From a virus, in the IMG/VR virus record IMGVR_UViG_3300028821_000038, positions 98,315-162,314 of that record: a stretch of 64,000 nt of DNA. The stretch is one strand, 5' to 3'. The notes beneath the pieces were generated by a model. It was not told the DNA's origin and did no database searches. It was given only the letters and a program-made list of their open reading frames with translations. This document shows, one piece after another, positions 1 through 64,000 of the stretch. The position numbers and the translations under genes were made by a program. How positions within the stretch are numbered: position 1 is the stretch's first letter; each line of letters opens with the position of its first letter.

Positions 1-167
1 AGCTTGCAATAGAAGAAGAATGCGAGGAAATTGTATTTGAGTTGGAGGAAGGTGATTTATCCCTTAATAAAGCAGGGACAGATAGGTTTGAGTATAGAAT
101 CTACGAAAGGTTTAAAAAAAGAGTAGATGAGTACACAAAAAAACTTCAAGAAAAGGAAATAAAATGA
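1..167 (+). CDS. 3' end of hypothetical protein (partial)
   Basis: Frame open from position 3 (LAIEEECEEIVFELEEG...KKLQEKEIK) to TGA 165-167. Confidence 0.6.
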   Translation, partial: LAIEEECEEIVFELEEGDLSLNKAGTDRFEYRIYERFKKRVDEYTKKLQEKEIK

Positions 168-295
168 AAGAGTAAATTAGAAAAATAGTAGAAGAAATCC
201 CCGAAGATGCTGCATTCTTTATAGTCTACAAACACGAAGACGGTCACAATGGGATGAGCAGCACAGGGGATATGAATCCTATAGTATATCGTTGA
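164..295 (+). pseudogene. small gene remnant with TAA at codon 4
   Basis: AAGGA RBS, ATGA overlap, ATG AAA GAG TAA then the frame continues IRKIVEEIPEDAAFFIVYKHEDGHNG... to TGA 293-295. Confidence 0.35.
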
Positions 296-330
296 GGTAT
301 CTTCTGGGGTAGTTGTCCGTGGCAGTTGTC

Positions 331-396
331 TTCAAAAAAAAGACTAAGAAGCCGGTAGGCAAGCTACCTGCTGCTTCTTAGCCAGTTTTTTTTGAA
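331..396. terminator. long inverted repeat, possible bidirectional terminator
   Basis: ttcaaaaaaaagactaagaagc-cggtag...ctacc-tgctgcttcttagccagttttttttgaa; A/T tracts on both sides. Confidence 0.55.
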
Positions 397-399
397 ACC

Positions 400-1025
400 A
401 GTCTTCCAAGACCGAGGTTTCTTTTTTTTATTTATTTTTTTTTATTTTTTTTTGCCAAGAATTTTTTATGCGAGGATAAAAAGAAAGGCAGATAAGATTA
501 AGAGAAAATAAAGCTTTGCTAAGAGAACCTTTTGATTGGAGATTTAGGAAATTAAGCATAGTGAGCCCCTGTCGAGTGTCTTTTTACAGACCAGAGAACA
601 CTATACTCAAAAGAACCTCCGTCATGTCGAAATGAGGTTTCTTCGCAGCTGCCGTCGCAGCGATAGCATTTCCGTGGGGTTGCCCGGTCACGGTGACTTC
701 CATATGCAGTGCACTTAGGAAGACGCTACCAAGTGAGTGGCCCGTATACCCCACTAAAACCAACCAAAATAGGCCAGGACAACGGCTTTGCTATCCCCCG
801 TCGGGGAAAATCGCATATCCTTTTCAGCTTTAGGCTTTCGCCCCGTGCTGCCCCCCGCAGGGTTGTGGACTTCTACTATTTAGGAGGGATTTGCAAGATT
901 TGATTTTTTTTGTTATAATTCAAACCTCACAAAACGCTTGGCCCAGCTTCAGTTGGTTGGCTCTCTTGAGCCGTGGGGAAGCTGGGTCAAAACTCCCTAG
1001 GACGCTCACAAAACGCCCCGAAACT
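400..1025 (-). ncRNA. putative long structured non-coding RNA
   Basis: No credible ORF; GC-rich with many hairpins; GNRA loops on minus strand (GGC-GAAA-GCC 833-842, GG-GCAA-CC 677-685); minus-strand -10 TATACT at 1031-1036. Confidence 0.4.
891..919 (+). promoter_or_regulatory. sigma70-type promoter
   Basis: TTGCAA(891-896)-17 bp-TATAAT(914-919) with extended TG. Confidence 0.7.
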
Positions 1026-1030
1026 TCGAA
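926..1030 (+). ncRNA. putative short (antisense) RNA
   Basis: Directly downstream of the 891-919 promoter; 13-bp stem ttggcccagcttc(938-950)/gaagctgggtcaa(978-990); ctcacaaaacgc repeated at 926 and 1005; no ORF. Confidence 0.4.
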
Positions 1031-1182
1031 AGTATAACCAATCATCCTTAATCAATCTTTAGCGGATATCTTTGTGCCATATTCAATATGGTTTAAGGTT
1101 AAAGAGGTGTTTTTTTAATATTTTTACATATTGAAAAGTGTATATTTCAAAATATTAATCAATAAAATCCGACACAAATTTT

Positions 1183-1471
1183 CTCCATAAGTACGTCTAG
1201 GCGTAGTAATGTAAAGCTCCCTATTATCGGGCTTTGAAGGCCACAAGTACCTCTAGGTGTAGTAATACAACTACCTCTAGGCGTAGTAATGAAGAAAGCC
1301 CTATATTTGGGGATTTGGCGAAATCTTAAACGAAAATACACTAAAAAATACACCAAAAATACTCCATAAGTACGTCTAGGCGTAGCAATGAAGAGGCCCC
1401 GTAAAAAGGGAGTTTGCAGTCCACAACTACCTCTAGGCGTAGTAATACAAGTACGCCTAGGCGAAGTAATG
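1183..1471. repeat. six near-palindromic 22-bp repeats (iteron/operator-like), putative origin
   Basis: AA(G/C)TAC(G/C)(T/C)CTAGG(C/T)G(T/A)AG(T/C)AAT at 1189, 1245, 1269, 1368, 1425, 1449; (1+2) unit duplicated with ~180-bp period; AT-rich flank 1100-1180. Confidence 0.9.
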
Positions 1472-1572
1472 GAAAATTGCTAAATTTCTTTATATTTTTA
1501 GATTATTTTCGATGCTTAAGCGAAATGTTGTATATCGCAGTTTTTGATATAATAAACAAAAAAGGATTCCAT

Positions 1573-2043
1573 ATGAAGAAAAAAGAAAGCGTTTCGAAAC
1601 AACTAAGAGAGAAAATAAAAAGGCTCAAAAAAGAAGAGCTTGCTTATGCCGCCCTCCCTGGTGCTCTTCCTCTTGGGGCTGCTCCTGTAGCTGGAATGGC
1701 AATGGGTAACAGAAGTGGGCATAAAACAGCAGGATTCTTCCTGGGGCCATCTGGTGTTCTTGGTGCTGAGGATAAGAATACAGGCAAAAATCACGCTGCT
1801 GAGGCTATTATTGGTCCCGCGCTTGGAGCAGGGATTGTGGGCGGACTTGCTGGTGTTAAAAATTCTGCAGGTTCACCTCTTAGTAGAGCACGCCTAGCAT
1901 CTATTATGGCGACTGGTGGTCTTCTTGGTGGGGCTGCTGGAGGTACATTTTCTTATTATATGGGAAAAGGTCTAGGTAAAAAATATAGCAAAAATGAGGC
2001 GGCTTTGGAGGATATCAATCCAAAATATATTTCTAAAAAATAA
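1573..2043 (+). CDS. cationic Gly/Ala-rich protein with glycine-zipper-like hydrophobic segments
   Basis: ATG 1573 after AAAGGA and TGATATAAT; GAGIVGGLAG and GGLLGGAAGG helices. Confidence 0.75.
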   Translation: MKKKESVSKQLREKIKRLKKEELAYAALPGALPLGAAPVAGMAMGNRSGHKTAGFFLGPSGVLGAEDKNTGKNHAAEAIIGPALGAGIVGGLAGVKNSAGSPLSRARLASIMATGGLLGGAAGGTFSYYMGKGLGKKYSKNEAALEDINPKYISKK

Positions 2044-2050
2044 ATACAAT

Positions 2051-2087
2051 GGGGCCGCATTGCGCCCCTTCTTCTCTTCTCGTTTTT
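2051..2087 (+). terminator. intrinsic terminator
   Basis: ggggccgc-att-gcgcccc followed by pyrimidine/T run. Confidence 0.5.
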
Positions 2088-2201
2088 AATCTTCTTTTTA
2101 CTACTTATTAGTCGTTTGGTTTTGTGATGATTTAGATGGTATATATCATTGGATAGGAATGTTTGCTAGAAATAGCCAATATTATTTATAAAGGAGAAGA
2201 A

Positions 2202-2465
2202 ATGAATTATAAAGATGTGTATGAGACGCAAGGGAAAATAGGGCAGTTCTGCAATGCCCTTAAAGAATATGCGGATCCGGTCGATCTTATGACCGGTATC
2301 GTAACATCAATGACTTATGAGGTTGCTGTAGAGGTTTACTGCCCCAAGAAAAACAGCAACCTCGTAGTTATTGCCCTTGGGGGCAAGAAGCAGGTTATAG
2401 AGGCGCGCCTGTTTCTAGAAGGTGTTAGAGATATAGATATCGTCTACACGCTTGAGTTAAAGTAG
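2202..2465 (+). CDS. hypothetical protein
   Basis: AAGGAG RBS before ATG 2202; upstream TGGTATATAT promoter-like motif. Confidence 0.7.
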   Translation: MNYKDVYETQGKIGQFCNALKEYADPVDLMTGIVTSMTYEVAVEVYCPKKNSNLVVIALGGKKQVIEARLFLEGVRDIDIVYTLELK

Positions 2466-2545
2466 GCTATCTATATCTTGCCTGAGATGGCTAGGGTGTT
2501 TCGAAATGAAGAGCACGCCAAAAATTCAAATAAAAGGAGAATACC

Positions 2546-2719
2546 ATGTATGACGAGTTAAACCAAAGGGCCGCAGAAGCGACAGATAAATTCGATGATG
2601 TGGAAAGCATCATCAAAAACTTCCTCGACGAAATAGAGGATGAAGAAGAGGACATTGAGATGGAATTTATTCCCGAAGGAATAGAGTGGTTTGATCTCAT
2701 GGGATACTGGGAAATATAA
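2546..2719 (+). CDS. 57-aa highly acidic protein (missing from ORF track)
   Basis: AAAAGGAGA RBS; MYDELNQRAAEATDKFDDVESIIKNFLDEIEDEEEDIEMEFIPEGIEWFDLMGYWEI; followed by hairpin and T-run. Confidence 0.75.
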   Translation: MYDELNQRAAEATDKFDDVESIIKNFLDEIEDEEEDIEMEFIPEGIEWFDLMGYWEI

Positions 2720-2800
2720 CCACTCTATGGGGGTTTCCCCCTCCCAGTTCTTTTTTAGCATACATTAGGTATTATCGCTCAAAAAATATAAAGGACGAAT

Positions 2801-3403
2801 ATGAGTAAAAGCACAGAATATCTATATGGGTGTATACCCTCCGATTTTATATATATGAATTACTTGGAAGCTTTACGGTATAAGAGAGACAAAGCGAAGG
2901 CGTTGTACTTCAAGCTAAAGAAGAGCATAGAGGAAGGCGGTGGGACATTCGAGAAGAGAAAAAGAGAGTTTCATGTTTACAATGCATGGAAATTTAATGA
3001 GAAATTAATTGATGAAGTGGAGCAGGATATGGACAATAATGATTATGATACGGAATTGGATATGGAAATATATAAAAAGACGAAGAGTTGTCTATTGAAT
3101 AAGATAAATGATATTCTTGATAGTTCATGGAATCTTGATAGGCTCCTGAAAAACAAGTATTGGAATATTGGATGTCCGGTTGTGAAGATATTGACCGAAA
3201 TACCTGTAGGCAAGAATCAAACCAGAAGAGATATATACCTTAGACTCATCAATATAATATGGAAAGATAAAGATAGTGTTTTGATGGGAGGAGAGTATGG
3301 TTCGTTTCTTAGTTTCACAGATAAGAAGCTAAAAGAAATGATTAAAAATGTGAAAAATGGGCAAGATATAAACTTTTGGCCACATATTAATTCCGAAAAA
3401 TGA
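2801..3403 (+). CDS. hypothetical protein
   Basis: 200-aa ORF, AAAGGA RBS. Confidence 0.75.
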   Translation: MSKSTEYLYGCIPSDFIYMNYLEALRYKRDKAKALYFKLKKSIEEGGGTFEKRKREFHVYNAWKFNEKLIDEVEQDMDNNDYDTELDMEIYKKTKSCLLNKINDILDSSWNLDRLLKNKYWNIGCPVVKILTEIPVGKNQTRRDIYLRLINIIWKDKDSVLMGGEYGSFLSFTDKKLKEMIKNVKNGQDINFWPHINSEK

Positions 3404-3470
3404 TTTTTTTGTAGTATAATTTTCTCAAGGGATTTGTCCCTATTCACAAAAAAGACGAAAAGGACTTAAT

Positions 3471-4373
3471 ATGGATCTTATAAAAATTGCTCATTCTCCC
3501 GAGTTTTCCTACCTTGAAAAGGTGGCTACTATAGTTGATGAGTTTGCAGCTGGAAATATCGATGGTTCTACTGCGGATGCGATAGCTATGGATGTGGGAA
3601 TAGACCCAGAGGATCTTCTATCTGTATATAATCTGGCCTATGGTGAGGATGGATACGAAGACTACGATATGGAGAAGACTGCCGCTGATGAATCTCTCAA
3701 AATTCTTGAAAAAGTAGCAGCAGATCCTGAAGCGACATATCTCGACAAGGTTGCTTCTGTCGCCTATTCTTATGCAGCAGGAGCCCTTACAGGTAATGAG
3801 GCTGATGCGATAGCTATGAATATCGGTGTAGACCCCGAAGATGTTGGTGATTATTTCATCTCTACTTATATGGACGGCGATATGGAGAAGACTGCCGCTG
3901 ATGAATCTCTCGAGTTTCTGGAGAAAATAGCTTACAGTCCCGATTCTACATATCTTGAAAAGGCTGCCGCTGTTGTAGATGCTTTTGCAGCAGGAGCCCT
4001 TACAGGTAATGAGGCTGATGATATAGCCATGAATATGGGTGTGGATCCTAGTGACCTTGTAGATGTGTTTAGAATTGCATATGGTGATGAACTTGACAAA
4101 GAAGCCGGTGTTATAGATGCCGTGAAGAATTTTGGTGGTCATTTGTCCGGTAGAAATGTAAAAAACGCTGAAGAAGCACTCGCGAATGCAGGCCCAAAAA
4201 ATAAATTTTACACGCCTAGTGGTTACAAAAAGGCTCTTCAAGAGATAGATGATGCTAAGCAGGCACTTGAACACGCAAAGAAAATGCAACGCATAAGTAG
4301 GATAGGTGCTGGTGTAGGTGCTGGTGCCCTTGCTGGAGCCGGTATTTACGCTGCTACAAGAAAAAGGCGATAA
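3471..4373 (+). CDS. repeat-containing acidic/basic bipartite protein, putative head-internal precursor
   Basis: Three ~71-aa acidic repeats, nine [LM]xKxA motifs, basic Gly-rich C-terminus GAGVGAGALAGAGIYAATRKRR. Confidence 0.8.
   Translation: MDLIKIAHSPEFSYLEKVATIVDEFAAGNIDGSTADAIAMDVGIDPEDLLSVYNLAYGEDGYEDYDMEKTAADESLKILEKVAADPEATYLDKVASVAYSYAAGALTGNEADAIAMNIGVDPEDVGDYFISTYMDGDMEKTAADESLEFLEKIAYSPDSTYLEKAAAVVDAFAAGALTGNEADDIAMNMGVDPSDLVDVFRIAYGDELDKEAGVIDAVKNFGGHLSGRNVKNAEEALANAGPKNKFYTPSGYKKALQEIDDAKQALEHAKKMQRISRIGAGVGAGALAGAGIYAATRKRR
3665..4020 (+). repeat. intragenic tandem duplication, 213-nt period
   Basis: Identical blocks cgatatggagaagactgccgctgatgaatctctc (3665, 3878) and tgcagcaggagcccttacaggtaatgaggctgatg (3773, 3986). 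Confidence 0.85.
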
Positions 4374-4376
4374 TTA

Positions 4377-4562
4377 ATGTCTCTTGGAGATTTGCAAAAA
4401 AGAGCGGGTATTGCCCGCCAGCTTGGAAACAATATGCTGGCGGGAGCGAAAAGAGGAATTGGAAATTTTAGAAAAAATATAAAATCTCCTATCGAAACCC
4501 TTAAGAGGGGTTTTGGGTCTCCAAGAAAAAGCGCCCATGGCGAATCGCAGAGAGTAGTATGA
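4377..4562 (+). CDS. small basic KxA-motif protein
   Basis: MSLGDLQKRAG start parallels MTLGQLEKNSG of the next gene. Confidence 0.6.
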   Translation: MSLGDLQKRAGIARQLGNNMLAGAKRGIGNFRKNIKSPIETLKRGFGSPRKSAHGESQRVV

Positions 4563-4610
4563 GATAGCCAGAAGATTAGGATCAAGATTTAAACAGAGGA
4601 GATATGGAAA

Positions 4611-5267
4611 ATGACACTAGGACAATTAGAGAAAAATTCAGGATTCATTAAAGATGCTTGGAATGCTAGACCCAAGAAGACTATACTTGAGACAATAGTG
4701 CCGGAAATACATGGTGACATGAAGAAGTACCGAAAAGCTGCCAAACAATATAACAAGGCACAAACAGGTTATATGAAGGCTGAAGTAAAATATGCACAAG
4801 GTAAAGCCAACAAGAAAATCGTAGGTAAACATGAGTTAGCACGCCGAAAAGCAATATTAAAACAACGCAAAAAAGAACTCAAACAGCTTAAAAAAATGAA
4901 AGGTGAAAGAGCAAAAGCTATCTTCTCGGGCGACTGGAAGCGAACAAAAGAGGATATTGGAAAGGTGACCAGTGCTGGTTCCAAGGTGCTAAGAAGAGCA
5001 GGAGAAGGTATAGGAAAAGGCGTTAAGGATTTCGGAGAAAGCATAGGAAGGGGTTATGCAGGTGCTAAAGGTATGCTTAAGAGACAAGAAGTTGCCCCAC
5101 CGCCACCGCCAACTCTCGGCCAGAAGGTGAAGGATTTCTATACAAGAGACTTCAGGGAAGGCGGAGCTAAAGGTTACGCCAAAGGTGCAGCCAAGGTTCT
5201 TGGAACTGGTGCTGGAATGGGCGGTGCAGGATATGGAGCTTACCAGGCAACCCAGCGTCACAGATAA
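4611..5267 (+). CDS. very basic Gly-rich KxS-motif protein
   Basis: AGGAG RBS; MTLGQLEKNSG; C-terminal GTGAGMGGAGYGAYQ. Confidence 0.75.
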   Translation: MTLGQLEKNSGFIKDAWNARPKKTILETIVPEIHGDMKKYRKAAKQYNKAQTGYMKAEVKYAQGKANKKIVGKHELARRKAILKQRKKELKQLKKMKGERAKAIFSGDWKRTKEDIGKVTSAGSKVLRRAGEGIGKGVKDFGESIGRGYAGAKGMLKRQEVAPPPPPTLGQKVKDFYTRDFREGGAKGYAKGAAKVLGTGAGMGGAGYGAYQATQRHR

Positions 5268-5279
5268 GCAAAACAACTC

Positions 5280-5306
5280 AGCGGGGGCCTCCCGCTAAAC
5301 TTTTAT
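5280..5306 (+). terminator. intrinsic terminator
   Basis: agcggg-ggcct-cccgct followed by aaactttttatt. Confidence 0.5.
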
Positions 5307-5411
5307 TCCCCTAATATGGTATCTATTTATGGTGTCCAGCCGGCGCACCAAGTTTTAGCCTACATTTTTTGGTATTATCTGTATAGTATTTTTTTAGCTT
5401 AGGATTTTAAT

Positions 5412-7346
5412 GTGGCTGATGTAAAAAGAAAAAGAGCATTCCCTATAGATGTAGATATGGCGTATTCCAAGTACAGAGAGTTTTGGGATAAGGACTATAG
5501 TGAGATATTTCTGACGATGGCTGGTATTGGTGATGTGTGGGAGTCGCCAAGTGGTAATTTCGAGAATAGTTTCGTGGGTATTTCTACAATAGGCGGCATT
5601 GAAATTTACAAAGACAAAATCTATATAGTGCAAGGCTATGGTATGCAAACCATAGTGAAGGTCATAAGCCCACAGGGTATTGAAATATACGGTATTGGAC
5701 CTACAGGAATATTGATGAAGTCCTGTAATAGAGGGCTGCAGGGCAACCTGACTGTGCTAAACGATGATGAATTAATCGTTGGCTATATGTATGTAAATCT
5801 AAAGAGGTTGTTTTCAGCGCCATATGGAATAGACCTGGGCAGCCTATATGGCAATAAGTATTGGAAGATAAGCAATTCAAGAGTAAGCTCTGTCGCCTGG
5901 GTTAGTGGTGTTCAGGATTTGGGAGGTTGGTCTATCGCTCTATTCAAGAGGGCTGCTATGGAGGACTGTTTTGATTGCGATATAAAGAAGAAATTGGCGG
6001 CAGAAAACAAAGCTTTTGAATGTGAGCAGATAGACAACTCATTCAATCTTCATGGATTCTCTTTTGCGAAGAAGGCAACTCGTTCCATGATAGCCACAGG
6101 CGTAAGTATGTCTATATCAAGAATGGGGGGCTTGGAGTTAATGGATGATATCAAGCCACCCAGTGGAGATGGCGTAACCTGTCTGCAGGCCATAGCTAAG
6201 TATCAGAAGGTGTTCAAAAAACAGAAGCCATCTGCCTCCGAAATAGGAAATGTTGGAAACTTGATATCAGAGAAGTGCAGCTCATATATGATGCGGTATG
6301 TCGTGGAGATATCCAGCTATAGAGAAAGCGTTGACCAGATGTATGAGAATTATGTGGAAAAAAGCATCAGGGGTGATGCTGACGCCAATGAATGGCTTAT
6401 ACAAAACAGCAGGGATGTAGTGTCGTTGATTGCTCCTGCTCTTAGTGACATAACCGCCACCGCGATAGACAATAACACAATAGACCTTCTTTTTGAGGAT
6501 ATTGTGTGGTGGGCGCCAATATGGTTTATTGCAAACCCAGACAAGGTGCTGGAAGGCCAGATTGGGGCGGCATACAACACAGCTAGGCTTATAGATAGAG
6601 ACAACTTTATAAAGGCACTGAAAAATGCCGCGATGAGTGCTCCTCCGCTCCCTAGTGATTCACCATTCAAGGTGAAGTGGGTACTTGCGTCTCCTGCTGG
6701 TACCAAGCCTGCCAAATTTGTAAAAAACACGGCGACTTTCTATAGTTTTCCAATGGGTATATGCTATTCAGCAGATATTATTGCCCGAGCAGATAGAGAT
6801 GCGTTCGATTGGATATGTGAAGTGGAGACCAGGGCTGACGGAATGCTTATATGGGCGTGGAAGAATGTATCGCCACTCAATGAGAAATTCGATATGGTTC
6901 TAAAGTGTTTCAAGGTTACAAATGATGGCCAATTTACAGAAATTGCCTCTACTCATGTAGGGAGATGGGGAACTCCGCTGTCTGGTTCCGCAAAGGCTGT
7001 AGCTGTATCTCCGGATAACACTTTTTTTGTGGTTAGGGATTACTACCTGAAGAATAGCAAAACCGGGCCGATAGCATTTACCGAGGTGAAGGTCAATATA
7101 AATGCGGATATGACCGAAATACTAAATCTCCCCATAGTGAACCACTACGCCAATATAGATGAGGTCACATTGGACTACATGCAAACCAACATACATCACT
7201 GGAATGATGGCTTGTTCGAGTCTGACTGGTCTGATTTTGATCTTGACGACAATACGGTTAGAATGATGACTGGGCAGAGTATAGATTACCTATCGTTCGT
7301 GAAGGGGTACTCTGCTTATAAAGTTGGGGAATTAGGAAGTTGGTGA
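5412..7346 (+). CDS. putative virion structural protein
   Basis: 644-aa ORF heading the tail cluster; no recognised domain. Confidence 0.7.
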   Translation: MADVKRKRAFPIDVDMAYSKYREFWDKDYSEIFLTMAGIGDVWESPSGNFENSFVGISTIGGIEIYKDKIYIVQGYGMQTIVKVISPQGIEIYGIGPTGILMKSCNRGLQGNLTVLNDDELIVGYMYVNLKRLFSAPYGIDLGSLYGNKYWKISNSRVSSVAWVSGVQDLGGWSIALFKRAAMEDCFDCDIKKKLAAENKAFECEQIDNSFNLHGFSFAKKATRSMIATGVSMSISRMGGLELMDDIKPPSGDGVTCLQAIAKYQKVFKKQKPSASEIGNVGNLISEKCSSYMMRYVVEISSYRESVDQMYENYVEKSIRGDADANEWLIQNSRDVVSLIAPALSDITATAIDNNTIDLLFEDIVWWAPIWFIANPDKVLEGQIGAAYNTARLIDRDNFIKALKNAAMSAPPLPSDSPFKVKWVLASPAGTKPAKFVKNTATFYSFPMGICYSADIIARADRDAFDWICEVETRADGMLIWAWKNVSPLNEKFDMVLKCFKVTNDGQFTEIASTHVGRWGTPLSGSAKAVAVSPDNTFFVVRDYYLKNSKTGPIAFTEVKVNINADMTEILNLPIVNHYANIDEVTLDYMQTNIHHWNDGLFESDWSDFDLDDNTVRMMTGQSIDYLSFVKGYSAYKVGELGSW

Positions 7347-9268
7347 TGACTAGAAAAGATGCTTTCGCTGTAGGACATTTCGGTTTCTTTAGGGATGCTG
7401 ATTTGACAATGAAATTGTCCGATGAAAACCTGTATGACCAGATAGGTGCAAATGGGTGGATAGAGTTATGGTTTGGCGGCAGTGATTTATGGCTCCCGGA
7501 TTCTGGAACATATGCGGTGCATGTAACCACTCCAACTACATTTTTTTGGGATATAGTGGACGAGAATGGCAAAAGGACCAAGACTGGCTTTAGTGCCATA
7601 CAGGTGCCATACAATATCAATATGGAGTCTCACTATGGCGATATCATTCCAGAGAATCCCGATGAAGTGTTCGACTATACCATAAGTAATCCTGCTCAAG
7701 ATGTCGTTCCTCTTATATGCTCTAACTTATGGTTCTACACGAACTATTTTTCAGACCAATACTATAGATATAACCTGCTTGTGCTTAATGTGAATCAGCC
7801 GCCGTGGCCGAATGAGATAGATGTAGATATTCGTCCTATGAATGACAACCTAAAGCTCTATCCTGGAGAGTATATTGTTGGATATAGGCCTAAGATAGAG
7901 TATATGAACCAGTTAGCGGTGGTAAAGACAATAAAATCTGGGGATGATGGGAAAATATTGTTCCGACTGAAGGTTGATTTGAATTTTTTATCAGAAAACC
8001 CGACTGCAAAGAGATATTTGCGTGTTTTTACCCCTTCATGGGATAAAGTTGAGGTACTTTTGTTCCCTAGAAGCCCCAATGATATCCTGTGGCACAAAAA
8101 CAGGAGGTTTGTGAATGAGTATTTCAGGTATATTTTATATAACGGAATCATGCAGTATTTGCCGCCAAATAACCTCCTAGATAGGGCAGAAGAGGTATAT
8201 CGAGAGTTTATGGAGGCCAGTAATTATATTTTGAAGCTGGATTCATCGAATATGAGGCTCGTTGCCAGAGATATAGACCGGATTTTAGTAGGAGAGAAGA
8301 TAAAATTGGTCGGATATAGTGCCCTAATAGCTCCATACTTCTTAAAATGGGTGAATCAGCACTTGGTTGACAAAGTATATTACGACCAGTGGGATATTTT
8401 ATACCACATTGTGCTCACTACGCAATACTACAAGGGTTTTGATAGGTTAGATGACTATATGGGCAATATGGTGGGCAATATAGATAAAAATACCGGTCTT
8501 CCTGCTGTGTGGGATGGCGACATAGAGATTGTTGATGGCCAATATGTAATCGCCAATGGCGGGGAGATACAGAAGATTCCAGAATGGGCTATAGAAGAGC
8601 CCATCAAGATAGTCACTAAAGATGGGGTGAAGCAGTATGAGGATGGATATGTTCCGACTAGCGCCAAAGAATATCTCAATCCGAAGCCTGGATACCTATA
8701 TGAAGGTGATACTGGCAGTGGCATATACAAGATAATGGTCGCTGAAAGACCTGTAGATGTTTTTTGCGATATGGAGAGTGATGGCGGGGGCTGGATGTAT
8801 CTTATTGTCAGCCATGCGACAGAAATCGACTATATCAAGCAGCTTGGTGATACATATTCGATAGAGCAAACTCTGTATAGAAGCGAGGATTATGGTGTAG
8901 GGTGGGGCGATAATACCGGTAATTGGTATGGGATTCAGTTCTACAATATGCCTTTTACCGAGATATCGGTCTATCTTAGCGGTGAATATGACAATCCCGA
9001 GGAGGGCACAGGGTATCTGGAGATGATTACCGGTGCATCCGGTGTGGTTGTATCTTTCAAGGATGAAAATACCGATGCCGAGTCGGGACAGACCCTTATA
9101 GTGGATGGTACTGAGATTTTTCGCAACCAAAAAGAAAATCTAGTAAAATACAAGGTAGTTTCACACCAGAACAATACTGGGGGAGTGAACAATCTGGTGG
9201 TTAGGATGAGGGGCGATGAGGATGTCCCATATACAAAAAGATATATCTATATGTTGGCAGTGAGATAA
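7346..9268 (+). CDS. tail protein with fibrinogen-C-like domain
   Basis: TGATG coupling; PTSAKEY...SGIYKI...VDVFCDMESDGGGW fibrinogen-related motif; N-terminal FGFFRDADLT module. Confidence 0.75.
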   Translation: MTRKDAFAVGHFGFFRDADLTMKLSDENLYDQIGANGWIELWFGGSDLWLPDSGTYAVHVTTPTTFFWDIVDENGKRTKTGFSAIQVPYNINMESHYGDIIPENPDEVFDYTISNPAQDVVPLICSNLWFYTNYFSDQYYRYNLLVLNVNQPPWPNEIDVDIRPMNDNLKLYPGEYIVGYRPKIEYMNQLAVVKTIKSGDDGKILFRLKVDLNFLSENPTAKRYLRVFTPSWDKVEVLLFPRSPNDILWHKNRRFVNEYFRYILYNGIMQYLPPNNLLDRAEEVYREFMEASNYILKLDSSNMRLVARDIDRILVGEKIKLVGYSALIAPYFLKWVNQHLVDKVYYDQWDILYHIVLTTQYYKGFDRLDDYMGNMVGNIDKNTGLPAVWDGDIEIVDGQYVIANGGEIQKIPEWAIEEPIKIVTKDGVKQYEDGYVPTSAKEYLNPKPGYLYEGDTGSGIYKIMVAERPVDVFCDMESDGGGWMYLIVSHATEIDYIKQLGDTYSIEQTLYRSEDYGVGWGDNTGNWYGIQFYNMPFTEISVYLSGEYDNPEEGTGYLEMITGASGVVVSFKDENTDAESGQTLIVDGTEIFRNQKENLVKYKVVSHQNNTGGVNNLVVRMRGDEDVPYTKRYIYMLAVR

Positions 9269-9278
9269 AGGAGAAACA

Positions 9279-9875
9279 ATGGCAAGCAAACCTGGAATCT
9301 ACTTGAGAGGCGGCGCAAAAGATGATTTTAACGATCCGGGGCATGAAATTGGGGATAGAGAACTGGTGATTGCGACGGATACTATGGAGCTTGGCACCAG
9401 TAATGGCTTTTTTATTCCTGGTGGCAAAGTGAGGAATGTCTATTTCGCACAAACTCCCGCAGAGAGACAAGAGATCACATCGTCTGAGCCGGTGGTAATA
9501 GACGGTCTTAGTCTAAATATAACTCCAGAGTTTCAGAATAGCAGCTTTATTGTGACCGCGACAGTGCTGGGAACTTTTACATATACGTCATCTTTGCTTG
9601 TGTATCTAAATGGCGCCAATATAGCATCCCACGATTCAAACAATGTGTATCAGGGGAGTCTTGTAACCACATATCACGGCAACAACACCACCAACAATAT
9701 GTATTCATACAATTTGCAAGCTATGATATCCCCTCAAACTACACAACCAATCACAATCGATATAAGAGCACTAAGTCATTGGGGTACTTCAACATATACG
9801 ACATATATAAACGATAGGGCCGGAAACGATATGAGGTGTGTGTCTTCTATGGTTGTTTACGAGGTGCTGTCATGA
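9279..9875 (+). CDS. putative tail fibre protein
   Basis: AAGGAG RBS; N-terminal ELVIATDT...G trimer-like motif; beta-rich C-terminal head ending SSMVVYEV. Confidence 0.6.
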   Translation: MASKPGIYLRGGAKDDFNDPGHEIGDRELVIATDTMELGTSNGFFIPGGKVRNVYFAQTPAERQEITSSEPVVIDGLSLNITPEFQNSSFIVTATVLGTFTYTSSLLVYLNGANIASHDSNNVYQGSLVTTYHGNNTTNNMYSYNLQAMISPQTTQPITIDIRALSHWGTSTYTTYINDRAGNDMRCVSSMVVYEVLS

Positions 9876-12808
9876 AGCTGACCGAAATACTGAAGGATAT
9901 GTTTAAATCAGATGGAGGAGAAGTCTGGGTTGGTGGTGTGCGAATAGATGGTTTAGTGCTGGACAATACAAAAGACCCTGTTGTTATTGCGCCTGTTTCT
10001 TCTTATGTTAATCAGATGGGACTTACAATAAAACCGTCCATTAGCTCTGGATATCCAGGTGATATAATCAAGCTATATGCCTCCAGTGATGTTGATTTCG
10101 ATACTTATGAGTGGTCTATAGAGTCCGGGGATGCAAGATTTGTAGATGACATCAATATTGGCGAGGTTGTTGGGATAATTTCAGATGTTGTAAACAGTGT
10201 ATCTGTGTCTCTGCGCGCTCAAAAAGATGATGTGGTAGACGAGGTTAATTGTATTGTGGATTATGTTACCGGTTTTTTTAGCGAAAACACAGCAATTGTC
10301 GGGCCGTCCTTGATAGACTATACAGATCCGGTAAGGTATGAAATATCAAGCACAGTGGAGCCAGACAGTGTGTCTTGGGAAATTATAGGAGGTGGTACAA
10401 TAGATGTCGATACCGATCCAAAGATTGCTTTTGTGACCGCAGATGACTCTGGAGATGATATTCTCCTAAAAGCCACTCTATCTAAAGCATATTACAACGA
10501 TATTGCCGTAAGTAAGGGTGTGAGTGTGGATAAATGTGGGCTTGCATCTGGGACTGTAGAGCGTCCTGCTATCTTGTATCCAGAAGACTGGTCGTATGAA
10601 AAACAGTCTAAAATACGGATAAGTCCGTTTCATGGAGTCAGTGCACCGGGCGGCACCAACTTTCAAATTACCCCAGTAGAAGTAAATGACTGGCTTAATC
10701 CAATATATGATGAAACGCTAGATTTTACTAAAGAAATACCAATCTCTATGGAATGGTTCGTTGAGGATTACTCGAATTACTATGTAAGAGTTCAATATAT
10801 TGATGACCAGGGGAAAAGATCTGAATGGAGTGATCCTGTAGTTATTTTTGTAAATACTTGGAGTTGTACTGCTACGGTTCATATACCAGATATATTCAAC
10901 GATGGAAGTTGTATCTTATCATACACCTTAATGCATGATGCACATGACACCGGAAATAAATATCATGGATATTGGTATGGTGGTGAGAAGTATGAAAACT
11001 CTCCTCTTATTTATGGCGCCAGATTCGATACCGGAAACTATATTTTATCAGACTATGATTTTTCGGGGAACTATACTGTGTCTTTTTATGTGAAGTTATA
11101 CAGTTTCAACGATCAATGGGTGACATTATTTAGAAACGATAATCATCAAGCTGCACTAAAGAATGGTAATTGGGCGCTATGGTGTCATGATGGAAGCCCT
11201 TCTGATACTGTTGATTCCGGAGTGTCTGCCGAATTAAATAGGTGGTATCATGTTGTCTATTCTGTTTGGGGTAATGTAGTCAAAATATATATTGACGGAG
11301 AGTTGGTTTTGGATGAGACAACTAATAATTTCTCCGATAAAGCCACTGGAGATCTAATTTTAGGATATTGGGATAATGGCTCTCCAACTCAAAATCTTAA
11401 TGGTGTAATGAATAATTTCAGGGTATTCAGGAAGCAATTATCCGATGATGAGATAGTTAAATTGTCAAATGAAACATTTCCCCTAGTTGCGGACAGGGCG
11501 GATTTGTTTTTGGATGATTCCGCCGTAGTATTGCTGGGATTTGATGGGAACTTGAATGATGCAACCGGTATCTATAATGGGGTGTGGAATGGAACCGGAA
11601 GTTATGATTATGGGAAGATTGTATCTGGCGCTAATTTCGACGGAAGTAATTCTATAGATATAAGTGTAAATATGGATATTACTGCTAAGACGATTACTTT
11701 TTTTATGAAAAAGACCTCATCTGGAGATGCCATAATATTATGTTCCGATTCCAGTGAGGAGTATATTATAGTTACTGGTGATAGCAATAATTACGGCAGT
11801 GTTCCCAAGTCATCTATTGCATATGTTACAGAAAACTCATCCTCAAAAGCCTTCTACTGTTCATACACAAGGGATTCTGGCAAATTTATATTTGTAGCAT
11901 TTGTGATATCTGATAACACAGATGAATGCGAATTGTATTTTGATGGGATTAAGCAGAGCGCCACAAATAATATAGCCAATCTGCAACAGGTAGAGTTTGT
12001 AAAAATAGGGGCCAACCAAGACAATTCATATAAATTTCAAGGTGTTTTAGATCAGCTAAGAATTTTTAACAGGGCACTTACAAATGAGGAAATTCAGTGT
12101 TTGTATTACGAGAAACCAGGACTTGAATTTGCACAAAACCCTGATCCGTTCTATGATAATTCAGGGGTTGTGCTATATATGTTTGAGGATAATGCCAATG
12201 ATGAGTTTGGGCTACATGATGGGGTGTGGTCAGGAACTGAGCAGTATGAAGATGGGGTGGTAGCAGATGGGAGAGCGGCGTATTTTGATGGTGGTAGTGC
12301 TATCGGTATAGGAAATTCAGAGGAGCTGATACCTGGAGGCACATCATTTACTATATCTTTTTGGGTAAAAATAAATAGTCTCAATGGTAACGATGATAGG
12401 ATAATTGGTACAGAGTATTATAACGGCGGTTTTACGGTTAGTAGTGGATACGATGGTGATAATTTTACATTTTCCATTGATTCGGATGGGACCTGGGTGC
12501 ACACTACATTCGGAACAGATTTTATCTCTAGCAATTTTGTAAATGCCGTTGCAATATATGATTCAACTACTGAAACTCTAAAAACATATGTAAATGGGGT
12601 AGAGATAGCATCAAATTCTGTTTCTAATGCATGGCACTATTCCAGAAGCGATGGTTGTTTTTATATTGGGGGAGATGCAAAAAATAACTCTTCATGTACA
12701 GATCCTGAGAATACTATTAGCGGCTATGTGGATAATTTCAGGATACTGAATAGAGCCTTGAGCGATGAAGAAGTTCTTGAGATATACAACAATGAAAAAC
12801 CTCAGTAA
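9872..12808 (+). CDS. large adhesin with three LamG/concanavalin-A-like domains
   Basis: ATGA overlap; Ig/FN3-like YYVRVQY..SEWSD segment; three repeats D(I/L/P)FxDxS...T(V/I)(S/T)F...(NN/DQ/DN)(F/L)R(V/I)(F/L)...L(S/T)xxE. Confidence 0.8.
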   Translation: MKLTEILKDMFKSDGGEVWVGGVRIDGLVLDNTKDPVVIAPVSSYVNQMGLTIKPSISSGYPGDIIKLYASSDVDFDTYEWSIESGDARFVDDINIGEVVGIISDVVNSVSVSLRAQKDDVVDEVNCIVDYVTGFFSENTAIVGPSLIDYTDPVRYEISSTVEPDSVSWEIIGGGTIDVDTDPKIAFVTADDSGDDILLKATLSKAYYNDIAVSKGVSVDKCGLASGTVERPAILYPEDWSYEKQSKIRISPFHGVSAPGGTNFQITPVEVNDWLNPIYDETLDFTKEIPISMEWFVEDYSNYYVRVQYIDDQGKRSEWSDPVVIFVNTWSCTATVHIPDIFNDGSCILSYTLMHDAHDTGNKYHGYWYGGEKYENSPLIYGARFDTGNYILSDYDFSGNYTVSFYVKLYSFNDQWVTLFRNDNHQAALKNGNWALWCHDGSPSDTVDSGVSAELNRWYHVVYSVWGNVVKIYIDGELVLDETTNNFSDKATGDLILGYWDNGSPTQNLNGVMNNFRVFRKQLSDDEIVKLSNETFPLVADRADLFLDDSAVVLLGFDGNLNDATGIYNGVWNGTGSYDYGKIVSGANFDGSNSIDISVNMDITAKTITFFMKKTSSGDAIILCSDSSEEYIIVTGDSNNYGSVPKSSIAYVTENSSSKAFYCSYTRDSGKFIFVAFVISDNTDECELYFDGIKQSATNNIANLQQVEFVKIGANQDNSYKFQGVLDQLRIFNRALTNEEIQCLYYEKPGLEFAQNPDPFYDNSGVVLYMFEDNANDEFGLHDGVWSGTEQYEDGVVADGRAAYFDGGSAIGIGNSEELIPGGTSFTISFWVKINSLNGNDDRIIGTEYYNGGFTVSSGYDGDNFTFSIDSDGTWVHTTFGTDFISSNFVNAVAIYDSTTETLKTYVNGVEIASNSVSNAWHYSRSDGCFYIGGDAKNNSSCTDPENTISGYVDNFRILNRALSDEEVLEIYNNEKPQ

Positions 12809-12857
12809 GGTTCAGTATTTCGATACAATATGGTATTAATTTTCTGAAAGGCTGCTT

Positions 12858-13133
12858 ATGGATTATGAGAAGTTGTATATGGCGATATTGGCGCTTGTAA
12901 TCATTATTGCCACTTTTTATCTTGGAGATAGGCTTTTGACTAGTACTATCCCCCTGGAAAACAGAGATATTCTAAATGTTGCTCTGGGTATGATTCTTGG
13001 TTTAAGTGGAACTGTTGTTGGATACTACTTTGGAAGTTCTAAAAGCAGTAGCGACAAACAGAAGATAATCAAATATAAAGAAGAGATAAAAAAACCTAAA
13101 AAGATGGAAAAAACAGATGCCAGCGAAACTTGA
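12858..13133 (+). CDS. holin-like two-TM membrane protein
   Basis: Two hydrophobic segments, GYYFGSSKSS motif, charged C-tail. Confidence 0.6.
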   Translation: MDYEKLYMAILALVIIIATFYLGDRLLTSTIPLENRDILNVALGMILGLSGTVVGYYFGSSKSSSDKQKIIKYKEEIKKPKKMEKTDASET

Positions 13134-13476
13134 AAGGAAGAGTGAATCTTCAGCATGGGCTATATGTAGGTCTTCACTGGGGCTTACAAAGACAGCTTTG
13201 GCGCCCGGTGGTCCTATATACAACAACCTTCAAAGGAAGGCTGCAGCAATAGAATGGCAGCACTGGCCATCCCCAAGGGATACTTTTATTAATGATGATA
13301 ATGTGCATAGCATGTTTCAGGCCGAGAAGGTGTTTAGTGCAAGGGAAGCAAAGCTAAAAAGAATAAGGGCTGATTTGGCCAGACTGAATCTTAGAACCCA
13401 TCCTGGTGCAAAAAAGAAGGTTGCATCAGGGTTGGGCAGTATGTTCACAAAAGCAATGAAGATGTTTACAAGGTAG
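13117..13476 (+). CDS. basic KxA-motif protein
   Basis: LGLTKTAL and KKVASG motifs. Confidence 0.6.
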   Translation: MPAKLERKSESSAWAICRSSLGLTKTALAPGGPIYNNLQRKAAAIEWQHWPSPRDTFINDDNVHSMFQAEKVFSAREAKLKRIRADLARLNLRTHPGAKKKVASGLGSMFTKAMKMFTR

Positions 13477-13480
13477 GGTT

Positions 13481-14047
13481 ATGTGGAAAGAAGTTAGTGG
13501 TTTCCAGGAATATGAAGTCCACCCAAAACATGGAGTTAGGCGAAAGGGTAAAGATAAAACACTGAAGCCTAGAACATGGCTTGGATACCCAAAAGTCACT
13601 CTTATGAGAGATGGCAGAAAGCATGAAGTTAGGGTTCATAGGCTAATTGCAGAACATTTTATTGAGAACCCCAACAATCTTCCTATAGTTAACCATAAAG
13701 ACTCCAATAGGTCAAATTACAATGTGGATAACCTTGAATGGGTTGACAATAGCGGAAATCAATTACATAGATGGCATACTAAAAAGCAAGGATTAAAGAA
13801 GATAAAATACAGACCAGAGTATGGACTTGCTAAGGTTGCTTATCGAGCTCAAGATGCAGGATACGGACCAAATAAAGAGTCTGAAAAAAAGTGTAAAGGA
13901 TTATCCAGAGTAGAGAAAATTGGTCTTGGTGCGGCCATTGGAGGTGGATTGTCATACTTGGCATCAAAAAAATTCAAACTTGTGTCATCTCCTATGGAGC
14001 ATGTGGCTGCTGGCGGTATTGGTGCATTACTTGGCGCTCAGGCTTAG
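13481..14047 (+). CDS. HNH homing endonuclease (NUMOD4/HNH-type) fused to a Gly-rich KxA module
   Basis: WKEVSGFQEYEV; VHRLIAEHF; VNHKDSNRSNYNVDNLEW; C-terminal YGLAKVA...GLGAAIGGGL. Confidence 0.85.
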   Translation: MWKEVSGFQEYEVHPKHGVRRKGKDKTLKPRTWLGYPKVTLMRDGRKHEVRVHRLIAEHFIENPNNLPIVNHKDSNRSNYNVDNLEWVDNSGNQLHRWHTKKQGLKKIKYRPEYGLAKVAYRAQDAGYGPNKESEKKCKGLSRVEKIGLGAAIGGGLSYLASKKFKLVSSPMEHVAAGGIGALLGAQA

Positions 14048-14151
14048 GTATAGTTGATACCTTGGCTTGTAATATTATGTATTTTTTTATATTCCTAAAA
14101 AAAGGATAAAATATATTTAGAATATGACTATCAAAAATGCAAGGAGCAAAA

Positions 14152-14409
14152 ATGAGATATGGATTAGGCAAATTAGCTGAGGAAATGGAAAATGAGGGGC
14201 TTGGACTTGGACAACCCGGGCGAGCCGATATAAAACATTCTGCAGGTGCGGCTATTGGCGGTATTTCCAGTTATGGGCTAATGAGGAAACTTAACTTTGG
14301 AAGGCTCCCCAGTGCATTGGCCGGTATTGCTGGTGGTGTAGGTGGCGCCATAGGTGTTGACAAACTTCAACAGTACAAAAACAGAAAATTATCAAATAGA
14401 TTTCAATAG
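14152..14409 (+). CDS. Gly-zipper KxA-motif protein
   Basis: AAGGAG RBS; MRYGLGKLAEE; GAAIGG and LAGIAGGVGGAIG. Confidence 0.7.
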   Translation: MRYGLGKLAEEMENEGLGLGQPGRADIKHSAGAAIGGISSYGLMRKLNFGRLPSALAGIAGGVGGAIGVDKLQQYKNRKLSNRFQ

Positions 14410-14421
14410 GAAGGATTTGTA

Positions 14422-14715
14422 ATGGTATCCAGCCGTAAACTTACAAAAAAAGAGCTGATGATAAAAAATAGAGTTAGAGATATAGCAAGCAGAAAGGGGC
14501 TCCTGTACAAGGAAACCCTGATGAAAAAAGCTGCTCCTTTTACATATCTCGGAGGTGCTGCGAAGGGTGCAGTCAGAAACACCACTAAAAAAGGTGGCGT
14601 GCATCTTGGTAATGCATATGCAAAGTCTTCAAAACCTGATAGAATATCATGGGGAAGAGTCGCGACAGGTGTTGGTCTCGGTGGACTTGGAGTCGGTATG
14701 TATACACTTAGATAA
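14422..14715 (+). CDS. basic protein with C-terminal Gly-rich helix
   Basis: LMKKAAP; GVGLGGLGVGMY. Confidence 0.65.
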   Translation: MVSSRKLTKKELMIKNRVRDIASRKGLLYKETLMKKAAPFTYLGGAAKGAVRNTTKKGGVHLGNAYAKSSKPDRISWGRVATGVGLGGLGVGMYTLR

Positions 14716-14722
14716 GGATGAG

Positions 14723-14968
14723 ATGATGAATAAAATGAAAAAATATATGCTGGAAAAGATTGTTGCATGGTTGGTGGGAGGATCGTTGTTTGAAGATATA
14801 AAACAAGTTGTTGTCACCTTAATGAATAGCGAGATGCCTGGAGAGAGAAAGAGAGAGATTGCTCTTAGAAGAATCAAGGCTATGGCGGCGGATTCTGCTA
14901 CTTTTATGCTTAATTTGGCTATAGAGGCAGCGGTTGTGGTACTGAAGCAGGAGAGCAATAAGTCATGA
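14723..14968 (+). CDS. small lysis-region protein
   Basis: ATG 14723 after AAGGA; coupled to the next gene. Confidence 0.55.
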   Translation: MMNKMKKYMLEKIVAWLVGGSLFEDIKQVVVTLMNSEMPGERKREIALRRIKAMAADSATFMLNLAIEAAVVVLKQESNKS

Positions 14969-15234
14969 ATATAGCTTCATTGATATACGCGGCAATAAAC
15001 TTTGCATCTAAATTGTTCACATCGAACAAGGCAGCCAGAATAATCAAGCAGCAACAAGAGATAGCTGAGCTCACTGCAATGCTTGCGGATTGCAAAAGTG
15101 CCCTCCGTAAACAAAAAGAAGAGATGGAGAGGGATATGAAGCTTGCCGAGATTCGGTGTAAAAGCAAAATATCAGAGCTGAAAGACAATGCCGATAATGA
15201 AGTTGTAGTTGGTGGAAGGAGTATAAGCGGATGA
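14965..15234 (+). CDS. putative inner-membrane spanin (Rz-like)
   Basis: N-terminal hydrophobic segment plus coiled coil; overlaps lipoprotein gene. Confidence 0.5.
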   Translation: MNIASLIYAAINFASKLFTSNKAARIIKQQQEIAELTAMLADCKSALRKQKEEMERDMKLAEIRCKSKISELKDNADNEVVVGGRSISG

Positions 15235-15494
15235 AGAGCATTCTTATTACAGGTGTGGTTCTTCTTTTTCTGGGTGGCTGCGCTAGCACTCAGCCTCGGA
15301 ATATAGTTGTAGATTGCCCTAAGAAAGTATGCAATTGCAAGTGCCCTACATTTGACAGAAAGCTTCATATTCAAATAGCTGATTATGACGAGAAATATGG
15401 GCTTATATCATGGGAGGATGTAGGCAAGATTGAAAAATTCCTTAAAGCCAAGCACGAATTTAATGTGGGAGTGATGAGGCTTAACGGAAAATAA
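15231..15494 (+). CDS. lipoprotein, putative o-spanin (Rz1-like)
   Basis: Signal peptide with lipobox LGG-C; Cys/Pro-rich mature part. Confidence 0.6.
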   Translation: MKSILITGVVLLFLGGCASTQPRNIVVDCPKKVCNCKCPTFDRKLHIQIADYDEKYGLISWEDVGKIEKFLKAKHEFNVGVMRLNGK

Positions 15495-15502
15495 GGACTA
15501 AT

Positions 15503-15916
15503 ATGGTTGACCTAAACGATATTCATATTGTTGAAAGGATTCTCGATGCTACAGGCATTACCCAGAGAGAGCTTATAGTAATTATTCTACTGCTTATACT
15601 GGGCGCTATCGGATATGTCTCTATGCTTATGTATAGGTTCAAGCATGATTGCAAAAGTGTGTCGTGTGGAGACATTAAAAAAATACGAGAATTGTCCACA
15701 GAGATGCAGAATGTAATAGATGAGATTTCCGAAGATGTTAGAATTGGCAGAGTTGAGAATAGAGAGTATATGGGAAATTTATCTAAAAACATAGAGAAGC
15801 TCGAGGATGATATAGAGGATTTGAAAAAGAAGTCGTATGAATTGAGCGGCGTAATCTTTACTACAACAGCATATGCTGGTGTTGATAGAAAAAGGATACA
15901 GCATCATGAAACTTGA
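15503..15916 (+). CDS. single-TM coiled-coil protein
   Basis: LIVIILLLILGAIGYV helix then heptad-rich region. Confidence 0.65.
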   Translation: MVDLNDIHIVERILDATGITQRELIVIILLLILGAIGYVSMLMYRFKHDCKSVSCGDIKKIRELSTEMQNVIDEISEDVRIGRVENREYMGNLSKNIEKLEDDIEDLKKKSYELSGVIFTTTAYAGVDRKRIQHHET

Positions 15917-16628
15917 ATACAGACCATACTCTGAGAATAATATATTATTTAGGATTAGTTCTACTAAGGCGCTGGAAAGGTTTAAGGCACAACAGTTTTT
16001 TGTTTTATCCGAAATAAACAGTGGTTCATATAAATTTTCAAAAACCTCAAGAGAACTTGCGATACTTTTTACGGATGTTATGTTTGGGTGGCTATTATCA
16101 GTTGAGCACTACTTAATAAGAAGTGATTCGAGTGTGTTTATTGAAGAACATAAGAATACTATACTAGATAAGCTTAAGGAGTCTATCTTGTATATAAATA
16201 ATATAGTATCAGAGAATAAGGATATATTTGATAATCGTGAATCGCGCATTGTTATAGATAATGTTTCTTTGAGGCATGAGTATGTGGAGAGATTCTTTAA
16301 AGAATTGGTTGGTGAATATATTGCAGATGCTTTTTCTGCAATAGCTGCAATACTTACCGAGAGTATAGATAGCTTCCGATTTGAGCTTTATGAGGTTGAC
16401 TATTTGATAAATTGTAAAAAAAATCCATTTATCTGCATTACTGATTTTATGCTGAATATATATACTCAATATAGGTACTGCATAGCAGTAGATAGAGCAT
16501 CCCTATATAAAAAAGTATTCAAAGTTGATTCTTTTAAGGTAAAAAATTACTCATCGGCATCTGTGATATCATCTCAGGTTAATTGCTTGAGAGATAACGG
16601 AATCAAGGTGACAAATGTTATGGCATAA
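15906..16628 (+). CDS. hypothetical protein
   Basis: ATG 15906 after AAGGA; overlaps neighbours. Confidence 0.65.
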   Translation: MKLEYRPYSENNILFRISSTKALERFKAQQFFVLSEINSGSYKFSKTSRELAILFTDVMFGWLLSVEHYLIRSDSSVFIEEHKNTILDKLKESILYINNIVSENKDIFDNRESRIVIDNVSLRHEYVERFFKELVGEYIADAFSAIAAILTESIDSFRFELYEVDYLINCKKNPFICITDFMLNIYTQYRYCIAVDRASLYKKVFKVDSFKVKNYSSASVISSQVNCLRDNGIKVTNVMA

Positions 16629-16821
16629 AGCAGGATTGGCGCTTATAAAACTATCCAATGCAAAACATAGGGGCCCATTTTATTATATAAATAGAAACAA
16701 AAGGCTTGGCCGTAGGCCAAAAATGATGAGTGCCAAAGATTATGCAAAATTTAAGGTTACGCTCAGGATAGCTAGACAGCGTGCAAAAACAAGGTCAAGA
16801 GGAAGAAGGCAAATGAGATGA
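16615..16821 (+). CDS. small Arg/Lys-rich protein
   Basis: LIKLSN motif; RQRAKTRSRGRR; coupled to both neighbours. Confidence 0.55.
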   Translation: MLWHKAGLALIKLSNAKHRGPFYYINRNKRLGRRPKMMSAKDYAKFKVTLRIARQRAKTRSRGRRQMR

Positions 16822-18470
16822 ACCTTGACTGGGGTTTTTACTATGATTCATGGCTAATAGATAAAATACCGGATGTTGTAAATATTAAAGTAGAAGAGCA
16901 TCCAGAGGGAATAGTGTTCAATCCTCCAGAGTTGGAGTTCTACTTTGGGGCAAATCCCATATACCTATACGGTGAAGGTAAATTATTTCACGAGGTATTA
17001 TTTTGCCCTGATGGGATAGTGTTCTACCCCAGTTTTCTGGGGAGACCCGGATTTGAGTTCGTTGATGAGATCTCATTTAGCATCGATTTCAAAGAAGATG
17101 AGCATTTTGATGGTACCCCGACTGTTTCTCACCATATAGGCTATATAGATGCTACGAGATATATTCAATTAATAATGAATAAGCTATATGGGGTTGGTAA
17201 CAATGAATATGTCAAGGTTAAAACTCCCTCTACCAGATTGAGATATGTCACCAACACTGATATTACTCTACAAGATGCCAGTTGGCGAAGCGAAGCCGTG
17301 TTTTACGATGCATCTGATATGGCTCAGAATGGTTGTAAGTTTTATACCACGATGTCTGTTGACGAGGGCGATATTGGGATACGAAACGAGATAAATGGAG
17401 CTATGCACGAGGTGGTTTCGCCTGGGGCTATAGTCTTAAAAAAAGGCTTGTTCTACTCAGATGTGCTTTTGAAATACTCGTATATCGAGGCGCCCAGTGA
17501 AATAGTAGGGCTGGTTGGGTCAGATAGATTCTATATGATGTTTACTACTCTTCCTGAGTTTAGATTTGGAACTCTCTTTGATTTTGGCTCTACAAACAAT
17601 GCTACTGGGCCAAATTATGGATTTAGACTTGATATCAATGGTAGCTATGCAACGCTGTATCTAAATGATGGGAATTTACATATATTTGATATTCCGTACG
17701 ATGATGTGGATTTTAATTTCTCCCACAGGTGGCTTATTGGGCGAGGAGACGGAGGGCTCGTTGTGTCTATAGATGGAAGGACATATCTGAGTGCTGACAT
17801 CTCGGATGTGGGTAATGTTTTATATAACCCATCTTTTAAGAATTATATTTCACTAATACATTCCGCGCCTGATGCGTCTGTACAGACTGGGGATATTGAA
17901 GAGCTTGCTATATTTAACAATATGCCTGATGAAGAACAATATGATCTATCATCGTTCTATAACGGAACTTTGCCGATGTTGAAGAAGGGTGGAGTTGATG
18001 AGGCTATTTTAGATAATACACCGGTAATGCTCTCGTACAGTCTTACATATGACAAGCCTACCTATTTCTTCATCCCCAACTTCTTTGGAGGGGAGTTTGA
18101 TAAGTTTTTCATAGTGAACGAGGCCGGAGAAGTGAAGGTTATCACCGATGGCAAGGCGCTTGGTGACTACTATATAACGGATATGATTCCAATAAAAGAT
18201 AAAAGCCTGAAGGTGCCGATTGGATACCAGGTGTATCAGGTTACAACTAAAAATCAGGAGCCGTTGTTTTTTGAGGATATACCCACCAAAATACCAGCAA
18301 TAACCAAGCTGACTTCCGATACACATATTCCTATTAGAGGAAAAATAAAATTCAAGTTACCGTTCTTCTATAATATTCCCACCACATATAATATGTCGCT
18401 AAATATGAAGGCGTTGTCCAAATTTATTGTGTATTCGTTTAAAAAATATAAAACGGAAGAGCACATTTGA
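16818..18470 (+). CDS. tail protein, shared N-module plus LamG-like region
   Basis: WGFYYDSWL...EFYFGA; GDIEELAIFN. Confidence 0.7.
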   Translation: MNLDWGFYYDSWLIDKIPDVVNIKVEEHPEGIVFNPPELEFYFGANPIYLYGEGKLFHEVLFCPDGIVFYPSFLGRPGFEFVDEISFSIDFKEDEHFDGTPTVSHHIGYIDATRYIQLIMNKLYGVGNNEYVKVKTPSTRLRYVTNTDITLQDASWRSEAVFYDASDMAQNGCKFYTTMSVDEGDIGIRNEINGAMHEVVSPGAIVLKKGLFYSDVLLKYSYIEAPSEIVGLVGSDRFYMMFTTLPEFRFGTLFDFGSTNNATGPNYGFRLDINGSYATLYLNDGNLHIFDIPYDDVDFNFSHRWLIGRGDGGLVVSIDGRTYLSADISDVGNVLYNPSFKNYISLIHSAPDASVQTGDIEELAIFNNMPDEEQYDLSSFYNGTLPMLKKGGVDEAILDNTPVMLSYSLTYDKPTYFFIPNFFGGEFDKFFIVNEAGEVKVITDGKALGDYYITDMIPIKDKSLKVPIGYQVYQVTTKNQEPLFFEDIPTKIPAITKLTSDTHIPIRGKIKFKLPFFYNIPTTYNMSLNMKALSKFIVYSFKKYKTEEHI

Positions 18471-18507
18471 TATACTTCTAGTATAACTTTACCGAAAAAG
18501 GATTATC

Positions 18508-18756
18508 ATGAAGAATCTTGTACTTTTAGGACTTATAGCCTTTAGTGCCCTATATGCAAGGCAATATGCGGTTGGAAAAGCAAATATATGCAAGCCCGCA
18601 AGGGGATATTTTGATTTCAATCTATCAGATAACACAATACCGAAGAATTTTTTATGTGTAAATAATCAATGGTTCTTGTATCGTCCTAATGGAGGATTTG
18701 TACCAACTGGAGCGGGGTGTGCGTGTGTAGACAAGAGGCCAAATAACAGAAAATAA
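18508..18756 (+). CDS. small secreted four-Cys protein
   Basis: Signal peptide MKNLVLLGLIAFSALYA; own promoter-like TATAAC upstream. Confidence 0.65.
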   Translation: MKNLVLLGLIAFSALYARQYAVGKANICKPARGYFDFNLSDNTIPKNFLCVNNQWFLYRPNGGFVPTGAGCACVDKRPNNRK

Positions 18757-18773
18757 CAATTAAAAGGAATAAG

Positions 18774-19616
18774 ATGGAATCATTAGGTTTTAAGTTGTTT
18801 AAAGACCCTGATCTAATATTCCCGTTGGTTGCGGGTGATTTAAAGATTGCACTAAATGCCATCTCCCAGAGAGAGCAGATGGTTACGGTATATTTTGGAG
18901 CATGGGATTCATATGACGCAAGTACTAAATCATACAAAAGAACCAAAGTGACTCTTGGGGAGAATGACACCCTACTTTGGACACTTGTGCGACTTGTGGA
19001 CGATGGTACTGGAAACACAGTAGAAGAGCAGGCTGTGGAATTTGTAGGAAGTGTTGCCGTTACCGCACCTGATGAGGATAATATAATAGAACTAAACCCC
19101 AATAATCCAGTGGCTAACTTTTATTACAAAGACAGCTCTGATTACAAGGTTACAACTGTAGATGAGCATACCTTGTGGTGCAACTTCAATATTGGTGAAT
19201 ATAAATTTGGATGGTCAACATCCACCAATGAAGCGGCTGGTGGTTTTAGATTGGCAAAAAGAGATCCAAACGACCCAGCCAATGAAATCATTATGACTAG
19301 AGAAATGAGATATGGAAATGGCATTGACCATCCTGATAGGTATACTACTTTCAGCCATGGTGATGACTTGCCTACAGACGGATGGTATGTTAAAGATTTC
19401 TGGGCATATACATATCCCAATGGAGATAATGATGATGTGCAGGAAAACGATATTATTCCTCGCCTCAGAACCCTGCAATCCGGCGTGGCAAATGCGATAA
19501 GAATAGATATCCTGTTTAGGATTCCAGATGGATATACTGGTACCGGCCAAGATTTCAGTTTTAGACTGAAAGTATTTGGCTTGAAAAATGTACTTGTAGA
19601 GACAGTGGAGCTGTAA
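18774..19616 (+). CDS. tail protein, shared N-module family
   Basis: LGFKLFKDPDL...VYFGA; C-terminal LQSGVANAIRI. Confidence 0.75.
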   Translation: MESLGFKLFKDPDLIFPLVAGDLKIALNAISQREQMVTVYFGAWDSYDASTKSYKRTKVTLGENDTLLWTLVRLVDDGTGNTVEEQAVEFVGSVAVTAPDEDNIIELNPNNPVANFYYKDSSDYKVTTVDEHTLWCNFNIGEYKFGWSTSTNEAAGGFRLAKRDPNDPANEIIMTREMRYGNGIDHPDRYTTFSHGDDLPTDGWYVKDFWAYTYPNGDNDDVQENDIIPRLRTLQSGVANAIRIDILFRIPDGYTGTGQDFSFRLKVFGLKNVLVETVEL

Positions 19617-19617
19617 G

Positions 19618-19758
19618 ATGGGTATCTATCAAGAGTTCGGAAGAAGATGGAATAAGGCGCAGATGCTTAAGCGCAGAATGATGCAAGCCGAGCGGCTCGG
19701 CAACACCAAGAGAGTCAGAGGGTTGGCCTCTCAAGGATTGCCCTCAATAAAAGATTAA
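19618..19758 (+). CDS. 46-aa basic protein (missing from ORF track)
   Basis: MGIYQEFGRRWNKAQMLKRRMMQAERLGNTKRVRGLASQGLPSIKD fills the gap exactly. Confidence 0.5.
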   Translation: MGIYQEFGRRWNKAQMLKRRMMQAERLGNTKRVRGLASQGLPSIKD

Positions 19759-19773
19759 CCAAGGAGTTAGGAC

Positions 19774-20457
19774 GTGCAGACCGTTAGTTTATATGATGAG
19801 GGAGTTCGGTTTTTTCATGACCCGGACCTACACTATGAGATAACCGCCGATAATTCGGTCAGAGTTGACCCCGCGACTGGGGAATGCGTTATGTATCTTG
19901 GTATCAGAGATTATATCGTTGATGGCGAAAGGATGCGTAAAAGAATAGAAATGATGGCGGGTGCCCCAATGCTATTCCTGGAGCCTATAGACATAAATGG
20001 AAATAGAAAGTGGGATGGTGTTGTAAATATCACATGGGAGCCCAATGGGGAGTATAAAAATTACCAAGAGCATTGTGTTAGCGATCCGGAAAAGATTTCA
20101 GAGCATTATGATCCTGATACCGCCATGACAAATGACAACACGGTGGTTAGGGCAGCTTTTGTATTTGCATATGATGATTATGTGAAGTATGTAATTAAAA
20201 AAGAGGGCGCTGCCGATAGATATGTTTCTGCCTACAATGTAACATCTGTAGTCCTGAATCAGAATGAGTATATATGCTCTGTGATATCTACAAATGGAGA
20301 TAGATTCTTGTCGGTTCTGGAGTCGGGACGCGAAAATGCTATTAAGGTAACGATTACTTTCGATTTGGCTTATGACTTTACCGATGACCAGCGCGGTGTG
20401 AATCTGTTTACCATGAGTGATACTATTGCGCAGATAACAGAGACCAAGCTGACATAG
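19774..20457 (+). CDS. tail protein, shared N-module family
   Basis: GVRFFHDPDL...MYLGI; C-terminal LESGRENAIKV. Confidence 0.75.
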   Translation: MQTVSLYDEGVRFFHDPDLHYEITADNSVRVDPATGECVMYLGIRDYIVDGERMRKRIEMMAGAPMLFLEPIDINGNRKWDGVVNITWEPNGEYKNYQEHCVSDPEKISEHYDPDTAMTNDNTVVRAAFVFAYDDYVKYVIKKEGAADRYVSAYNVTSVVLNQNEYICSVISTNGDRFLSVLESGRENAIKVTITFDLAYDFTDDQRGVNLFTMSDTIAQITETKLT

Positions 20458-20467
20458 GAGGTGTTTC

Positions 20468-22264
20468 GTGATTGTTGGTAAAACCCTTAAAGACCTTGGC
20501 TTCGACCTGTATTATGACAAGTATGGCACCTGTAAGGTGCTTGATACTGACAAAATTAGCATCCAACCAGGGGAGACTTTGGATTTGTGGCTTATTGGAA
20601 GACCTACACAGAAAGAGGATGGAAGGTGGTACCATAAAACCTGCCGGTTTGTAGGTGATGCTCCATTCTTTATCGCAGGGATGTATCAGGTAGAAGACAG
20701 GTTCAATGATATATATATAGGGGCAGATACCAGCGCCACCTCAAAGACTATGAGTGGTAAAATAGAAGAGGTCGCGGTATGGCATCGAGCGCTAAGTGGC
20801 GCCGAAATTACCAACTATCACACCAATTTAGTCGGGATGATAGGGAGTGGTACCGGTTATAAATATCAAGATGCCGAGGAGGCATTTGCAGATGGCCTAA
20901 ATGACTACTATATTCCCGCAGATTTTCAGCTGTTTGGGCTCCCCTATAGGGATATGAGGTACGATACCAACTTTATAAAGAGTCGATTATTCGATATTGG
21001 GAGTGGAAAACACGGTAATGCTGTGATAATGGATAGATACAATGATGAAATGCACATTCAATCAACAAAGCTTTCCTATGACATCACTTTGAATGTTAGG
21101 TTTTTATTAAACGAGAGGAAGGATTTTACGGTTTTTTCCTCCGATGGAATAGGTAAGCTTTATTACGATGAAGAATCAGGAGTGTTTACCCTTGAGATTA
21201 ACCCACTGTATGCCCCAAAAGAAACATATAGTTTTTCATATTTCGGTATTGCTGTTCACACTTGGTATGATTTGGCGATGACCATAGAAAATGGCGCAAT
21301 CAATATATACATAAATGGCGAAAATGTATTCAGTAGGTCATACTCTTCCCCAATAAGGGGTGCAAAAAAACTAAAGTGCAATATGTCGAACATTGAAAGC
21401 ATAAGCGTGTATGGCCTGACAAGTGTCGTATCAAAGGAGGTCAGGGATAGCAGATTTGTAGAGAGTGAAACTATGAATAGCTATCTTGGAGATGGAATAG
21501 AGGTTGAGCTGGCTGAAATCGAAGATGCTATGGAGTTACTGTTTGACAAGGATAACGATAATAGTGCTTGGGTTGGATTGGGAAATACAGATTTGCAAAA
21601 ATCATACAAATATGAGTTTAGTATGGATGATAGCGATGAAGCTGCCGAGCATTTCGTATTCAAGAGCAATAGAGGGATTATAACAGTAGATATTCCATCA
21701 AATAAAATCAAGTATCAACATCAAAATATTGATAGTATACCTGGAGATTATAATTATGATATTCCGTTCCATGGATTTGCAAATATAATCACTACCGCAT
21801 GCCCGGTCAAAATATCAGTCAAATATAAAGATCAATTTGACATTTTCGAGGAATTATCCCCATATATATTTGTTATGAGTGGCTCCAGAATTATAGAGCA
21901 CGAGTATGCCGTAGAGCCATCTGAATACCCTGGAGATTTAAAGGACGCAGGAAAAAAATTCGATAGAGATTTAAGGTTGGGATGGTTTAATTATCGGAGA
22001 TATGTGAGAGTACTATTCTCTAATAGTGGTGGCATATTTGATTTTCAGTCGGTAGAATTAAATGATGGTATATTTGTGCCGATATCGTATGAGGTAGCAG
22101 CCCAAGCATATTATATTAACGATTACAGCACTCTATATTTTGCTAAATATTCTGTTTTTAGAACTGACTATGTGAATTTTGATTCAGAGTGGCCAAAGGG
22201 AGAAGCTAAGCAATACATAGACTCATTTGTAGAAAGATACAATTCCAGAAAAAAAGTATTGTAA
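20468..22264 (+). CDS. tail protein, shared N-module plus LamG-like domain
   Basis: LGFDLYYD; GKIEEVAVWHRALS; WYDLAMT...IYING. Confidence 0.75.
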   Translation: MIVGKTLKDLGFDLYYDKYGTCKVLDTDKISIQPGETLDLWLIGRPTQKEDGRWYHKTCRFVGDAPFFIAGMYQVEDRFNDIYIGADTSATSKTMSGKIEEVAVWHRALSGAEITNYHTNLVGMIGSGTGYKYQDAEEAFADGLNDYYIPADFQLFGLPYRDMRYDTNFIKSRLFDIGSGKHGNAVIMDRYNDEMHIQSTKLSYDITLNVRFLLNERKDFTVFSSDGIGKLYYDEESGVFTLEINPLYAPKETYSFSYFGIAVHTWYDLAMTIENGAINIYINGENVFSRSYSSPIRGAKKLKCNMSNIESISVYGLTSVVSKEVRDSRFVESETMNSYLGDGIEVELAEIEDAMELLFDKDNDNSAWVGLGNTDLQKSYKYEFSMDDSDEAAEHFVFKSNRGIITVDIPSNKIKYQHQNIDSIPGDYNYDIPFHGFANIITTACPVKISVKYKDQFDIFEELSPYIFVMSGSRIIEHEYAVEPSEYPGDLKDAGKKFDRDLRLGWFNYRRYVRVLFSNSGGIFDFQSVELNDGIFVPISYEVAAQAYYINDYSTLYFAKYSVFRTDYVNFDSEWPKGEAKQYIDSFVERYNSRKKVL

Positions 22265-22277
22265 CCTTAGGAGAAAT

Positions 22278-24014
22278 ATGGCAGAGCTTATCGGAGATCT
22301 TCAGGATAAAGGGTTTGGTTTCTTCTTGGATGAGAACCTTACAGTTGAACTGATAGACCAAAGCATTATAGATATTGGAAATGATGGAGAGCTAAGTGTC
22401 TATTTTGGAGCGAAATCATATATATCGTCCAACCTTAGAAAAGGTAAGGTTTTCAGCTTTGTAGAGGGGTACCGATATTTAATGTTGGACCTAGTGGAGG
22501 ATAATTCCGGCGAATACTTCAGAAACTTCGATAACATAGAAAGTATGTCTCTGGAGGTTATTCTCGATTCGAGACGACTCTTGATGAATATACTCCACAA
22601 GTACATAGACAGCGAAACCTGGATTACCTTGGAACTGTTAAACAAATACGGCATGGTGGGCAATAGTAAAGATAATGCAAAAGCCATGAGGACATGTCTA
22701 TGTGAACCTGATAGAATACAGGAAGTATCGTGTGATGGTGCCGCGATATGTCAAACCTGGGAATGGAAACCTACAGGATACTGGGGTACTGGGTGGCCCG
22801 AACAATACAGTTTTTACCTTGACTTCTTTCAAGATGAGAATAGTGTTTATAAATCGATATGGGAACAATATATCGAGAATGACTATATCAAAGGAGCTAA
22901 GACTAGATCATACTTGACATATGGAAGTCGAACTCCATACGGAAGTGGGGTTTGGAACTATAACTATCAGCATGATGTATACCCGCAGCACGATGCAGTA
23001 TTGGCATATCGATGGCATTATGGTGGTTTTGATATTACGCCATACGAGATGAGGGTTTTGAAACCTGAAATATACAATAGGTTCTCCCAATGGTACAGTC
23101 AATATAGGCCCGGTAGCAGTACTTTTAGGTTTGTGGCCGATGAATATACTGTTATGGGATATACCGATATTGCCAAGACAGACACTAACACGATATACGA
23201 TAGGCAAAAGCATATAATAGAAGACTTGTTGGGGCCGCTTAGATACACCGAGGACCAGTATGGGAATAGGACATACTACTATGGAGATTTGAGCGGAATA
23301 CAATTTTCGATATTGTATAACGATGATTTTATGAACTACAGCGAGGCATATATCAATAGCCCAGACTTTAGGGAGATATGCGAAGACAATAAGCTATATG
23401 TAGAAGATGCATTCTTTTCTATAGAGAAATCATATGGGAAATTGGGCGGAAGAACAATATTCAATGGTGGCGTAGGCAACGAGTCTGACTACTTTATGCC
23501 ACTTAGAGATTTTCTGCGGTCTCGCGGTTGGACATTCGAGTATTTCGTGGAAGAGCTTCATAATATCGAATTTGATAGGTGGAGTAGCGCTTTGAAGGAT
23601 GCGCTGGTAATAGGCCTAGAAGATGTATTGGTTAGAGATTTTACTGAGTTCTACGATAAAGACCACCGCGCTCCATTTGATGGGATAGAGTTTTATTGTC
23701 CTATCGTCATCACAGATAGACCGGTTGAGATATATAAAAAGAAGGCAATAATCGATTCCGATGGAAACGAGAGCATCGTCGATTCTGGTATCGTGCTGCT
23801 GAATCCTGGTGAATTTAAGTGTCCGATAGACAAAGATGAATTTATATGGAGTATTAAGGCATACACCTACAACACCTTCATCACTGAATATATGAAGGTG
23901 AAGATATCTATGTCTATAAAAAGCTCGTTTCCTACTGAGGACTTTTTGAATTTTAGGGCCATAAATAGCGATTACACCTTTATCGAGGAGTACCATTTTG
24001 AGTACTCAATCTGA
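22278..24014 (+). CDS. tail protein, shared N-module family
   Basis: KGFGFFLDENLT...VYFGA. Confidence 0.75.
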   Translation: MAELIGDLQDKGFGFFLDENLTVELIDQSIIDIGNDGELSVYFGAKSYISSNLRKGKVFSFVEGYRYLMLDLVEDNSGEYFRNFDNIESMSLEVILDSRRLLMNILHKYIDSETWITLELLNKYGMVGNSKDNAKAMRTCLCEPDRIQEVSCDGAAICQTWEWKPTGYWGTGWPEQYSFYLDFFQDENSVYKSIWEQYIENDYIKGAKTRSYLTYGSRTPYGSGVWNYNYQHDVYPQHDAVLAYRWHYGGFDITPYEMRVLKPEIYNRFSQWYSQYRPGSSTFRFVADEYTVMGYTDIAKTDTNTIYDRQKHIIEDLLGPLRYTEDQYGNRTYYYGDLSGIQFSILYNDDFMNYSEAYINSPDFREICEDNKLYVEDAFFSIEKSYGKLGGRTIFNGGVGNESDYFMPLRDFLRSRGWTFEYFVEELHNIEFDRWSSALKDALVIGLEDVLVRDFTEFYDKDHRAPFDGIEFYCPIVITDRPVEIYKKKAIIDSDGNESIVDSGIVLLNPGEFKCPIDKDEFIWSIKAYTYNTFITEYMKVKISMSIKSSFPTEDFLNFRAINSDYTFIEEYHFEYSI

Positions 24015-25317
24015 TAGCTGTATCCAGCTCGAGTTGCCACAGCCCCAACCATTTATCGCGCAAAAGAAAGACCCTGAACCGCCAACAGTATTTGTAGACA
24101 CCAGTATGGGGTATATCGCTAAAACAGGAAGCATTACTCCAGGGTATATGAACACAACAAATAGGTTCTTCTCTATCGCGGAGAATGGCGGATTCAATGC
24201 ATTTGTTACAGATGAGACGGTTGGTATAGGGTTCTTTGTGGAAAAGGTGCTGTATGCCGTCCTGAATGTTGATACTGAGGATTTCTTCGGTATTGAGTTG
24301 GAGGAGCATGTAGAGCGCTCTATAGTTACCTTCGCAAGGGTATCCAGAGATACTTTTCTTCTTGTTGTATGCGCCAATATAGACCCTGCTACAGGCAAAA
24401 TACTATATATCTCCAAGACAATTACAATAGACTCTTTGTATTGCTCTATGCAGACCAGGGTTATTCCAAATATGGCGCCACAAAACATCAAGGATGAGTA
24501 TTCCAATATAATCGATGATGATTTGAATGTTGTGAAGCATACCAGTGAGCTTGGGAGAGTGGTGGATCCAGCTGAATACAATGGTAGTTATGGCTTTGCA
24601 GATTTGAGAGAGGTTGAGATCACCACCGATAGCGATACTAGACCGATATATGAAGCTGTTTTGGAGGATTTGAAATCGACAATTCCGGGCTTATCTGATT
24701 CTGTGCAGAGCGATATAGCCTTGTATTCTATATGGAGTGACTATATCAGGGGTGGCTTGTTTTTGGTGTTGTTATGTCAGGATAAATTGATCACAATCAA
24801 GGATACCGATACGGGGATAGAGAAAGAAACCTTCATGTTCGATAGCGCTCTATCTATGTATGAGTTTGACAATATATATTTTCCATATGTAATGCCCGCG
24901 ACAAGAGATACTCTAAAGACTGATTATGTGTTTTGTCCATATGGTGTATTGAAGGAGAACTACTACTATAAGCACCTGTTTGTAAACAGGATAGAAGATA
25001 GCGATGGGGGGCAATTTATAAAACTGTATGTATTGGAATTGCCCAGCGGAGGGGATAAATATGTCCCTATTGTGTCAAACGGCAAGATGGTATCATTATA
25101 CTCTCTGGATGTCAGTGAGGTGTCGGATTCTGGCGCAGAGAGAAGTATATTTTTTGGAAATGCTATCGGCATAAATACTGACATTGTGGTGGATACTACC
25201 GTGTGCGCATACAACTACGCAACCTATATAGATAAATCAGTGACCGAAAGAAACCAGACAACTGATATAATAAGCGTTAGAACTATGTGTGAGTTTGTAG
25301 ATTATTTATATTTTTAG
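23998..25317 (+). CDS. putative virion structural protein
   Basis: 439-aa ORF in the tail operon; start uncertain. Confidence 0.65.
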   Translation: MSTQSDSCIQLELPQPQPFIAQKKDPEPPTVFVDTSMGYIAKTGSITPGYMNTTNRFFSIAENGGFNAFVTDETVGIGFFVEKVLYAVLNVDTEDFFGIELEEHVERSIVTFARVSRDTFLLVVCANIDPATGKILYISKTITIDSLYCSMQTRVIPNMAPQNIKDEYSNIIDDDLNVVKHTSELGRVVDPAEYNGSYGFADLREVEITTDSDTRPIYEAVLEDLKSTIPGLSDSVQSDIALYSIWSDYIRGGLFLVLLCQDKLITIKDTDTGIEKETFMFDSALSMYEFDNIYFPYVMPATRDTLKTDYVFCPYGVLKENYYYKHLFVNRIEDSDGGQFIKLYVLELPSGGDKYVPIVSNGKMVSLYSLDVSEVSDSGAERSIFFGNAIGINTDIVVDTTVCAYNYATYIDKSVTERNQTTDIISVRTMCEFVDYLYF

Positions 25318-25325
25318 GATGTAAT

Positions 25326-26951
25326 ATGAGCGGAGTTCCAATAAATGCCTATCTTGATGCCAATCTTACCAAGAAGCTGGAGAGTTTTGTTATAAATGCT
25401 ATACCGCAGCAGACTTACCGGTCTGACTTCAATTTGATTTATATCGCAAATATCGATACAAGCGTAGATGAGAATGGAAATCTTATCCAGACCTATATCA
25501 CATCCGATGACTCTATATTTTTGGCCATAACCAATGACTTTGGGCATATAGACTATACAAACATCAAGACAATTCATGTTGCCGGTGCGTATGAGACCGA
25601 TTTTGAGACGACATCTTTCTATCCAGATCCAGTAGATTTACCAAGATTTGCCAATTATTACGAGGGCAATGAGGTTCCCGTAGGAGGGGGCATACTAAAT
25701 GTCGCCTTCTGTCCTTTTGGGGTTAATAAAGTAGAGCTTTTGAACGGCGATATTGTGCATGTGTATGGCAATGGAAAGATAAAAATTACCACTGAGCAGC
25801 GCGGTTTCAAAGGGTATCAGCAGATTCCAAAGGTAGACAGGATCTTGTCGAATGGATACTATAAAATAATCAAGCTTGCGATATACAGTAGATACTCTGA
25901 GTTTCAGAGACGAAAATACAGCTTGAACCTCTTTAGCCCCACCATGAAGTTTCATTCCGAGAGTATAGAGGGGCAGCTCCCAATAACAGAAGAGAGATTG
26001 CTTGGGTATTTTACCAACGATGTGACTCATGATGATAATACCGGATACAAATTCATAAAAAACCATAAAGATAGCTCTCTGTTTTTGTGTGATGTGACAT
26101 CAGGCAGGCAAAGCTTGCTTACAGGAATAGGCGATATGGTCAAGGTGACAAAGACCGGCTTTATAGATTTATCGAATCTGGGCGCCAACATTGGAGATGA
26201 ATTTAGTATCCATATGAATGTGCTGTTGGAGTCATATGCACCGAGGGGTACGATTCTATTTGAAGCAGGATATGGTGTAACCGATAGTGGATATCAGACT
26301 CATAAAATAACACTCTGGGTGAACAACGCAGGAGAGCTGTGTTTCAACACTCAATACAACGATGAGTTTCAAAACACGAAGCATAAAATAGACCTTCAAA
26401 AAGAGCACATCATAACTTTTACAATAGAAAACCAGAAGTTCGACGAAGAAGATGATGATGAATATGTTGTGTTTATCCACCTGAATGGCTCTCAGATATG
26501 GCCATCATCGGAGATGCTTACCAAGACCCAAAAAACATATTTGTGGCGCGCCAAGGAGGCGTGGAGGGTGTACAACGATGTATGTATGAAGTTGCCGGCC
26601 CCGCATCCAGTGCAAGGGGGCGTGGATGCTAAACAGGTTTGCGTTAAAAAGCTTCTTGCGGAGACCGGATTTGTAACATATGAGAATGTAATGAAGGTTT
26701 ACGAGCTATACCTTAAAAGGCCAGTTGCCAGCAATGTCGATTTGGATGAGATAAAAATAGGCTCTTCCGATGAGACAACAATAGAGAAGATGTTCTTTGG
26801 GCAGGATTCTGAGAAAGATTTGCTTGATGATGAGTATTATATGGAGGGGCAGTTTTCAGAAATAGCGGTATTCTCTCCTGGATTATCCAAGGATGAAATA
26901 GAGCAGATACATCTTCTGAATATAATCAGAATACCAACGATTATGCTATAG
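25326..26951 (+). CDS. tail protein with LamG-like domain
   Basis: NAYLDANLT; FSIHMNV...GQFSEIAVFSPGLSKDEI. Confidence 0.7.
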   Translation: MSGVPINAYLDANLTKKLESFVINAIPQQTYRSDFNLIYIANIDTSVDENGNLIQTYITSDDSIFLAITNDFGHIDYTNIKTIHVAGAYETDFETTSFYPDPVDLPRFANYYEGNEVPVGGGILNVAFCPFGVNKVELLNGDIVHVYGNGKIKITTEQRGFKGYQQIPKVDRILSNGYYKIIKLAIYSRYSEFQRRKYSLNLFSPTMKFHSESIEGQLPITEERLLGYFTNDVTHDDNTGYKFIKNHKDSSLFLCDVTSGRQSLLTGIGDMVKVTKTGFIDLSNLGANIGDEFSIHMNVLLESYAPRGTILFEAGYGVTDSGYQTHKITLWVNNAGELCFNTQYNDEFQNTKHKIDLQKEHIITFTIENQKFDEEDDDEYVVFIHLNGSQIWPSSEMLTKTQKTYLWRAKEAWRVYNDVCMKLPAPHPVQGGVDAKQVCVKKLLAETGFVTYENVMKVYELYLKRPVASNVDLDEIKIGSSDETTIEKMFFGQDSEKDLLDDEYYMEGQFSEIAVFSPGLSKDEIEQIHLLNIIRIPTIML

Positions 26952-26958
26952 GATTGAT

Positions 26959-27813
26959 ATGCAGGCAACCATCTTTAGATTCACCATACACCTGAAGGAT
27001 AGTTCAAAATATATCTACCCTGGTGATTACAAGATGATAGGGATTGATATACCTTGGCGTGTCGAGAGGCTTCGCCCTATCCTGCATGATTATTCGCTGA
27101 CATCCAGCGTTAGGTTTAACGACAATGAGCCGGGCTATATCTATGATAGCATAGATGATTTTTGCGATGCCAATGACCTGTCTAGATTTAGAGCGTATAT
27201 TAATGGGGTCTATGGTTTCATGTCTTTGTTTGGTGTAGATAGTGAGGAGTATTCCGGTGCGATTACTCCAAACTACCTGATACGGGATTCGAATTATATA
27301 GACCTTATCGCGGTGGCGTGGTTTGATGGTGGGGTTCCTGGGAATATACACAATCTGTATCTGTGTAGAGGTTTTAGATATAAGAACCTAATAGGATTCA
27401 ATACTGAAAAAACGTCAAGCGCGATGGGTTATTCGTTTTATACCTTTGAGCCATATGAGTATGACAAATCCCTGATAGGAGAGCCCTACTCAAGAGTAAG
27501 TGTGGTTAGCGGTAGAGTTGTAGATTTTAGAGTCTCTGCATTTAAGAAGATTATCGAGAGTGGGCATATTTCCCAGTATGAGGATTTCGGTGTAGAAAAG
27601 TGTAATCTTATGGATTCTTACGGCGATATGGTGCTATCGTATATAGAATTAGCCAGGTTTGATGATTTTAGTTTGAGGTTTGGAATGATACAGATGCACT
27701 CTTTAGTGGAAGTGGAATTTGAGCTCAATAGATTTGGTATAATTGTTGCAAATATGCTTGTTGATATGGATGAAATGAAGTATGAGATAGGCAGATTGCA
27801 AGTGGATATATAA
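26959..27813 (+). CDS. hypothetical virion protein
   Basis: 284-aa ORF in operon. Confidence 0.65.
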   Translation: MQATIFRFTIHLKDSSKYIYPGDYKMIGIDIPWRVERLRPILHDYSLTSSVRFNDNEPGYIYDSIDDFCDANDLSRFRAYINGVYGFMSLFGVDSEEYSGAITPNYLIRDSNYIDLIAVAWFDGGVPGNIHNLYLCRGFRYKNLIGFNTEKTSSAMGYSFYTFEPYEYDKSLIGEPYSRVSVVSGRVVDFRVSAFKKIIESGHISQYEDFGVEKCNLMDSYGDMVLSYIELARFDDFSLRFGMIQMHSLVEVEFELNRFGIIVANMLVDMDEMKYEIGRLQVDI

Positions 27814-27828
27814 AAAAATCAAGGATAT

Positions 27829-28800
27829 ATGATGGCGATTTTATTTGATGAGGTAAAGTACTATAAGTCTCAGAGGGTTGATTTTGACGATCCAACCAAC
27901 AATGGTATGGGCCCCGGAGACCAGATAGTGAATGACGCTATGAATAGTATTTTTCCGGAAGTATCTGCTACAGATAGGGAAAATGGACTTGAACGAATAG
28001 CCAAGATATTTGTTTCCAACGAGTCACAGGACCGTCTGATGTCTGAGACGATTTTCTATTTGAAGCAGGATGTTTTTGCACCAGACATTATGACAATATT
28101 TGAGGCAACCGAAAAAGAGTATATCTCTTTCAAGAATAGAGACGATCTGGATGGCGACTCCTCGCCTATTACCGCCGGAACCGAGATTTTTATAACCGAT
28201 ATAGCGCCAGATACCAATGATGCAAATGACCTGGTTGGTAGAAGAATCCTGATAGGGAGTCTCGAAACTGTCGTAGATACCGCGCCAACAGCATCCAGTA
28301 TTACACTCGAGGATGATATTAACTTCTTTGTGGCTGCCGATACCCCGATAAATACAGTGGATATGTACGACTTCCTTGAGAGCGATGAAGATTTCCAGAA
28401 TATGAAAGAGTATGCAAATGCCATATCAATGGGAAGTATTTCTAGCGGTACCACTGTTGTGAATGTGTCTGACAGTGATGTAGATTTCTTTGAGGTTGGC
28501 GACAATATAGTATTGATAGACCAATATTTTAGGGTTATACACAGGGCGGCTATAACCGATATACAGCAAAATAGTGGCGACCCCAGCTTGTATGATATTA
28601 CAATGGACAAAGAGTACACAAGCGCATATACGGTTCCCGCTACACAGGGGTATATCGCCAATGGCTTCAAGCAGGATTTGCTTCCGGGCAGAAAAAAGTC
28701 GCTGTGGATAAAGCTTAAGGTGCAAGCCAGCAGCGCAATAGACACTGAAGTTATAAATCAATTCCAGCTTGGTGTGCATTTTGACGACCTAGAAGCATAG
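27829..28800 (+). CDS. putative tail-tip protein
   Basis: NSIFPEVSATDRENG..R.AKIFVSN resembles a motif common in phage tail genes. Confidence 0.6.
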   Translation: MMAILFDEVKYYKSQRVDFDDPTNNGMGPGDQIVNDAMNSIFPEVSATDRENGLERIAKIFVSNESQDRLMSETIFYLKQDVFAPDIMTIFEATEKEYISFKNRDDLDGDSSPITAGTEIFITDIAPDTNDANDLVGRRILIGSLETVVDTAPTASSITLEDDINFFVAADTPINTVDMYDFLESDEDFQNMKEYANAISMGSISSGTTVVNVSDSDVDFFEVGDNIVLIDQYFRVIHRAAITDIQQNSGDPSLYDITMDKEYTSAYTVPATQGYIANGFKQDLLPGRKKSLWIKLKVQASSAIDTEVINQFQLGVHFDDLEA

Positions 28801-28818
28801 TGAAAGAAGGAGACCTCG

Positions 28819-30648
28819 ATGAGGAGTTTCTTTCTTTCGTCTTCGTTTAGAGTTGGAGCCTATGCAGATTTTTCCATATCATCCAGTTTCAAGATTCATA
28901 AATATGTAGATTATGGTCTAGTATCCAGCTTTAATAATGGTTCCTATTCTGATTTTAGCCTAAAATCAGAATATATGGACCTCAGCGGAGACTGGTCTCT
29001 TGCGTCTAGTATCACATATTGTATGAGGCCTGATTTTTACCTGAAATCAAGCTATAGCAATACGAAAGAGCAAAGAGATTTTTACCTATCATCATCTTTA
29101 CTGTTTTTGCCATTTAGTGATTTTTCCTATGTTGATACGGTTGTCTTTGCCGGTGTGGGGAGTATGGGGCTGAAGTCGTCATACAGAAAAAGCGCAAGAG
29201 TGGAGAATGGGATTCGTTCATACATTCAGAAGAGAGGATATGACGATTTCTCATTGAAGAGCGCTGTTGTATTCAAAGAGAAGCCAAGCACGATGGATTT
29301 TGCTCTTGAATCTCTGTATGCAGAATATCCCGCAGAAAGCCCCCCAAATATAGAGGATTTGGAGAGTTATATTTCCACCACACTTCATATTTCCTTAGAG
29401 ACTGGGGCTTATGAATTTGAGCTGATGCCATTCGTTGTTCTTGGTGTCAATACTGGAATTTATGACCTTAATCCAGTGTATGTCCCAGAGGCATTCTGTA
29501 AGGTGGTTTCATTCGGGATTCTTGCCAGCATATACAGCACAGATATAAATGTCTCTGTCGCCACATCAGCCTCTTTTAACGATGGAAGATGGGATTTGTG
29601 TGAACTTGAGGTGTCTCCTGCTGAAATGCAAGATTTCAGCTCACCAATAATGAGTTTTTCATACTCCTCAAATCTGGTTGATATTGTAGAGTATGAAGGG
29701 GATCATTTTGAGCTTCCTATCAAGATATTCTCGATTGATTCTATGGTGTGGAATGATACCTTCATCAATCCTGGTTTGCTTACAAAAAATGTGAAGTTCG
29801 TCGATGAACCATTCCCCAGGATGTTTGATTTCGTACTGGTTATCCCCGATAAGAACTATGTAGAAATATCTGGTTTTAAAGCAATGTTTAAAGTTGGGGA
29901 TATAGACAACATGTTCCTATTGGAGTCGGGCGTATCTGCATATAGTTATCCGCATGACCCATACCTAAACAAAGCCTATATAGAGGATTCTTTCTTCCCT
30001 GATGTCGCCAAGATTCCTGTACAGAATAGTGTAAAATGGCTCATTGATTCCGTGTATACCGATATCATTGATTGCGATATAACGGTGCAGTTGGCGAAGC
30101 ACACATCAGATGCTGGAAGTTTTCAAGTGGAAGATATTGTGCGTGATAAGGTAAATTTTACACCGGAGGATGCGCTATCTGTTGGTAATGATGCATATAA
30201 GCTGAAAGATAGCAAGATGACACCCATAATGGGGGATTTTGACCTTCTTTTTGTGGATGATGCATCTGGTATATCTTTGTATTCTATTCAGGTTATCACA
30301 ACTGTAGCATTAGCCCCATCGAAGGCACCAGAGGTGGTGGAGCTTTCGGATGGGATATATGGGCTTGTTACTGTTTCACTTCCTGCGGATTTTGACGATT
30401 CTATATATAGATGTGCCGAGGTGATATTGCTGGAGGCGTGTTGTATAGATTTAAATGACGCCGTATTTAGATTTGCATCGATTTCGTTTGGTATGTTGCT
30501 GGAAAATTTATATGCCGATGGAACCTTTACTCTAAAAGTAAAAAGTGATCTCAATGGGCTATATAGTGACTGGTGTCTCCTGTCGTATCTTAGCTACAAT
30601 ACAGGAGATTTTGTATCTGAAAAAATAGAATTGGAAGTTGCGGTATGA
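28819..30648 (+). CDS. structural protein with N-terminal ~14-aa DFxLxSS repeats
   Basis: SFFLSSS/DFSISSS/DYGLVSS/DFSLKSE/DWSLASS/DFYLKSS/DFYLSSS. Confidence 0.7.
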   Translation: MRSFFLSSSFRVGAYADFSISSSFKIHKYVDYGLVSSFNNGSYSDFSLKSEYMDLSGDWSLASSITYCMRPDFYLKSSYSNTKEQRDFYLSSSLLFLPFSDFSYVDTVVFAGVGSMGLKSSYRKSARVENGIRSYIQKRGYDDFSLKSAVVFKEKPSTMDFALESLYAEYPAESPPNIEDLESYISTTLHISLETGAYEFELMPFVVLGVNTGIYDLNPVYVPEAFCKVVSFGILASIYSTDINVSVATSASFNDGRWDLCELEVSPAEMQDFSSPIMSFSYSSNLVDIVEYEGDHFELPIKIFSIDSMVWNDTFINPGLLTKNVKFVDEPFPRMFDFVLVIPDKNYVEISGFKAMFKVGDIDNMFLLESGVSAYSYPHDPYLNKAYIEDSFFPDVAKIPVQNSVKWLIDSVYTDIIDCDITVQLAKHTSDAGSFQVEDIVRDKVNFTPEDALSVGNDAYKLKDSKMTPIMGDFDLLFVDDASGISLYSIQVITTVALAPSKAPEVVELSDGIYGLVTVSLPADFDDSIYRCAEVILLEACCIDLNDAVFRFASISFGMLLENLYADGTFTLKVKSDLNGLYSDWCLLSYLSYNTGDFVSEKIELEVAV

Positions 30649-33600
30649 CTTTTACAGATCTACAGCCCATATATTCGACCGGCCAGGAATTTACGCTAAA
30701 AGTATATAGTGTATATGGCTTGTTGTCTGTTTTTTCCGAGGTGTCTGTAAATAAGTTCAATAATGTGCAGGGTATATCTAGTGGAGATATCTTTTTCTCT
30801 ATAGAGGCATTTGAGACAACCCGAGGTCGATTAATGAGTCTCAATGATTCCTCTTATGATTTTATAGAGATAGAGACTGTCAGTTATGCTGAAAATATGA
30901 CGCTTAGTGATTATGTATCCCCGGTATACCTTGTAAATTACAAAGAGAGCACAAGATACACTATATTTAATACCGATTCAAAGACCATCTTCTCTTTAGA
31001 TAGGGTGCTTTTTTATAGTAAAAAGGTGAAGATATCGCCCACAGGCTATACTATAGCTACTATTTTCAGGTTCTCGAAAAAGAAGCTAATCGATACAGTA
31101 TTCCCCCATATCTTACATAAGGCTGTAAAAGCTAAAAAGGTATTTCTTAGTCAGTTGTTTTATGTCGGAGTTCCATATGTTAGGAAAGTGTATTTAGAGC
31201 CATCATATACCCATATAAACCCATACATTAAGAAGCAACAGACATCCCATAATTTCATAGATGTGATTTCTCTTCCATTGATTGAGATGTCCAGTACCGC
31301 ATGGCTGTCAAAGTGTGTTGTTACCGATGAGGAGTCCTTGTTTATTAGGGAGCCTGTGGGGTGTACCAGTTGTGACTTGGATTCTGTCATATTTCCATTG
31401 GTGTCGTTTGATTATGAGTTGTCTGGCGACAGCTTATATGAATTTGCAGAGTTTAAGGTTGGGGGCGAGAACCTGTCGGATGCACTATATTATTTTACAT
31501 TCAAGACAGACCCTATATCCTTGGATGACTATATATCGGAAGAGGTAGTTGTTGTACCGATTGTATACGGAAATCCATACTACACCATAGTGGAATTACG
31601 GGATTATTATGGCCCAGAAGGAATATATGATTTTGGGTATATCAATGGAGGCGAGCACTCCTCTCTCTTGGATTCCATATATGAGCTCGCTACTTTTATA
31701 GACCATAAAGATATTGGGCCGGTATACAGTATAAACGTCTCGATGTATGTTTCGGAGGCTAAATATAGCGAGTTAAAAGGAATGACAGTTCCATTATTAG
31801 AGCTTCATGGCGATTTTGAGGGGATTAAACCTATATCTCTGAAGACTCTATACTCACCAAATGCTATTTTTGATTATAGGCAATATCCATACAAAAGAAC
31901 AGACGGTTTGTATCGCGATATTTTCGTTGATAAACCGGATTTTGTGGTACACCCTGCTACCCCATGGATAAACAATGAAACCGGACTCAGGAAAATAGGC
32001 GATACCAAATATGAGGGATATATCTCTTTCGATTCTGGTATTAGAGTAGTGCAGGTAGAACCCACAAAATATACAGTAATTCTGATGGATTGGGAGCCGG
32101 CGTTCATTATGCCTACCCCGTATTCACTAGACAGGAAGCATTATCCTATACTATGGCTTAAAAATTTATTGACTGACGATTTTATGATTATAGCGCTGGG
32201 AACATATGATGCAAACTTCGTACATGTCCATTTTGGCGACTATATGGATGGATATTCCGAGAAATACAGATTCAATGTAGAAGGCGAGGAATTGATAGAG
32301 GCGGCCAAATATAGTGGAGTCCATGCCATTATAGATAGCCGCAAATTAGAGCGCGCAATAAACTACACAACATCCAATAGATACCTCAAAGCCGCCAAGA
32401 TAATGTATGATGTTCGAAACGGCCTTATCTATAGCGATAGTGTTATTAAAGATGCGATGAGATATCTGCGCTCCATGGGGGAATACCTAACGGCCTTTTA
32501 TTATATTGATGAAAATGGAAACCGGATATATGCTAACGCCAATCCGTTGATTCTAAGGAGAATTATAGATAACAAAACCGCGGCACTCGATGGAAGAGAT
32601 GTGTTTTCGCCACCAACATTATACACAGCAACAGCTTTTGGCGAGACGGTGGAATTTTACTATCAGGAGCTAAGTGATATTCCGTATGGCGGAGTAAGAG
32701 AAGACTATGTGACCGATATTTCTTTCTGCAAGTTAGCTCCATCAATGTACCTAATGTCTAATGTCGTTCATGGTGTATCTGTTTCAGACTCTAAATATAC
32801 TAAGGTGTTGACTTTGTGCAATATGCACAATATGTGTGGCGCAAAACACCTTATAGGGAATCAGTACGATGGTATATTGAGTGTTGCCACAATGAGCATT
32901 TCCCGCCCACTTGAAATATCAGAGAGAAGTCCTGTGGTATGCCATGATTGCACTGGTGTATATCGCCCCACGGAGCCATATACTCTTGAATATATTGAGG
33001 AGTATATTTCGACAGCAGGATTTGAAGTAGAGATACAAAACTACGACTTGAATAGCGTGTATCTCGATGGAACTATCACGGTAAGCACTGGAGCTTATCT
33101 CTCAGATGTATATGTTAACGGAATGATGTATATAGGGCTCAAGAATCTGGAGGATTCCATATATAACCTTGCGCCGATAGTTGTAGCTATGCCAGATAAA
33201 ATTCTGAGTGACACATACAGCTCTTTCAATATACACCTCCATTTGAATCTAAAGAGAGATATGGTTGGCGGATATTATTCTGTTATGTTGCCTGCTGGAG
33301 TAGATATCGGCTTTATGAATATGGCCGACATAAAGACTGAGTATGAAGTTATATGGATGAAGATGTTCTTCCCTGCCATCTACGATAAAGCCGACATAAC
33401 CGAGCCTATCTACAGTGTTCATATTACAGAACAAGACTTCTCTGTCCAAATGGTGATGCCATATAGCTATGTGGATGAACATATTACGACGGAGGCGATG
33501 CCAGCGAAGAGTTCTACGCCAATGATAAAAGAAAAGAAAGCAGGAAAAGATGGTGCTGGTGGCGGAGATAGGGTAGTTAAGAAGCCAGAAGACAAGGTAT

Positions 33601-34112
33601 GCGGACCAGAAAGGACGATGACATACCTTGATTATGTTGGTTTTGATTATATGTTCGCGGATAATCTAAATAGACTATATGGAATGTATCCAAAATCAGC
33701 AAAGGAGATATTATTCTCTGGGGTGGCTCAAGTTGCAACAAACACTTCTTTCTCGAAAGGAAGATTGCTGTCAGAATCAGATCTCCTGAAGAGAAGCATT
33801 GTGGATTCGACGATATACTATATAGACAACCTTGGAGACGCTGTGGATTGGAAAATAGAAGAGTTTTCTCTTGATATATCTGATTTTGAGGGGATGGCTC
33901 TATCGGCAGAAGATTATGATGCAATAGATTCTGTTTTCCGAGACTCGATGAAGTTTGTCTTGAATACGATGGGAGAAGAAGGACTACAAAAAGAGATAAC
34001 CGAAGAGGTCAATATGTTCCCTCAGTATCCAGATCGTCCAATCCCAGACAATTCACTATCCACTACAGTTAAGGTACACCAATTCTTCATAGTGGAGGAA
34101 GAAAATGTATAA
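30645..34112 (+). CDS. large putative tail protein (1155 aa)
   Basis: Longest ORF, ATGA coupling, beta-rich composition. Confidence 0.7.
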   Translation: MTFTDLQPIYSTGQEFTLKVYSVYGLLSVFSEVSVNKFNNVQGISSGDIFFSIEAFETTRGRLMSLNDSSYDFIEIETVSYAENMTLSDYVSPVYLVNYKESTRYTIFNTDSKTIFSLDRVLFYSKKVKISPTGYTIATIFRFSKKKLIDTVFPHILHKAVKAKKVFLSQLFYVGVPYVRKVYLEPSYTHINPYIKKQQTSHNFIDVISLPLIEMSSTAWLSKCVVTDEESLFIREPVGCTSCDLDSVIFPLVSFDYELSGDSLYEFAEFKVGGENLSDALYYFTFKTDPISLDDYISEEVVVVPIVYGNPYYTIVELRDYYGPEGIYDFGYINGGEHSSLLDSIYELATFIDHKDIGPVYSINVSMYVSEAKYSELKGMTVPLLELHGDFEGIKPISLKTLYSPNAIFDYRQYPYKRTDGLYRDIFVDKPDFVVHPATPWINNETGLRKIGDTKYEGYISFDSGIRVVQVEPTKYTVILMDWEPAFIMPTPYSLDRKHYPILWLKNLLTDDFMIIALGTYDANFVHVHFGDYMDGYSEKYRFNVEGEELIEAAKYSGVHAIIDSRKLERAINYTTSNRYLKAAKIMYDVRNGLIYSDSVIKDAMRYLRSMGEYLTAFYYIDENGNRIYANANPLILRRIIDNKTAALDGRDVFSPPTLYTATAFGETVEFYYQELSDIPYGGVREDYVTDISFCKLAPSMYLMSNVVHGVSVSDSKYTKVLTLCNMHNMCGAKHLIGNQYDGILSVATMSISRPLEISERSPVVCHDCTGVYRPTEPYTLEYIEEYISTAGFEVEIQNYDLNSVYLDGTITVSTGAYLSDVYVNGMMYIGLKNLEDSIYNLAPIVVAMPDKILSDTYSSFNIHLHLNLKRDMVGGYYSVMLPAGVDIGFMNMADIKTEYEVIWMKMFFPAIYDKADITEPIYSVHITEQDFSVQMVMPYSYVDEHITTEAMPAKSSTPMIKEKKAGKDGAGGGDRVVKKPEDKVCGPERTMTYLDYVGFDYMFADNLNRLYGMYPKSAKEILFSGVAQVATNTSFSKGRLLSESDLLKRSIVDSTIYYIDNLGDAVDWKIEEFSLDISDFEGMALSAEDYDAIDSVFRDSMKFVLNTMGEEGLQKEITEEVNMFPQYPDRPIPDNSLSTTVKVHQFFIVEEENV

Positions 34113-34902
34113 GATAAAGGGTGGTAAGCTCAAGATATTTTCGAAGTATATCGAGATACAGCCGGGGCAACATACTGTATATGTCGATATGGACAGTGGT
34201 AGTGTTTCGTATACAGGCGAAGATGGATATGTTCCTGTGGTCGAATATCGTCTCGATGAGTTCGATGGCACTTTTGAAATAGTTAATGACTATGTAGGAG
34301 AACTTGGGGAGCAGGGCGTCCGCCCTCCTACAGAGGGGCTTACCTGGATGGATGGCAGGTTGATATCTAAGGGACCACTTAGTGATGGAAATACAAATAT
34401 CGCAGATGTAAATGTCGCGCTGGATGGGTTTGCTTTTGCTTTCAATTACACCTCTATTGCTCACACTGCACAAGCATTAAAGCCGTACAGGTGGACGGGA
34501 GGGCGAGTATGCTCTTCTCATGGGATGTTTGACCCAGGCGCATCGAATACATCGTACACCGCGATGCCCGGCGCTGGCTCTTGCGGTAGGGGGTTTGCTG
34601 ATACTTATGGAAGCGGAGTTGGTCAAATGGCAGATACAGCTGCTCTGCTTGGAGCGCCTATTTCTGGTGCTAATTCTGCCGCGAGGGCGTCGGACTGGGA
34701 ATATGTAGGGAATAACTTTAGTATAGTGTTCTCTTATAGGACTTTTAGAAAATATGTGAGCTTCGCTAAGGGAATGGCTGGTGTCTTTGAATGCTCATTG
34801 GGGCCTTTTGGCGGGAAAGAGTCTGATGCCGAGCCAGATGGAGATGTTGGTAATATTAGATTAAAATCGTTTCAAATGTCTATGTACAATTTGTCGCAAT
34901 AA
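34105..34902 (+). CDS. putative virion protein
   Basis: GGAGG RBS; Gly-rich. Confidence 0.65.
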   Translation: MYKIKGGKLKIFSKYIEIQPGQHTVYVDMDSGSVSYTGEDGYVPVVEYRLDEFDGTFEIVNDYVGELGEQGVRPPTEGLTWMDGRLISKGPLSDGNTNIADVNVALDGFAFAFNYTSIAHTAQALKPYRWTGGRVCSSHGMFDPGASNTSYTAMPGAGSCGRGFADTYGSGVGQMADTAALLGAPISGANSAARASDWEYVGNNFSIVFSYRTFRKYVSFAKGMAGVFECSLGPFGGKESDAEPDGDVGNIRLKSFQMSMYNLSQ

Positions 34903-34913
34903 CGGGAGTTGGT

Positions 34914-36173
34914 ATGTCGATTTCAGATAGAGTCAATCATGATGTTAGGTTTTTTCATGACATTTGGGAGGCAGAGGAATACGATACGGCTAGTGTTAAA
35001 ATACCACATGAATATAACCCAAGGGATAACTATGTAGTGGTAGAGTTCAAGATGCCGTCCATAAAAAGGCAGATACCACAAAGATCCTTTGATGCTATTG
35101 TAGATCAGATGTTTAATATTGGAATGCATCAGTTGAATTATAAAAAAGTAGACAATTCTGAATTTCACACCATGCTAAAGAAGGAGGGGTGGGGTAACAT
35201 TACTAAAATCAGGCGTAGATTTGGAGATGATGTCTATACTTTCTATATCTCTGAAAAGAGGAAGATGAGGGGTTTTGTCGAGGATTATTATATGGCTATA
35301 ATGGTATTTCTTGGGTATCCCCAAAGAGATTATATGCGTCGGGCACCATGCTACAACATTGATCCAAAATGTATTAAGTGTTACGATTTTCTCGCAAGCC
35401 CCGTACTTGATTGGCTGGATGACCCAGAGCCCTATAAAACCACCCTGTATAAATACTTCTTTACACTGCCCGGGGAATTACAGCGTCTATGTATTGCGTA
35501 CTCTAGGGAGATAGCCCGAACACCGGGGACATGCTTTTTGCCGGAGGAACCAGATTACTATATCGTAGATGAGAGTATGAAGTATTTTAATGGTGGCACA
35601 GACAATATTGAAAAGTGGAAAAATATGGTTTTATCAGAAAGGCGGCTTGAAGATAGGATAATGTACCACCTTGAGGTGGGGCCTCCAGATAGGGTTGATT
35701 ATGGAGATGGACCTTCTTTGCCGCCAGATGGAGAGGAGGGTACCGTCAGGAAGCAGTCATTTAGGGGATATGGTTCTCCAGTGATGCTAACTAGATATAA
35801 TTATCGTACTAGTGATACGGTTCCAGATGTGCTTTTGGATGCAATAAGTAGAAATGACTTTGACGCACTTTGGTATGCAGATATGAGGTCATTCAATGCA
35901 AGAAACTCGATAAGTAAGTATTTGTTTAACCATTGGCAGGATGTATGTATGGTCGCAGACGATGGGTGGGTGTGTGGTTGGAATATGGACCAAACTATCG
36001 GCGTTGCATCGGATTTGAGCGGGTATTCAGAGGAGCAGGCTATTCAACTTGCTACTGCATACGGATACGAGACAAGCAGTGGTAGCACCGACAGGATATA
36101 CACTTTGCAGCAAGACAAAATTCAGGGCTATGAATATGAGGAATATGTTGAAAAATATATTAAGCCCGCGTAA
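34914..36173 (+). CDS. putative virion protein
   Basis: N-terminal DVRFFHD resembles the shared module. Confidence 0.65.
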   Translation: MSISDRVNHDVRFFHDIWEAEEYDTASVKIPHEYNPRDNYVVVEFKMPSIKRQIPQRSFDAIVDQMFNIGMHQLNYKKVDNSEFHTMLKKEGWGNITKIRRRFGDDVYTFYISEKRKMRGFVEDYYMAIMVFLGYPQRDYMRRAPCYNIDPKCIKCYDFLASPVLDWLDDPEPYKTTLYKYFFTLPGELQRLCIAYSREIARTPGTCFLPEEPDYYIVDESMKYFNGGTDNIEKWKNMVLSERRLEDRIMYHLEVGPPDRVDYGDGPSLPPDGEEGTVRKQSFRGYGSPVMLTRYNYRTSDTVPDVLLDAISRNDFDALWYADMRSFNARNSISKYLFNHWQDVCMVADDGWVCGWNMDQTIGVASDLSGYSEEQAIQLATAYGYETSSGSTDRIYTLQQDKIQGYEYEEYVEKYIKPA

Positions 36174-36215
36174 AAATAGATACAATATACTATAAAAACC
36201 CAATAGGAGACTGGT

Positions 36216-37256
36216 ATGATTGATATACAAAACGATTCAAATTTTGCATTCCTGAATATGGCATATGGAGGCGAGATGCCAATAGAGCTGGAGAAGGTTG
36301 CAATGGAAGCCTCTCAAGGCTATGATTTAGATAGATATGTTGATGGTGCATTTGCAGACCAGGAAAATAGAAAATTCCCTATATTCACTCCTGAAATGGC
36401 GGTGCTTAGCGCAGCATATATGCAGCATCAGGATATAGATCCTCTTGTGAAAGAGGCTTGCGAGAGAGCTTTACAGGATTGGGGTATAGAAGGTATATCT
36501 TTGGATAAACAGGAGAGAGAAGAACAATACCTGGAACTTCCCAAGGAGGCCTTTCTATTGAAAGAGGCTCAAAAATTCCCGGTGATAGACAGAGACACTC
36601 TTGAAAAATCAGCATATGCAGTCAAGTCTTCACTGGGACAAATGGACATTCCGCAAAGAGTAGAAGCTTGTACGAATCTTTACAAGAAAGCTGTTTATGA
36701 ATACGATGTTGATCCAACCGAGCTGGGAGAGGATATCGTTAGCTATGCACAGGAGGCTCCATGTAGCCTAGTGAAGCTTGCTATGTCCATCAATGAGAGA
36801 TACGCAGAAACAGGCGAGCAGGGGTATCAAGATTACCTCGAAAAATTAAGTGCTTATGCTACGCAACACAAGGATGAATCATATATCTTTGATAAGTCGC
36901 TAATGTCTGGTATGGCCGTCGAACTATATTACCTAGACAAAGAGGCTGGCATACAGGGTGAGTTTGATGCAATTAGAGATGTATTTAACTCACCATTCTA
37001 TGTGAATGAAAACGGGGAGCTTGAAAAGGCCGCCACAGTAAGTAGTGTGGTGATTGGGGATTATTATATCCCAGAGCAAGCTCTTGAGAAAGTGGCACGA
37101 GAAGAGTTTGCGGAAGCATTCCCAGGGCTTGATGAAGAAGTGTATGTAGGAGACGATCTTGACCCAGATAAGCTGGTACAGGTAGTGGACGAAGTTTTGA
37201 TTATCCCGGAGTCTAAAAATCAAGTAGGGGAGTTTTTGAATCAGTATGTTAACTAA
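36216..37256 (+). CDS. acidic multi-KxA protein, putative scaffold/head-assembly protein
   Basis: LEKVA, LEKSA, LVKLA, LEKLS, LDKEA, LEKAA, LEKVA; internal repeat AFAD..RKFPI / AFLL..QKFPV. Confidence 0.7.
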   Translation: MIDIQNDSNFAFLNMAYGGEMPIELEKVAMEASQGYDLDRYVDGAFADQENRKFPIFTPEMAVLSAAYMQHQDIDPLVKEACERALQDWGIEGISLDKQEREEQYLELPKEAFLLKEAQKFPVIDRDTLEKSAYAVKSSLGQMDIPQRVEACTNLYKKAVYEYDVDPTELGEDIVSYAQEAPCSLVKLAMSINERYAETGEQGYQDYLEKLSAYATQHKDESYIFDKSLMSGMAVELYYLDKEAGIQGEFDAIRDVFNSPFYVNENGELEKAATVSSVVIGDYYIPEQALEKVAREEFAEAFPGLDEEVYVGDDLDPDKLVQVVDEVLIIPESKNQVGEFLNQYVN

Positions 37257-38202
37257 GGCGACATATAGTTCTCCCGATATAGAGGTTTCTCAAGCAGGAA
37301 ACCTCTCATGCATTATAAATGTTGATTTTGGGGAGGCTTTACAAAAATACGGCTCTATGGCAATGTTTTTTGTATCGGTAGATGACCATATTATTGATAC
37401 AGAATACCGTGAGTTGGCTGCAGAGTTTTCTTTAGATGCCGAATATGTGTTCAATAATGAGGATGTGCAAAATGTGCACTATCTGAAATATGTAAATTTT
37501 GTACCGTGCATAGAGGAGTTTGGATGTCGAAATATAGAGCATGAGCCTGATCCTTTTGGGGATGAGAGTGGCTTATTGCTGATTACCGGCAACAATACAT
37601 GCGAAGATGCCTGCAAAAATTATACTGTACATGAATACATAGAAGGGTATGCCGACGGTATATATAATCAGGCGATAGATTTAGGAAGTGTCAAGAATAC
37701 AAATCGATACCTCAAGATATACAATCTTGAATTGTTTGAGGGGATGACTTTTTCTATGTGGTTCAATTTGCCTGATGGGGCATCTAGTGATGTTGAGTAT
37801 TTTACATTCTTTTCACTAGCTGATTACTTTAAGGTGAAACATCTTGCGCTTCAGTATATTCCGTCTAGTGAAATGATTCGTATTTTTGTAAACGGGACAG
37901 CATATAGCGGAAAGGTAGGGAGTATTCCAGAGGGGGAGTGGCATTTTATCTCCCTTGTTATAGATAACACAGTGGCAACAGTATTCATAAATAACTCCAG
38001 GTTCGAGATTCCCATAAAGCAGATGTCATTGAATTACTCCAAAAACAATGTATTTATTGTGGCACAGGAACAGGATAGGGTTGGTGGATATTTCGATGAA
38101 AACCAATGTTTGTTTGGCAAAATAGACCAGATTAGAATATTTAAAAAGCCCTTAAGTTGTGATAGAATTGCAATGATTAGGGAAGAGAAAATAAAATATT
38201 AG
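37246..38202 (+). CDS. LamG-domain protein
   Basis: PDPFGDES; TFSMWFN; WHFISLV; GKIDQIRIFKKPLS. Confidence 0.75.
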   Translation: MLTKATYSSPDIEVSQAGNLSCIINVDFGEALQKYGSMAMFFVSVDDHIIDTEYRELAAEFSLDAEYVFNNEDVQNVHYLKYVNFVPCIEEFGCRNIEHEPDPFGDESGLLLITGNNTCEDACKNYTVHEYIEGYADGIYNQAIDLGSVKNTNRYLKIYNLELFEGMTFSMWFNLPDGASSDVEYFTFFSLADYFKVKHLALQYIPSSEMIRIFVNGTAYSGKVGSIPEGEWHFISLVIDNTVATVFINNSRFEIPIKQMSLNYSKNNVFIVAQEQDRVGGYFDENQCLFGKIDQIRIFKKPLSCDRIAMIREEKIKY

Positions 38203-38205
38203 AGG

Positions 38206-38234
38206 TTGACAACAAGTAGCAAATTTGTTATACT
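38206..38234 (+). promoter_or_regulatory. IS607 left-end promoter
   Basis: TTGACA-17 bp-TATACT with extended TG. Confidence 0.75.
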
Positions 38235-38263
38235 TCTTTAACAAATGTTAATAGGAGTAACAA

Positions 38264-38851
38264 ATGTACGTACCTTCCAGGGTGGCGGCCCGTCGCCTGG
38301 GAGTGCATCCAAATACTTTAAGGAGGTGGGCAGATGAAGGCAAGATCGAAGCAATCAGAACAGAATCCGGCCAGCGTCGCTATGATGTGGACGCCTACCT
38401 CGGGAAGCACTCCCGCCTCCGCACTGTCTGCTATTGCCGCGTCAGTAGTTATAAGCAAAAAGACGACCTCGAACGGCAGGTCGAGTTCATGCGAAAGCGA
38501 TACCCCGAAGCGGAAATTGTCAAGGACGTCGCCTCGGGGCTCAACTTCCGCCGCAAAGGGCTTAAAGCCATATTGGAATCCGCGCTTGGGGGAGATCGCA
38601 TCGAGCTTGTGGTTGCCCACCGAGACCGACTTGCACGCTTCGGCTTCGACCTTATTGAATGGATTATCGAACGCAGCGGTGGCCGGGTCGTGGTTCTGGA
38701 CAAGACTGAGCTTTCCCCGGAACAGGAACTCACAAAAGACCTGCTCAGTATCCTACACGTCTTCTCTGCCCGGCTACACGGACTTAGAAGTTACAAAGAC
38801 CAGGTTAAACAGGCTCTATCCGACAAAGGAGCAACGAAAGATTCTGCTTGA
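38264..38851 (+). CDS. tnpA: IS607 transposase (MerR-like HTH plus serine recombinase)
   Basis: AARRLGVHPNTLRRW HTH; YCRVSS.KQKDDLERQ catalytic motif; DRLARFG. Confidence 0.95.
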   Translation: MYVPSRVAARRLGVHPNTLRRWADEGKIEAIRTESGQRRYDVDAYLGKHSRLRTVCYCRVSSYKQKDDLERQVEFMRKRYPEAEIVKDVASGLNFRRKGLKAILESALGGDRIELVVAHRDRLARFGFDLIEWIIERSGGRVVVLDKTELSPEQELTKDLLSILHVFSARLHGLRSYKDQVKQALSDKGATKDSA

Positions 38852-39920
38852 ATGGATCGGGGCGTCCCGCTTCGTTTATAATCTTACTGTCGAAAAGCTG
38901 CAAGCCCATAGCGGGCCTACTCCCAATTGGATGGCGTTCTGGAAAAACGAGGTCGCCCCGGAGCTTCCGGAGTGGTGCGATCCGATTTCATTCCAGGTCA
39001 AAAAGATCGCCGTCCGGGATGCCATCAATGCGTTGAAAGAGGGGAAAAAGCGAGTCAAAAAAGGCATTATTCCGTACTTCAAGCTCCACTTCCGCAGCAG
39101 AAAGAGCCCCGTGCAATCCTGCTTTATTCCTTCAAGCGCCATCAAAGAATCGGGAATCTATCCCAGGGTTTCCGGCAAGGGCCTTCGGTACGCCGAGCCT
39201 TTGCCGGAGTCCCCTATGGACTCCCGCCTGATCTTCCGTGGTGGAAAATTCTACCTTGCCTTACCGAGAAAAGAAGTATGCGCCGTAGCCGAGAACCAAG
39301 GGCGGCGTATCGTCTCTATCGACCCGGGCATCCGTAGTTTTCACACCTTCTACTCCCCAATCGGAGTGGCCGGAAGCATCGGGCGTGACGACTTTTCCCG
39401 TATCGTGCGCCTTGCTCAGCATCTTGACGATCTGCTCTCCAGGACTTCCAAAGCAGGCAAGCAGCGTCGCCGGAGAATGTACCGGGCTGCGGATCGTATG
39501 CGCGAAAAGATTCGTAACCTGATCGACGAGCTACACCACAAGACCGCCCGGTTTTACGTCGATAATTTTGATGTGATTCTGCTGCCGGCCTTCGAGACCT
39601 CGGAGATGGCGCGAAAAGCCACTCGGAAGATTCGCAGCAAGTCGGTCCGGTCTATGATGACCTTCGCGCATTACCGCTTCGCCCAGTTTTTGAAGCATAA
39701 AGCGTTCGAGACCGGAAAAGTCGTTCTAACCGTTACCGAAGAGTACACCTCCAAAACGAATCCATATACTGGAGAGCTGATGACTATCGGTTCCCGCCGC
39801 AGGGTTCGGATCGGTGACGATTGGGTTGATAGAGACCACTTAGGCGCATTCGGGATTTTCCTGAAAGCTTTGGGAGATTTCCCCGACCACTTTCGGGTGG
39901 TCGCAGTTAACGAAAGTTAA
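38334..39920 (+). CDS. tnpB: TnpB RNA-guided nuclease, Fanzor2-like
   Basis: RLYPTKEQ; RuvC-I SIDPG; ILLP.F; VTEEYTSK; DRD; AGGAGG 7 nt before ATG 38334. Confidence 0.9.
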   Translation: MKARSKQSEQNPASVAMMWTPTSGSTPASALSAIAASVVISKKTTSNGRSSSCESDTPKRKLSRTSPRGSTSAAKGLKPYWNPRLGEIASSLWLPTETDLHASASTLLNGLSNAAVAGSWFWTRLSFPRNRNSQKTCSVSYTSSLPGYTDLEVTKTRLNRLYPTKEQRKILLEWIGASRFVYNLTVEKLQAHSGPTPNWMAFWKNEVAPELPEWCDPISFQVKKIAVRDAINALKEGKKRVKKGIIPYFKLHFRSRKSPVQSCFIPSSAIKESGIYPRVSGKGLRYAEPLPESPMDSRLIFRGGKFYLALPRKEVCAVAENQGRRIVSIDPGIRSFHTFYSPIGVAGSIGRDDFSRIVRLAQHLDDLLSRTSKAGKQRRRRMYRAADRMREKIRNLIDELHHKTARFYVDNFDVILLPAFETSEMARKATRKIRSKSVRSMMTFAHYRFAQFLKHKAFETGKVVLTVTEEYTSKTNPYTGELMTIGSRRRVRIGDDWVDRDHLGAFGIFLKALGDFPDHFRVVAVNES

Positions 39921-39940
39921 GAAAAAAGGATCGGACTGAT

Positions 39941-40675
39941 ATGACGGGAGCTGCAAAAGATATAATTAGAATTTCATACAGGCTTGATACACTAAAGCAA
40001 TTCATAGGAAACATCAAGAAAGAGTCATATTTGGCCGCTTTTAGTGATGAGAATTTTTCCGGATTTGTGTTGTACTATGTTGCAGATAAATATTTCGGTG
40101 ATATATATGAGCTTGAGATAGAAACGATAAACATCACAATGGAAAAATACCCCAAAAACAGAGACAAGCTAAAAGCTCTTGTGTCTACTATGCAAAGCGA
40201 TGCTGTATGGACTAATGCTTTTGCTTTTTCTACTGCGGTATCTGCCTTTAATAATCTGGATATAGATCCAACCCTGATCCCTTCGAGAAAACCCGATGAG
40301 TTAGCGTGGGGAATGGCTAATATAGCAGGTCTTGAAGGTGCCATAGGTATGCCATTCAAAACAAAGGTACTTGGTACAATCGCGGCATCCTTAATGGATG
40401 ATGGATGGACTGCACCTCCGCTATTCTTGATGTTCAAAAATGTGAGTGATTACTTTGACAATGATGAGTATATTGAAAATATAAAGCAGACCATAGGCCA
40501 TCTAACCCTAAAGGATATAGTATCCATGAATGATTTTTCAGGACTAGGGATAGATGGAAGGCCAGATCTTAAAAATTATTTAGCCAGAACACAGGAGTAC
40601 GCACATGGGATATTGAAGAAATATAACAAGTTGCAATTTGATTGGGAAACTGCAATTAGTGGCGGCGTTGCATAA
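39941..40675 (+). CDS. hypothetical protein upstream of terminase
   Basis: 244-aa ORF. Confidence 0.7.
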   Translation: MTGAAKDIIRISYRLDTLKQFIGNIKKESYLAAFSDENFSGFVLYYVADKYFGDIYELEIETINITMEKYPKNRDKLKALVSTMQSDAVWTNAFAFSTAVSAFNNLDIDPTLIPSRKPDELAWGMANIAGLEGAIGMPFKTKVLGTIAASLMDDGWTAPPLFLMFKNVSDYFDNDEYIENIKQTIGHLTLKDIVSMNDFSGLGIDGRPDLKNYLARTQEYAHGILKKYNKLQFDWETAISGGVA

Positions 40676-40686
40676 GGAGAATAGGT

Positions 40687-42255
40687 ATGCCTAAGAGGAT
40701 TACCCAGTCACAGTTTGCTCAGGCTACATTGGAACTTAAAGGGAAGCCTTTTGGGTTTACTCTGCACGCGCCCTTTAGGGAGATATACGATTGGCCCAAG
40801 AGGCGAATATTACTCAAGACTGCACGACAGGTTGGGAAATCTACCTTTTTGTCTGCTCATTCTCTTACAAAATGTGCTACCAAAAGTCATAGGAGAGTAT
40901 TTTATGCTTCCACTTCAGAGAAGCAGGCCCGGGAATTTGCCAGGGTAAAACTAAATGAATTGCTTAGCAGAAGTCCAAGAATAAGAAATATTCTTTTAAA
41001 TAAGAGTGTGGGGGATATAAACGATTCCGTTTTTGAGAAGCAATTTTCAAATGGCTCAGGAATCACTGTTTCATATATGAAAGAAAATGCGGACCGAACC
41101 CGCGGGTACTCAGCTGATGATTTGATGCTCGATGAAGTGCAGGATATGGATCCGTCCGAAATTCCGATTGTAGAAGAGATCCTGTCTGCTTCACTGGATC
41201 CTTCCAGGTTTTATACTGGAACCCCTAAGACACTCGATAACCATATTGAGCACAAATGGCAACTATCTACCAAGCACGAAGTATTTTTTAGATGCAAATC
41301 ATGTCGCAAGCTCAATAGTATTGGCTATAGAAATATAGGCAAAAAGGGGCCAATATGCACTAGTTGTGGTGGTCTATTGGATATAGCTGGAGAACATATA
41401 TGGGTGCCAACATATGATAGGACGGGGCCAGAGCCCTACTATCTTGGTGCTAGGGTTCCACAGCCAGCTCTATTGCTACATGCGGGCTTTCCCGAAAAAT
41501 GGAAAGATTTGCTCTTTAAATATGAAACATATGACGAATCAAAATTCTCAAATGAGGTGCTGGGCTTATCTCATAGTACTGGTACTAGATTTCTCACTCT
41601 CGATGACATTATCAACCATTGTAACGGTGAGGTGTGCCTGGACATGCCTACAGAGCGGACATTCCGACTGTATGATATGCTTGTAATGGGAATAGACTGG
41701 TCTGGGGATGGTGTGAGTGAGGTTTCAAGAAATGCTGTTGTCATTTTAGGGAGGAGAGCAGGTGATCCAAAACAGAGATTGCAAGTGGTTTACAAGAAAA
41801 TATTCCCTAGGGGGGATATGCTGAAGATTGTAAAAGACATAGTGATGATTGCCAATTTGTTCAGGGTAAGGGTTGTGGGCGCAGATGCAGGAGAGGGTGC
41901 ACTAAACAACTCGTATATAGCTGATTCACTGGGTGCCCACAGGGTACAGCCCTTTAGATATGGGGCATATGATCTTCCTATTAGAATGTCCAAGGATATG
42001 CGGACAGTATATCTGGATAAGACTAGCGCAATAGATGATATTTTCAAGAAGATTAAAGAGGGGCAATTTATATTTCCCCCATATGAAACATTCAAACAGG
42101 AGACTAGTGATATCTTGGCTGAATTTGAAATGGTTACCAACAGCGGGAGAAAGGTGTATACTCACAGTCCAAACGATCCGGACGACTGGCTTCACGCTTT
42201 GACATTTGCATACAATGCGTACAAGATTGCGGTAGGAGCGGTCAAGTTCTATTAA
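40687..42255 (+). CDS. terL: terminase large subunit
   Basis: Walker A ARQVGKST, Walker B LMLDE, GTP coupling motif, CxxC pairs, nuclease GIDW ... PDDWLHA. Confidence 0.9.
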   Translation: MPKRITQSQFAQATLELKGKPFGFTLHAPFREIYDWPKRRILLKTARQVGKSTFLSAHSLTKCATKSHRRVFYASTSEKQAREFARVKLNELLSRSPRIRNILLNKSVGDINDSVFEKQFSNGSGITVSYMKENADRTRGYSADDLMLDEVQDMDPSEIPIVEEILSASLDPSRFYTGTPKTLDNHIEHKWQLSTKHEVFFRCKSCRKLNSIGYRNIGKKGPICTSCGGLLDIAGEHIWVPTYDRTGPEPYYLGARVPQPALLLHAGFPEKWKDLLFKYETYDESKFSNEVLGLSHSTGTRFLTLDDIINHCNGEVCLDMPTERTFRLYDMLVMGIDWSGDGVSEVSRNAVVILGRRAGDPKQRLQVVYKKIFPRGDMLKIVKDIVMIANLFRVRVVGADAGEGALNNSYIADSLGAHRVQPFRYGAYDLPIRMSKDMRTVYLDKTSAIDDIFKKIKEGQFIFPPYETFKQETSDILAEFEMVTNSGRKVYTHSPNDPDDWLHALTFAYNAYKIAVGAVKFY

Positions 42256-42302
42256 GTGTTGTTTTGATATGCTGCATATATACTTTGAGTTTGGAGGAAT
42301 AT

Positions 42303-43160
42303 ATGGCCAATAAGTAGTATCAGCCATTTATAAAATGGGTAGGCGGCAAGAGAGGATTGCTTGAGCAGTTGCTTCCGTTTTTTCCTTACGGGTTTAATAG
42401 ATACCATGAGCCGTTTGTTGGGGGTGGTGCCGTTTTTTTTGAGTTGTATTCTTGGGGTCTTCTAAAGAATAAAGATGTTTATCTGTCAGATATCAACAGT
42501 GAGCTTGTGAATGCATATCTGGTAGTAAGAGACAAGCCCGATGATCTACTTGAGAAACTAAAGGCACACAAAGAGCAGCACTCTAAAGAGTTCTATTATA
42601 AAATCAGAGAGTTAGACCGGGCTGATGATTTTAAGAACTTGCCTGATGTAGATAGAGCTGCAAGATTTATCTATCTCAATAAAACATGCTTCAATGGCCT
42701 CTACAGAGTAAATAAGAAGGGATACTTCAATACTCCAGTAGGTTCATATAAAAATCCAAATATCGTGGATACTGATACTATTCTAAATGCAAGCGAGGCA
42801 TTGCAGGGGGTACACATAGAGTGTAGAGGGTTTGAAGAGGTGATAAATAATGCAGATAAAGGTGATCTTGTATATCTGGATCCTCCATATTATCCGCTTA
42901 GCACTACATCCAGCTTTACATCATATGATAGTAATTGTTTTCTCGAGGATGAGCAATATAAGCTTTATGAAGTTTTTGATAAATTGTTCACCAAAGGATG
43001 CTATGTAATAGAAAGCAATTCTTACACAGAGTTTATTAAAAGGTTGTATTTTAAGTTTCATATAGAAACAGTATACGCCAATAGAAGCGTCAACTCGAAG
43101 CCCAACAATAGGGGCCCTATTCCAGAGGTGGTGATTGTTGGAGGTATATCATTGGTATAG
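42303..43160 (+). pseudogene. dam: Dam-type DNA adenine methyltransferase with in-frame TAG at codon 5
   Basis: GGAGG RBS; MANK*YQPFIKWVGGKRG; EPFVGGGAV; LNKTCFNGLYRVN; DPPY. Confidence 0.8.
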
Positions 43161-43246
43161 GCTTGAGTTTTATTTGGGAGTGTTTTTTTGGGCGCACAAA
43201 AGTATTTTGTAGATATGCTGCCAACATTGTACAATATTAAAAAAAT

Positions 43247-44077
43247 ATGGAGTACCAGATGAACACTGTCAATAAGAGAAAAAACAACGATTCAAGTGGC
43301 AGATCTGTTATAGCTGCACTTGGGGGGCTTGCTGCTTCGAAAGCCAGCAAGGAAGTACATCACGGTATTATGAGTAGAGGACTCAAAAAATTGCATTTTG
43401 AGGGAGATACCCCTCTGTCAAAAAAAGAGATAGAGGATATTAGAAAGGCTGTCGGGGCAGACCCAAAACTTCCTGTTCTTACAAATAATACCGAGCTTCT
43501 TAATCACCTTATGGATAGTTGGTATAAACAGTTCAGGAAAATTGGCTATGACGAAAAAAAGGCAGAAGCTCTTGCTGAGAAAAACGCAAAAGAAATGTTT
43601 AAGCGGAGTCATGGAGGTCCTCATTATCATAGGCTTTTCGGTTATATCTATCAAGGGGGGGAGGGAGGAAACAGTCCTACCGCTTTGGCTCATGAGTTTA
43701 CACATAGCACATCTCCTACAATAATGAATATTTCGCATATAGCTTCGAGTGTGCTTAAAACCCCCGCTACTATTTATGCTGGATATAAAGCTATTAATGA
43801 TGACAATGGATTAAGCAAAAAAGAGGCAGCTGGGCTTGCTGCCGTAATGGCACCTATGCTTGCAGAAGAAACCAGGGCCAACCATGGTGCGTATAAAGCA
43901 ATGAAAAAATTACACGGAAAGCTAACTTCCGAGATGAAAAACATGCTTCTATTGTCTGAAGGGTCATATGTGCTAGGCGCTACTGCTCCATTCATTGCGT
44001 ATGGTTTAGCCAGAGGAGGAAAGAAGGCTTATGATAAATTTTTTAAAAACGATAAGAAGGGCAGGGAAAAATCTTGA
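43247..44077 (+). CDS. HExxH zinc-metallopeptidase-like membrane protein
   Basis: LAHEFTH plus PMLAEETRAN; hydrophobic helices. Confidence 0.7.
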   Translation: MEYQMNTVNKRKNNDSSGRSVIAALGGLAASKASKEVHHGIMSRGLKKLHFEGDTPLSKKEIEDIRKAVGADPKLPVLTNNTELLNHLMDSWYKQFRKIGYDEKKAEALAEKNAKEMFKRSHGGPHYHRLFGYIYQGGEGGNSPTALAHEFTHSTSPTIMNISHIASSVLKTPATIYAGYKAINDDNGLSKKEAAGLAAVMAPMLAEETRANHGAYKAMKKLHGKLTSEMKNMLLLSEGSYVLGATAPFIAYGLARGGKKAYDKFFKNDKKGREKS

Positions 44078-44898
44078 AAAAAAGAAACAAAAAAGATGAA
44101 GAGTATTTAGATACTGCTGTGACTACAGGTGGGAAGGGGCTTGCTGGATATCTTGCTATGAATGGGGCGAATATGGCTTTTAGTTCCACCAACAAAGGTC
44201 TAGGCCGTATAGGGCAATACGGCACAGGAGTACCAGTTACCGAGTCCGACATACACAAAATAAAAAAGATTGTCGGTGCTAGAGAGGATATGCCTGTATA
44301 TACATCTTCTTCTGAAATATACAACGCCAAAAAAGATGTATTTTATAACAGGGCCAAAAAGATACTTGCAGATGCAGTCAAAAAAGGCAACCCTAAGAGT
44401 ATAATGACCGAGGAAAATTATAAAGGGGTTGCGAAGCAGTTGGCTAAACATGAAGCATCGAATACTCACTATAGCCCATCGTTTGACCATGTGGTGATTT
44501 CCAAGGATTACCATAACGATCCTCTTGCGATAGCGCATGAATTGACTCATTCTACAGCGTCAAAAATCGGAACACGCCTTTACGGTCTGTCTAGGAGGCT
44601 GCATGCTCCGGCAGCACTTTATGCTGGATATAAGGGTGCCAGTGATGATGGTATGGATAAAAAGGATGCGGCAATCGTGGGGGCCGCTGTCTTGCCTATG
44701 CTCGCAGAGGAGACCAGGGCGAATATCAATGGCTACAAAGCAGCAAAAAAGCTATACGGTAAGCTGCCCTCCAAATCATTAGCTACACTTATCGATTCGC
44801 AAGGTAGCTATATGGCATATGGCGCAGTTCCTCTGGCAGCATACGGGCTTGGTAGATTGTTCAATAAAGGTTACCATAAAGCTATGGATGAAAAATGA
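44074..44898 (+). CDS. HExxH zinc-metallopeptidase-like membrane protein (paralog)
   Basis: IAHELTH plus PMLAEETRAN; YAGYK shared with upstream gene. Confidence 0.7.
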   Translation: MKKRNKKDEEYLDTAVTTGGKGLAGYLAMNGANMAFSSTNKGLGRIGQYGTGVPVTESDIHKIKKIVGAREDMPVYTSSSEIYNAKKDVFYNRAKKILADAVKKGNPKSIMTEENYKGVAKQLAKHEASNTHYSPSFDHVVISKDYHNDPLAIAHELTHSTASKIGTRLYGLSRRLHAPAALYAGYKGASDDGMDKKDAAIVGAAVLPMLAEETRANINGYKAAKKLYGKLPSKSLATLIDSQGSYMAYGAVPLAAYGLGRLFNKGYHKAMDEK

Positions 44899-44930
44899 TA
44901 TAATCTTAAAAACCATTTAAGGGGTAAATT

Positions 44931-45173
44931 ATGGCAGTTGAACTTGAAAAAATAGCAAAACTTCTTGAGGACGCATACGATAGGATTTCTGCGCTTGAGC
45001 AGGAGAATGAGAGATTGCAAAGCGGAGTTTCTTTACCAAAAGAGGCAAAACAGGACATTTTTGGGGATAATGACGAGCCTGGTGATATATTTACAATGGG
45101 GCATGTCGCCGAAATACACTCTGAAAATGGTGTGTCTGCTGATGCAAGATTGGATGAATTTTTAGCCGGATAG
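44931..45173 (+). CDS. small acidic KxA protein, possible scaffold
   Basis: MAVELEKIAK, coiled coil, just upstream of head genes. Confidence 0.65.
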   Translation: MAVELEKIAKLLEDAYDRISALEQENERLQSGVSLPKEAKQDIFGDNDEPGDIFTMGHVAEIHSENGVSADARLDEFLAG

Positions 45174-45207
45174 TGTCTTTTTTTTCTTTTGTCTTCCTTG
45201 CCCCATT

Positions 45208-45234
45208 AAAAAAGTACGATTATTCGTACTTTTT
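45208..45234. promoter_or_regulatory. palindrome upstream of the capsid operon (terminator or operator)
   Basis: aaaaagtacga-ttat-tcgtacttttt. Confidence 0.5.
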
Positions 45235-45299
45235 CTATTTATTTAAGTTTTAATATACAATTATTTTGTTTATTAAACAAAAAAATAAAAAGGAAAGAC

Positions 45300-45695
45300 A
45301 TGAAGAATATAGAAATTGTTTGCGGGTACCGCTCGTTCGGACACGAAGATGTCTATGCTTCTGATCCTGCTGTGGTTGTTGTAGAGGGTGATATTATAGA
45401 GCCCTCTGGTGCAAAAGTAACACTGTCTGGCTCCACGGTTCACAAAGAGTGCGGCATTGTTATTGAAAGAAACTATATCAATGGCCAACCCAAAGATAGT
45501 GGGAAGATCCCGGTATATGTTTCCAACTTTGTCGTTAGAACATCAAGATATACTCCCGCTACCTATGCTCCAAATGATCCTATAACTGTTACCGATGGAC
45601 TTCCCGCTAAAGGGACTGTTGGCACGGATGCAATATGGGGTTATGTTGTTGCTGTAAATCAAGATGGAACACTCGATATTAGAGTGAATTACTAA
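45300..45695 (+). CDS. putative capsid decoration protein
   Basis: 131 aa, beta-rich, immediately upstream of the probable MCP. Confidence 0.55.
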   Translation: MKNIEIVCGYRSFGHEDVYASDPAVVVVEGDIIEPSGAKVTLSGSTVHKECGIVIERNYINGQPKDSGKIPVYVSNFVVRTSRYTPATYAPNDPITVTDGLPAKGTVGTDAIWGYVVAVNQDGTLDIRVNY

Positions 45696-45709
45696 GAAGG
45701 AGTTGAGAG

Positions 45710-46645
45710 ATGACTACTGAAACACCAAGTGTAAAACAAACCAATGCGACTTTGGTTAGAAAGATATATCAGTCTCCTGAACTCCTGAAAGAGGCGATGG
45801 AGAACTCTACCTACTTTATTCGTGAGAAAGTCCGTGAACTTGGATTTGCGAGAAAGCTGATAGAGCCTATCTTTGTAACCGCTGCAGACCTCGACAGAAC
45901 TGTTGAAAATGATCAGCCTACCATTATCCTCGAAAAAGATATGGAGGCCAAGGCGTACACTCTCCCGTTCCGTGGACAAGGTGAGAGTAAATACTGGGAA
46001 GGCGATAAATTCCTTATCACATTCCAAAAAGTAGAGTCTGATCACTTCAATAAGTCTAAATTTGAGATGATGAACAGCAAGACCGACTATAAGACGCTTC
46101 TTCAAAAGCGTATAGTTGAAGAGATGTTCAAAACCGAAGATGAGACTATGCTGGCGGCATTTAACAAGGTTATTGCGGATGCAGAAAATACAGCACCCGG
46201 AACACAGTTCCAGCAAGTGACTGGTGGACTCACCAAGACAAACATCAAAATTCTGATTCAGATGCTTTCCAAGCTCAGAATGCTTCCTCCTGCTGGCGGA
46301 CCGAAGCCCAAAATTCTGATGAACCAGACCCTGAAGATGGAACTCATTGAGCTCGGTATGATCGAGATTGGTGATAGCAATGTTGGTAAGTATTGGAATG
46401 AAGGAACAGTGGGTGTAAGCTCTCTGTTTGGAGTACCTGTTGTGGATACCATCAAGAACGATCTTGTAAAAGACGACGAGATGTATATAATTGCACCGCA
46501 GGACTACTTCGGAAGATTCTTTATTCTCCAGGACCACACAATGGTTATCAAGACCGAAGCTGATATGATTAACTTTTGGTCGTATTCTTCCATGGGTCTT
46601 GGACTTGCAAACACAAAAGGCGTTGCAAAGATACAACTGGTATAA
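45710..46645 (+). CDS. probable major capsid protein (HK97-like fold)
   Basis: Strong RBS; C-ending codon bias suggesting high expression; last gene of head operon before a strong terminator; ILMN...LFGVPVV...MGLGLANTKGVAKIQL termini. Confidence 0.7.
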   Translation: MTTETPSVKQTNATLVRKIYQSPELLKEAMENSTYFIREKVRELGFARKLIEPIFVTAADLDRTVENDQPTIILEKDMEAKAYTLPFRGQGESKYWEGDKFLITFQKVESDHFNKSKFEMMNSKTDYKTLLQKRIVEEMFKTEDETMLAAFNKVIADAENTAPGTQFQQVTGGLTKTNIKILIQMLSKLRMLPPAGGPKPKILMNQTLKMELIELGMIEIGDSNVGKYWNEGTVGVSSLFGVPVVDTIKNDLVKDDEMYIIAPQDYFGRFFILQDHTMVIKTEADMINFWSYSSMGLGLANTKGVAKIQLV

Positions 46646-46666
46646 AACACCTATAATCTGGGCTAA

Positions 46667-46705
46667 AATAAGGAAGAGAGATTATTTCTCTCTCCCTTAT
46701 TATTT
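46667..46705. terminator. terminator at convergence of the two gene arms
   Basis: aataaggaagagag-attattt-ctctctcccttatt. Confidence 0.65.
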
Positions 46706-46851
46706 GCAAAAGTCCATTATAAATACTGCGTTCCCACAGTCCCATATTGGAATTTTTGCCTGCTATATAGGAATCTACTATGTCTTGTTTTCCCTATTTT
46801 ATAAGGTGAAATTTGAAGAGATTTTGAATTTCTAAAAGAGAAGAAATTCTT

Positions 46852-47163
46852 TTATAGCCACAATCGTCTACACCTAGCCAATATATAAATTAACCATCGA
46901 AAAATTTTTTTTAGAAAAATATCAGCAGAATTTTTCTTCCTCCATATCTCTGGATCGTATGTCGTCGAGTCTGCAAGCGCCCTTGCAGCAGGGACTCTTT
47001 TCTTTTCACATCCATCAAAACCCGTCCTCTCACATTTGGAATAAGCCTCGATATTTCGCCAATATTCGTAGTATTCTTCTCTACGCATTCTCGCGAGAGT
47101 ATCTTCTTTTGATCTTTCTTTTAAAAATTGATGAATCCTTGACTTTTTTTTCTTATTGGGCAT
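46852..47163 (-). CDS. basic hypothetical protein
   Basis: AAGGAG RBS before MPNKKKK. Confidence 0.6.
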   Translation of the reverse strand: MPNKKKKSRIHQFLKERSKEDTLARMRREEYYEYWRNIEAYSKCERTGFDGCEKKRVPAARALADSTTYDPEIWRKKNSADIFLKKIFRWLIYILARCRRLWL

Positions 47164-47188
47164 TTTATCTCCTTGTAAATTTTTAATT

Positions 47189-47476
47189 TTATCTCTTTTG
47201 AATTTCTTCAAGAGTTATTATAAAATTAATTCGAATGTAAGAGGGCAACCCTTCTAAGCAATGCTCAATATGGTTTAAATCAATATTATATACTAATCCA
47301 TAGAAAGGATAATTTCTATCTGATGCGCACTTTTTCGTTATTGTATCCCAGGTGCTAAGTTTCGGGTCTAGTTTTATGTCTAATCCCGAAACCATTCCAA
47401 TTTTCACCATATCAAACCTATGTAAAATTTTAGTGGCAAGTTCCCTAATTGGTCTTTTTATTCTTATATGAGCCAA
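47189..47476 (-). CDS. hypothetical protein
   Basis: ORF in minus-strand operon; start uncertain. Confidence 0.5.
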   Translation of the reverse strand: MAHIRIKRPIRELATKILHRFDMVKIGMVSGLDIKLDPKLSTWDTITKKCASDRNYPFYGLVYNIDLNHIEHCLEGLPSYIRINFIITLEEIQKR

Positions 47477-47518
47477 CCAAAGTGAAACCGCACCAATTCT
47501 TATAAAAGAACCACAATC

Positions 47519-48025
47519 CTACGCAAAATCCTTCGAATATTTACCGAGTAGAAATAAAAGCCTTTCTTTACTTTTGTCGTCAACTTCATGGGAAAGTATA
47601 AGATTCAATAGAAAGAGTTCATTTTGCTTGAGGAAACTTAAAGCCTCTTTTTTAATCTCTTCACGTGCGTCCCTTACTTCTTTCCAGAAATCAAGATCGG
47701 TTGTGACATAATGAGGTAAATTCTGTTCAACAAGTCCTTCTAAGAGCTCGGTCGTTATATTAATTCGATATTTTAATTTAAGAGATTCTAAAATCGAATT
47801 GAAAACTTGTTGTCTATCTTGAAACAGATAAAATGTTAATTTTTTATACACCTCATCAATTTTATTTTTTGGATCCATTTTCTCTCCTTTTTTGTGATCA
47901 ATTTGGTCTTTGGTGTTAGGGGTGCCTTCTTGGATGGGGGATATCTCGTTATTTATTAGAACTTCAGCATGTGAAACGGGGCAGCTAAGCGTGTGTCTTA
48001 TTTGGGATATATCTTTATTCGTCAT
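47519..48025 (-). CDS. hypothetical protein
   Basis: TAATG coupling at 48025; alternative internal start MDPKNK with AGGAG RBS. Confidence 0.55.
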   Translation of the reverse strand: MTNKDISQIRHTLSCPVSHAEVLINNEISPIQEGTPNTKDQIDHKKGEKMDPKNKIDEVYKKLTFYLFQDRQQVFNSILESLKLKYRINITTELLEGLVEQNLPHYVTTDLDFWKEVRDAREEIKKEALSFLKQNELFLLNLILSHEVDDKSKERLLFLLGKYSKDFA

Positions 48026-48450
48026 TATTTCTCTAATTTCTTTACTGCTTCTTTCGCCCACTCTGGGTACTCCCCTTCAAACGGTGCATAATGGTCAAAC
48101 TCGCCAGCGTTCCTTTGTCCGTTGTTTGCGTTATATGTTGCACAATTCACCGCATCATAAAATTTTAATATTCTACCAAACTCTGTATTATCGTCCCAAC
48201 ACCATACGAGCTCTTTATCTTGAGGAATCCACTCTTCCCAAGCAATATCCATTTCAGATATTCCAGAAAGAGTTATCCGCCCATCATGAGTAAATTTTAT
48301 CATAGTCCACTCATTAAGCCTTTTTGTATATAATGCTCCGTGAATTGGGTAGTCTCCTCCCGCAGTTGTATTGTATATCTGAACAGGTCGCCCGTCTCCT
48401 AAATAGTATTTTTTGCCTACTTCAATAGGGAGTCTAACTGGTATCTTCAT
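48025..48450 (-). CDS. hypothetical protein, tandem paralog
   Basis: MKIPVRLPIEVGKKYY...DKELVWCWD...HYAPFEGE.PEWAKE. Confidence 0.75.
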   Translation of the reverse strand: MKIPVRLPIEVGKKYYLGDGRPVQIYNTTAGGDYPIHGALYTKRLNEWTMIKFTHDGRITLSGISEMDIAWEEWIPQDKELVWCWDDNTEFGRILKFYDAVNCATYNANNGQRNAGEFDHYAPFEGEYPEWAKEAVKKLEK

Positions 48451-48452
48451 AA

Positions 48453-48893
48453 TCAATCCTCCAATTTCTTTACAGTTTCTTTCGCCCATTCGGGATGCTC
48501 TCCCTCAAACGGAGCGTAGTGCTCATACTCACCTCCGTCCCTTTCTCCAGTCATTGTGAATATACATTGATTCACTGCATCATAAAATCCTAAAACTCTG
48601 CCAGCAATATAACCTTTGTCCCAACACCACACCAACTCTTTATCAGAAGGAGTCCACTCCTCATACATTATATTTGTTCGTTCCTCCCAACCATTTTGAC
48701 ATTTTCCTTCACAAGAAAAGGCTTTCTCAATCCATAGTTTCTCACATTTTTCAAAGACTGCTCCATGAATTGGAAAGACTCCTCCAGCGTCCGTTGCGTA
48801 GATGCGCACTTCTCTTCCGTCTTCCGTGTAGTATTTCTTCCCTACCTCAATAGGGAATTTAACTGGTATCTTCATTAGTGTATCATAGAACAT
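48453..48893 (-). CDS. hypothetical protein, tandem paralog
   Basis: MKIPVKFPIEVGKKYY...DKELVWCWD...HYAPFEGE.PEWAKE. Confidence 0.75.
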   Translation of the reverse strand: MFYDTLMKIPVKFPIEVGKKYYTEDGREVRIYATDAGGVFPIHGAVFEKCEKLWIEKAFSCEGKCQNGWEERTNIMYEEWTPSDKELVWCWDKGYIAGRVLGFYDAVNQCIFTMTGERDGGEYEHYAPFEGEHPEWAKETVKKLED

Positions 48894-48911
48894 CTTTACT
48901 CCTTTTTTAAC

Positions 48912-49220
48912 TCATTCTCCGCTCGACTCTTTAAAGTTTTCACAGTATCCCTCGGGATTTTTTTGAATATTATAGAGTTCACAATGCCAGATTTGTTTGC
49001 CCTCGACCCCCTTTCCTTCTAATATTATTTTTGAGCAATGTCCACAATCTTTACAGACTGCCTTCTTGTTAGACTCCTTGTCAAGATATAGGCGATATTC
49101 TCCTACTTTGAAGGGAGTCTGTTTGTCTTTTTGCTCCAAGAGGCTCAACACATCCTTGGCAAGTTCCATCAGCTCATCTACTTTCAACTTACCAAATAGT
49201 TCAATAAGTTCCATCATCAT
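48912..49220 (-). CDS. Cys-rich (Zn-binding) protein, paralog of 57081-57524
   Basis: PFKVGEYRLYLDKES; CKDCGHC...C...GYCE. Confidence 0.7.
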   Translation of the reverse strand: MMMELIELFGKLKVDELMELAKDVLSLLEQKDKQTPFKVGEYRLYLDKESNKKAVCKDCGHCSKIILEGKGVEGKQIWHCELYNIQKNPEGYCENFKESSGE

Positions 49221-49317
49221 CCTCCTTTTTGTGTTTCTAATCTTTTTGTCTTATTATATTACTCACATAAGTTGGTGGTTACCATAGTGGTATTTTTACA
49301 CCATTCTACCCACAATC

Positions 49318-49608
49318 TTATCCTAAACTCCACTCGATTTTGTCAAGACTCATTATATAGTTTTGATGAGATTCCACTGTTATTTTCATTGCATCAACAT
49401 CTTCCGAAGAGTGAAATGCTCCCTGTGTGTGTGACTTGACCCATGCTAGATATAGAGCACGGGTATCTTTCCAGTGCCTCTTTTTGTACTCTCCCTTCTT
49501 ATTTTTTTTGTAACTATATAGGCACATTTCTGTTACCCATGTAGGGGTTTGCCACAGGTTTACTTCCTCTCCGGTCTTCTTGACCGTGGCCTCTAAATTC
49601 ATGCTCAT
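49318..49608 (-). CDS. hypothetical protein
   Basis: AGGAG RBS, coupled. Confidence 0.65.
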   Translation of the reverse strand: MSMNLEATVKKTGEEVNLWQTPTWVTEMCLYSYKKNKKGEYKKRHWKDTRALYLAWVKSHTQGAFHSSEDVDAMKITVESHQNYIMSLDKIEWSLG

Positions 49609-50207
49609 ATTGTCTCCTTTCTATAGTGTTCTATTAGCTTTTGTCGAAGCTCCTCTATTGATGATGGGATTGTAGTATCTTTTGTTTTCAACACAAAAGG
49701 TTGGGCTACCCTTGTTAAGGTGAATCCGTTATCCCAAAATTTTGCATCACACCCATCCGAGATATAGTCAAATACTTTGTAGAATATTTGACCTTTCACC
49801 ACTGTATAGCTGTGGAATATCTTTAGGGATATTCCCGTTGCGGTCTCAATAAATACCCAATCAAATTTTTTAAGCGGGAGTTTGTTAAACATCTCCTCTG
49901 CTTTCTGCTCAGAGATTTTCCCCCTTTCTTGCATAATAGGCAGAGTGTAACCCTCTGCAAATTTTAAAGGTACTCTGAGACCTTTGTAGGGTTCTCTCCA
50001 GACAGCCAAAGTGTCAAGGTTGTTAAACTTAAAATTTTCCCAAGATTGGGCGGCCGTCTTGTCAGCCCACACTCTCTTAAACTCCTCTTCGGTCATTAGA
50101 TATGACCACACCTCATCCTCTTCCTTCATTGAAAAAGCAATATAGGTAGTTCCTTCATCATTTATAAAGTAACCCTCAAAATTTTGTATTCTTTCTATCA
50201 TTAGCAT
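49605..50207 (-). CDS. hypothetical protein, paralog of 57759-58376
   Basis: FDWVFIET...FDYISDGCD. Confidence 0.7.
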   Translation of the reverse strand: MLMIERIQNFEGYFINDEGTTYIAFSMKEEDEVWSYLMTEEEFKRVWADKTAAQSWENFKFNNLDTLAVWREPYKGLRVPLKFAEGYTLPIMQERGKISEQKAEEMFNKLPLKKFDWVFIETATGISLKIFHSYTVVKGQIFYKVFDYISDGCDAKFWDNGFTLTRVAQPFVLKTKDTTIPSSIEELRQKLIEHYRKETI

Positions 50208-50302
50208 TTCTTACTCCTTCAAAAAAATTTATAACAGGGTTGGCGGATTTCTCCGCAACTCTCTTCCGGTTGTTTAGGAGAGTGCAATTCGGAGATATTT
50301 TC

Positions 50303-50617
50303 TTAAATCTCCTCCACTTCTTTCTGTTCTTCATCCTCCTTACATATGGTAAAAGATTGCTTTATTTCTTTTATAACCATTATTAATATATACAGAAGAA
50401 TTATGATTATTCCAATATCCTTATAGTATCCAAAAGACGATGATGCTTGTGTCGCTATTGTTATACCAAACAGGTGCACGGCAATGTACCCTATTCCAGC
50501 GAAAATAATACTTAATGCAAGTATTATTAATATTGTAAATATAGCTATTTTGATAATCTCTTTGATTGTTTCTACAGAACTCTTTAAAAATTTTCTCCAT
50601 TTGAATGAACAGTTCAT
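50303..50617 (-). CDS. two-TM membrane protein
   Basis: Two long Ile-rich helices. Confidence 0.65.
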   Translation of the reverse strand: MNCSFKWRKFLKSSVETIKEIIKIAIFTILIILALSIIFAGIGYIAVHLFGITIATQASSSFGYYKDIGIIIILLYILIMVIKEIKQSFTICKEDEEQKEVEEI

Positions 50618-50655
50618 TTTTTTTCCTTAATGATTTGGTGTATCAGTATGCGCAA

Positions 50656-51321
50656 CTATGTCTCTTGTTGACTCTTCAGTTTCTCCAGTTCGTCCTCTAT
50701 GTACTTTATATATTTTTTAAAAGTCTTATAGTGTATCATCTGCCCGCCCTTGCCACACTGTGGGCTTATCAACTTATTAAGCCTATTCATGACTGTAGAC
50801 AGTTGCTTAATAAGTATAAACTCTGTAGCACTCAGCCCAAATTTATCTAAGAGGCGTTTCAGTAATAGTCCTGCCTCTGGCATGGAGCTCTCGTCGTATA
50901 TGCAGTCCTCTTGTAACAAGGTGTTTAGGGCGGTATGCTTGAACATCATTACCCCAACCTTGAATTCGCCAGCACAAGAAACAAGTTCTCGCTCTACTGC
51001 GCGAGCGATATACTTAATGCCGTCTTCTTTTGTCAGGCCATGGGGCTCTTCCTTCATTATTAAGAGTCGAGTATCTATAAGATTAAAGAATATCTTTTCA
51101 AATTTTGATACCGATTCCGTTGCCTTTATATTCGAGAATGTACCATATCCGTCGTACTCCCCAGTCATGATAGGACTAGCTATGTAAAACATACTCTCTG
51201 GGTAGCAAACTCCCGAAGCATCTATTTCTTTTTTTCGTTGTTCTATGAATATAAAGTCTACCTTTTCCCCCTCTAAGATCGGGAGTTGTGTTATTGCGCA
51301 GGTTCCGTTCCAGCATCCCAT
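50656..51321 (-). CDS. phage hypothetical protein
   Basis: AGGAGG RBS; MGCWNGTCAITQLPI...PIMTGEYDGYG. Confidence 0.7.
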   Translation of the reverse strand: MGCWNGTCAITQLPILEGEKVDFIFIEQRKKEIDASGVCYPESMFYIASPIMTGEYDGYGTFSNIKATESVSKFEKIFFNLIDTRLLIMKEEPHGLTKEDGIKYIARAVERELVSCAGEFKVGVMMFKHTALNTLLQEDCIYDESSMPEAGLLLKRLLDKFGLSATEFILIKQLSTVMNRLNKLISPQCGKGGQMIHYKTFKKYIKYIEDELEKLKSQQET

Positions 51322-51469
51322 AGTACCTCCTTTATATGATGTCGTATGCGTATGACTTTCTGTATTCGTCAATATTTTTTCTAGCTCGTTTTGCTCTAAT
51401 TTTTTTTAGCCTTTTTTTCTCTTTTGAAATAGAAAAAGTGGCACCACCCCAACAGATAAAGCTCTATCA

Positions 51470-52123
51470 TTATTTATCCTTTACATTATATTTCAGCCCA
51501 TCCTCCTTTGTGTGTTTTTTGGACTTTTGAAATCCCATTATCGCATAATTCAAAATGTCCACAAACATATCTGGATTATTTTCCACCTCCTTGGCTATCT
51601 TTGCTAGGAATTTTGTTTTTTCGCTGTAGTCCATCTTTACTATATTGTCGTTAATATAAATAGAGCCATGCTCATCATCTTGCACATCACTCCATTTTAA
51701 GTGGCCATTTACAATACCATTTCTTGGCGCAATAATCTTGTCTATAAGATACTGCATCCATTCAATATAATGATAAAAACCTCTGGTTGGATCCCTTGTG
51801 ATGTACATCACATTTTCATCTGTGGAATCAACAACCCAATGGAGCCACAGGCTGGGTTGAGTGACAGGTGGTATGTTTGGCTCGACAACACTTGGATCAT
51901 TGAAGTTTTGACCACAACATGCTTGCCAGGGCCATTTGTAGTCGGGGTAGAACAATTCCCCTTGTACCCCATATTCCTCTGAGGGCTTAGGCAAATATTC
52001 TTCAACCTTTGTTAGGTCTCTAGCCATCCTTCTGGTGCGAGCAAGGCCATTGATAAGTTTTGCAGCCTCATCGCAATCACTTTTTGTCTTGAAAGTTGCT
52101 ATTATTTTCCCTGTGATCATCAT
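51470..52123 (-). CDS. hypothetical protein, paralog of 52600-53136
   Basis: INGLARTRRMARDL; PP..QP.LWL.W; FY.Y.EWM.Y. Confidence 0.75.
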   Translation of the reverse strand: MMITGKIIATFKTKSDCDEAAKLINGLARTRRMARDLTKVEEYLPKPSEEYGVQGELFYPDYKWPWQACCGQNFNDPSVVEPNIPPVTQPSLWLHWVVDSTDENVMYITRDPTRGFYHYIEWMQYLIDKIIAPRNGIVNGHLKWSDVQDDEHGSIYINDNIVKMDYSEKTKFLAKIAKEVENNPDMFVDILNYAIMGFQKSKKHTKEDGLKYNVKDK

Positions 52124-52136
52124 TGCGTTATTCCTT

Positions 52137-52589
52137 TTAGTTTTTATGCACTTCATCACCACAGCACTCGATGAAGCCAAATGAGGCTTCCATCTCCTCG
52201 TGTGGGATGCTATACTCAATAAGTATCTCCTTAAGCTTTATATGATCTTTGCTATTTTCCATATTTTTGTGCTCAAGGATACGCTTACTTCCTTGTTGGA
52301 CCATATCGATGGCGAACAGGGCGCCAATATCTTTGACATACATAAACTGTACATCTTCTCTGGAGCTCTCCGATAGGGCAGACTCTAGTATCTCAGGGAT
52401 AGTAAAGTCTGCTGATAGTTTTTTCTTTTTCAACATACCTCTGCATTTATTGCAATACAAGCCATCTAATTTTTTTTTAAAATTATCGCAGAATTTATTT
52501 ATGCAGGTATTGCGAGTGCATTGTGTTGATATTATCGGGGATTTTATTTTGAATATTTTTCCCGAAACTACAGTAGTATAGATTTCCAT
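52137..52589 (-). CDS. Cys-containing hypothetical protein
   Basis: AAGGA RBS; CTRNTC..C, CNKC. Confidence 0.6.
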   Translation of the reverse strand: MEIYTTVVSGKIFKIKSPIISTQCTRNTCINKFCDNFKKKLDGLYCNKCRGMLKKKKLSADFTIPEILESALSESSREDVQFMYVKDIGALFAIDMVQQGSKRILEHKNMENSKDHIKLKEILIEYSIPHEEMEASFGFIECCGDEVHKN

Positions 52590-52599
52590 TTTTCCTTCC

Positions 52600-53136
52600 T
52601 TAATCATAAGTAATGCATTCATACTCTACTTTAACAGTATTGTCTTCGTGGAGTACTATTGAGCCTATATCGTAACAATCATCTCCACGCCACTTAATAG
52701 TGCCATTGGCTACCCCTCCTCTTGGGGTGATAATTCTATCGATGATGTATTTCATCCATTCTACATAATTGTAGAATTTTTCATTTCCGTCCCACTCTAT
52801 TGCCATTTTAAGGTCGTCATCCTCAGATGGCTTAGCGACCCACTGCAACCAATCCCCTGGCTGACTTCTTGGTGGACGCATTTCGACAACACTAGGATCT
52901 GTGGCGTCCTGCCCGCAATACAACCACCATGGCCATTCTTCGGTCGGATAGAAAAACTCACCATCCTCTCCGTACTCAGTCCACGGCACAGGAAGGTGCT
53001 CTTGTACCTTAGATAGGTCACGCCTCATTCGGCGTGTACCTGCAAGGCCATTGATTACCTCTGCGGCGCTGTCTCTGTTATTTTTGTCTTTAAATATGAC
53101 CTCTACGCGTCCGCTGAATGTTGTATCGTATCCCAT
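52600..53136 (-). CDS. hypothetical protein, paralog of 51470-52123
   Basis: MGYDTTFSG; INGLAGTRRMRRDL; WDGNEKFYNYVEWMKY. Confidence 0.75.
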   Translation of the reverse strand: MGYDTTFSGRVEVIFKDKNNRDSAAEVINGLAGTRRMRRDLSKVQEHLPVPWTEYGEDGEFFYPTEEWPWWLYCGQDATDPSVVEMRPPRSQPGDWLQWVAKPSEDDDLKMAIEWDGNEKFYNYVEWMKYIIDRIITPRGGVANGTIKWRGDDCYDIGSIVLHEDNTVKVEYECITYD

Positions 53137-53255
53137 TTTATTTCTCCTCTATATCAATGTGGCTTAAGATATATACCTTTCACTGGATATATGTATCCAT
53201 TAGTGCTCTTGTTTGTATATTTTAGTCCATTTATTTTGATGGACGCCTCTTCTAC

Positions 53256-53576
53256 TTAACACCCGTTCACGAAAGGAACATAACTAACCACTTTCCCACA
53301 TTTAGAGCATGTATATAGTGAACACCCTGCGTTCCAATTTTCACCCATGTTGCACCGCCCGTCATCCTCGGCCTCGTCTCTTATTATATCCATACCAAGA
53401 TCCTCTGAGGCTTTTTTTCTTAAGTCCTCATCGTAGTATCTGCTGCGCTCCTCGATATTGAGATTTTCTAATTGTTCATCATATATCCGATATCCATTAT
53501 GAACACAATTATCACACGTGTAAGTAATATCGATCAGCATTTTTTCCGATCCACATTCACATTTCAGTCTTGACAT
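53256..53576 (-). CDS. zinc-ribbon protein
   Basis: CECG, CDNC, CSKCG. Confidence 0.65.
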   Translation of the reverse strand: MSRLKCECGSEKMLIDITYTCDNCVHNGYRIYDEQLENLNIEERSRYYDEDLRKKASEDLGMDIIRDEAEDDGRCNMGENWNAGCSLYTCSKCGKVVSYVPFVNGC

Positions 53577-53611
53577 TTTTGTTATCCTTCGTTTGGTGTT
53601 GTATACTTACA

Positions 53612-53998
53612 TCAATTTTCATTACAGATCTCCTCAACCAAGTCATATTCGTGCTCTTCATATCCTAGATAGTGTCCATTTTCCATCCAAGAAATAGCTC
53701 TTGAGATGCCCTCCATGGAACCTCTAAAACGGTAAGAAGTTATATTTTGTATTTTGGATTCTATGAAAACTTCCTTTCCTCCTCTAGTTTTGTAGTAATG
53801 TCCTACTTTAACCTCTACTCCCGCCACTTTTACATCAATGACTCGGCTCATAGTTATGTTGTAGCGCCCATCATTACTGATTATAGCTGACTCATCAATA
53901 GTCTGCTCTTGCAACTCCTCCATAATTCTCTGGAGTCCCTCTTCGGTATCATATTTAACCTCATACTCAACTACTTGAATTATTTTTCTCTTCTTCAT
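53612..53998 (-). CDS. hypothetical protein
   Basis: GGAGG RBS; C-terminal VGHYYKTRGG...DLVEE domain resembling 48025/48453 N-termini. Confidence 0.65.
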   Translation of the reverse strand: MKKRKIIQVVEYEVKYDTEEGLQRIMEELQEQTIDESAIISNDGRYNITMSRVIDVKVAGVEVKVGHYYKTRGGKEVFIESKIQNITSYRFRGSMEGISRAISWMENGHYLGYEEHEYDLVEEICNEN

Positions 53999-54017
53999 TG
54001 GGTTCCCTCCTCTTTCT

Positions 54018-54821
54018 TTATGATATAAAATTTGACGCTTCAATCCACTCTGTGAGTCCGTTGGACAGTTTTTTGACCACAAAGGTCCTCCCTGCTATAT
54101 CTGCATATCGTGAACCGTATATCTTTACGGCATCACGAAACTCTCGTGAATATTCTGCATCAAAATCGTTTTGGCAGGCAATATCCGCCTTGCTGGGGTA
54201 TATAGAGGGAGAGAGATTGTGAAAAATTAGCGCTTTGCTGAGCCATTTGTTTGTTTTTTGCATAATAGTTGACTCGAGCAGGAAATTAGCCTTTGTGTCG
54301 CCACTGATGGCAATCACCACATCATAGCTACACCTTAATATCACGCTATAGCTTTCGCTCTTATAGACGCATTGGATGCTGTCTATTGTTCGTATATCTC
54401 CCATATTTTGTGTGCCAAACGAGTTTATATCATTAGTCGCTATTGAATATAAATTTATAAAATGTTTTTTATGCGTCGAAGATGATATATATTCAGTCTG
54501 TGTGTCCTTGATTAGCTCTTTCATTAATTCTGGATTAGGACACACTATACTGACATGAGAATCCTTATTGATATATTTTTTAAACTTCAATAAAGCTCTC
54601 AGTGAGCCCATATGTTCATCATCTATTCTTGGGATGATAATGATTTTTATGTTATTTATGAACCCATCATAGTAGCGGTTGAGCTCTTTTAGCTTATGGA
54701 ACACATTGTATCCACATCCCACAAGTACCGCACTGTTTCCTGACTTGATATAGAAAGATGGATTTGTTAAATCTGAGTCAAAAACACCTCCATCGCCTAC
54801 CACATGCACCTTTAGATCCAT
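54018..54821 (-). CDS. metallo-beta-lactamase-fold protein with degenerate metal motif
   Basis: VGDGGVF..TNPSF..LVGCG..IIIPRIDDEHMGSL..ISGDT..LIFH. Confidence 0.65.
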   Translation of the reverse strand: MDLKVHVVGDGGVFDSDLTNPSFYIKSGNSAVLVGCGYNVFHKLKELNRYYDGFINNIKIIIIPRIDDEHMGSLRALLKFKKYINKDSHVSIVCPNPELMKELIKDTQTEYISSSTHKKHFINLYSIATNDINSFGTQNMGDIRTIDSIQCVYKSESYSVILRCSYDVVIAISGDTKANFLLESTIMQKTNKWLSKALIFHNLSPSIYPSKADIACQNDFDAEYSREFRDAVKIYGSRYADIAGRTFVVKKLSNGLTEWIEASNFIS

Positions 54822-54960
54822 ACTTGTTCCTCCTTCTTTTTTTAAGTTTTTCTTCATATTTTTTCTTCTCGAATTCTTTTTGGGCATCTATATACAGAAA
54901 GTAGACGCTAACTGTAATAATTTCCCATATTACAACGAGAAACACACTTAGAAGACTCAT
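54778..54960 (-). CDS. small single-TM protein
   Basis: MSLLSVFLVVIWEIITVSVYFLY plus basic tail. Confidence 0.5.
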   Translation of the reverse strand: MSLLSVFLVVIWEIITVSVYFLYIDAQKEFEKKKYEEKLKKRRRNKYGSKGACGRRWRCF

Positions 54961-54994
54961 TGGTAATCCTTTTTTGTAAATTTGACTACCAATA

Positions 54995-55189
54995 TTATAT
55001 ATCATAAACCGGGACATATTGTGAGTGTTTGTTGGATATACAATCCTTGTAATCCAACATCCATACCATAGTGTCCGGCATCTTGTGATGTCCAAGATAC
55101 CGCAGGCAAATGGTTTTCTTTGTGCAGTCTTCTCCTTTGCAATATGTGAAGTCTAGACTTGGAAATCTTATATTGTTTCTCTTTTCCAT
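54995..55189 (-). CDS. small Cys-rich protein
   Basis: DFTYCKGEDC.KK..CLRY. Confidence 0.6.
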   Translation of the reverse strand: MEKRNNIRFPSLDFTYCKGEDCTKKTICLRYLGHHKMPDTMVWMLDYKDCISNKHSQYVPVYDI

Positions 55190-55764
55190 TGGTTATCTTT
55201 TGTTGTCTTCTCTATTATCTCTTTTGGTATGTACCATGGCACATCATTGGTTTCTCTAATGTATGCGTCTCTTAAAGGGTATACCTCGATAATTCTGTCT
55301 TGAGGCATTTCATCTTCCATGCTAGGAGTAAACCCCCCAGTGCATTTGATGTTTCCATCTGCATCAACTCCAAACTCCTCTTTCATTTTTTCCCATTTTT
55401 TTATTTTAACTTTCATTTTTCCTCCTCTATCACTTTTTAAATCATAATCCATAGCCCTGCCTTCGCGAATCAACAGGAGTTTGTCTATGAATGAGAGTAG
55501 TTCATCTCTACCATCGCCACTCATTCCCGTGATCATAAAATCCCTCACTTTGCGTATCTCTTCTTTGTCCGGAATGCCGATCTCATCCATTATAATAGAT
55601 GAGAGCCTTTGTGTCCCTTCTTTTTTAAGCTCCTCCACGATATCAAACCTTGCAGCATCTACTTCTTCTTTGGAGATAGATAGATCTACACTTGCAGAGG
55701 GACGCATCCTATACAAGATGTGCCCACCTTTTTCTACTTTTGTTTCATCAATCTCTAACATCAC
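55168..55764 (-). CDS. hypothetical protein, apparent two-gene fusion
   Basis: Internal GGAGG RBS and ATG at 55416 starting MKVKIKKWEKM, paralog of 57536-57775. Confidence 0.65.
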   Translation of the reverse strand: MMLEIDETKVEKGGHILYRMRPSASVDLSISKEEVDAARFDIVEELKKEGTQRLSSIIMDEIGIPDKEEIRKVRDFMITGMSGDGRDELLSFIDKLLLIREGRAMDYDLKSDRGGKMKVKIKKWEKMKEEFGVDADGNIKCTGGFTPSMEDEMPQDRIIEVYPLRDAYIRETNDVPWYIPKEIIEKTTKDNQWKRETI

Positions 55765-55776
55765 TCCCCTTTTTCA

Positions 55777-56109
55777 TCAACCAATATCATGTTTCCTAGG
55801 ATTTATCTCTTCTTCATAGTCACTATATTCTGCAAGAGCACTCGTTAATTCTTTCATTTTTGACTTTGCGAGTCCTCTGTAGAACATAAGCGAATCTTTG
55901 TTTATTTTTGATAGCAACCCCATAAGCTCTTCACTTAGCTCTGGAGAGCTTGTTTCAATACAATAATCAGGTTCTCTTGTAGAGTCACCACCTTTGTACA
56001 CCTCTATTGTGAGGCCGGCTCCAGAAAAAAACTTTCTTGTTTTTGTGTCGTTATCTATTTTTTTCTGCATAGCAATACACTCTTTTAGCTTTTGTGCTAT
56101 ATTGTACAT
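55777..56109 (-). CDS. hypothetical protein
   Basis: GGAG RBS. Confidence 0.6.
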   Translation of the reverse strand: MYNIAQKLKECIAMQKKIDNDTKTRKFFSGAGLTIEVYKGGDSTREPDYCIETSSPELSEELMGLLSKINKDSLMFYRGLAKSKMKELTSALAEYSDYEEEINPRKHDIG

Positions 56110-56125
56110 TTTTTCCTCCCAATCT

Positions 56126-56344
56126 TTACATTTTAATGTCTAGGAGTATGGAAATCTCCTTATAAGGACAATTGTTCTTGTGTCTCATCTCAACAATGTC
56201 GAGACAAAACCGTGGGGTTGTTTGGCCGCATAACGGACAAATAGATACAGTCTTATACTGAGGATAGGTGCGTATAGGACTGATGCCCTTAGCCATTTTC
56301 ATAAATTTTGTTCCCAGTTCTCCCAGTTCCTTGGATTCTGCCAT
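56126..56344 (-). CDS. small Zn-finger-like protein
   Basis: CPLCG...H...C. Confidence 0.6.
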   Translation of the reverse strand: MAESKELGELGTKFMKMAKGISPIRTYPQYKTVSICPLCGQTTPRFCLDIVEMRHKNNCPYKEISILLDIKM

Positions 56345-56379
56345 TTTTACTTTTCTCCTTTCTTTTTTATTGTTTGGTT

Positions 56380-56879
56380 TTATACTTCGACCCATATTGG
56401 GCCTCCTCCCGACATTTCTTTTGTTGTAAATGTCTTTAATGCCAGATTTGAGGAATTAGAGCCATATGGCATTATTGCTTCCCGAAACTCTTTTGAATAC
56501 TCTGCTTCAATGTCATTTTGACAAGCAATATCAGACCTGCTCGGATATTTTGAAGAGGACAGGACATGAAAGACAAGCGCGTGACTGAGCCAATTCTTAG
56601 ATTCTGCCCTGACAGCCGACTCAAACAGCAGGTTAGCTTTAGTGTCACCACTGATCGCAATGACTGCTGGCTTGTTACTATAGGTGCTTAGCACCACACC
56701 ATAGCTTTTGCTTTTGTAGACACCCTTAATGGGTGTGTGTCGTCTAACAATTTCAGCATGAGTTCTGAATCAGGGGACATCACAGTTATGTGACAGTCTT
56801 CGTCTATATGCCTCTTGTATTTCAACAAAGCTCTTAGCGAACCCATATGTTCGTCGTCCATCCTGTGATACTTATCCAT
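56380..56879 (-). pseudogene. fragmented copy of the MBL-fold gene at 54018-54821
   Basis: DDEHMGSLRALLK and VIAISGDTKAN...DIACQND.AEYS in different frames; N-terminus and middle missing. Confidence 0.75.
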
Positions 56880-57080
56880 TTTCCAAGTGTTGTTTCCGAT
56901 ACGCTACACCCGTCATCGACATATAAACACACTATCTTAAATGTTCTGCCGATTACCTCTATTGTTTCACTCATAATTCATCCTTCTTGCTTGTTATGCA
57001 AAAACATTGCTACAGCTTACCAATTTCACCATAAAGCCACAGATTAGAACCTTCTGAGATTATTAGATAGTCCCAACCTA

Positions 57081-57524
57081 TTATTGAAAATCATTTCGTT
57101 TGTATCTATCATACCGGTTCTTGAAGCTTTCGCAGTAGCCTTCAGCATTTTTTTTGATATTGTACAGGTCACAATACCAAAATTTTCTACCCTCAACCCC
57201 CTTCCCTTGTAGTGTCATCCTTGAGGAATGTCCACAATCTTTGCAGGACACCTTTTCTCTTACTTCGTCAGCAAGATACCGCTTTATAATTTCATCCAGA
57301 CTCACTACATTATCAAGTTCTGCATCGAGAATGTTTTTAGCATTCCTCCTGTTGATTGCTTTGGTGATCCTTTTGGATTCCTTGTCGAGGTATAGGCGAT
57401 ACTCACCTACCTTGAAGGGGGGGTGTTTGTCTTTTTGCTCAAGGAGGCTCAACACTTCCTTGGCATGCTCCATCAACTCGTCCGCTTCCATCCTACCTAG
57501 TAAGTCAATTAGTTTCATCGTCAT
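57081..57524 (-). CDS. Cys-rich protein, paralog of 48912-49220 with an insertion
   Basis: PFKVGEYRLYLDKES; CKDCGH; GKGVEG. Confidence 0.7.
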   Translation of the reverse strand: MTMKLIDLLGRMEADELMEHAKEVLSLLEQKDKHPPFKVGEYRLYLDKESKRITKAINRRNAKNILDAELDNVVSLDEIIKRYLADEVREKVSCKDCGHSSRMTLQGKGVEGRKFWYCDLYNIKKNAEGYCESFKNRYDRYKRNDFQ

Positions 57525-57535
57525 CCTTTTCCCTC

Positions 57536-57775
57536 CTAATTTTTAATTACTTCTTTGATCATTTCTTTTGTGATGTTCCATTGTCCATATGGGACGACCC
57601 ATACACCAAACTCGGGAGGATTTCCTTTTAAGTCTATAACTCTATCATTCGGAAGTTCTTCCTCTATTAAATCAGAGAAGCAGTATGGTGTTTCGGGAGA
57701 GCAGTCTATAATGCCATCCTCGGCCTTACCGTACTCCTTCTCCATTTCTTCCCAGGTTTTAATCTTTACCTTCAA
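57536..57775 (-). CDS. hypothetical protein
   Basis: KVKIKTWEEMEKEYG; paralog of the 55416 module. Confidence 0.65.
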   Translation of the reverse strand: MKVKIKTWEEMEKEYGKAEDGIIDCSPETPYCFSDLIEEELPNDRVIDLKGNPPEFGVWVVPYGQWNITKEMIKEVIKN

Positions 57776-58376
57776 TTTCCATAACCCCCTTTTTTAATAA
57801 TTCTCTTTCCAAACTCATATTTTCTGGAAATATACAGTTGGACATACGCGATATCATTTTTTTTGCATGACTGCTTAGTGTGTAGTGATTGTCATCAAAA
57901 AAGCATATATCTACTCCATTACTTATCACATCAAAGCATTTGGCGTATATAGCTCCTTTATGGGACCACCACTCGTTGAATATCTGTATAGAAAAAGACA
58001 TGGATGTTTCTACTACAACCCAATCAAATCTCCTTGGAGTCATAATTGTGAACATATCCCTGGCGTTCTCGTGAGATAAGCCCTTGGGTGAAAAATCAAA
58101 CTGGGATACTTCACCCACAGGGTATATATATTTATCTCTTTCCATAATAGGGGGAAGCTTCTTGGGATTTGTCCATATCTTTCTCACCTCTCTTTTGCCT
58201 TCATGTAGTCTATCATTTTCTTCCTTAGTAAGAAGATAGAATCTGGATATTTTATCAAGGTGTTTTTTGATAAGGAAGTACACCTTGCCACTATCTTCTA
58301 TTTTTATGATATTTTCATTTTCTGTAAAGCTTGTGCACACAATGCCGTCTGCTTCTGTCCTAATTTTGGGAGTCAT
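57759..58376 (-). CDS. hypothetical protein, paralog of 49605-50207
   Basis: FDWVVVET...FDVISNGVD. Confidence 0.7.
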   Translation of the reverse strand: MTPKIRTEADGIVCTSFTENENIIKIEDSGKVYFLIKKHLDKISRFYLLTKEENDRLHEGKREVRKIWTNPKKLPPIMERDKYIYPVGEVSQFDFSPKGLSHENARDMFTIMTPRRFDWVVVETSMSFSIQIFNEWWSHKGAIYAKCFDVISNGVDICFFDDNHYTLSSHAKKMISRMSNCIFPENMSLERELLKKGVMEIEGKD

Positions 58377-58686
58377 TTTCGTCCTTTCCTTTTATAGTAT
58401 CTATAGAGGATTCCCAGTCAAAAAAGCCTCGATGCTTCCATCTTTCTGCTTTTGATATGATTAGATTTTTAATCCATTCTGCACTGCTTTTTTTGTACCT
58501 TTCGTTGGATAGTGAAATGGCAGCAATTGCTATAGTTTCCATATCAGAAGCTCTCTGGGTTTCCTCTTTTATTGCAGACAATATCCCGTGACTACATGCC
58601 TCATTGATATCCTTGTAGAGAGATGGGTCTTGCTCTACTTCTTGTTTTATCTTTTTTAAGAATCTATATCTTTCTTCATGGTTCAT
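58360..58686 (-). CDS. hypothetical protein
   Basis: RFLKKIKQEVEQDP resembles the C-terminus of 51470-52123 (KFLAKIAKEVENNP). Confidence 0.6.
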   Translation of the reverse strand: MNHEERYRFLKKIKQEVEQDPSLYKDINEACSHGILSAIKEETQRASDMETIAIAAISLSNERYKKSSAEWIKNLIISKAERWKHRGFFDWESSIDTIKGKDENDSQN

Positions 58687-58830
58687 TTTTACCCCTATAG
58701 CCTATTCTTTTTATTTCATTGACAATCTCATCAAACAGAACCTCCTCTTTCCTTGAAATAATGAGGCCAATTTGATCCCTTGAGAACAGTGACTATTTAT
58801 CCATTTGTAGTCGACTCTGTTGTACAAAAC

Positions 58831-60471
58831 TTATAGAATATTTCTAGTTCGTCTAGGCTTATGTTGAATATCTGCTTCTTCTCCTTTTTGGTTTTGTTTT
58901 TTAAGTCTTGATATAGCCTGCAATACGACCCTTTTTGTGAAGTTGTTGTAATCGTATAACAACACATCGCCACGTATGCCACCAATTCTCTTGGTGTTAA
59001 TCCCATATTTTCTGCAAAACTCCTTTGTTCCTGCCATGCAATTTCCACTTTGAATACTATCCTCTATACCAACAAATACATTGTGGGCCATTCTCATAAG
59101 GTATGTATTATCCATTTTAGTTTTTTTTCGTTTATTTATGGCCTCTATCGCTTTACGGTATAGCTTTTTGGGGGTTGTGTTTAGCAACTCTCTTAGTTCA
59201 AAGTGGTATTCTTCACCTTGGTATAAAATTGCATACAGCTCCATCGCAGCCCATGGATATGGTATGCTTTTTATGATATCTCCACTATTATCCCGCGCGA
59301 TTTTTTTTAGTTGGTTAAGGTGTTTATATTTTCCAAATATTCTCCCCTTTTTATCCATATTTTCACGCAAGAACTTTTCATATGCGGCGGCTACTGCCCC
59401 TTTTACAGTGCACGGAGAATCTGGGAGCATTTCTTGTATTTGATTTTTGGTAATCCATAGGGATTCATATTCCTTTTTTAATATTGTAATATTAAACCTA
59501 TCGTCTTTATCGTACTCTGAAAAATATGTATCTCCAATCATCAAGAGGTTGTTTATTCTGCCATCAATCTCGACAGCGCGGTGGGTTTCTGCTATAAATG
59601 AGATCATTTTCTCCATTATCTCATCTATATTGGAATTGGTTATCCATATCCAATATTCCTGCTCTTCTATCTCGTCCTTGTTTTTATAAGAGAGGCAAAT
59701 GTAGACCTGTTCACATTTCCTTGAGATATACCAATCCTTTCCTTTTCTGTGATATGTAACCACCTTATCATATGGATCTATTTCGTCGAAATATTCTTTC
59801 ATGCATTCAAATTCCATCTCCCAAAATGATTCTATTGCATCATTATTGTAATTTTCAACCCTCCCATTGATGTGATGCGTATATGCATCTGACCATTTGA
59901 AGGTTATGTCTGACCCATGAAATAAATCATAATTATTGCAACATGTGTCATTGTTGAAAACTATACAATTTTCCGGTTTGTCATATTCAGTTTCCATAAA
60001 ATCTTCTACCAGCTCATACCCCATCTTGCTGATTGCGGCCTTTATTGCGGCTTTTTGATCATCGAGGGTGGCACTATACTGGAAGATATCGAGCTCTCCC
60101 TTGTATGTTGGCCTTTTCGATACGGCGATATATTCTATCCCTTTAAAATTGCTTTCTATAATTTGGTTGATATCAAATTTTCTAAGTGACTCTTCGAAGG
60201 TCTCGTCTGTGTATGTGTATGTCTCCAATCTTAGTTCTTTATTCCTAATACTTATTGACTCTACAAACACATTGTCTGAGCCAACATTATTAACAAATCT
60301 TTTAACTCGGTTTCTTTTTTCTTCAGCATAATCACTGTCTTCAGGGTGATTGATTCCGTACCCGTAGACAGTTAGTGTAGAACCTTCGTATAGCCTAACG
60401 ACTCCATCCGAAGATGGAATCACAATAGCGAGATTGGCAATATTTTTTTTTGTTATTTCAAGGTTAGTCAT
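58831..60471 (-). CDS. large hypothetical protein
   Basis: 546 aa, AGGAGG RBS; C-terminal DSIQSGNCMAGT motif. Confidence 0.75.
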   Translation of the reverse strand: MTNLEITKKNIANLAIVIPSSDGVVRLYEGSTLTVYGYGINHPEDSDYAEEKRNRVKRFVNNVGSDNVFVESISIRNKELRLETYTYTDETFEESLRKFDINQIIESNFKGIEYIAVSKRPTYKGELDIFQYSATLDDQKAAIKAAISKMGYELVEDFMETEYDKPENCIVFNNDTCCNNYDLFHGSDITFKWSDAYTHHINGRVENYNNDAIESFWEMEFECMKEYFDEIDPYDKVVTYHRKGKDWYISRKCEQVYICLSYKNKDEIEEQEYWIWITNSNIDEIMEKMISFIAETHRAVEIDGRINNLLMIGDTYFSEYDKDDRFNITILKKEYESLWITKNQIQEMLPDSPCTVKGAVAAAYEKFLRENMDKKGRIFGKYKHLNQLKKIARDNSGDIIKSIPYPWAAMELYAILYQGEEYHFELRELLNTTPKKLYRKAIEAINKRKKTKMDNTYLMRMAHNVFVGIEDSIQSGNCMAGTKEFCRKYGINTKRIGGIRGDVLLYDYNNFTKRVVLQAISRLKKQNQKGEEADIQHKPRRTRNIL

Positions 60472-61093
60472 ATTGTCCTCCTTTTTTATTTATAACAAAT
60501 AGACCATCGTGTATATACGGCCAATGTGGGATACTGTAGTACTTGATGGGGTATGGCACCAAGGCGTTAAAAAAGGCGTCATTGGCGCAGCATCCGCCCA
60601 GCCATTCCCCAATGTATAGCATTTGAGCCCCAGGTTTCATAGCCATCCATATATCCCTTGCGAGATCGTTGTAGTATGGAGGCCATGATAGTATGATTGT
60701 GTCATATTCCTTGGCGATTTTCACAGGATCTTCTCTAAAGTCAATCCCGTAGTCAAAATCGTCACAGTCAAATACATGCTCTTTGGGGCCATTGGCATAT
60801 ACTGTCATGCCTGCATCCCTGAGTTTCTTTGACAAAAAGCCGGAGCCGGCTATGATGTCAACGGTCTTGCCCATAGATAGGGCAACTATATTGCTAATCA
60901 ACTCATCACTTACGATACACCATGAGAGTTGAGAAATATATTCTTTCCTAAGCATCACATTGTCTGCCTGTAAAAGAATGTATTGCGCGTCTGTTATTTC
61001 GTCCTCTTTAATTTTCTTGAAGACTCTAGCAACTCGCTCCTCGTTAAAGCAAACATCATCATGCGCAAAAATCTTGTTTATAGTGCTTTTCAA
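60464..61093 (-). CDS. SAM-dependent methyltransferase-like protein
   Basis: VDIIAGSGFL motif I; ILSWPPY; LYIGE..GGCCA. Confidence 0.65.
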   Translation of the reverse strand: MKSTINKIFAHDDVCFNEERVARVFKKIKEDEITDAQYILLQADNVMLRKEYISQLSWCIVSDELISNIVALSMGKTVDIIAGSGFLSKKLRDAGMTVYANGPKEHVFDCDDFDYGIDFREDPVKIAKEYDTIILSWPPYYNDLARDIWMAMKPGAQMLYIGEWLGGCCANDAFFNALVPYPIKYYSIPHWPYIHDGLFVINKKGGQYD

Positions 61094-61114
61094 AGCATCC
61101 TCCTTTATTTGATA

Positions 61115-61130
61115 TCATATATATATACCA
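61115..61130 (-). promoter_or_regulatory. early-type promoter motif TGGTATATATATATGA
   Basis: Same motif at 63544-63560, variant at 61643-61659, partial copy at ~2137 (+). Confidence 0.6.
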
Positions 61131-61187
61131 TTTAAAAAGACCTTCTGTTGTGCAAGCTAAAAAAAATACTTCCTAAAAAAGAAGGCT

Positions 61188-61242
61188 AAAAAAACAGGGG
61201 TTGGATGCTCTGCCGTGGCTCGTGCAGGCCTCCTGTTTTTTT
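61188..61242. terminator. bidirectional terminator-like inverted repeat
   Basis: aaaaaaacagggg...cctcctgttttttt. Confidence 0.55.
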
Positions 61243-61335
61243 ATCTCGCGGGATATGTGAGCCAAAGCATATCCCGCCCGCTTTTCTTGTCCTTCAATGT
61301 GTCATCAGGGAGCGGAAACCCATTGACACACGCCT

Positions 61336-61551
61336 TTATTGCGCAGGTGGTTCTGCGGGTTTTAGCGCCTTTTTCTTGGCGCAGTACCTCTTTGCCCACT
61401 CCTCCATATGGACACCGTTGATGTGGCCCATTAGGCCACCTACTGTTTTTTTCTCTGCTAGTCTACCATCTTGGTAGACTAGTAGTGTTGCTATAAAGTG
61501 GCCCGATGGGCCACCAGTTATATTTGTCCATTCATACGTCAGGCTTGCCAT
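61336..61551 (-). CDS. small hypothetical protein
   Basis: AGGAGG RBS before MASLTYEW. Confidence 0.65.
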   Translation of the reverse strand: MASLTYEWTNITGGPSGHFIATLLVYQDGRLAEKKTVGGLMGHINGVHMEEWAKRYCAKKKALKPAEPPAQ

Positions 61552-61573
61552 TTTTTCCTCCTTTTTATTGGAA

Positions 61574-61630
61574 GCCCCGGCATGGGGCACCCATAATTAA
61601 GCGGGTGTTAGCTGACATTTTAGTCAGCAC
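61574..61630 (-). ncRNA. three-hairpin leader RNA element, copy A
   Basis: GCUGAC-UAAAAU-GUCAGC / CACCCG-CUUAAUUA-UGGGUG / CCCC-AUGCC-GGGG. Confidence 0.6.
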
Positions 61631-61733
61631 ATATCTTTCTTGTCATGTTTATCTACCAGCTTTTTTTTAAAAAGTTCACCCTTTTCGTCCTTGAGAAAAA
61701 TGGGGGCTAGAGAAAAGAAAAAGCTTTTTTGAG

Positions 61734-61784
61734 GCCCCTGATTGAGGCACTCTTATTAAGTGGGGCCGACATTTCAGCCGGCGC
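61734..61784 (-). ncRNA. three-hairpin RNA element, copy B
   Basis: GCCGGC-UGAAAU-GUCGGC / CACUU-AAUAA-GAGUG / CCUC-AAUCA-GGGG. Confidence 0.55.
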
Positions 61785-61856
61785 ATAAAGAGCAGCATGT
61801 TGCACTCCAAAAAAGAGGCATTTGTATTGCGCCCCTCTTTTGGCGCTTTGGTGGGG

Positions 61857-62234
61857 TTATTTTTTAAACCGAACAGCAGTCCCCACCTTTACTCCTTCGG
61901 CATATAGCACTTTGCCGTCGGAGCCAAACACCTTCCTGCCGGGGGACACGACATCATCCCTGTCTTTTAGGTGCTCGGGGCACTCTGGATGTCCTTGAAA
62001 TCTATGGAGAGCATCCAGAATGAATAGGGGAACTATGTATTTGATCCCCTTTTTTTTGGGTGGGAGATGGAGTATGTCTTGGTAAATCTGAACATACTCC
62101 ACAACTTCGCCTTGTCCTCCCACCGCCATATTTTCTGATACAAGCAGTGGCTTCTGCTTGTTGGCGGGGAAGGTAACCACCCCACTTTTCCCTTTTATCT
62201 TTATGGGGTGGTCGGTGAGGTTGATGTATTTCAC
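61857..62234 (-). CDS. phage hypothetical protein
   Basis: AGGAGG RBS, GTG start; INLTDHPI...LPP...YIV...RDDVVSPG. Confidence 0.7.
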   Translation of the reverse strand: MKYINLTDHPIKIKGKSGVVTFPANKQKPLLVSENMAVGGQGEVVEYVQIYQDILHLPPKKKGIKYIVPLFILDALHRFQGHPECPEHLKDRDDVVSPGRKVFGSDGKVLYAEGVKVGTAVRFKK

Positions 62235-62286
62235 TTCTCACCTCCTTTTTGTTTTTTTATTTTTTTTGAAATTACGCATAGCATGC

Positions 62287-62745
62287 TTACATTCTTATTT
62301 TGACGCCGATTAATTCCTCTATCTTGTTATAGAGGACCTCCCAGAAATGTTTTTTATCTGGATGTTGAGCACGACGTAATACAACAAGCTCCGCATATTC
62401 AAGCGGAAGCTTGTCAATTATCCATATTTCATGTGTCTCCGTATATTTGCGACCGTAATTGTCGGTCGCTTCCTCTTCTGTTTCCGTTTTTACCCTAGGA
62501 AGGGCTGCTAAATATTTGGCAGCCTCCTTTCGCTGCTTCAGAAGTCTTTCAGCAGCACCACTTTGCTCCATCAGAGACTTATATAGTGTTTCATTTATTT
62601 CTCCGCCAGCGCCAGTGGTAAGGTCGTCGATATTGATGTTCTGGGGAATTGGCCTCAGTTCCATTCCCCAAGCATTCTCTTTAATCTTCCTTATCATTTC
62701 CGCATAAGCTGCCGCTTTATACGGATTGTATCCAGAGCCAAACAT
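62287..62745 (-). CDS. hypothetical protein
   Basis: AGGAG RBS. Confidence 0.7.
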   Translation of the reverse strand: MFGSGYNPYKAAAYAEMIRKIKENAWGMELRPIPQNINIDDLTTGAGGEINETLYKSLMEQSGAAERLLKQRKEAAKYLAALPRVKTETEEEATDNYGRKYTETHEIWIIDKLPLEYAELVVLRRAQHPDKKHFWEVLYNKIEELIGVKIRM

Positions 62746-62756
62746 TTTTTCTCCTT

Positions 62757-63452
62757 TTAATCAGGCTTTATTTCAAATAAATTGAACTCATTTGCCATTT
62801 TGAATTGCTGCAGAAGTCGTTTAAATTTCTTTTCGCTTCTTACTACAGCTGCTTCAATTTTTTGAATTCCTTCTTCGAACTTAGTCCCGTTCTCTAGGCA
62901 CTCGCGAATAATTTCGTCAGCGCCATAGTAGTGCATATACACTTTCTCGCTACGGTTAGCTAATTCCGTAGCTTTTCCTAGTGCTTCTTTGTATGCTTTC
63001 AATTCATCACCATTAAGCGTCTCTTCTTTTATTTTCTTTGTCAACAATATTTCATCGTTGACCATGAATAGCACTTCATCCCACCCTTGTCTTTTGAAGT
63101 GCTCTTTGATTATATCTTTATGCTCCCACACGGAGCTTTTATGCTCCTGTGGGATAATTATATACTTTTTTCTAATAACGCTTTTTATTGGCGCTCCCTC
63201 AAGTGGGAAGCGCCATTGTTCAATATTTTTTTCTTCGTCCCTAAATTGCTCCAACAAAACAATATCTATTGGAGCTACTTTTGCCCATTTATGGACATAT
63301 AGTCCCTTTGGGCCCTCCCTGATGTCATCTTCATAAACGAAGACGACATCAAGGCCCTCATTCCAGTAGTGTTTTATAAACACTACATTTTTCCCTCTCT
63401 TCCCTAGGGCTCCACCCCTAGGGAACTCTTTAAAAATTTTTAGTTTTATCAT
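62757..63452 (-). CDS. hypothetical protein
   Basis: AGGAGG RBS; first gene after leader copy C. Confidence 0.7.
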   Translation of the reverse strand: MIKLKIFKEFPRGGALGKRGKNVVFIKHYWNEGLDVVFVYEDDIREGPKGLYVHKWAKVAPIDIVLLEQFRDEEKNIEQWRFPLEGAPIKSVIRKKYIIIPQEHKSSVWEHKDIIKEHFKRQGWDEVLFMVNDEILLTKKIKEETLNGDELKAYKEALGKATELANRSEKVYMHYYGADEIIRECLENGTKFEEGIQKIEAAVVRSEKKFKRLLQQFKMANEFNLFEIKPD

Positions 63453-63476
63453 TTTTTCCTCCTTTCATATAGAAGA

Positions 63477-63533
63477 GTCCATGACGTGGGCACCCGTAAT
63501 TAATCGGGTGTTGGCCAACATTTCAGTTAGCGC
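63477..63533 (-). ncRNA. three-hairpin leader RNA element, copy C
   Basis: GCUAAC-UGAAAU-GUUGGC / CACCCG-AUUAAUUA-CGGGUG / CCA-CGUCA-UGG. Confidence 0.6.
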
Positions 63534-63706
63534 ATTCTTACAATCATATATATATACCAGCTTTTTAAATTAAGAAAATTTACTTTTTTCGTCCTTATAA
63601 AAATAAGGGGGGGAGCTATTATGAATTTAAAAAATAATAGATATGTAAAAAAGACTTCCCTAAAATCCATTCGGCCTTGGCGAGGCCGTTGGCAGAATGT
63701 AGCCTA

Positions 63707-63738
63707 AAAAAAAATAGGGGCCTCCTACCCCCCCTATT
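63707..63738 (-). terminator. intrinsic terminator after the MYG1-like gene
   Basis: Minus strand aatagggg...cccctatttttttt. Confidence 0.6.
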
Positions 63739-63739
63739 C

Positions 63740-64000
63740 CTAGAGAGATATGTCAAAGATCTCTTTGACGTATCTCTCCATTGAAGCCCGTTCAGGGGCG
63801 ACAGCAAAAAACTTGCCCGCATGAACGAACTTCATGTAGTCGCGGGGCTCTAGACCGCGACCAACTCTCTCGAAAGATCCAGGCTCTGCTGGAGCCACCT
63901 GGATCTTCCAGTCTCCCGCCTTATCATCTTCCCAGACGACCGCCTCTACGTCTGGGTTGATGACACCGTTGAATACTTTCTGCCAGTGCCTCATGTGCCC
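63740..64000 (-). CDS. C-terminus of a MYG1-like (UPF0160) protein, partial
   Basis: WKIQVAP..PGSFE and FVHAGKFFAV match the MYG1-family C-terminal pattern. Confidence 0.55.
   Translation of the reverse strand, partial: GHMRHWQKVFNGVINPDVEAVVWEDDKAGDWKIQVAPAEPGSFERVGRGLEPRDYMKFVHAGKFFAVAPERASMERYVKEIFDISL

Follow-up and report, generated by a model that had tools for sequence, protein, structure and literature searches.

The island at about 540-1061 in this phage genome, which is GC-rich and without long open reading frames (ORFs), is a candidate gene for a structured noncoding RNA (ncRNA). We put at about even the chances that it specifies a functional orphan ncRNA of about 0.5 kb, encoded on the minus strand and belonging to no known family. 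The broader statement that the island resembles a structured RNA gene in its behaviour, with a preference for the minus strand, is partly supported, and the evidence makes plausible a cis-antisense pair in which a plus-strand transcript overlaps the long RNA near its 5' end. Nothing specifically supports the RNA-primed origin that an initial annotation of this DNA had proposed for the locus. Transcription, the RNA ends, the antisense interaction, a conformational switch and a biological role are all things that we infer from the DNA and its predicted folds. Should the RNA prove real, it would represent a new family of large structured RNAs, in a phage lineage that is deeply divergent and at the principal junction of its gene blocks. 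So far the element is known from a single, nearly clonal phage population, which limits its wider importance.

Setting and composition of the island

The window (the whole stretch of 64,000 nucleotides analysed here, to which all coordinates refer) forms the final 64 kb of an IMG/VR virus record that has 162,314 bases and an estimated completeness of 82%. The phage is an uncultured one of deep-sea vents: several diffuse-flow hydrothermal-vent metagenomes and one epibiont metagenome contain it, and diverged relatives of it occur in the samples ENA ERZ27262661 and ERZ1746275 and JGI 3300026546, 3300007771 and 3300028838. No cultured phage has a large terminase more than 30% identical to its own, and most of its proteins have no match among the PHROG or Pfam families. 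It carries a TnpB-like gene of 52-57% GC, whose protein product found matches in Chloroflexota MAGs only in a genome-contig scan. The island lies between two plus-strand gene blocks, with no neighbouring gene on the minus strand. The upstream block holds rIIB-like, RNase H and small unknown genes, with the RNase H gene (PF00075) 2.7 kb upstream of the island. Downstream lies the plus-strand gene for a Gly-rich protein of 156 or 172 aa (1573, or 1525, to 2043). As read from the sequence, an extended -10 on the plus strand, TGATATAAT at 1545-1553, stands immediately upstream of the ribosome-binding site and ATG (1573) of this gene, which therefore does not need the promoter-like site within the island (891-919). 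ARAGORN found no tRNA or tmRNA in the window, the single tRNA of the record being 94 kb from the island, and no initiator-like protein was recognised near the locus.

The initial annotation had described some 700 bp devoid of a credible ORF, and this description stands. Throughout 165-1161 the longest open frame, counted from stop to stop, is shorter than 80 codons and the small ORFs are all of 65 aa or less; a Pfam search with five of them returned nothing credible, and a 41-aa ORF matches only itself. A 48-codon ORF at 891-1037 gains an in-frame TGA in the natural variant described below and is thus not coding. The annotation had also named a decayed protein gene among the findings that would speak against its reading, and neither the small ORFs nor the least-interrupted frame shows any protein similarity. 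The exhaustive translated search took this one frame (+2), with the other five outside it, and found 0 matches among 1.84 billion protein representatives when the frame was read through its stops.

GC content reaches 0.50-0.58 at about 600-850 and 950-1050, against 0.40 genome-wide, with a 35-nt AT-rich gap at 889-925 inside the GC-rich island. The annotation had extended the GC-rich region over 300-1040; since 400-555 is AT-rich, the GC-rich part is better placed at about 556-1061. To the right, an AT-rich tract at 1080-1170 (GC 0.23-0.25) separates the island from a repeat array. The minus strand is G-rich over about 700-860, where the plus-strand GC skew is -0.19 to -0.23, and it does carry the annotated G6 tract (851-856, read as C6 on the plus strand). 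No other stretch of at least 200 nt in the 162-kb record both lacks a long ORF and exceeds the genome's mean GC by 10 points or more, and four related records (G001, G002, G003 and G005) have no comparable GC-rich ORF-free gap. A screen for GC-rich ORF-free islands is thus workable on AT-rich phage genomes.

The locus is also an exchange hot-spot, as is evident from the at least five alternative gene sets that otherwise near-identical phages carry between the gene for an 82-aa protein and the island. The island itself is retained in every hot-spot arrangement that reaches it. The array beyond it (1175-1480) is built from a near-palindromic 19-nt unit, present six times and grouped into two blocks of about 180 bp; it is unique to the locus and varies in copy number. 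One contig, L007, has a single 180-bp block; it is 95% identical to our record from 1342 on and keeps the array and the downstream gene, and its left flank is unrelated, with the start of a leftward gene and no island within 555 nt. Another, L192, is 85% identical from 2132 on, and in it a gene of 199 aa replaces the array and the 172-aa gene. These two arrangements indicate that the repeat array can be parted from the island in nature.

Homologues of the island were sought widely. Rfam covariance models, the first check suggested by the initial annotation, matched nothing in the whole window at gathering score, and at E <= 10 over 200-1600 gave chance-level microRNA and snoRNA matches only, with RNAI absent. 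The ROOL model gave 0 matches to the 162-kb record at E <= 10, a result that does not show absence because the same search also detected ROOL in 0 of 14 reference genomes used as a control. The annotation had also suggested collecting homologues from related phages, and this yielded none: blastn of the island against 50,697 phage records found no match, neither nhmmer nor blastn matched it to the four related records, and a pattern scan of IMG/VR was empty with an 18-mer and with the array pattern, and with a 17-mer returned 9 matches, all of them chance occurrences in GC-rich contigs. A metagenome scan with a gapped duplicated 10-mer, an ill-suited pattern, returned more than 120 loci, all unrelated and of tandem-repeat or CRISPR-like kind, and the short matches seen in related phage records are AT-rich promoter-like words. 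Assemblies reached through the flanking proteins are either 100% identical across the island or end before it. Among public sequencing runs, no RNA run was listed as containing the phage, and one metatranscriptome run (X8) compared with the window yielded nothing, a result that has no bearing on expression. The candidate RNA thus belongs, by these comparisons, to no described RNA family.

Predicted folding and the natural variant

Folded as RNA, the minus strand of 540-1060 has a minimum free energy of -191 kcal/mol (z = -5.3 against dinucleotide shuffles) and the plus strand one of -161 kcal/mol (z = -3.0). The minus-strand sub-blocks folded alone give z-scores of only -1.8 and -2.3, so much of the minus-strand signal comes from long-range helices that join 940-986 with 741-775. 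A genome-wide control, in which folding energy was regressed on GC for every 300-nt window on both strands, places the best minus-strand window (687-986) 19th of 1081, with z = -2.3, and leaves the plus strand unremarkable. The fold signal is therefore modest once GC is controlled, and thermodynamics alone is suggestive rather than compelling.

Read from its presumed 3' end, the predicted minus-strand RNA comprises a terminal hairpin (553-609) followed by UUAAUUU, a five-pair hairpin with a GACG loop (648-661), a domain (662-795) that can be closed by a helix between 662-668 and 789-795, a weak A4/U4 stem visible in the sequence (807-824), and a two-tier hairpin (825-850) whose lowest pair is a G-U that exists on the minus strand only. 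The last of these is capped by the one GNRA loop of the predicted fold (GAAA, 832-843); the many minus-strand GNRA loops of the initial annotation dwindle to this one, beside two GACG loops and one AAGA loop. Toward the 5' end lies a long hairpin (938-990) that encloses a smaller one at 958-973. On the plus strand 13 pairs of the long hairpin form, one of them G-U, and on the minus strand 9; there two wobble positions count against the hairpin, and its 3' half can alternatively pair with 741-775. A nine-pair hairpin at 999-1019 exists on the minus strand only, because four of its pairs are G-U. The opposite strand preferences of these two hairpins would fit a use of both strands and are also compatible with chance.

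Two alternative minus-strand folds are predicted about 6 kcal/mol apart. One pairs 940-986 with 741-775; the other folds 940-986 into its local hairpin and leaves the left block closed on itself through 662-668/789-795 and 674-680/748-754. By these predictions, an antisense RNA covering 926-1024 would force the local-hairpin state.

The only natural variant of the island comes from contigs of one epibiont metagenome (run X4) that are 85-95% identical to it. We describe it from a list of differences, a further 19 substitutions and one indel not being among those listed. The clearest listed changes fall in the 648-661 hairpin, where 651 G>A and 658 C>T together turn a G-C pair into A-U, and where 648 G>A makes the closing pair G-U on the minus strand and A-C on the plus strand. 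A double change within one pair would arise by chance in 2-5% of cases, by our own rough estimate. One X4 contig drops the A at 810 and the T at 821, on the two sides of the A4/U4 stem, which would remove one pair. Over 531-708 the variant has 26 substitutions and 9 inserted letters, and most of the listed ones fall in 571-619, a segment that is almost unalignable; applying the listed edits still predicts a terminal hairpin, formed by different partners. Within the 662-795 domain, 709-779 is replaced by 115 unaligned letters, which suggests that the inner part of the domain is a variable peripheral region. Together we read these changes as support for a structure. The support is real but thin, since it comes from one lineage and only one hairpin shows a compensatory change that is clean.

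The X4 alignment also helps to delimit the element. It ends on the left at about 531, beside the terminal hairpin, and this end is the likely 3' boundary of the RNA; on the right, differences resume at 1062. These two positions set the limits that we use for the core. The X4 contigs are 98-99% identical to our record over 905-1450 and about 92% in the left block and the upstream gene. As the high identity runs on through the array, we read it as a recombination mosaic, which may account for the low divergence of 905-1450 without selection or any special constraint on the right block. Some X4 contigs break off at 918 and 942, which suggests that the left block can part from the right one and that other joints occur in the population.

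Much of this evidence bears on a reading that we judge unlikely while giving it some weight, namely that the island is a functionless GC-rich remnant in the hot-spot. It could be what is left of a decayed gene, a fragment acquired from a donor richer in GC, or a small mobile element, palindromic and with a 12-bp duplication, and its predicted folds would then simply follow GC content. Such a remnant would be at home in a mosaic locus with at least five gene sets after the 82-aa gene, in a phage whose TnpB-like gene is an example of GC-rich foreign DNA acquired at another place, and the modest fold signal of the genome-wide control and the lack of homologues in our searches agree with it. Exact 12-bp direct repeats around a 67-nt stretch with the 938-990 hairpin also resemble an insertion with target duplication. 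However, a remnant would leave the X4 variant's compensatory pair, strand-specific wobble and rebuilt terminal hairpin without an explanation, and it is at odds with the retention of the island in every hot-spot arrangement that reaches it. Against it, too, there is no protein similarity in the small ORFs or the least-interrupted frame, and a comparison of the island with the phage's TnpB element and with the flanks of its Chloroflexota relatives found no similarity.

Promoters, terminators and a putative antisense transcript

The initial annotation had described two promoters facing each other across the right part of the island, and of this geometry one side stands. The plus-strand site at 891-919 is present as TTGCAA-17-TGnTATAAT, a sigma-70-type promoter-like site with a predicted start near 926, and in the X4 variant, where 897 is deleted and there is an insertion after 903, its spacer remains 17 nt. 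This pair of changes is also what gives the 48-codon ORF its in-frame TGA. Sites this strong are matched 5 times genome-wide, against 4.4 +/- 1.8 in shuffled sequence, and the 162 kb contain four distinct sites of such strength, 891-919 among them. The existence of the site is thus unremarkable and its position is what is notable; we estimate at roughly 3% the chance that one such site would land in this 1-kb gap. On the other side, the proposed minus-strand -10 (1031-1036) reads TATACT, but its only -35-like hexamer is 13 nt away and the promoter scan reported nothing there. The same scan found no minus-strand promoter near 1030-1180, although the phage may use promoters that it does not model. 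What survives is a plus-strand promoter-like site that lies antisense to the 5' part of the long RNA, without a convincing minus-strand promoter opposite.

With a start at about 926, the transcript would have CTCACAAAACGC at its 5' end, followed by the 938-990 hairpin and, from 1005, by this 12-mer a second time; the two exact copies (926-937 and 1005-1016) bracket the long hairpin, and the 162-kb record holds no further copy or complement. The annotation expected this promoter to make a stem-loop RNA of about 100 nt. As a scan found no terminator-like site on the plus strand from 926 to 2051, there is no evident discrete RNA of that length.

At the far end, the large inverted repeat annotated at 331-396 is confirmed as a hairpin with 19-nt arms (334-352/373-391) flanked by A8 and T8, a shape expected of an intrinsic, two-way terminator. 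Transcription of the plus-strand genes upstream would end there, and, with A8 and T8 on the two sides of the hairpin, any leftward minus-strand transcript would stop there too. Its loop shows a single difference, 362 A>T, in contig L194. A second terminator hairpin on the plus strand (393-428, followed by T8, with T-rich sequence to 455), read from the sequence, stands in tandem with the first. The two-way terminator thus lies downstream of a minus-strand reading of the island, though every neighbouring gene is on the plus strand.

These parts can be assembled into a scheme for the preferred minus-strand RNA. The RNA would end at its own hairpin (553-609) or at the two-way terminator (334-391), and the plus-strand promoter at 891-919 would start a transcript near 926 that is complementary to the long RNA's 5' 100-130 nt. 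Pairing between sense and antisense RNA would keep 940-986 from reaching 741-775 and would thereby push the long RNA between the two predicted folds of nearly equal energy. We count against the switch that the partner segment 741-775 lies inside the part replaced in X4. Against a minus-strand RNA we count the lack of a minus-strand promoter in the scan and the wobble pairs of the 938-990 hairpin, which favour the plus strand.

The same two points invite a plus-strand interpretation, which we regard as improbable. Here transcription from the 891-919 promoter would run through a structured leader (926-1061) into the AT-rich tract and the array, as origin activation or priming on the model of T4 oriF/oriG and of transcriptional activation in lambda, or simply as a regulatory leader, and the left GC-rich block would be unrelated. 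The only good promoter is indeed on the plus strand, with its spacing kept in X4; the 938-990 hairpin is better on that strand, where it has 13 pairs with one G-U among them; the breaks in X4 contigs at 918 and 942 fall between the blocks; and an AT-rich tract followed by repeats is the classic layout of an origin. From background knowledge of T4, a promoter that reads into an AT-rich tract and an array recalls oriF and oriG, which use an R-loop primer, and oriE, with its iterons and transcript. Yet in this phage a GC-rich structured leader of 135 nt intervenes, and the AT-rich tract is about 155-245 nt from the predicted start, a longer distance than is known for the T4 origins. The left block, upstream of the promoter and with its compensatory changes, would go unexplained, the next gene has an extended -10 of its own, and an origin would here have neither a recognised initiator-like protein nearby nor a skew signal.

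The proposed origin control and known structured RNAs

The structured RNA that we favour could still act on replication, and the initial annotation had gone further, proposing an RNA-controlled origin like that of ColE1-type plasmids. The evidence does not support that proposal: there is no RNAI match, no terminator for the short RNA and no switch in skew, and the array is separable from the island. Cumulative GC skew tracks gene direction only and takes no turn at the locus, which is weak evidence in a phage. The annotation's more cautious suggestion, a new ncRNA class beside the repeat array, is partly supported as far as structured-RNA behaviour and the lack of a known family go; the link to the array is not fixed. 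To a logic of ColE1 kind evolved independently in a large lytic-type phage of deep-sea vent bacteria, in which an antisense RNA sets an RNA of about 0.5 kb that controls an origin or an early-to-late switch beside the iteron-like array, we give a slim chance.

A ColE1-like replicon in the strict sense is very improbable. The minus-strand RNA would hybridise persistently to the DNA and serve as a primer, and a plus-strand RNA of about 100 nt from 891-919 would bind its 5' end and block primer formation. The promoter does face the 5' part of a longer folded RNA, as with RNA I and RNA II (RF00106), and the alternative folds hinge on the 5' segment in both; the minus-strand G6 run and the G-richness over about 700-860, the AT-rich tract 400-555 downstream and the RNase H gene 2.7 kb upstream would also be in keeping. 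Unlike the plasmid system, however, the island has no Rfam RNAI match even at E <= 10, no plus-strand terminator before 2051 for the short RNA, and no clear promoter for the long one, its minus-strand -10 being without a usable -35. The GC skew is unchanged at the locus, and the strong terminator after the long RNA suggests normal termination rather than primer processing. The settings differ as well, ColE1 being a small plasmid and the island part of a lytic-type phage of roughly 190 kb. Initiation of the ColE1 type needs host Pol I and has been described in small plasmids; we know of no case in phages of about 190 kb with rII-type genes.

The chance that the locus is instead a type I toxin-antitoxin-like system is close to negligible: a 43-codon minus-strand ORF (559-428), with a hydrophobic middle and a basic tail after a GGGG motif resembling a ribosome-binding site, could be served by the minus-strand RNA as a structured mRNA and silenced by the antisense, in a layout of long structured RNA, 5' cis-antisense and small hydrophobic ORF downstream that fits hok/sok and AapA/IsoA, but the ORF lies in the AT-rich part and its region is not conserved in the only variant, whose alignment does not extend left of about 531, poly-A runs encode its basic tail, and the leader of 480 nt is several times longer than the far shorter leaders of those systems.

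As a structured RNA on the minus strand, the island is comparable to ROOL (RF03087) and GOLLD (RF01998), which are likewise large, GC-rich, ORF-free folded phage RNAs, the island being a candidate of about 0.5 kb. It differs from them, and from OLE and the other large ncRNAs of Rfam, in matching no covariance model, and from ROOL and GOLLD also in that it does not lie beside tRNA genes and is found in a single phage lineage only. ROOL and GOLLD form unexpected RNA-only assemblies (bioRxiv 10.1101/2024.12.08.627333), and on that account each new class of large phage RNA merits structural study.

The palindromic repeat array and its flanks

The copy number of the palindromic repeat array (1175-1480) is variable, since in the 95%-identical relative L007 the array (L007:556-700) has only one 180-bp block, and contigs of the epibiont metagenome contain alternative spacers within the array (X4 joints). 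In L007 divergent genes flank the array, a placement that would be as fitting for an operator or a partition site as for an origin. Promoter-like hexamers on both strands overlap where the 156/172-aa gene starts (1545-1577): the plus strand carries TGATATAAT, the minus strand TTCATA-17-TATTAT. Leftward transcription from the minus-strand hexamers would run through the array and into the island, the GC-rich, ORF-free stretch at ~540-1061.

Clonality and gene replacement beside the island

Over positions 1-2200 of the window (2.2 kb), assemblies that derive from several vent samples, and from at least two separate studies (PRJEB12000 and PRJEB19456; assemblies compared: L004, L005, L006, L137, L139-L143, L194 and L202-L205), are 99.8-100% identical, a striking degree of clonality for a phage from the environment. 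The interval from the 82-aa gene (end ~150) to the island is a gene-replacement hot-spot, as seen in loci L004, L005, L198, L207 and L208. Five alternative arrangements follow the 82-aa gene in phages that are otherwise near-identical: a 187-aa and a 149-aa gene; a 175-aa gene; a 111-aa gene; a gp49-like 102-aa gene with a larger gene (274 aa up to the contig end, where the gene is incomplete); or nothing.

A TnpB-like gene and the ends of the virus record

A TnpB/IS605-type "transposase" gene (38334-39917, plus strand; 528 aa; phrog_506, E = 2e-33) has a GC content of 52-57%, far exceeding the phage's 40%, and its nearest genomic relatives (43-54% identical) occur in Chloroflexota MAGs as multi-copy elements. 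A short way upstream lies a sigma-70 promoter-like site (38206-38234; 11/12, with a TG extension). The gene looks like a TnpB-like, RNA-guided nuclease element recently imported into the phage.

On both strands, the strongest-folding 300-nt windows of the genome are at both ends of the virus record (window ~61,900-64,000 and record positions 1-1,300), with GC-corrected z-scores as low as -5.3; these ends contain several diverged direct repeats, ~1.9 kb apart. The single tRNA gene of the record, a tRNA-Leu(TAA) on the minus strand (record positions 4314-4397), lies outside the window, 94 kb from the island.

What the first reader, a model, noticed from the sequence alone, without database searches (positions are those of the whole stretch)
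1573..46645. A recurrent [LM]-x-K-x-[AS] tag marks a cohort of head-associated and membrane-active-looking proteins
Seen: the motif occurs nine times in 3471-4373, at least seven times in 36216-37256, and near the N-terminus or a domain boundary of 4377 (LQKRA), 4611 (LEKNS), 13117 (LTKTA), 13481 (LAKVA), 14152 (LGKLA), 14422 (MKKAA), 16615 (LIKLS), 44931 (LEKIA) and the probable MCP (LLKEA). It often separates a short or acidic leader from a cationic Gly-zipper segment ending in basic residues. It is not conspicuous in the tail cluster. Known: T4 gp21 and phiKZ gp175 prohead proteases cut many internal head proteins at short motifs ending in Glu. Inference: a different, Lys-x-Ala-specific capsid-targeting and maturation code that loads a set of cationic membrane-inserting peptides into the head for ejection.
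Basis: partly seen in the sequence, partly recalled or inferred. Interest (0 to 1): 0.8.

Follow-up and report, generated by a model that had tools for sequence, protein, structure and literature searches.

The report
Leu-x-Lys-x-Ala head-protease cut-site code
A short Leu-x-Lys-x-Ala tag, packed into the head-scaffold proteins of this uncultured 162-kb phage and placed just after the start of its capsid protein and several small basic proteins, is most likely where the phage's own head-maturation protease cuts. That rule differs from the "cut after glutamate" rule of the studied phages T4 and phiKZ, and no cut has been measured.

Summary
L.K.A is the most over-represented of all 8000 a.b.c patterns in the phage's proteome (64 seen, 18 expected). 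The excess sits in nine proteins (39 seen, 1.4 expected), three of them in the window (3471-4373, 36216-37256, 44931-45173). Tail and early proteins are at expectation.

The protease lies 49 kb upstream of the window. It has an assemblin/T4-gp21-type fold and carries the motif at both ends of its catalytic domain. In a family of more than 2000 sequence clusters, which includes Salmonella phage Arash and Bacillus phage G, about 90% of the sampled members have the motif at those two positions. Orthologues at 32-37% identity keep most motif positions, and so does the capsid protein's N-terminus.

Small Gly-zipper proteins in two relatives start with a short leader that ends in the motif. This resembles T4's capsid-targeting leaders.

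Best reading: this is a prohead-protease cleavage code that breaks up acidic scaffold proteins and trims leaders, probably cutting after Ala. The "membrane-inserting ejected peptides" part is not supported. The single occurrences are weak one by one, and four of them lie beside lysis-like genes.

Other agents of this scan reached the same reading on other phage genomes. I found no paper that describes the motif.

The parts
3471..4373 (+). 300-aa protein. Residues 1-212 are acidic and hold a tandem repeat with 9 motif copies. The last 88 residues are basic (net +9) and end in a Gly-zipper followed by RKRR. Predicted substrate: the acidic part would be cut into 7-52-residue pieces, releasing the basic tail.
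   Evidence: 9 motifs against 0.43 expected. Fragment lengths and charges. Tandem duplication with 213-nt period. The orthologue G1_24200-24844 (32% identity) has 6 motifs.
4377..4562 (+). 61-aa basic protein (net +10) whose 10-residue leader MSLGDLQKRA ends in the motif. Candidate leader-tagged head cargo.
   Evidence: Its leader is paralogous to that of 4611-5267. In relative G1 the syntenic position holds small Gly-zipper proteins that start MKAL.L[IL]K.[AS].
4611..5267 (+). 218-aa very basic protein (net +33) with leader MTLGQLEKNS and a Gly-zipper C-terminus ending QRHR. Candidate leader-tagged head cargo.
   Evidence: Syntenic with G1_101116-102024, which starts VMSLKKTAF. It has Ser in place of Ala at the last motif position.
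13117..13476 (+). 119-aa basic protein with LTKTA at residue 23. Weak candidate substrate.
   Evidence: One occurrence, with a chance probability of 0.12 for this protein. No family match.
13481..14047 (+). HNH homing endonuclease (residues 1-121) fused in frame to a Gly-zipper tail. LAKVA lies at the junction (residue 116), in a stretch paralogous to the leader of 14137-14409.
   Evidence: phrog_59 E 2.3e-33 and PF13392 E 1.2e-5. Sequence comparison.
14137..14409 (+). 90-aa Gly-zipper protein with LGKLA at residue 10 (residue 5 if translation starts at 14152). Either a candidate substrate or a lysis-cassette membrane protein.
   Evidence: Weak sub-threshold holin-like matches: PF05106 E 0.0017 and phrog_126 E 0.0014. 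Maximum 19-residue hydropathy is 1.26.
14422..14715 (+). 97-aa basic protein (net +17) with LMKKA/MKKAA at residues 33-34 and a Gly-zipper C-terminus. Weak candidate substrate.
16615..16821 (+). 68-aa very basic protein (net +21) with LIKLS at residue 10. Weak candidate substrate; it carries the Ser variant and has no Gly-zipper.
   Evidence: Weak similarity to G1_83819-84004.
36216..37256 (+). 346-aa acidic protein (net -42) with 11 motif copies spaced 6-52 residues apart. Predicted scaffold or core protein that the protease breaks into small pieces.
   Evidence: 11 motifs against 0.31 expected. Orthologues in G001 and G002 (32-37% identity) keep most motif columns. Codons differ between instances. 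No Pfam or PHROG family.
44931..45173 (+). 80-aa acidic helical protein two genes upstream of the capsid gene, with LEKIA at residue 5 and LPKEA at residue 35. Predicted small scaffold-type substrate.
   Evidence: 2 motifs against 0.09 expected, P 0.0025.
45710..46645 (+). Major capsid protein, 311 aa, with LLKEA at residues 25-29. The predicted mature N-terminus is Met30 if the cut follows Ala, or Glu28 if it follows Lys.
   Evidence: 34% identical to Arash gp226, annotated as major capsid protein (E 2e-49). K-x-A stands in the same place ahead of a conserved block in 8 capsid proteins compared by eye, with the hydrophobic position kept in 7. The only solved relative is phage G gp27 (6wkk).

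Best explanation
The motif (consensus Glu/Asp-Leu-Glu-Lys-[Val/Ile/Thr/Glu]-Ala-[Ser/Ala]) is the recognition and cleavage site of the phage's own prohead maturation protease. That protease is a 224-residue enzyme with an assemblin/T4-gp21-type fold and an inserted CxxC...CxH zinc-binding motif, encoded at genome 48820-49494, 49 kb upstream of the window.

Inferred mechanism, by analogy with T4 and phiKZ/SPN3US:
1. Acidic scaffold or core proteins (window 36216-37256, the N-terminal 212 residues of 3471-4373, 44931-45173, and four more outside the window) co-assemble with the capsid protein and the protease into a prohead.
2. The activated protease trims itself at the motif on each side of its catalytic domain.
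3. It removes about 29 residues from the capsid protein.
4. It cuts the scaffold proteins at motifs 6-52 residues apart, into pieces small enough to leave the shell.

Small, very basic, Gly-zipper proteins carry the motif at the end of a leader of roughly 5 to 25 residues. They are probably brought into the prohead core and have the leader removed, like T4's internal proteins with their capsid-targeting sequence.

The cut is probably after Ala (about 60:40 over a cut after Lys). Ser is enriched 4.3-fold right after Ala, which matches the P1' Ser preference of herpesvirus assemblin (my own knowledge) and of SPN3US gp245 (PMC10052503).

Shown here: the enrichment, its restriction to a head-associated set, its conservation, and the identity and fold of the protease. 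Inferred: that cleavage happens at all, which bond is cut, and that the small proteins are packaged.
For: - Enrichment. L.K.A is the top-ranked of 8000 gapped patterns (z 10.8). 39 instances against 1.4 expected lie in nine proteins, while tail, early and other proteins are at expectation.
- Protease identity. It matches phrog_18299 'head maturation protease' at E 1.4e-12. The model has pLDDT 76. The best structural matches are VZV protease (Z 8.9), T4 gp21 5jbl (Z 7.2) and HCMV protease (Z 6.5). His93 and Ser144 are invariant in the 8-sequence alignment.
- Self-bracketing in this genome. The protease has FLTKEAS at residue 28 and MMTKTAS at residue 214. Both sites are conserved in 11 IMG/VR homologues despite divergent flanks, and the longer homologues continue after the second site with motif-rich extensions.
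- Self-bracketing across the family. The family has at least 4999 representatives at E <= 1e-3 and 2100 at E <= 1e-30. Among the best 150, 107 of 115 have h.K.A within 25 residues after the PAD anchor, mostly in one register. 68 of 81 have it 37-45 residues before the NxNGD motif. Motif density is 0.81 per 100 residues in the C-terminal extensions against 0.20 in the protease core.
- Same pattern in named phages. Arash gp220, gp222 (the protease), gp223 and gp225 have 6-10 motifs each, and its capsid protein gp226 has LVKEA at residue 25. Phage G gp19 (31% identical protease) has the motif at both ends, and its portal gp14 and gp20 have it at residues 16 and 8.
- Orthologue conservation. The orthologous sets are the most motif-rich proteins in G0, G1 and G4, and the columns are conserved in the alignment of 36216-37256.
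- Leaders. All 5 small Gly-zipper proteins of G1, and most of the roughly 20 in G4, carry h.K.[AS] within their first 5 to 28 residues, most of them in the first 20. The G1 cluster is syntenic with window 3471-5267.
- Published parallel. Multiple motif copies inside propeptides, short N-terminal propeptides and a C-terminal protease propeptide are exactly what mass spectrometry found for SPN3US gp245 (PMC10052503, read).
Against: - No cleavage has been measured in this phage or, as far as I could find, in any family member.
- The only virion proteome of a relative (Arash, PMC10585845) used trypsin and a sucrose gradient. It lists 116 proteins, including ribonucleotide reductases, and reports 80-100% coverage for gp220-gp225. 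It therefore neither shows nor excludes processing.
- Pfam's prohead protease models do not match the protease, a PDB sequence search finds nothing, and Foldseek gives no significant match. The structural Z scores of 7-9 are in the range the tool itself calls middling.
- E-L-E-K-V-A is also an ordinary helix-forming sequence.
- The single N-terminal occurrences are not significant by count.
- In G4's capsid protein the hydrophobic position is Arg.
Confidence: 0.72

Rival explanations
1. The motif is a docking or address element that is bound but not cut. It would be a short amphipathic peptide that ties scaffold proteins, cargo and the protease to the capsid shell or to each other, in the way cargo-loading peptides address proteins to encapsulins.
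For: The motif occurs in multiple copies in scaffold-like proteins and at the N-termini of unrelated small proteins. Some leaders are only 3-5 residues long (MEKFA, MHKEA), so the motif itself would have to carry any address function. No cleavage data exist.
Against: A pure docking element does not explain why the motif sits at a nearly fixed distance on both sides of the protease's catalytic domain in about 90% of family members. It also does not explain why some homologues simply end within a residue of the second site while others continue for 200-800 residues. The spacing of 6-52 residues in acidic proteins mirrors the measured propeptide fragmentation in SPN3US. Docking and cutting are not mutually exclusive.
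Confidence: 0.12
2. For the subset at 13117-14715 (and perhaps 16615): these are membrane or lysis-cassette proteins (holin, antiholin or accessory proteins) unrelated to the head, and their single motif copies are chance.
For: They lie next to a 2-TM protein (12858-13133, phrog_9990 E 6.5e-12). They also neighbour a lipobox protein (15231-15494) with a weak Rz-like spanin match at E 0.004, and a TM plus coiled-coil protein (15503-15916) with a weak spanin match at E 0.007. 14137-14409 has weak holin-like matches. Each single occurrence has a chance probability of 0.08-0.13.
Against: All the lysis-type matches are below curated thresholds. The Gly-zipper segments score 1.0-1.3 in hydropathy, below a typical TM helix, whereas the true TM proteins nearby (2.1-2.9) lack the motif. 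5 of 9 small proteins carry strict L.K.A against 1.1 expected. The leader-plus-Gly-zipper architecture recurs in G1, G4 and Arash gp221 and gp224, which sit beside the Arash protease gene.
Confidence: 0.3
3. The enrichment is a by-product of internal repeats and of the Leu/Glu/Lys/Ala-rich helical composition of scaffold proteins, and the motif has no specific function.
For: 3471-4373 contains a tandem duplication that multiplies three motif copies. Scaffold proteins are Glu-, Lys-, Leu- and Ala-rich.
Against: The expectations were computed from each protein's own composition, by shuffling, and are still exceeded 20-35-fold. Given h.K, Ala follows at +2 in 85 of 153 cases; given K.A, Leu stands at -2 in 68 of 100 cases. 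36216-37256 has no DNA repeat and uses varied codons. Motif columns are conserved at 32-37% identity, and the motif sits in a fixed register at the protease domain borders in most of 115 representatives drawn from 50%-identity clusters.
Confidence: 0.03

Closest known systems
Phage T4 prohead core system: protease gp21 (MEROPS S77), scaffold/core proteins gp22, gp67 and gp68, and internal proteins IPI-III with their roughly 10-residue capsid-targeting sequence (own knowledge; reviewed in PMC9026906)
   Same: An assemblin-fold protease (T4 gp21 5jbl is the second-best structural match, Z 7.2). A short motif is repeated in scaffold proteins, stands near the capsid protein's N-terminus, and flanks the protease itself. 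Short N-terminal leaders ending at the motif sit on small basic proteins.
   Different: The T4 motif is (Leu/Ile)-x-Glu with the cut after Glu. Here the motif is Leu-x-Lys-x-Ala, with no Glu at the equivalent place. Pfam's prohead protease models do not detect this protease. It also carries a CxxC...CxH insert, which I have not compared with gp21. The cargo here is Gly-zipper-rich.
Giant-phage proteases phiKZ gp175 and SPN3US gp245, with the A/S/G-x-Glu code (PMC10052503, PMC5694885)
   Same: Several motif copies lie inside long propeptides. Short propeptides of 20-24 residues occur on some head proteins. The protease removes its own C-terminal propeptide. Ser is preferred at P1'.
   Different: Their specificity is for Glu at P1. 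Those cuts were measured by mass spectrometry, whereas here nothing has been measured.
Herpesvirus assemblin (MEROPS S21), which cuts (Val/Leu/Ile)-x-Ala|Ser at its release and maturation sites (own knowledge)
   Same: VZV protease is the best structural match (Z 8.9) and HCMV protease scores Z 6.5. The motif has an invariant Ala followed most often by Ser. The protease is released from a longer scaffold-fused precursor at a site just after the catalytic domain.
   Different: If the cut follows Ala, P3 here is Lys and the aliphatic residue is at P5, not P3. Sequence similarity is undetectable, and these are phage rather than eukaryotic-virus proteins.
Salmonella phage Arash gp222 and Bacillus phage G gp19 (annotated 'structural protein' and 'gp19' or head maturation protease; PMC10585845, PMC12484599)
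   Same: True homologues of the protease (42.5% and 31% identity). The motif is in the same places, and neighbouring head proteins are motif-rich.
   Different: Neither paper mentions a cleavage motif or processing. In phage G the capsid protein lacks the motif, and the deposited chain 6wkk is numbered from residue 1.

Membership tests
Assemblin / T4 gp21-type prohead (capsid maturation) serine protease | Assemblin-like fold | tested here: met
   The AlphaFold model has pLDDT 76. Three of the four best of 48,161 chains are capsid proteases: VZV Z 8.9 (111 aligned, rmsd 2.8), T4 gp21 Z 7.2 (117 aligned, 18% identity) and HCMV Z 6.5. The Z values are moderate, and Foldseek alone was not significant.
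Assemblin / T4 gp21-type prohead (capsid maturation) serine protease | Conserved catalytic His and Ser, in that order | tested here: inconclusive
   His93 (in WNHDN) and Ser144 (in VSMG) are invariant in 8 homologues at 34-65% identity. I could not check residue by residue that they superpose on the catalytic pair of 5jbl.
Assemblin / T4 gp21-type prohead (capsid maturation) serine protease | Match to a curated sequence family of prohead proteases | tested here: inconclusive
   phrog_18299 'head maturation protease' matches at E 1.4e-12. No Pfam family matches at E <= 0.01, and a profile search finds no PDB sequence.
Assemblin / T4 gp21-type prohead (capsid maturation) serine protease | Proteolytic activity on head proteins | not testable with these tools
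   This needs recombinant enzyme or virion N-terminomics.
T4-type prohead cleavage code with capsid-targeting leaders | A short motif concentrated in scaffold/core proteins and absent from tail and early proteins | tested here: met
   39 against 1.4 expected in nine proteins; tail 1 against 1.5; early genes 3 against 1.6. It is the top-ranked of 8000 patterns.
T4-type prohead cleavage code with capsid-targeting leaders | The motif flanks the protease's own catalytic domain (self-processing sites) | tested here: met
   Sites at residues 28 and 214 in this phage. They are conserved in 107 of 115 (C-terminal side) and 68 of 81 (N-terminal side) family representatives. Only the sequence pattern is shown; processing itself is not.
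T4-type prohead cleavage code with capsid-targeting leaders | Cut after Glu in (Leu/Ile)-x-Glu or Ala-x-Glu | tested here: not met
   The conserved residues are Leu(-2), Lys(0) and Ala(+2). Glu is only a preference at -1 and -3. This is therefore a different specificity class, not a member of the Glu-code group.
T4-type prohead cleavage code with capsid-targeting leaders | Short N-terminal leaders ending at the motif on small internal proteins | tested here: met
   In G0: 4377, 4611, 14137 and genome 8789. In G1: 5 of 5 small Gly-zipper proteins. In G4: most of about 20. Only the sequence pattern is shown; targeting is not.
T4-type prohead cleavage code with capsid-targeting leaders | Cargo present in virions with the leader removed | not testable with these tools
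   The Arash proteome lists gp220-gp225, but the preparation also holds many non-structural enzymes, and coverage values of 80-100% say nothing about termini.
Herpesvirus assemblin site (Val/Leu/Ile)-x-Ala|Ser | Ala at P1 and Ser at P1' | tested here: inconclusive
   Ala follows h.K in 85 of 153 cases (5.6x enriched). Among 85 h.K.A sites the next residue is Ser in 23 (4.3x) and Ala in 13. The scissile bond is unknown.
Herpesvirus assemblin site (Val/Leu/Ile)-x-Ala|Ser | Aliphatic residue at P3 | tested here: not met
   If the cut follows Ala, P3 is the invariant Lys and Leu is at P5.
Holin / lysis membrane proteins (for 14137-14409 and neighbours) | Curated family match and at least one hydrophobic transmembrane helix | tested here: inconclusive
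   PF05106 scores 19.1 bits against a cut-off of 23.8 (E 0.0017), and phrog_126 has E 0.0014. The best 19-residue hydropathy is 1.26, under the usual 1.6.

The most novel reading that the evidence does not exclude
Leu-x-Lys-x-Ala is both the address and the cut site of a previously uncharacterised specificity class of assemblin-fold prohead proteases. These would cut after Ala, as herpesvirus proteases do, rather than after Glu as in every studied phage relative. The class would be shared by more than 2000 sequence clusters, including phage G, Arash and cluster C mycobacteriophages. Any protein that starts with a leader of a few to about 25 residues ending in the motif, here a set of very basic Gly-zipper proteins, would be loaded into the capsid and trimmed. 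That would give a portable capsid-loading tag and a rule for predicting mature virion proteomes across this clade.
Probability: 0.35. Interest if true: 0.75.

Novelty: new variant of a known kind. Interest (0 to 1): 0.6.

Why it matters
Prohead proteases and their cut-site codes have been worked out by experiment in only a few phages: T4, phiKZ/SPN3US, HK97 and P1, most of which cut after Glu.

A conserved Leu-x-Lys-x-Ala code for a protease family with thousands of members would have three uses:
- It would let one predict mature capsid, portal and internal-protein termini in many uncultured and cultured large phages, which helps fit cryo-EM maps and interpret virion proteomes.
- It would identify scaffold and cargo proteins that have no detectable homology.
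- It would offer a candidate short tag for loading foreign proteins into capsids.

It also links phage and herpesvirus proteases more closely if the cut is Ala|Ser. The claim can be tested directly in two cultured phages, Arash and phage G.

Tried and rejected
- Pfam on the protease and nine head-region proteins found no usable family. A PDB sequence-profile search with the protease alignment found nothing. Foldseek against the PDB gave no match at E <= 0.001; only the exhaustive VIA-align search gave the capsid-protease matches.
- The search for related loci in viral contigs with window 5412-7346 and with 36216-37256 found no relatives. I reached orthologues instead by searching whole related records and by local BLAST.
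- A count of proteins with a relaxed motif in their first 30 residues was not significant (24 against 17.6 +/- 3.9). I therefore do not rely on position counts.
- The Arash virion proteome is not informative about cleavage: trypsin digestion, a sucrose gradient, many non-structural proteins, and no deposited-data statement found.
- Literature searches for a Lys/Ala prohead cleavage motif, for phage G, for 0305phi8-36 and for the cluster C mycobacteriophage capsids found no description of this motif. The phage G capsid paper (J Mol Biol 2020, PMC7316594) is not held. Absence from the held library is not proof that the motif is unpublished.
- I considered whether the two HExxH proteins at 43247-44898 could be the maturation protease. 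I rejected this as the main candidate because they lack the motif, have no known protease family match, and a conserved assemblin-type protease exists.
- I could not decide from sequence whether the cut follows Lys or Ala. Homologues that end at ...TKS, and leaders that begin M-x-K-x-A, fit both.

Full report
**What the window is.** The window is bases 98315-162314 of a single 162,314-bp phage contig. Its plus strand from about 1.4 to 46.6 kb carries late genes:
- small basic proteins;
- a long tail/baseplate cluster rich in LamG-type domains;
- a TnpB-like insertion;
- the large terminase (PF05876, E 3.8e-12);
- a Dam methylase;
- two HExxH paralogues;
- an 80-aa acidic protein, a 131-aa protein and the major capsid protein.

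The capsid protein is 34% identical to gp226 of Salmonella phage Arash, which is annotated as its major capsid protein (E 2e-49). Relatives are otherwise Vibrio phages and uncultured IMG/VR contigs.

**The observation.** [LM]xKx[AS] occurs 9 times in 3471-4373 (0.43 expected from shuffles of that protein), 11 times in 36216-37256 (0.31 expected) and twice in the 80-aa 44931-45173 (0.09 expected). All listed single sites are present.

Of all 8000 residue patterns of the form a.b.c, L.K.A is the most over-represented in the 207-protein proteome (64 seen, 18.2 expected, z 10.8), and the runner-up has z 5.8. The excess is confined to one group of proteins:

| Protein set | L.K.A observed | L.K.A expected |
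|---|---|---|
| Nine motif-rich proteins | 39 | 1.4 |
| 18 tail/baseplate proteins of the window | 1 | 1.5 |
| 30 early minus-strand proteins | 3 | 1.6 |
| 112 other proteins outside the window | 13 | 10.9 |

A logo from 87 instances in this phage and a 161-kb relative reads (Glu/Asp)-Leu-Glu-Lys-(Val/Glu/Ile/Thr)-Ala-(Ser/Ala). Conditional counts show that Leu, Lys and Ala each depend on the other two. Ser in place of Ala is at background inside the motif-rich proteins, while Ser right after Ala is 4.3-fold enriched.

In 36216-37256 the instances use different codons, so the pattern is not a DNA repeat. In 3471-4373 a tandem duplication with a 213-nt period multiplies three motif copies.

**The protease.** It is at genome 48820-49494, 49 kb before the window. 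It matches the PHROG family 'head maturation protease' (E 1.4e-12). A model built on eight homologues (pLDDT 76) is closest, among 48,161 PDB representatives, to varicella-zoster virus protease (Z 8.9), T4 gp21 (Z 7.2, 18% identity) and cytomegalovirus protease (Z 6.5). His93 and Ser144 are invariant, as are four Cys/His residues of an inserted CxxC...CxH motif. Pfam, a PDB sequence search and Foldseek alone do not recognise it, so it is a distant member of the assemblin/gp21 fold group.

Next to it lie a 199-aa acidic protein with five motifs and a 46-aa peptide with three. An earlier first-reader note on this genome pointed me to those two ORFs.

**The motif brackets the protease.** The protease has FLTKEAS at residue 28 and MMTKTAS at residue 214, ten residues from its end. 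In 11 IMG/VR homologues at 30-64% identity, both sites align as hydrophobic-x-Lys-x-Ala-small although the surrounding sequence is not conserved. Some homologues stop within a residue of the second site, and others continue with extensions of 200-800 residues that contain further motifs.

A profile search of 1.84 billion representative proteins returned at least 4999 family members at E <= 1e-3 and 2100 at E <= 1e-30. Among the best 150:
- 107 of 115 with a recognisable PAD anchor have the motif within 25 residues after it, nearly always in the same register;
- 68 of 81 have it 37-45 residues before the NxNGD motif;
- motif density is 0.81 per 100 residues in the C-terminal extensions and 0.20 in the catalytic core.

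Bacillus phage G gp19 (31% identical) and Arash gp222 (42.5% identical) show the same arrangement. Mycobacteriophage Catera gp94 has K-T-A-G at the equivalent C-terminal place.

**Conservation in the substrates.** In this phage, in the complete relative G001 and in the more distant G004, the most motif-rich proteins are the same kinds of head-region proteins. Orthologues of 36216-37256 at 32-37% identity keep most motif positions in the alignment. Arash gp220, gp223 and gp225, which flank its protease gene, carry 6-10 motifs each.

In eight capsid proteins compared by eye, Arash's among them, K-x-A stands in the same place just ahead of a conserved block, about 25 residues from the start. The hydrophobic position is kept in seven. 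Phage G's capsid protein lacks the motif, and its deposited chain (6wkk) is numbered from residue 1, which at least does not contradict the link.

**The small proteins.** With a relaxed motif, proteins carrying it in the first 30 residues number 24 against 17.6 +/- 3.9 in shuffles. With the strict motif, 5 of the 9 small basic or Gly-rich proteins of the window carry it against 1.1 expected (P about 0.002, set chosen after the fact).

The comparative evidence is stronger:
- In G001 all five small Gly-zipper proteins begin with a short leader ending in the motif; three of them start MKAL.L and all five share the LxK core (the other two start VMSLKKTA and ...MLYKIS).
- In G004 most of some twenty do, in families starting MEKFA, MI[ND]KLA or ...GFVK[QST]A.
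- The G001 cluster lies at the position syntenic with window 3471-5267, upstream of the homologues of 5412-7346 and 7340-9268. BLAST no longer detects similarity between the small proteins themselves.
- Arash gp221 and gp224, beside its protease gene, have the same architecture.

So a leader ending in the motif, followed by a Gly-zipper body, is a conserved design. After the last motif, 3471-4373 leaves an 88-residue fragment of net charge +9, whereas the preceding fragments are all acidic or neutral.

**What is not supported.** The Gly-zipper segments reach only 1.0-1.5 on a 19-residue hydropathy scan. True membrane proteins nearby (12858-13133, 15503-15916) reach 2.1-2.9 and lack the motif. 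The motif-bearing small proteins are extremely basic (net +10, +33, +13, +17, +21). That suits DNA-associated internal head proteins at least as well as membrane insertion.

Four of them (13117-14715) sit beside a two-TM protein, a lipobox protein with a weak spanin match, and a TM plus coiled-coil protein. 14137-14409 has weak, sub-threshold holin-like matches. A lysis role for that subset is a live rival. 13481-14047 is an HNH endonuclease (phrog_59, E 2.3e-33) fused in frame to a Gly-zipper tail, and the 'domain boundary' motif lies in a stretch paralogous to the leader of 14137-14409.

**Mechanism.** The best-supported explanation is a prohead-protease cleavage code of the T4 or phiKZ kind with a different specificity. 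The measured behaviour of SPN3US gp245 is the template: several motif copies inside propeptides, short propeptides of 20-24 residues on some head proteins, a C-terminal propeptide on the protease, and Ser preferred at P1' (PMC10052503). Every sequence feature of that template is present here.

Which bond is cut cannot be settled from sequence. A cut after Lys would keep the family habit of an aliphatic P3 (T4 Leu/Ile-x-Glu; assemblin Val/Leu/Ile-x-Ala; my own knowledge). A cut after Ala would place the three conserved residues at P5, P3 and P1 on one face of an extended strand. It would also make the enriched Ser the P1' residue, as in assemblin and SPN3US. I lean about 60:40 towards Ala|Ser.

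**Comparison and novelty.** The principle is known. The motif and the size of the protease family that carries it are, as far as I could find, not described. The Arash and phage G papers do not mention processing, and the searches listed under Tried and rejected found nothing. The library lacks most subscription journals, and the phage G capsid paper was not available.

Other follow-up agents of this scan reached the same 'Lys-x-Ala head-protease code' reading on several other phage genomes, and two first-reader notes flagged the protease in this genome. I treat those as leads, not as evidence. My own tests of this genome and of the family agree with them. I rate this a new variant of a known kind, of moderate to high interest, with a direct experimental test available in Arash or phage G.

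Noticed in passing
window 13481-14047: An HNH homing endonuclease (phrog_59 E 2.3e-33) is fused in frame to a Gly-zipper tail. The junction (EYGLAKVAY) is paralogous to the leader of the neighbouring 14137-14409 (RYGLGKLAE). It looks as if the endonuclease gene landed on the start of a paralogue and lost its stop codon.
   Followed up: partly
window 38334-39920: A TnpB / IS605 OrfB-like protein (PF12323 E 6e-9, PF07282 E 3.4e-7) is inserted in the head module between a LamG protein and the terminase region. The surrounding 4 kb has the highest GC of the window (0.456 against about 0.40).
   Followed up: partly
window 43247-44077 and 44074-44898: Two adjacent paralogous 275-aa basic proteins carry HEFTHS/HELTHS and a conserved AEETRAN downstream, which looks like a gluzincin metalloprotease signature. 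They have no Pfam or PHROG family. Atlas neighbours are phage-only clusters of unknown function, and the nearest named cluster (Peptidase M48) scores only 0.75.
   Followed up: partly
window 12858-15916: A possible lysis cassette: a two-TM protein (phrog_9990 E 6.5e-12); an 89-aa coiled-coil protein overlapping by 4 nt a lipobox protein (LFLGGC; Rz-like spanin E 0.004); and a TM plus coiled-coil protein (spanin-like E 0.007). All lysis matches are weak.
   Followed up: partly
loci L018-L020; proteins P0037, P0042, P0045, P0061, P0082, P0133: Several homologues of the prohead protease are 850-1230 residues long because of large inserts that split the catalytic domain into two matched stretches. 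The inserts look like inteins with homing-endonuclease parts.
   Followed up: no
window 36216-37256 (residues about 50-60 and 117-125); genome 49491-49748: A short [RQ]-K-F-P-[IV] motif occurs twice in the scaffold-like protein and once in the 85-aa protein encoded right after the protease gene. There is a weak sub-threshold match to DUF6582 (E 0.0022).
   Followed up: no
window 18774-24014: Four consecutive tail-cluster proteins (18774, 19774, 20468, 22278) begin with a similar N-terminal segment (GF.(L/F)(F/Y).D(P/E/K).L), suggesting a family of paralogues that share an attachment domain.
   Followed up: no
window 15873-16628: A 251-aa protein matches phrog_19088 (E 5.5e-22), which PHROGs labels 'ABC transporter' in the moron/auxiliary category. 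It sits between the lysis-like genes and the tail cluster.
   Followed up: no
window 40687-42255: The large terminase has two strict motif copies (LLKTA at residue 42, LTKCA at residue 60) in its ATPase domain. This is probably chance (3 relaxed hits against 0.57 expected), and the terminase is not expected inside the prohead.
   Followed up: no

What the first reader, a model, noticed from the sequence alone, without database searches (positions are those of the whole stretch)
38334..39920. Fanzor2-like TnpB overprinted on tnpA, with rearranged RuvC and no zinc finger
Seen: the tnpB frame is open across 518 nt of tnpA, and its ATG has a perfect AGGAGG 7 nt upstream formed by tnpA AGG-AGG Arg codons. 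The overlapped part encodes KPYWN...LWLPTETD...SWF. The usual RuvC-II Glu position reads ILLP, with a Glu in VTEEYTSK. The CxxC pairs normally following TSKT are absent (TSKTNPYTG), while both Asp motifs remain. Known: IS607 TnpBs with a relocated catalytic Glu are the prokaryotic relatives of eukaryotic Fanzor2. Inference: a Zn-finger-less pro-Fanzor carried by a phage.
Basis: partly seen in the sequence, partly recalled or inferred. Interest (0 to 1): 0.7.

Follow-up and report, generated by a model that had tools for sequence, protein, structure and literature searches.

The report
Nuclease domain written inside transposase gene
A 1.7-kb jumping gene (IS607) in a vent phage encodes a Fanzor-related RNA-guided DNA cutter whose first ~150 codons are read in a second frame from inside the transposase gene; relatives show this double coding is old and selected, and that it encodes the N-terminal domain seen in the solved Fanzor2 structure.

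Summary
The tnpB frame is open from ATG 38334, 518 nt inside tnpA. AGGAGG, made of two tnpA Arg codons, lies 7 nt upstream. The protein has DPG, ILLP at the usual Glu site, a relocated Glu (E469) and no CxxC pairs.

This is not chance. In 44 non-redundant relatives the +1 frame of tnpA has 60 stops against 238 expected, while ten IS607 tnpA genes without such a TnpB show no depletion. tnpA wobble sites are constrained exactly where the extension is conserved. The internal ATG and AGG Arg codons are both enriched.

The extension (residues 78-150) matches the N-terminal domain of mimivirus Fanzor2 (PDB 9b0l) by profile and by predicted structure. Its KPYWN motif also heads virus Fanzor2-like proteins that have no tnpA, so it is a real protein segment.

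Zinc-finger-bearing cyanobacterial pro-Fanzors share the overlap. The zinc-finger-less group is one clade nested among them.

The likeliest reading is that the Fanzor2 N-terminal domain arose by overprinting the IS607 recombinase gene. I found no paper that says so. This scan has reported the same arrangement on other DNA. Translation and nuclease activity are untested.

The parts
38204..38205 (+). Left junction GG (the recombination or target dinucleotide)
   Evidence: GG|TTGA recurs at the left end of relatives, and GG also ends the right end.
38206..38263 (+). Left end of the IS. It holds a sigma-70-like promoter, TTGACA-17-TATACT (38206-38234), and the tnpA Shine-Dalgarno GGAG (38254-38257).
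   Evidence: The promoter scan scores 11 of 12 with a TG extension. TTGAC is conserved at relatives' left ends. No terminal inverted repeats were found.
38264..38851 (+). tnpA, the IS607 serine transposase (195 aa): an N-terminal MerR-type HTH followed by the resolvase catalytic domain
   Evidence: Pfam MerR and Resolvase. NCBIfam NF033518 scores 187 bits against a cut-off of 110.
38321..38326 (+). Internal Shine-Dalgarno AGGAGG, formed by tnpA Arg20-Arg21 codons, 7 nt before the tnpB ATG
   Evidence: Read from the sequence. Across relatives AGG makes up 42% of Arg codons at this motif against 8% elsewhere in tnpA (Fisher 8e-11).
38334..39920 (+). Long tnpB ORF (528 aa plus stop), in the +1 frame relative to tnpA
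   Evidence: Its length and catalytic residues (D330, E469, D501) run collinear with ApmFz2 (520 aa; D324, E467, D501; PMC11832414).
38334..38564 (+). Leader, aa 1-77: poorly conserved, predicted disordered, basic
   Evidence: pLDDT is about 30. 58% of residues are S/T/P/A/G, with 12 K+R against 3 D+E.
38565..38783 (+). Overprinted N-terminal domain, aa 78-150 (KPYWN, LWLPTETD, SWF), encoded inside tnpA codons about 101-174
   Evidence: W81, L92, L94, P95, S119 and W120 are invariant in 48 sequences. pLDDT reaches 89. The model aligns structurally to 9b0l residues 53-130. Profile alignment places SWF on the SWY of L79. hhalign to N-termini that have no tnpA gives 89% probability.
38784..39917 (+). 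Canonical TnpB core (WED, REC, RuvC, TNB)
   Evidence: Pfam HTH_OrfB_IS605 and Cas12f1-like_TNB. Canonical TnpB and Cas12f structures align from model residue 151 onward.
39321..39329 (+). RuvC-I DPG (catalytic D330)
   Evidence: Invariant D330, P331, G332.
39576..39587 (+). ILLP at the canonical RuvC-II Glu position (the Glu is lost)
   Evidence: P418 is invariant.
39738..39740 (+). Relocated catalytic Glu, E469
   Evidence: Invariant. It aligns with the Glu of NEYLTTKT in L79, which is E467 (PMC11832414).
39747..39827 (+). TNB segment without zinc-finger cysteines (aa 472-498)
   Evidence: No Cys at any of the four positions here or in the clade. Pfam PF07282 still matches at 30.8 bits against a 26.3 cut-off. 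pLDDT is 84-89.
39834..39836 (+). RuvC-III catalytic D501
   Evidence: Invariant R500 and D501. Aligns to L79 D501.
39735..39934 (+). Candidate omega-RNA scaffold over the tnpB 3' end and right end, with hairpins at 39844-39868, 39872-39884, 39885-39902 and 39907-39920. The 5' limit is arbitrary: it is where my fold began.
   Evidence: RNAalifold on 35 relatives finds two hairpins, and 9 of 13 pairs show compensatory changes. The single-sequence fold has z = -2.3. There is no RNA-seq.
39921..39934 (+). Right-end terminus GAAAAAAGGATCGG. The IS ends at GG 39933-39934, and the guide would begin at 39935.
   Evidence: AAAAAGTATCGG is conserved at the ends of relatives, after which the sequences diverge.

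Best explanation
Positions 38206-39934 are an intact 1,729-bp IS607-family insertion sequence in a phage genome. It was inserted at a GG six bases upstream of the start of the gene that precedes the terminase.

Its tnpB belongs to the DPG plus relocated-Glu lineage that also contains the cyanobacterial pro-Fanzors and the Fanzor2 proteins of eukaryotic viruses. Within that lineage it sits in a large subclade that lost the C4 zinc finger once.

The nuclease is made as a long form. Ribosomes start at an ATG (38334) embedded in the HTH-coding part of tnpA, using a Shine-Dalgarno sequence built from tnpA Arg codons. They read the +1 frame through the rest of tnpA. This yields a basic, disordered leader (aa 1-77) and a structured N-terminal domain (aa 78-150), followed by the canonical TnpB core.

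By homology with ApmFz2, that domain packs on the RuvC lobe (the 'RuvC-R' element) and on the REC-WED side, and helps hold the omega-RNA and target DNA. The RNA comes from the tnpB 3' end and right end, and its guide would be the flank that begins at 39935.

Shown here: the dual coding is under selection, and the extension corresponds to the Fanzor2 N-terminal domain.
Inferred: the exact start codon, the role of the domain, RNA-guided cleavage, and the claim that the domain arose de novo by overprinting tnpA.
For: 1. Clade-wide open frame. In all 80 genome loci recovered, tnpB is in the +1 frame of tnpA. In most it is open about 150-180 codons upstream of the canonical start, with 350-650 nt of overlap in loci not cut by a contig end.

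2. Stop depletion. In 44 non-redundant tnpA genes the +1 frame has 60 stops against 238 expected from synonymous shuffles. The +2 frame has 496 against 563. Ten IS607 tnpA genes from the same cyanobacterial genomes that are not followed by a DPG/relocated-Glu TnpB (several sit beside canonical TnpBs) have 153 against 142. The canonical tnpB frames seen there open -34 to +14 nt from the tnpA stop.

3. Constraint on synonymous sites. Four-fold sites of tnpA have 1.39 bits of entropy against 1.75 in the non-overlapped tnpB core (p = 7e-10). Entropy is normal (about 1.8 bits) in the first 20 codons, before the ATG. It is lowest at TnpA 93-118 and 139-174, which is where the extension is conserved.

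4. Start signals. A +1-frame ATG lies at tnpA nt 45-95 in 37 of 44 loci against 21.3 expected. AGG is 42% of Arg codons at TLRRW against 8% elsewhere.

5. Homology to the Fanzor2 N-terminal domain.
- The profile against the PDB hits 9b0l at E 1.7e-40, with the alignment starting at SWF = L79 SWY, residue 78 onward.
- The AlphaFold2 model (no templates) aligns to 9b0l over model 77-518 = chain 53-518, with 413 residues aligned and Z 25.7. Every canonical TnpB or Cas12f aligns only from model residue 151.

6. The peptide is conserved where no tnpA overlaps it. Examples are L173 (GC 0.28; KPFWN...FWIP...SWY), L191/L195 (RPFWSQKCQEISRILPW), and the 432-aa proteins on L178/L185, which begin M(T)LKPWWS. 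hhalign gives 89% probability, E 2.3e-6.

7. Zinc-finger-bearing cyanobacterial pro-Fanzors (L089, L112-L116) have 558-607-aa open frames over tnpA with the same motifs.

8. Phylogeny. The relocated-Glu clade is separated from canonical TnpB at 100% SH-aLRT. The zinc-finger-less rows form one clade (92%) nested among zinc-finger-bearing ones.

9. The N-terminal-domain profile finds 1,384 clusters among 1.84 billion representatives.

10. IS anatomy. The ends are GG|TTGAC... and ...ATCGG|, with no terminal inverted repeats and a promoter in the left end. Hairpins in the tnpB 3' end covary.
Against: - There is no direct evidence of translation (no Ribo-seq, no mass spectrometry) and none of nuclease activity or an omega-RNA.
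- The start codon is inferred. About a sixth of relatives lack an ATG in the homologous window, and some have ATG, GTG or TTG closer to the core. Initiation may therefore vary, or may use another mechanism.
- Sequence similarity of the extension to ApmFz2 is thin. In the HMM alignment it rests mainly on SW(F/Y), and in hhalign on a 24-column motif.
- The structural match rests on a predicted model whose extension has mixed confidence: pLDDT 44-89, and below 50 for aa 98-109. I could not inspect per-residue alignments or PAE.
- In this subclade the 'thumb' equivalent is not basic.
- The shuffle control preserves codon usage but not dinucleotide context across codon boundaries.
- The tree is a quick search with several long branches.
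Confidence: 0.8

Rival explanations
1. The N-terminal domain is real, but it is reached by programmed +1 ribosomal frameshifting from the tnpA frame. This would give a fusion of the TnpA HTH, the N-terminal domain and TnpB, rather than internal initiation at ATG 38334.
For: No ordinary start codon lies near the canonical TnpB N-terminus. Fusion by frameshift is a common strategy in insertion sequences (established for IS1 and IS3). Seven of 44 relatives lack an ATG in the homologous window. One relative (P0069) is called as an HTH-TnpB fusion.
Against: The +1-frame ATG and an SD-like AGG-rich motif are both enriched at one homologous place. The +1 frame typically opens only a few codons before that ATG, which a frameshift further downstream would not require. 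I saw no conserved slippery motif, but I did not search for one systematically. Virus proteins with no tnpA start directly at the KPYWN motif.
Confidence: 0.1
2. The N-terminal domain is real, but translation starts at a different internal codon. Candidates are the ATG-ATG at aa 17-18 (38382-38387) or a TTG/GTG before aa 78. In that case the AGGAGG-ATG pair at 38321-38336 is a by-product of the TLRRW...DE codons.
For: Residues 1-77 are poorly conserved and predicted disordered. Proteins with no tnpA begin 2-3 residues before KPYWN. About half of loci would carry an ATG in this window by chance.
Against: This copy has a perfect SD with 7-nt spacing. AGG codons are enriched 5-fold at that motif. 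The length from ATG 38334 (528 aa) is collinear with ApmFz2 (520 aa), including a disordered basic leader of 53-64 aa (PMC11832414, PMC10530073).
Confidence: 0.15
3. The long open frame is a compositional accident of a GC-rich insert. On this view the real TnpB starts at Met200, as the automatic gene call has it (329 aa), or at a non-canonical codon near aa 150.
For: The insert is 52-59% GC in a 35-45% GC phage. Two antisense frames of 94-100 aa are also open within tnpA. The gene caller chose Met200 (P0003).
Against: Stops are depleted 4-fold across 44 diverged relatives, including ones at 37-45% GC. There is no depletion in the +2 frame or in control IS607 tnpA genes. Synonymous sites are constrained. 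The extension has invariant residues. It matches the Fanzor2 N-terminal domain and is conserved without tnpA. A start at Met200 would remove the first WED strand and the HTH_OrfB_IS605 region.
Confidence: 0.03
4. This particular copy is an inert passenger: both genes look intact, but the element is no longer active in the phage.
For: The virus record holds a single copy. No empty site or second copy was found. GC content differs strongly from the host phage.
Against: Both ORFs are uninterrupted and all catalytic and invariant residues are present. The ends, promoter and SD sequences are intact. Activity cannot be judged from sequence alone.
Confidence: 0.15

Closest known systems
Acanthamoeba polyphaga mimivirus Fanzor2 (ApmFz2 / TnpB-like protein L79; PDB 9b0l; PMC11832414)
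   Same: It is the best solved relative by sequence and by predicted fold. Both have DPG and the relocated Glu, and both have an N-terminal domain ahead of the WED strand. Length and catalytic positions are almost the same: 528 against 520 aa, and D330/E469/D501 against D324/E467/D501. Both have a disordered basic leader and are linked to an IS607 TnpA.
   Different: ApmFz2 has a C4 zinc finger, a strongly basic 'thumb' and a working NLS, and it sits in a virus of amoebae. The window's protein has no zinc-finger cysteines and a non-basic thumb region, and it sits in a phage. Identity is only about 20%. I could not check whether L79 itself overlaps its tnpA.
Cyanobacterial pro-Fanzors (Yoon et al. 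2023, PMC10711439); also called TnpB2 or RIIr branches (PMC10691335)
   Same: They share the DPG and relocated-Glu fingerprint and the IS607 TnpA partner. As shown here, they also share the same tnpA-overlapping N-terminal extension with the same motifs. In the tree they fall in the same clade as the window's protein.
   Different: Pro-Fanzors were defined with a regex that demands CxxC...CxxC, and this protein and its subclade lack all four cysteines. Identity is 33-38%. Pro-Fanzors also carry a basic insert just before the core.
Canonical IS607 TnpB elements (Glu at the canonical RuvC-II position)
   Same: The transposon layout is the same: HTH-serine recombinase tnpA followed by tnpB on the same strand, GG junctions and no inverted repeats.
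   Different: In the controls, tnpB opens within -34 to +14 nt of the tnpA stop, and the +1 frame of tnpA has the expected number of stops. These elements have no N-terminal domain, no DPG and no relocated Glu. NCBIfam IS607_TnpB scores only 17 bits against a 350-bit cut-off.
ISDra2 TnpB (PDB 8h1j, 8exa)
   Same: The WED-REC-RuvC-TNB core aligns (Z 23-25, model residues 151-520). The omega-RNA is expected from the 3' end.
   Different: ISDra2 TnpB has no N-terminal domain, keeps the canonical Glu and the zinc finger, and is partnered with a Y1 transposase.
Zinc-finger-less TnpB branches such as RIIIr-4 (Altae-Tran et al. 2023, PMC10691335)
   Same: Loss of the C4 zinc finger across a whole branch is already documented in TnpB.
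   Different: RIIIr-4 has a RuvC-III rearrangement, whereas here the rearrangement is in RuvC-II and the branch is IS607-linked. I could not map this clade onto that paper's branch names.

Membership tests
IS607-family insertion sequence | TnpA is a serine recombinase with an N-terminal MerR-type HTH and a C-terminal catalytic domain | tested here: met
   Pfam MerR plus Resolvase. NCBIfam NF033518 scores 187 bits against a cut-off of 110.
IS607-family insertion sequence | No terminal inverted repeats; ends joined to the flanks at a short identical core (GG) | tested here: met
   No inverted repeat links the two ends. The ends are GG|TTGAC... and ...ATCGG|, and both are conserved in relatives.
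IS607-family insertion sequence | tnpB lies downstream of tnpA on the same strand | tested here: met
TnpB RNA-guided endonuclease | RuvC D-E-D triad on a WED-REC-RuvC-TNB fold | tested here: met
   D330, E469 (relocated) and D501 are invariant. Predicted fold: Z 23-25 to ISDra2 TnpB. NCBIfam guided_TnpB scores 99.1 bits against a cut-off of 100, just below.
TnpB RNA-guided endonuclease | C4 zinc finger between RuvC-II and RuvC-III | tested here: not met
   No Cys at any of the four positions, here or in the subclade. This feature is known to be lost in some TnpB branches (PMC10691335).
TnpB RNA-guided endonuclease | Omega-RNA (reRNA) encoded over the tnpB 3' end and right end | tested here: inconclusive
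   Conserved hairpins show compensatory changes, and the fold has z = -2.3. There is no Rfam match and no RNA data.
TnpB RNA-guided endonuclease | RNA-guided, TAM-dependent DNA cleavage | not testable with these tools
   Needs biochemistry.
pro-Fanzor (Yoon et al. 2023) | DPG motif at RuvC-I | tested here: met
   SIDPGIR; D330, P331 and G332 are invariant.
pro-Fanzor (Yoon et al. 2023) | Glu six residues before the first zinc-finger Cys position, in place of the canonical Glu | tested here: met
   E469 is followed by six residues and then N476, where the Cys would be. ILLP occupies the canonical site.
pro-Fanzor (Yoon et al. 2023) | CxxC x(12-18) CxxC zinc finger, as required by the defining regex | tested here: not met
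   the regex is quoted from PMC10711439.
pro-Fanzor (Yoon et al. 2023) | Groups with Fanzor2 rather than with canonical TnpB; IS607 TnpA partner | tested here: met
Fanzor2 | Encoded in a eukaryote or a virus of eukaryotes | tested here: not met
   The context is a phage: terminase large subunit, phrog_675. The nearest relative is in a Campylobacterota MAG.
Fanzor2 | Structured N-terminal domain (RuvC-R plus thumb) ahead of the WED domain | tested here: met
   Model residues 77-150 align to 9b0l residues 53-130. The profile alignment starts at SWF = SWY. This rests on a predicted model, not a solved structure, and the thumb is not basic here.

The most novel reading that the evidence does not exclude
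The 'unique' N-terminal domain of Fanzor2 (RuvC-R plus thumb), and possibly the disordered basic leader that later became its NLS, was born de novo in bacteria. It arose by overprinting the +1 frame of the IS607 serine-recombinase gene, before the lineage entered eukaryotic viruses.

The nested start site, with an SD and ATG inside the tnpA HTH codons, would also tie the translation of nuclease and transposase together on one mRNA.

If this holds, database models of more than a thousand TnpB clusters are N-terminally truncated. Experiments that use annotated 'short' pro-Fanzor-type TnpBs would then lack a functional domain.
Probability: 0.6. Interest if true: 0.88.

Novelty: new variant of a known kind. 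Interest (0 to 1): 0.8.

Why it matters
TnpB and Fanzor are the ancestors of Cas12 and are under active development as compact genome editors.

The papers I could search treat the Fanzor2 N-terminal domain as unique, or as a eukaryote-side acquisition (PMC11832414, PMC10432273). They define pro-Fanzors in a way that excludes the zinc-finger-less clade (PMC10711439).

The evidence here says three things.
- The domain is prokaryotic and widespread, found in 1,384 clusters.
- It is encoded in about 220 nt of the transposase catalytic-domain coding sequence, read in another frame.
- Gene callers therefore routinely miss it. This phage's own call is 329 aa instead of 528.

This is one of the clearer cases of a functional domain arising by overprinting in a cellular mobile element. 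It gives a concrete origin for a structural feature of a solved RNA-guided nuclease, and it supplies testable full-length sequences for a compact, zinc-finger-free nuclease family. The nested start also suggests a built-in link between transposase and nuclease expression.

Tried and rejected
- Rfam, E-value mode, over 38000-40200: only a chance miRNA-like hit at E 0.34, and no omega-RNA family.
- Pfam and NCBIfam on the extension alone (aa 1-155): no family.
- Exact search of IMG/VR for the reconstructed empty site (25 nt spanning the junction): no match. The insertion is therefore inferred from the conserved ends and the GC shift, not from an empty-site relative.
- Search of IMG/VR with a 71-residue stretch of L79, taken from the alignment printed, to fetch the mimivirus IS607 and test whether L79 overlaps its tnpA: no relative confirmed. 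That question stays open here.
- PHROGs on the four neighbouring phage ORFs: no family except the terminase.
- RNAalifold on the 230-nt right-end alignment resolved only two of the four hairpins visible by eye. The variable hairpins are misaligned by MAFFT. I did not build a covariance model.
- hhalign between the bacterial extension and the N-termini that have no tnpA aligned only 24 columns. The SWF region of the short chlorovirus-type proteins appears to be deleted.
- I considered a TnpA-TnpB frameshift fusion and a chance open frame. Both are listed as rivals and judged less likely.
It was re-run using references only.
Full report
**Observation**

The window holds a GC-rich island (0.52-0.59 GC against 0.35-0.45 in the flanks) between about 38200 and 39940. 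It contains two genes.
- tnpA is at 38264-38851 (195 aa). It matches Pfam MerR HTH plus Resolvase, and NCBIfam IS607 transposase at 187 bits against a cut-off of 110.
- A second frame, +1 relative to tnpA, is open from ATG 38334 to TAA 39920 (528 aa).

- The overlap is 518 nt.
- AGGAGG at 38321-38326 is made of the two Arg codons of the TnpA TLRRW motif and lies 7 nt before the ATG.
- KPYWN, LWLPTETD and SWF are in the overlapped part.
- SIDPG is present, ILLP sits at the canonical RuvC-II Glu position, and TEEYTSK carries the relocated Glu.
- TSKTNPYTG has no cysteines.
- DRDH is present.

Pfam places the canonical TnpB N-terminus (HTH_OrfB_IS605) at aa 160-188. No ATG, GTG or TTG lies between aa 116 and Met200. 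The automatic gene call for this record starts at Met200 (329 aa, P0003), which would cut off the first WED strand.

**Is the open frame chance?**

A word-index search found 933 homologues, and many of them are called at 500-535 aa. In all 80 loci recovered from reference genomes tnpB is in the +1 frame of tnpA. In most it stays open about 150-180 codons upstream of the canonical start. The hosts include large sulfur bacteria, Chromatiaceae, filamentous cyanobacteria, Chloroflexota and Poribacteria.

Several tests on 44 non-redundant tnpA genes (45-70% identical) point the same way.
- Stop depletion. The +1 frame holds 60 stops against 238 expected from shuffles that keep the TnpA protein and its codon usage. 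The +2 frame holds 496 against 563.
- Negative control. Ten IS607 tnpA genes from the same cyanobacterial genomes that are not followed by a DPG/relocated-Glu TnpB (several sit beside canonical TnpBs) have 153 +1-frame stops against 142 expected. The canonical tnpB frames seen there open -34 to +14 nt from the tnpA stop.
- Synonymous constraint. Four-fold degenerate sites of tnpA are less variable than those of the non-overlapped tnpB core (1.39 against 1.75 bits, p = 7e-10). They are unconstrained in the first 20 codons. They are most constrained at TnpA 93-118 and 139-174, which are the codons that spell KPYWN...LWLPTETD and SWF in the other frame.
- Invariant residues. In 48 long forms W81, L92, L94, P95, S119 and W120 never vary.

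**Start signals**

A +1-frame ATG lies at tnpA nt 45-95 in 37 of 44 loci, against 21.3 expected. The Arg codons of TLRRW just upstream are AGG in 42% of cases against 8% elsewhere in tnpA (odds ratio 8.6, p = 8e-11). So the SD-plus-ATG seen in this window is a recurrent design rather than an accident. It is not universal, however, and the true start has not been shown.

**What the extension is**

- The best solved relative of the whole protein is mimivirus TnpB-like protein L79, which is Fanzor2 (9b0l). E is 2e-19 for the single sequence and 1.7e-40 for the profile. The profile alignment begins in the extension, with SWF on L79 SWY at residue 78 onward.
- An AlphaFold2 model built from the 48-sequence alignment (mean pLDDT 76) predicts three regions. 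Residues 1-77 are disordered. Residues 78-97 are well ordered, with a helix at 83-91. Residues 110-150 are partly ordered, with two strands.
- Foldseek ranks 9b0l first (E 4e-21). The second aligner matches model 77-518 to chain 53-518 (413 residues, Z 25.7). All canonical TnpB and Cas12f structures align only from model residue 151.
[quoted passage not shown] It consists of RuvC-R (65-91), which completes the RuvC fold and touches the omega-RNA, and a basic thumb (109-130) on the target DNA. Residues 1-53 are a disordered NLS (PMC11832414).
- The window's protein is collinear with it: 528 against 520 aa, and D330/E469/D501 against D324/E467/D501.

**The decisive control: conservation without tnpA**

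Several virus contigs carry zinc-finger-bearing relatives with no tnpA over the N-terminus, and the motif is still there.
- L173 (GC 0.28) reads ILKPFWN...FWIP...SWY.
- L191 and L195 read RIRPFWSQKCQEISRILPW.
- The 432-aa proteins on L178 and L185 start M(T)LKPWWS. Their contigs are 368,683 and 330,611 bp, which from memory match chloroviruses NY-2A and PBCV-1.

Profile-profile comparison of the bacterial extension with these N-termini gives 89% probability, E 2.3e-6. Conservation of the peptide therefore cannot be a side-effect of TnpA constraint. It is a translated, selected protein segment whose functional part begins at KPYWN.

**Breadth and phylogeny**

- Cyanobacterial relatives at 33-38% identity have DPG, the relocated Glu and both CxxC pairs, so they are pro-Fanzors in the published sense. 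They also have 558-607-aa frames open across tnpA, with KPYWD...EIS and NSWFS, plus a basic insert before the core.
- A giant-virus-binned contig (L192, with one in-frame stop) and L176 and L168 show the same overlap.
- A profile of the extension alone finds 1,384 clusters (726 at E <= 1e-10) among 1.84 billion representatives.
- In a quick maximum-likelihood tree of 52 cores, the DPG/relocated-Glu clade is separated from canonical TnpBs at 100% SH-aLRT. The zinc-finger-less proteins form one clade (92%) nested among zinc-finger-bearing ones, so the finger was probably lost once. The window's protein pairs with one from a Campylobacterota MAG (61% identity), which suits a vent phage.
- The regex that defined pro-Fanzors requires CxxC...CxxC (PMC10711439), so this subclade would have been missed. 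Zinc-finger loss in other TnpB branches is documented (PMC10691335).
- Despite the loss, Pfam's TNB model still matches, and the segment is predicted with pLDDT 84-89.

**Anatomy of the element**

- The left end is GG|TTGACAAC, with GG at 38204-38205.
- The right end is ...GAAAAAAGGATCGG|, with GG at 39933-39934. Relatives share GGTTGA... and AAAAAGTATCGG, and diverge immediately outside them. Their sizes are 1.69-1.87 kb.
- The element is therefore 38206-39934 (1,729 bp) and has no terminal inverted repeats.
- The left end starts with a near-consensus promoter, TTGACA-17-TATACT.
- The last ~100 nt of tnpB (39844-39920) form four hairpins. Two of them are recovered by RNAalifold, with compensatory changes at wobble positions in 9 of 13 pairs. 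This fits an omega-RNA scaffold ending at the right end, with the guide beginning at 39935. It is inferred, not shown.
- Removing the element would leave ...TATTAGA-GG-ACTGATATG. The IS therefore sits in the GG of the likely ribosome-binding site of ORF 39941-40675, which is the gene before the terminase large subunit (40687-42255). The right end supplies a new AAGGA.

**Mechanism proposed**

One transcript runs from the left-end promoter. tnpA is translated from 38264, with GGAG 6 nt upstream. The nuclease is translated from 38334 in the +1 frame. Its N-terminal domain packs on the RuvC lobe and the REC-WED side as in ApmFz2, and the RNP uses the right-end RNA to cut empty sites.

Shown: selection on the dual coding, correspondence of the extension to the Fanzor2 domain, lineage membership, zinc-finger absence, and the IS ends.
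Inferred: the start codon, the role of the domain, the RNA, and the activity.

The serine-recombinase catalytic domain is ancient, and control IS607 tnpA genes have an ordinary +1 frame. The nuclease domain must therefore be the younger reading, created by overprinting.

**Literature and the scan**

Full-text searches found no paper describing a tnpA-overprinted N-terminal domain, and neither did reading the main Fanzor and TnpB papers. Saito et al. describe the N-terminal extension as acquired by Fanzor2 (PMC10432273). The library is incomplete, so absence there is not proof of novelty.

After I had reached these conclusions I queried the scan's own notes. They show the same arrangement reported and followed up on several other genomes, both phages and giant viruses. 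This window is one more instance, not the first sighting within the scan.

**Verdict**

I class the finding as a new variant of a known kind: a pro-Fanzor-lineage IS607 TnpB that lacks the zinc finger and has a conserved N-terminal domain overprinted on tnpA. Interest 0.8.

Noticed in passing
window 38206-38234: The IS left end begins with a near-consensus sigma-70 promoter (TTGACA, 17 nt, TATACT, with a TG extension; 11 of 12). The conserved TTGAC of relatives' left ends may therefore double as the -35 box.
   Followed up: partly
window 39921-39943: The IS sits in the GG of the probable ribosome-binding site of ORF 39941-40675, the gene just before the terminase large subunit. The right end (…AAAAAAGGATCGG) supplies a replacement AAGGA 11 nt upstream of that ATG.
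   Followed up: partly
window 39312-39325 and 39823-39836: The codons around the two catalytic aspartates (VSIDP and WVDRD) are 93% reverse-complementary over 14 nt. This could be chance or a long-range RNA pairing.
   Followed up: no
window 38318-38620 and 38449-38733, minus strand: Two antisense frames of 100 and 94 aa are also open inside tnpA. They probably reflect GC-rich composition, but I did not test them across relatives.
   Followed up: no
P0069: A 375-aa relative carries MerR-HTH Pfam domains fused to the TnpB domains. It may be a deletion or frameshift derivative joining the TnpA HTH to TnpB.
   Followed up: no
L156 and L171 (virus contigs, GC 0.31-0.34): These are zinc-finger-less relatives in which only the C-terminal remnant of tnpA survives, yet the nuclease frame still reads from the KPYWN-like motif through NSWF. 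They look like tnpA-less derivatives that keep the N-terminal domain.
   Followed up: partly
L057:4395-4624: One Okeania copy has a 24-nt perfect hairpin insert inside the conserved 3' hairpin region of tnpB, which lengthens the putative omega-RNA stem.
   Followed up: no
L220 (G002:C1:2160057-2163581): This is a solo tnpA of the same family (57% identity) with no tnpB downstream. It still shows +1-frame stop depletion (2 against 6.5 expected), probably a relic of the former overlap.
   Followed up: no
window 34914-38202 and 39941-40675: Four phage ORFs flanking the IS (419, 346, 318 and 244 aa) have no PHROG family.
   Followed up: no
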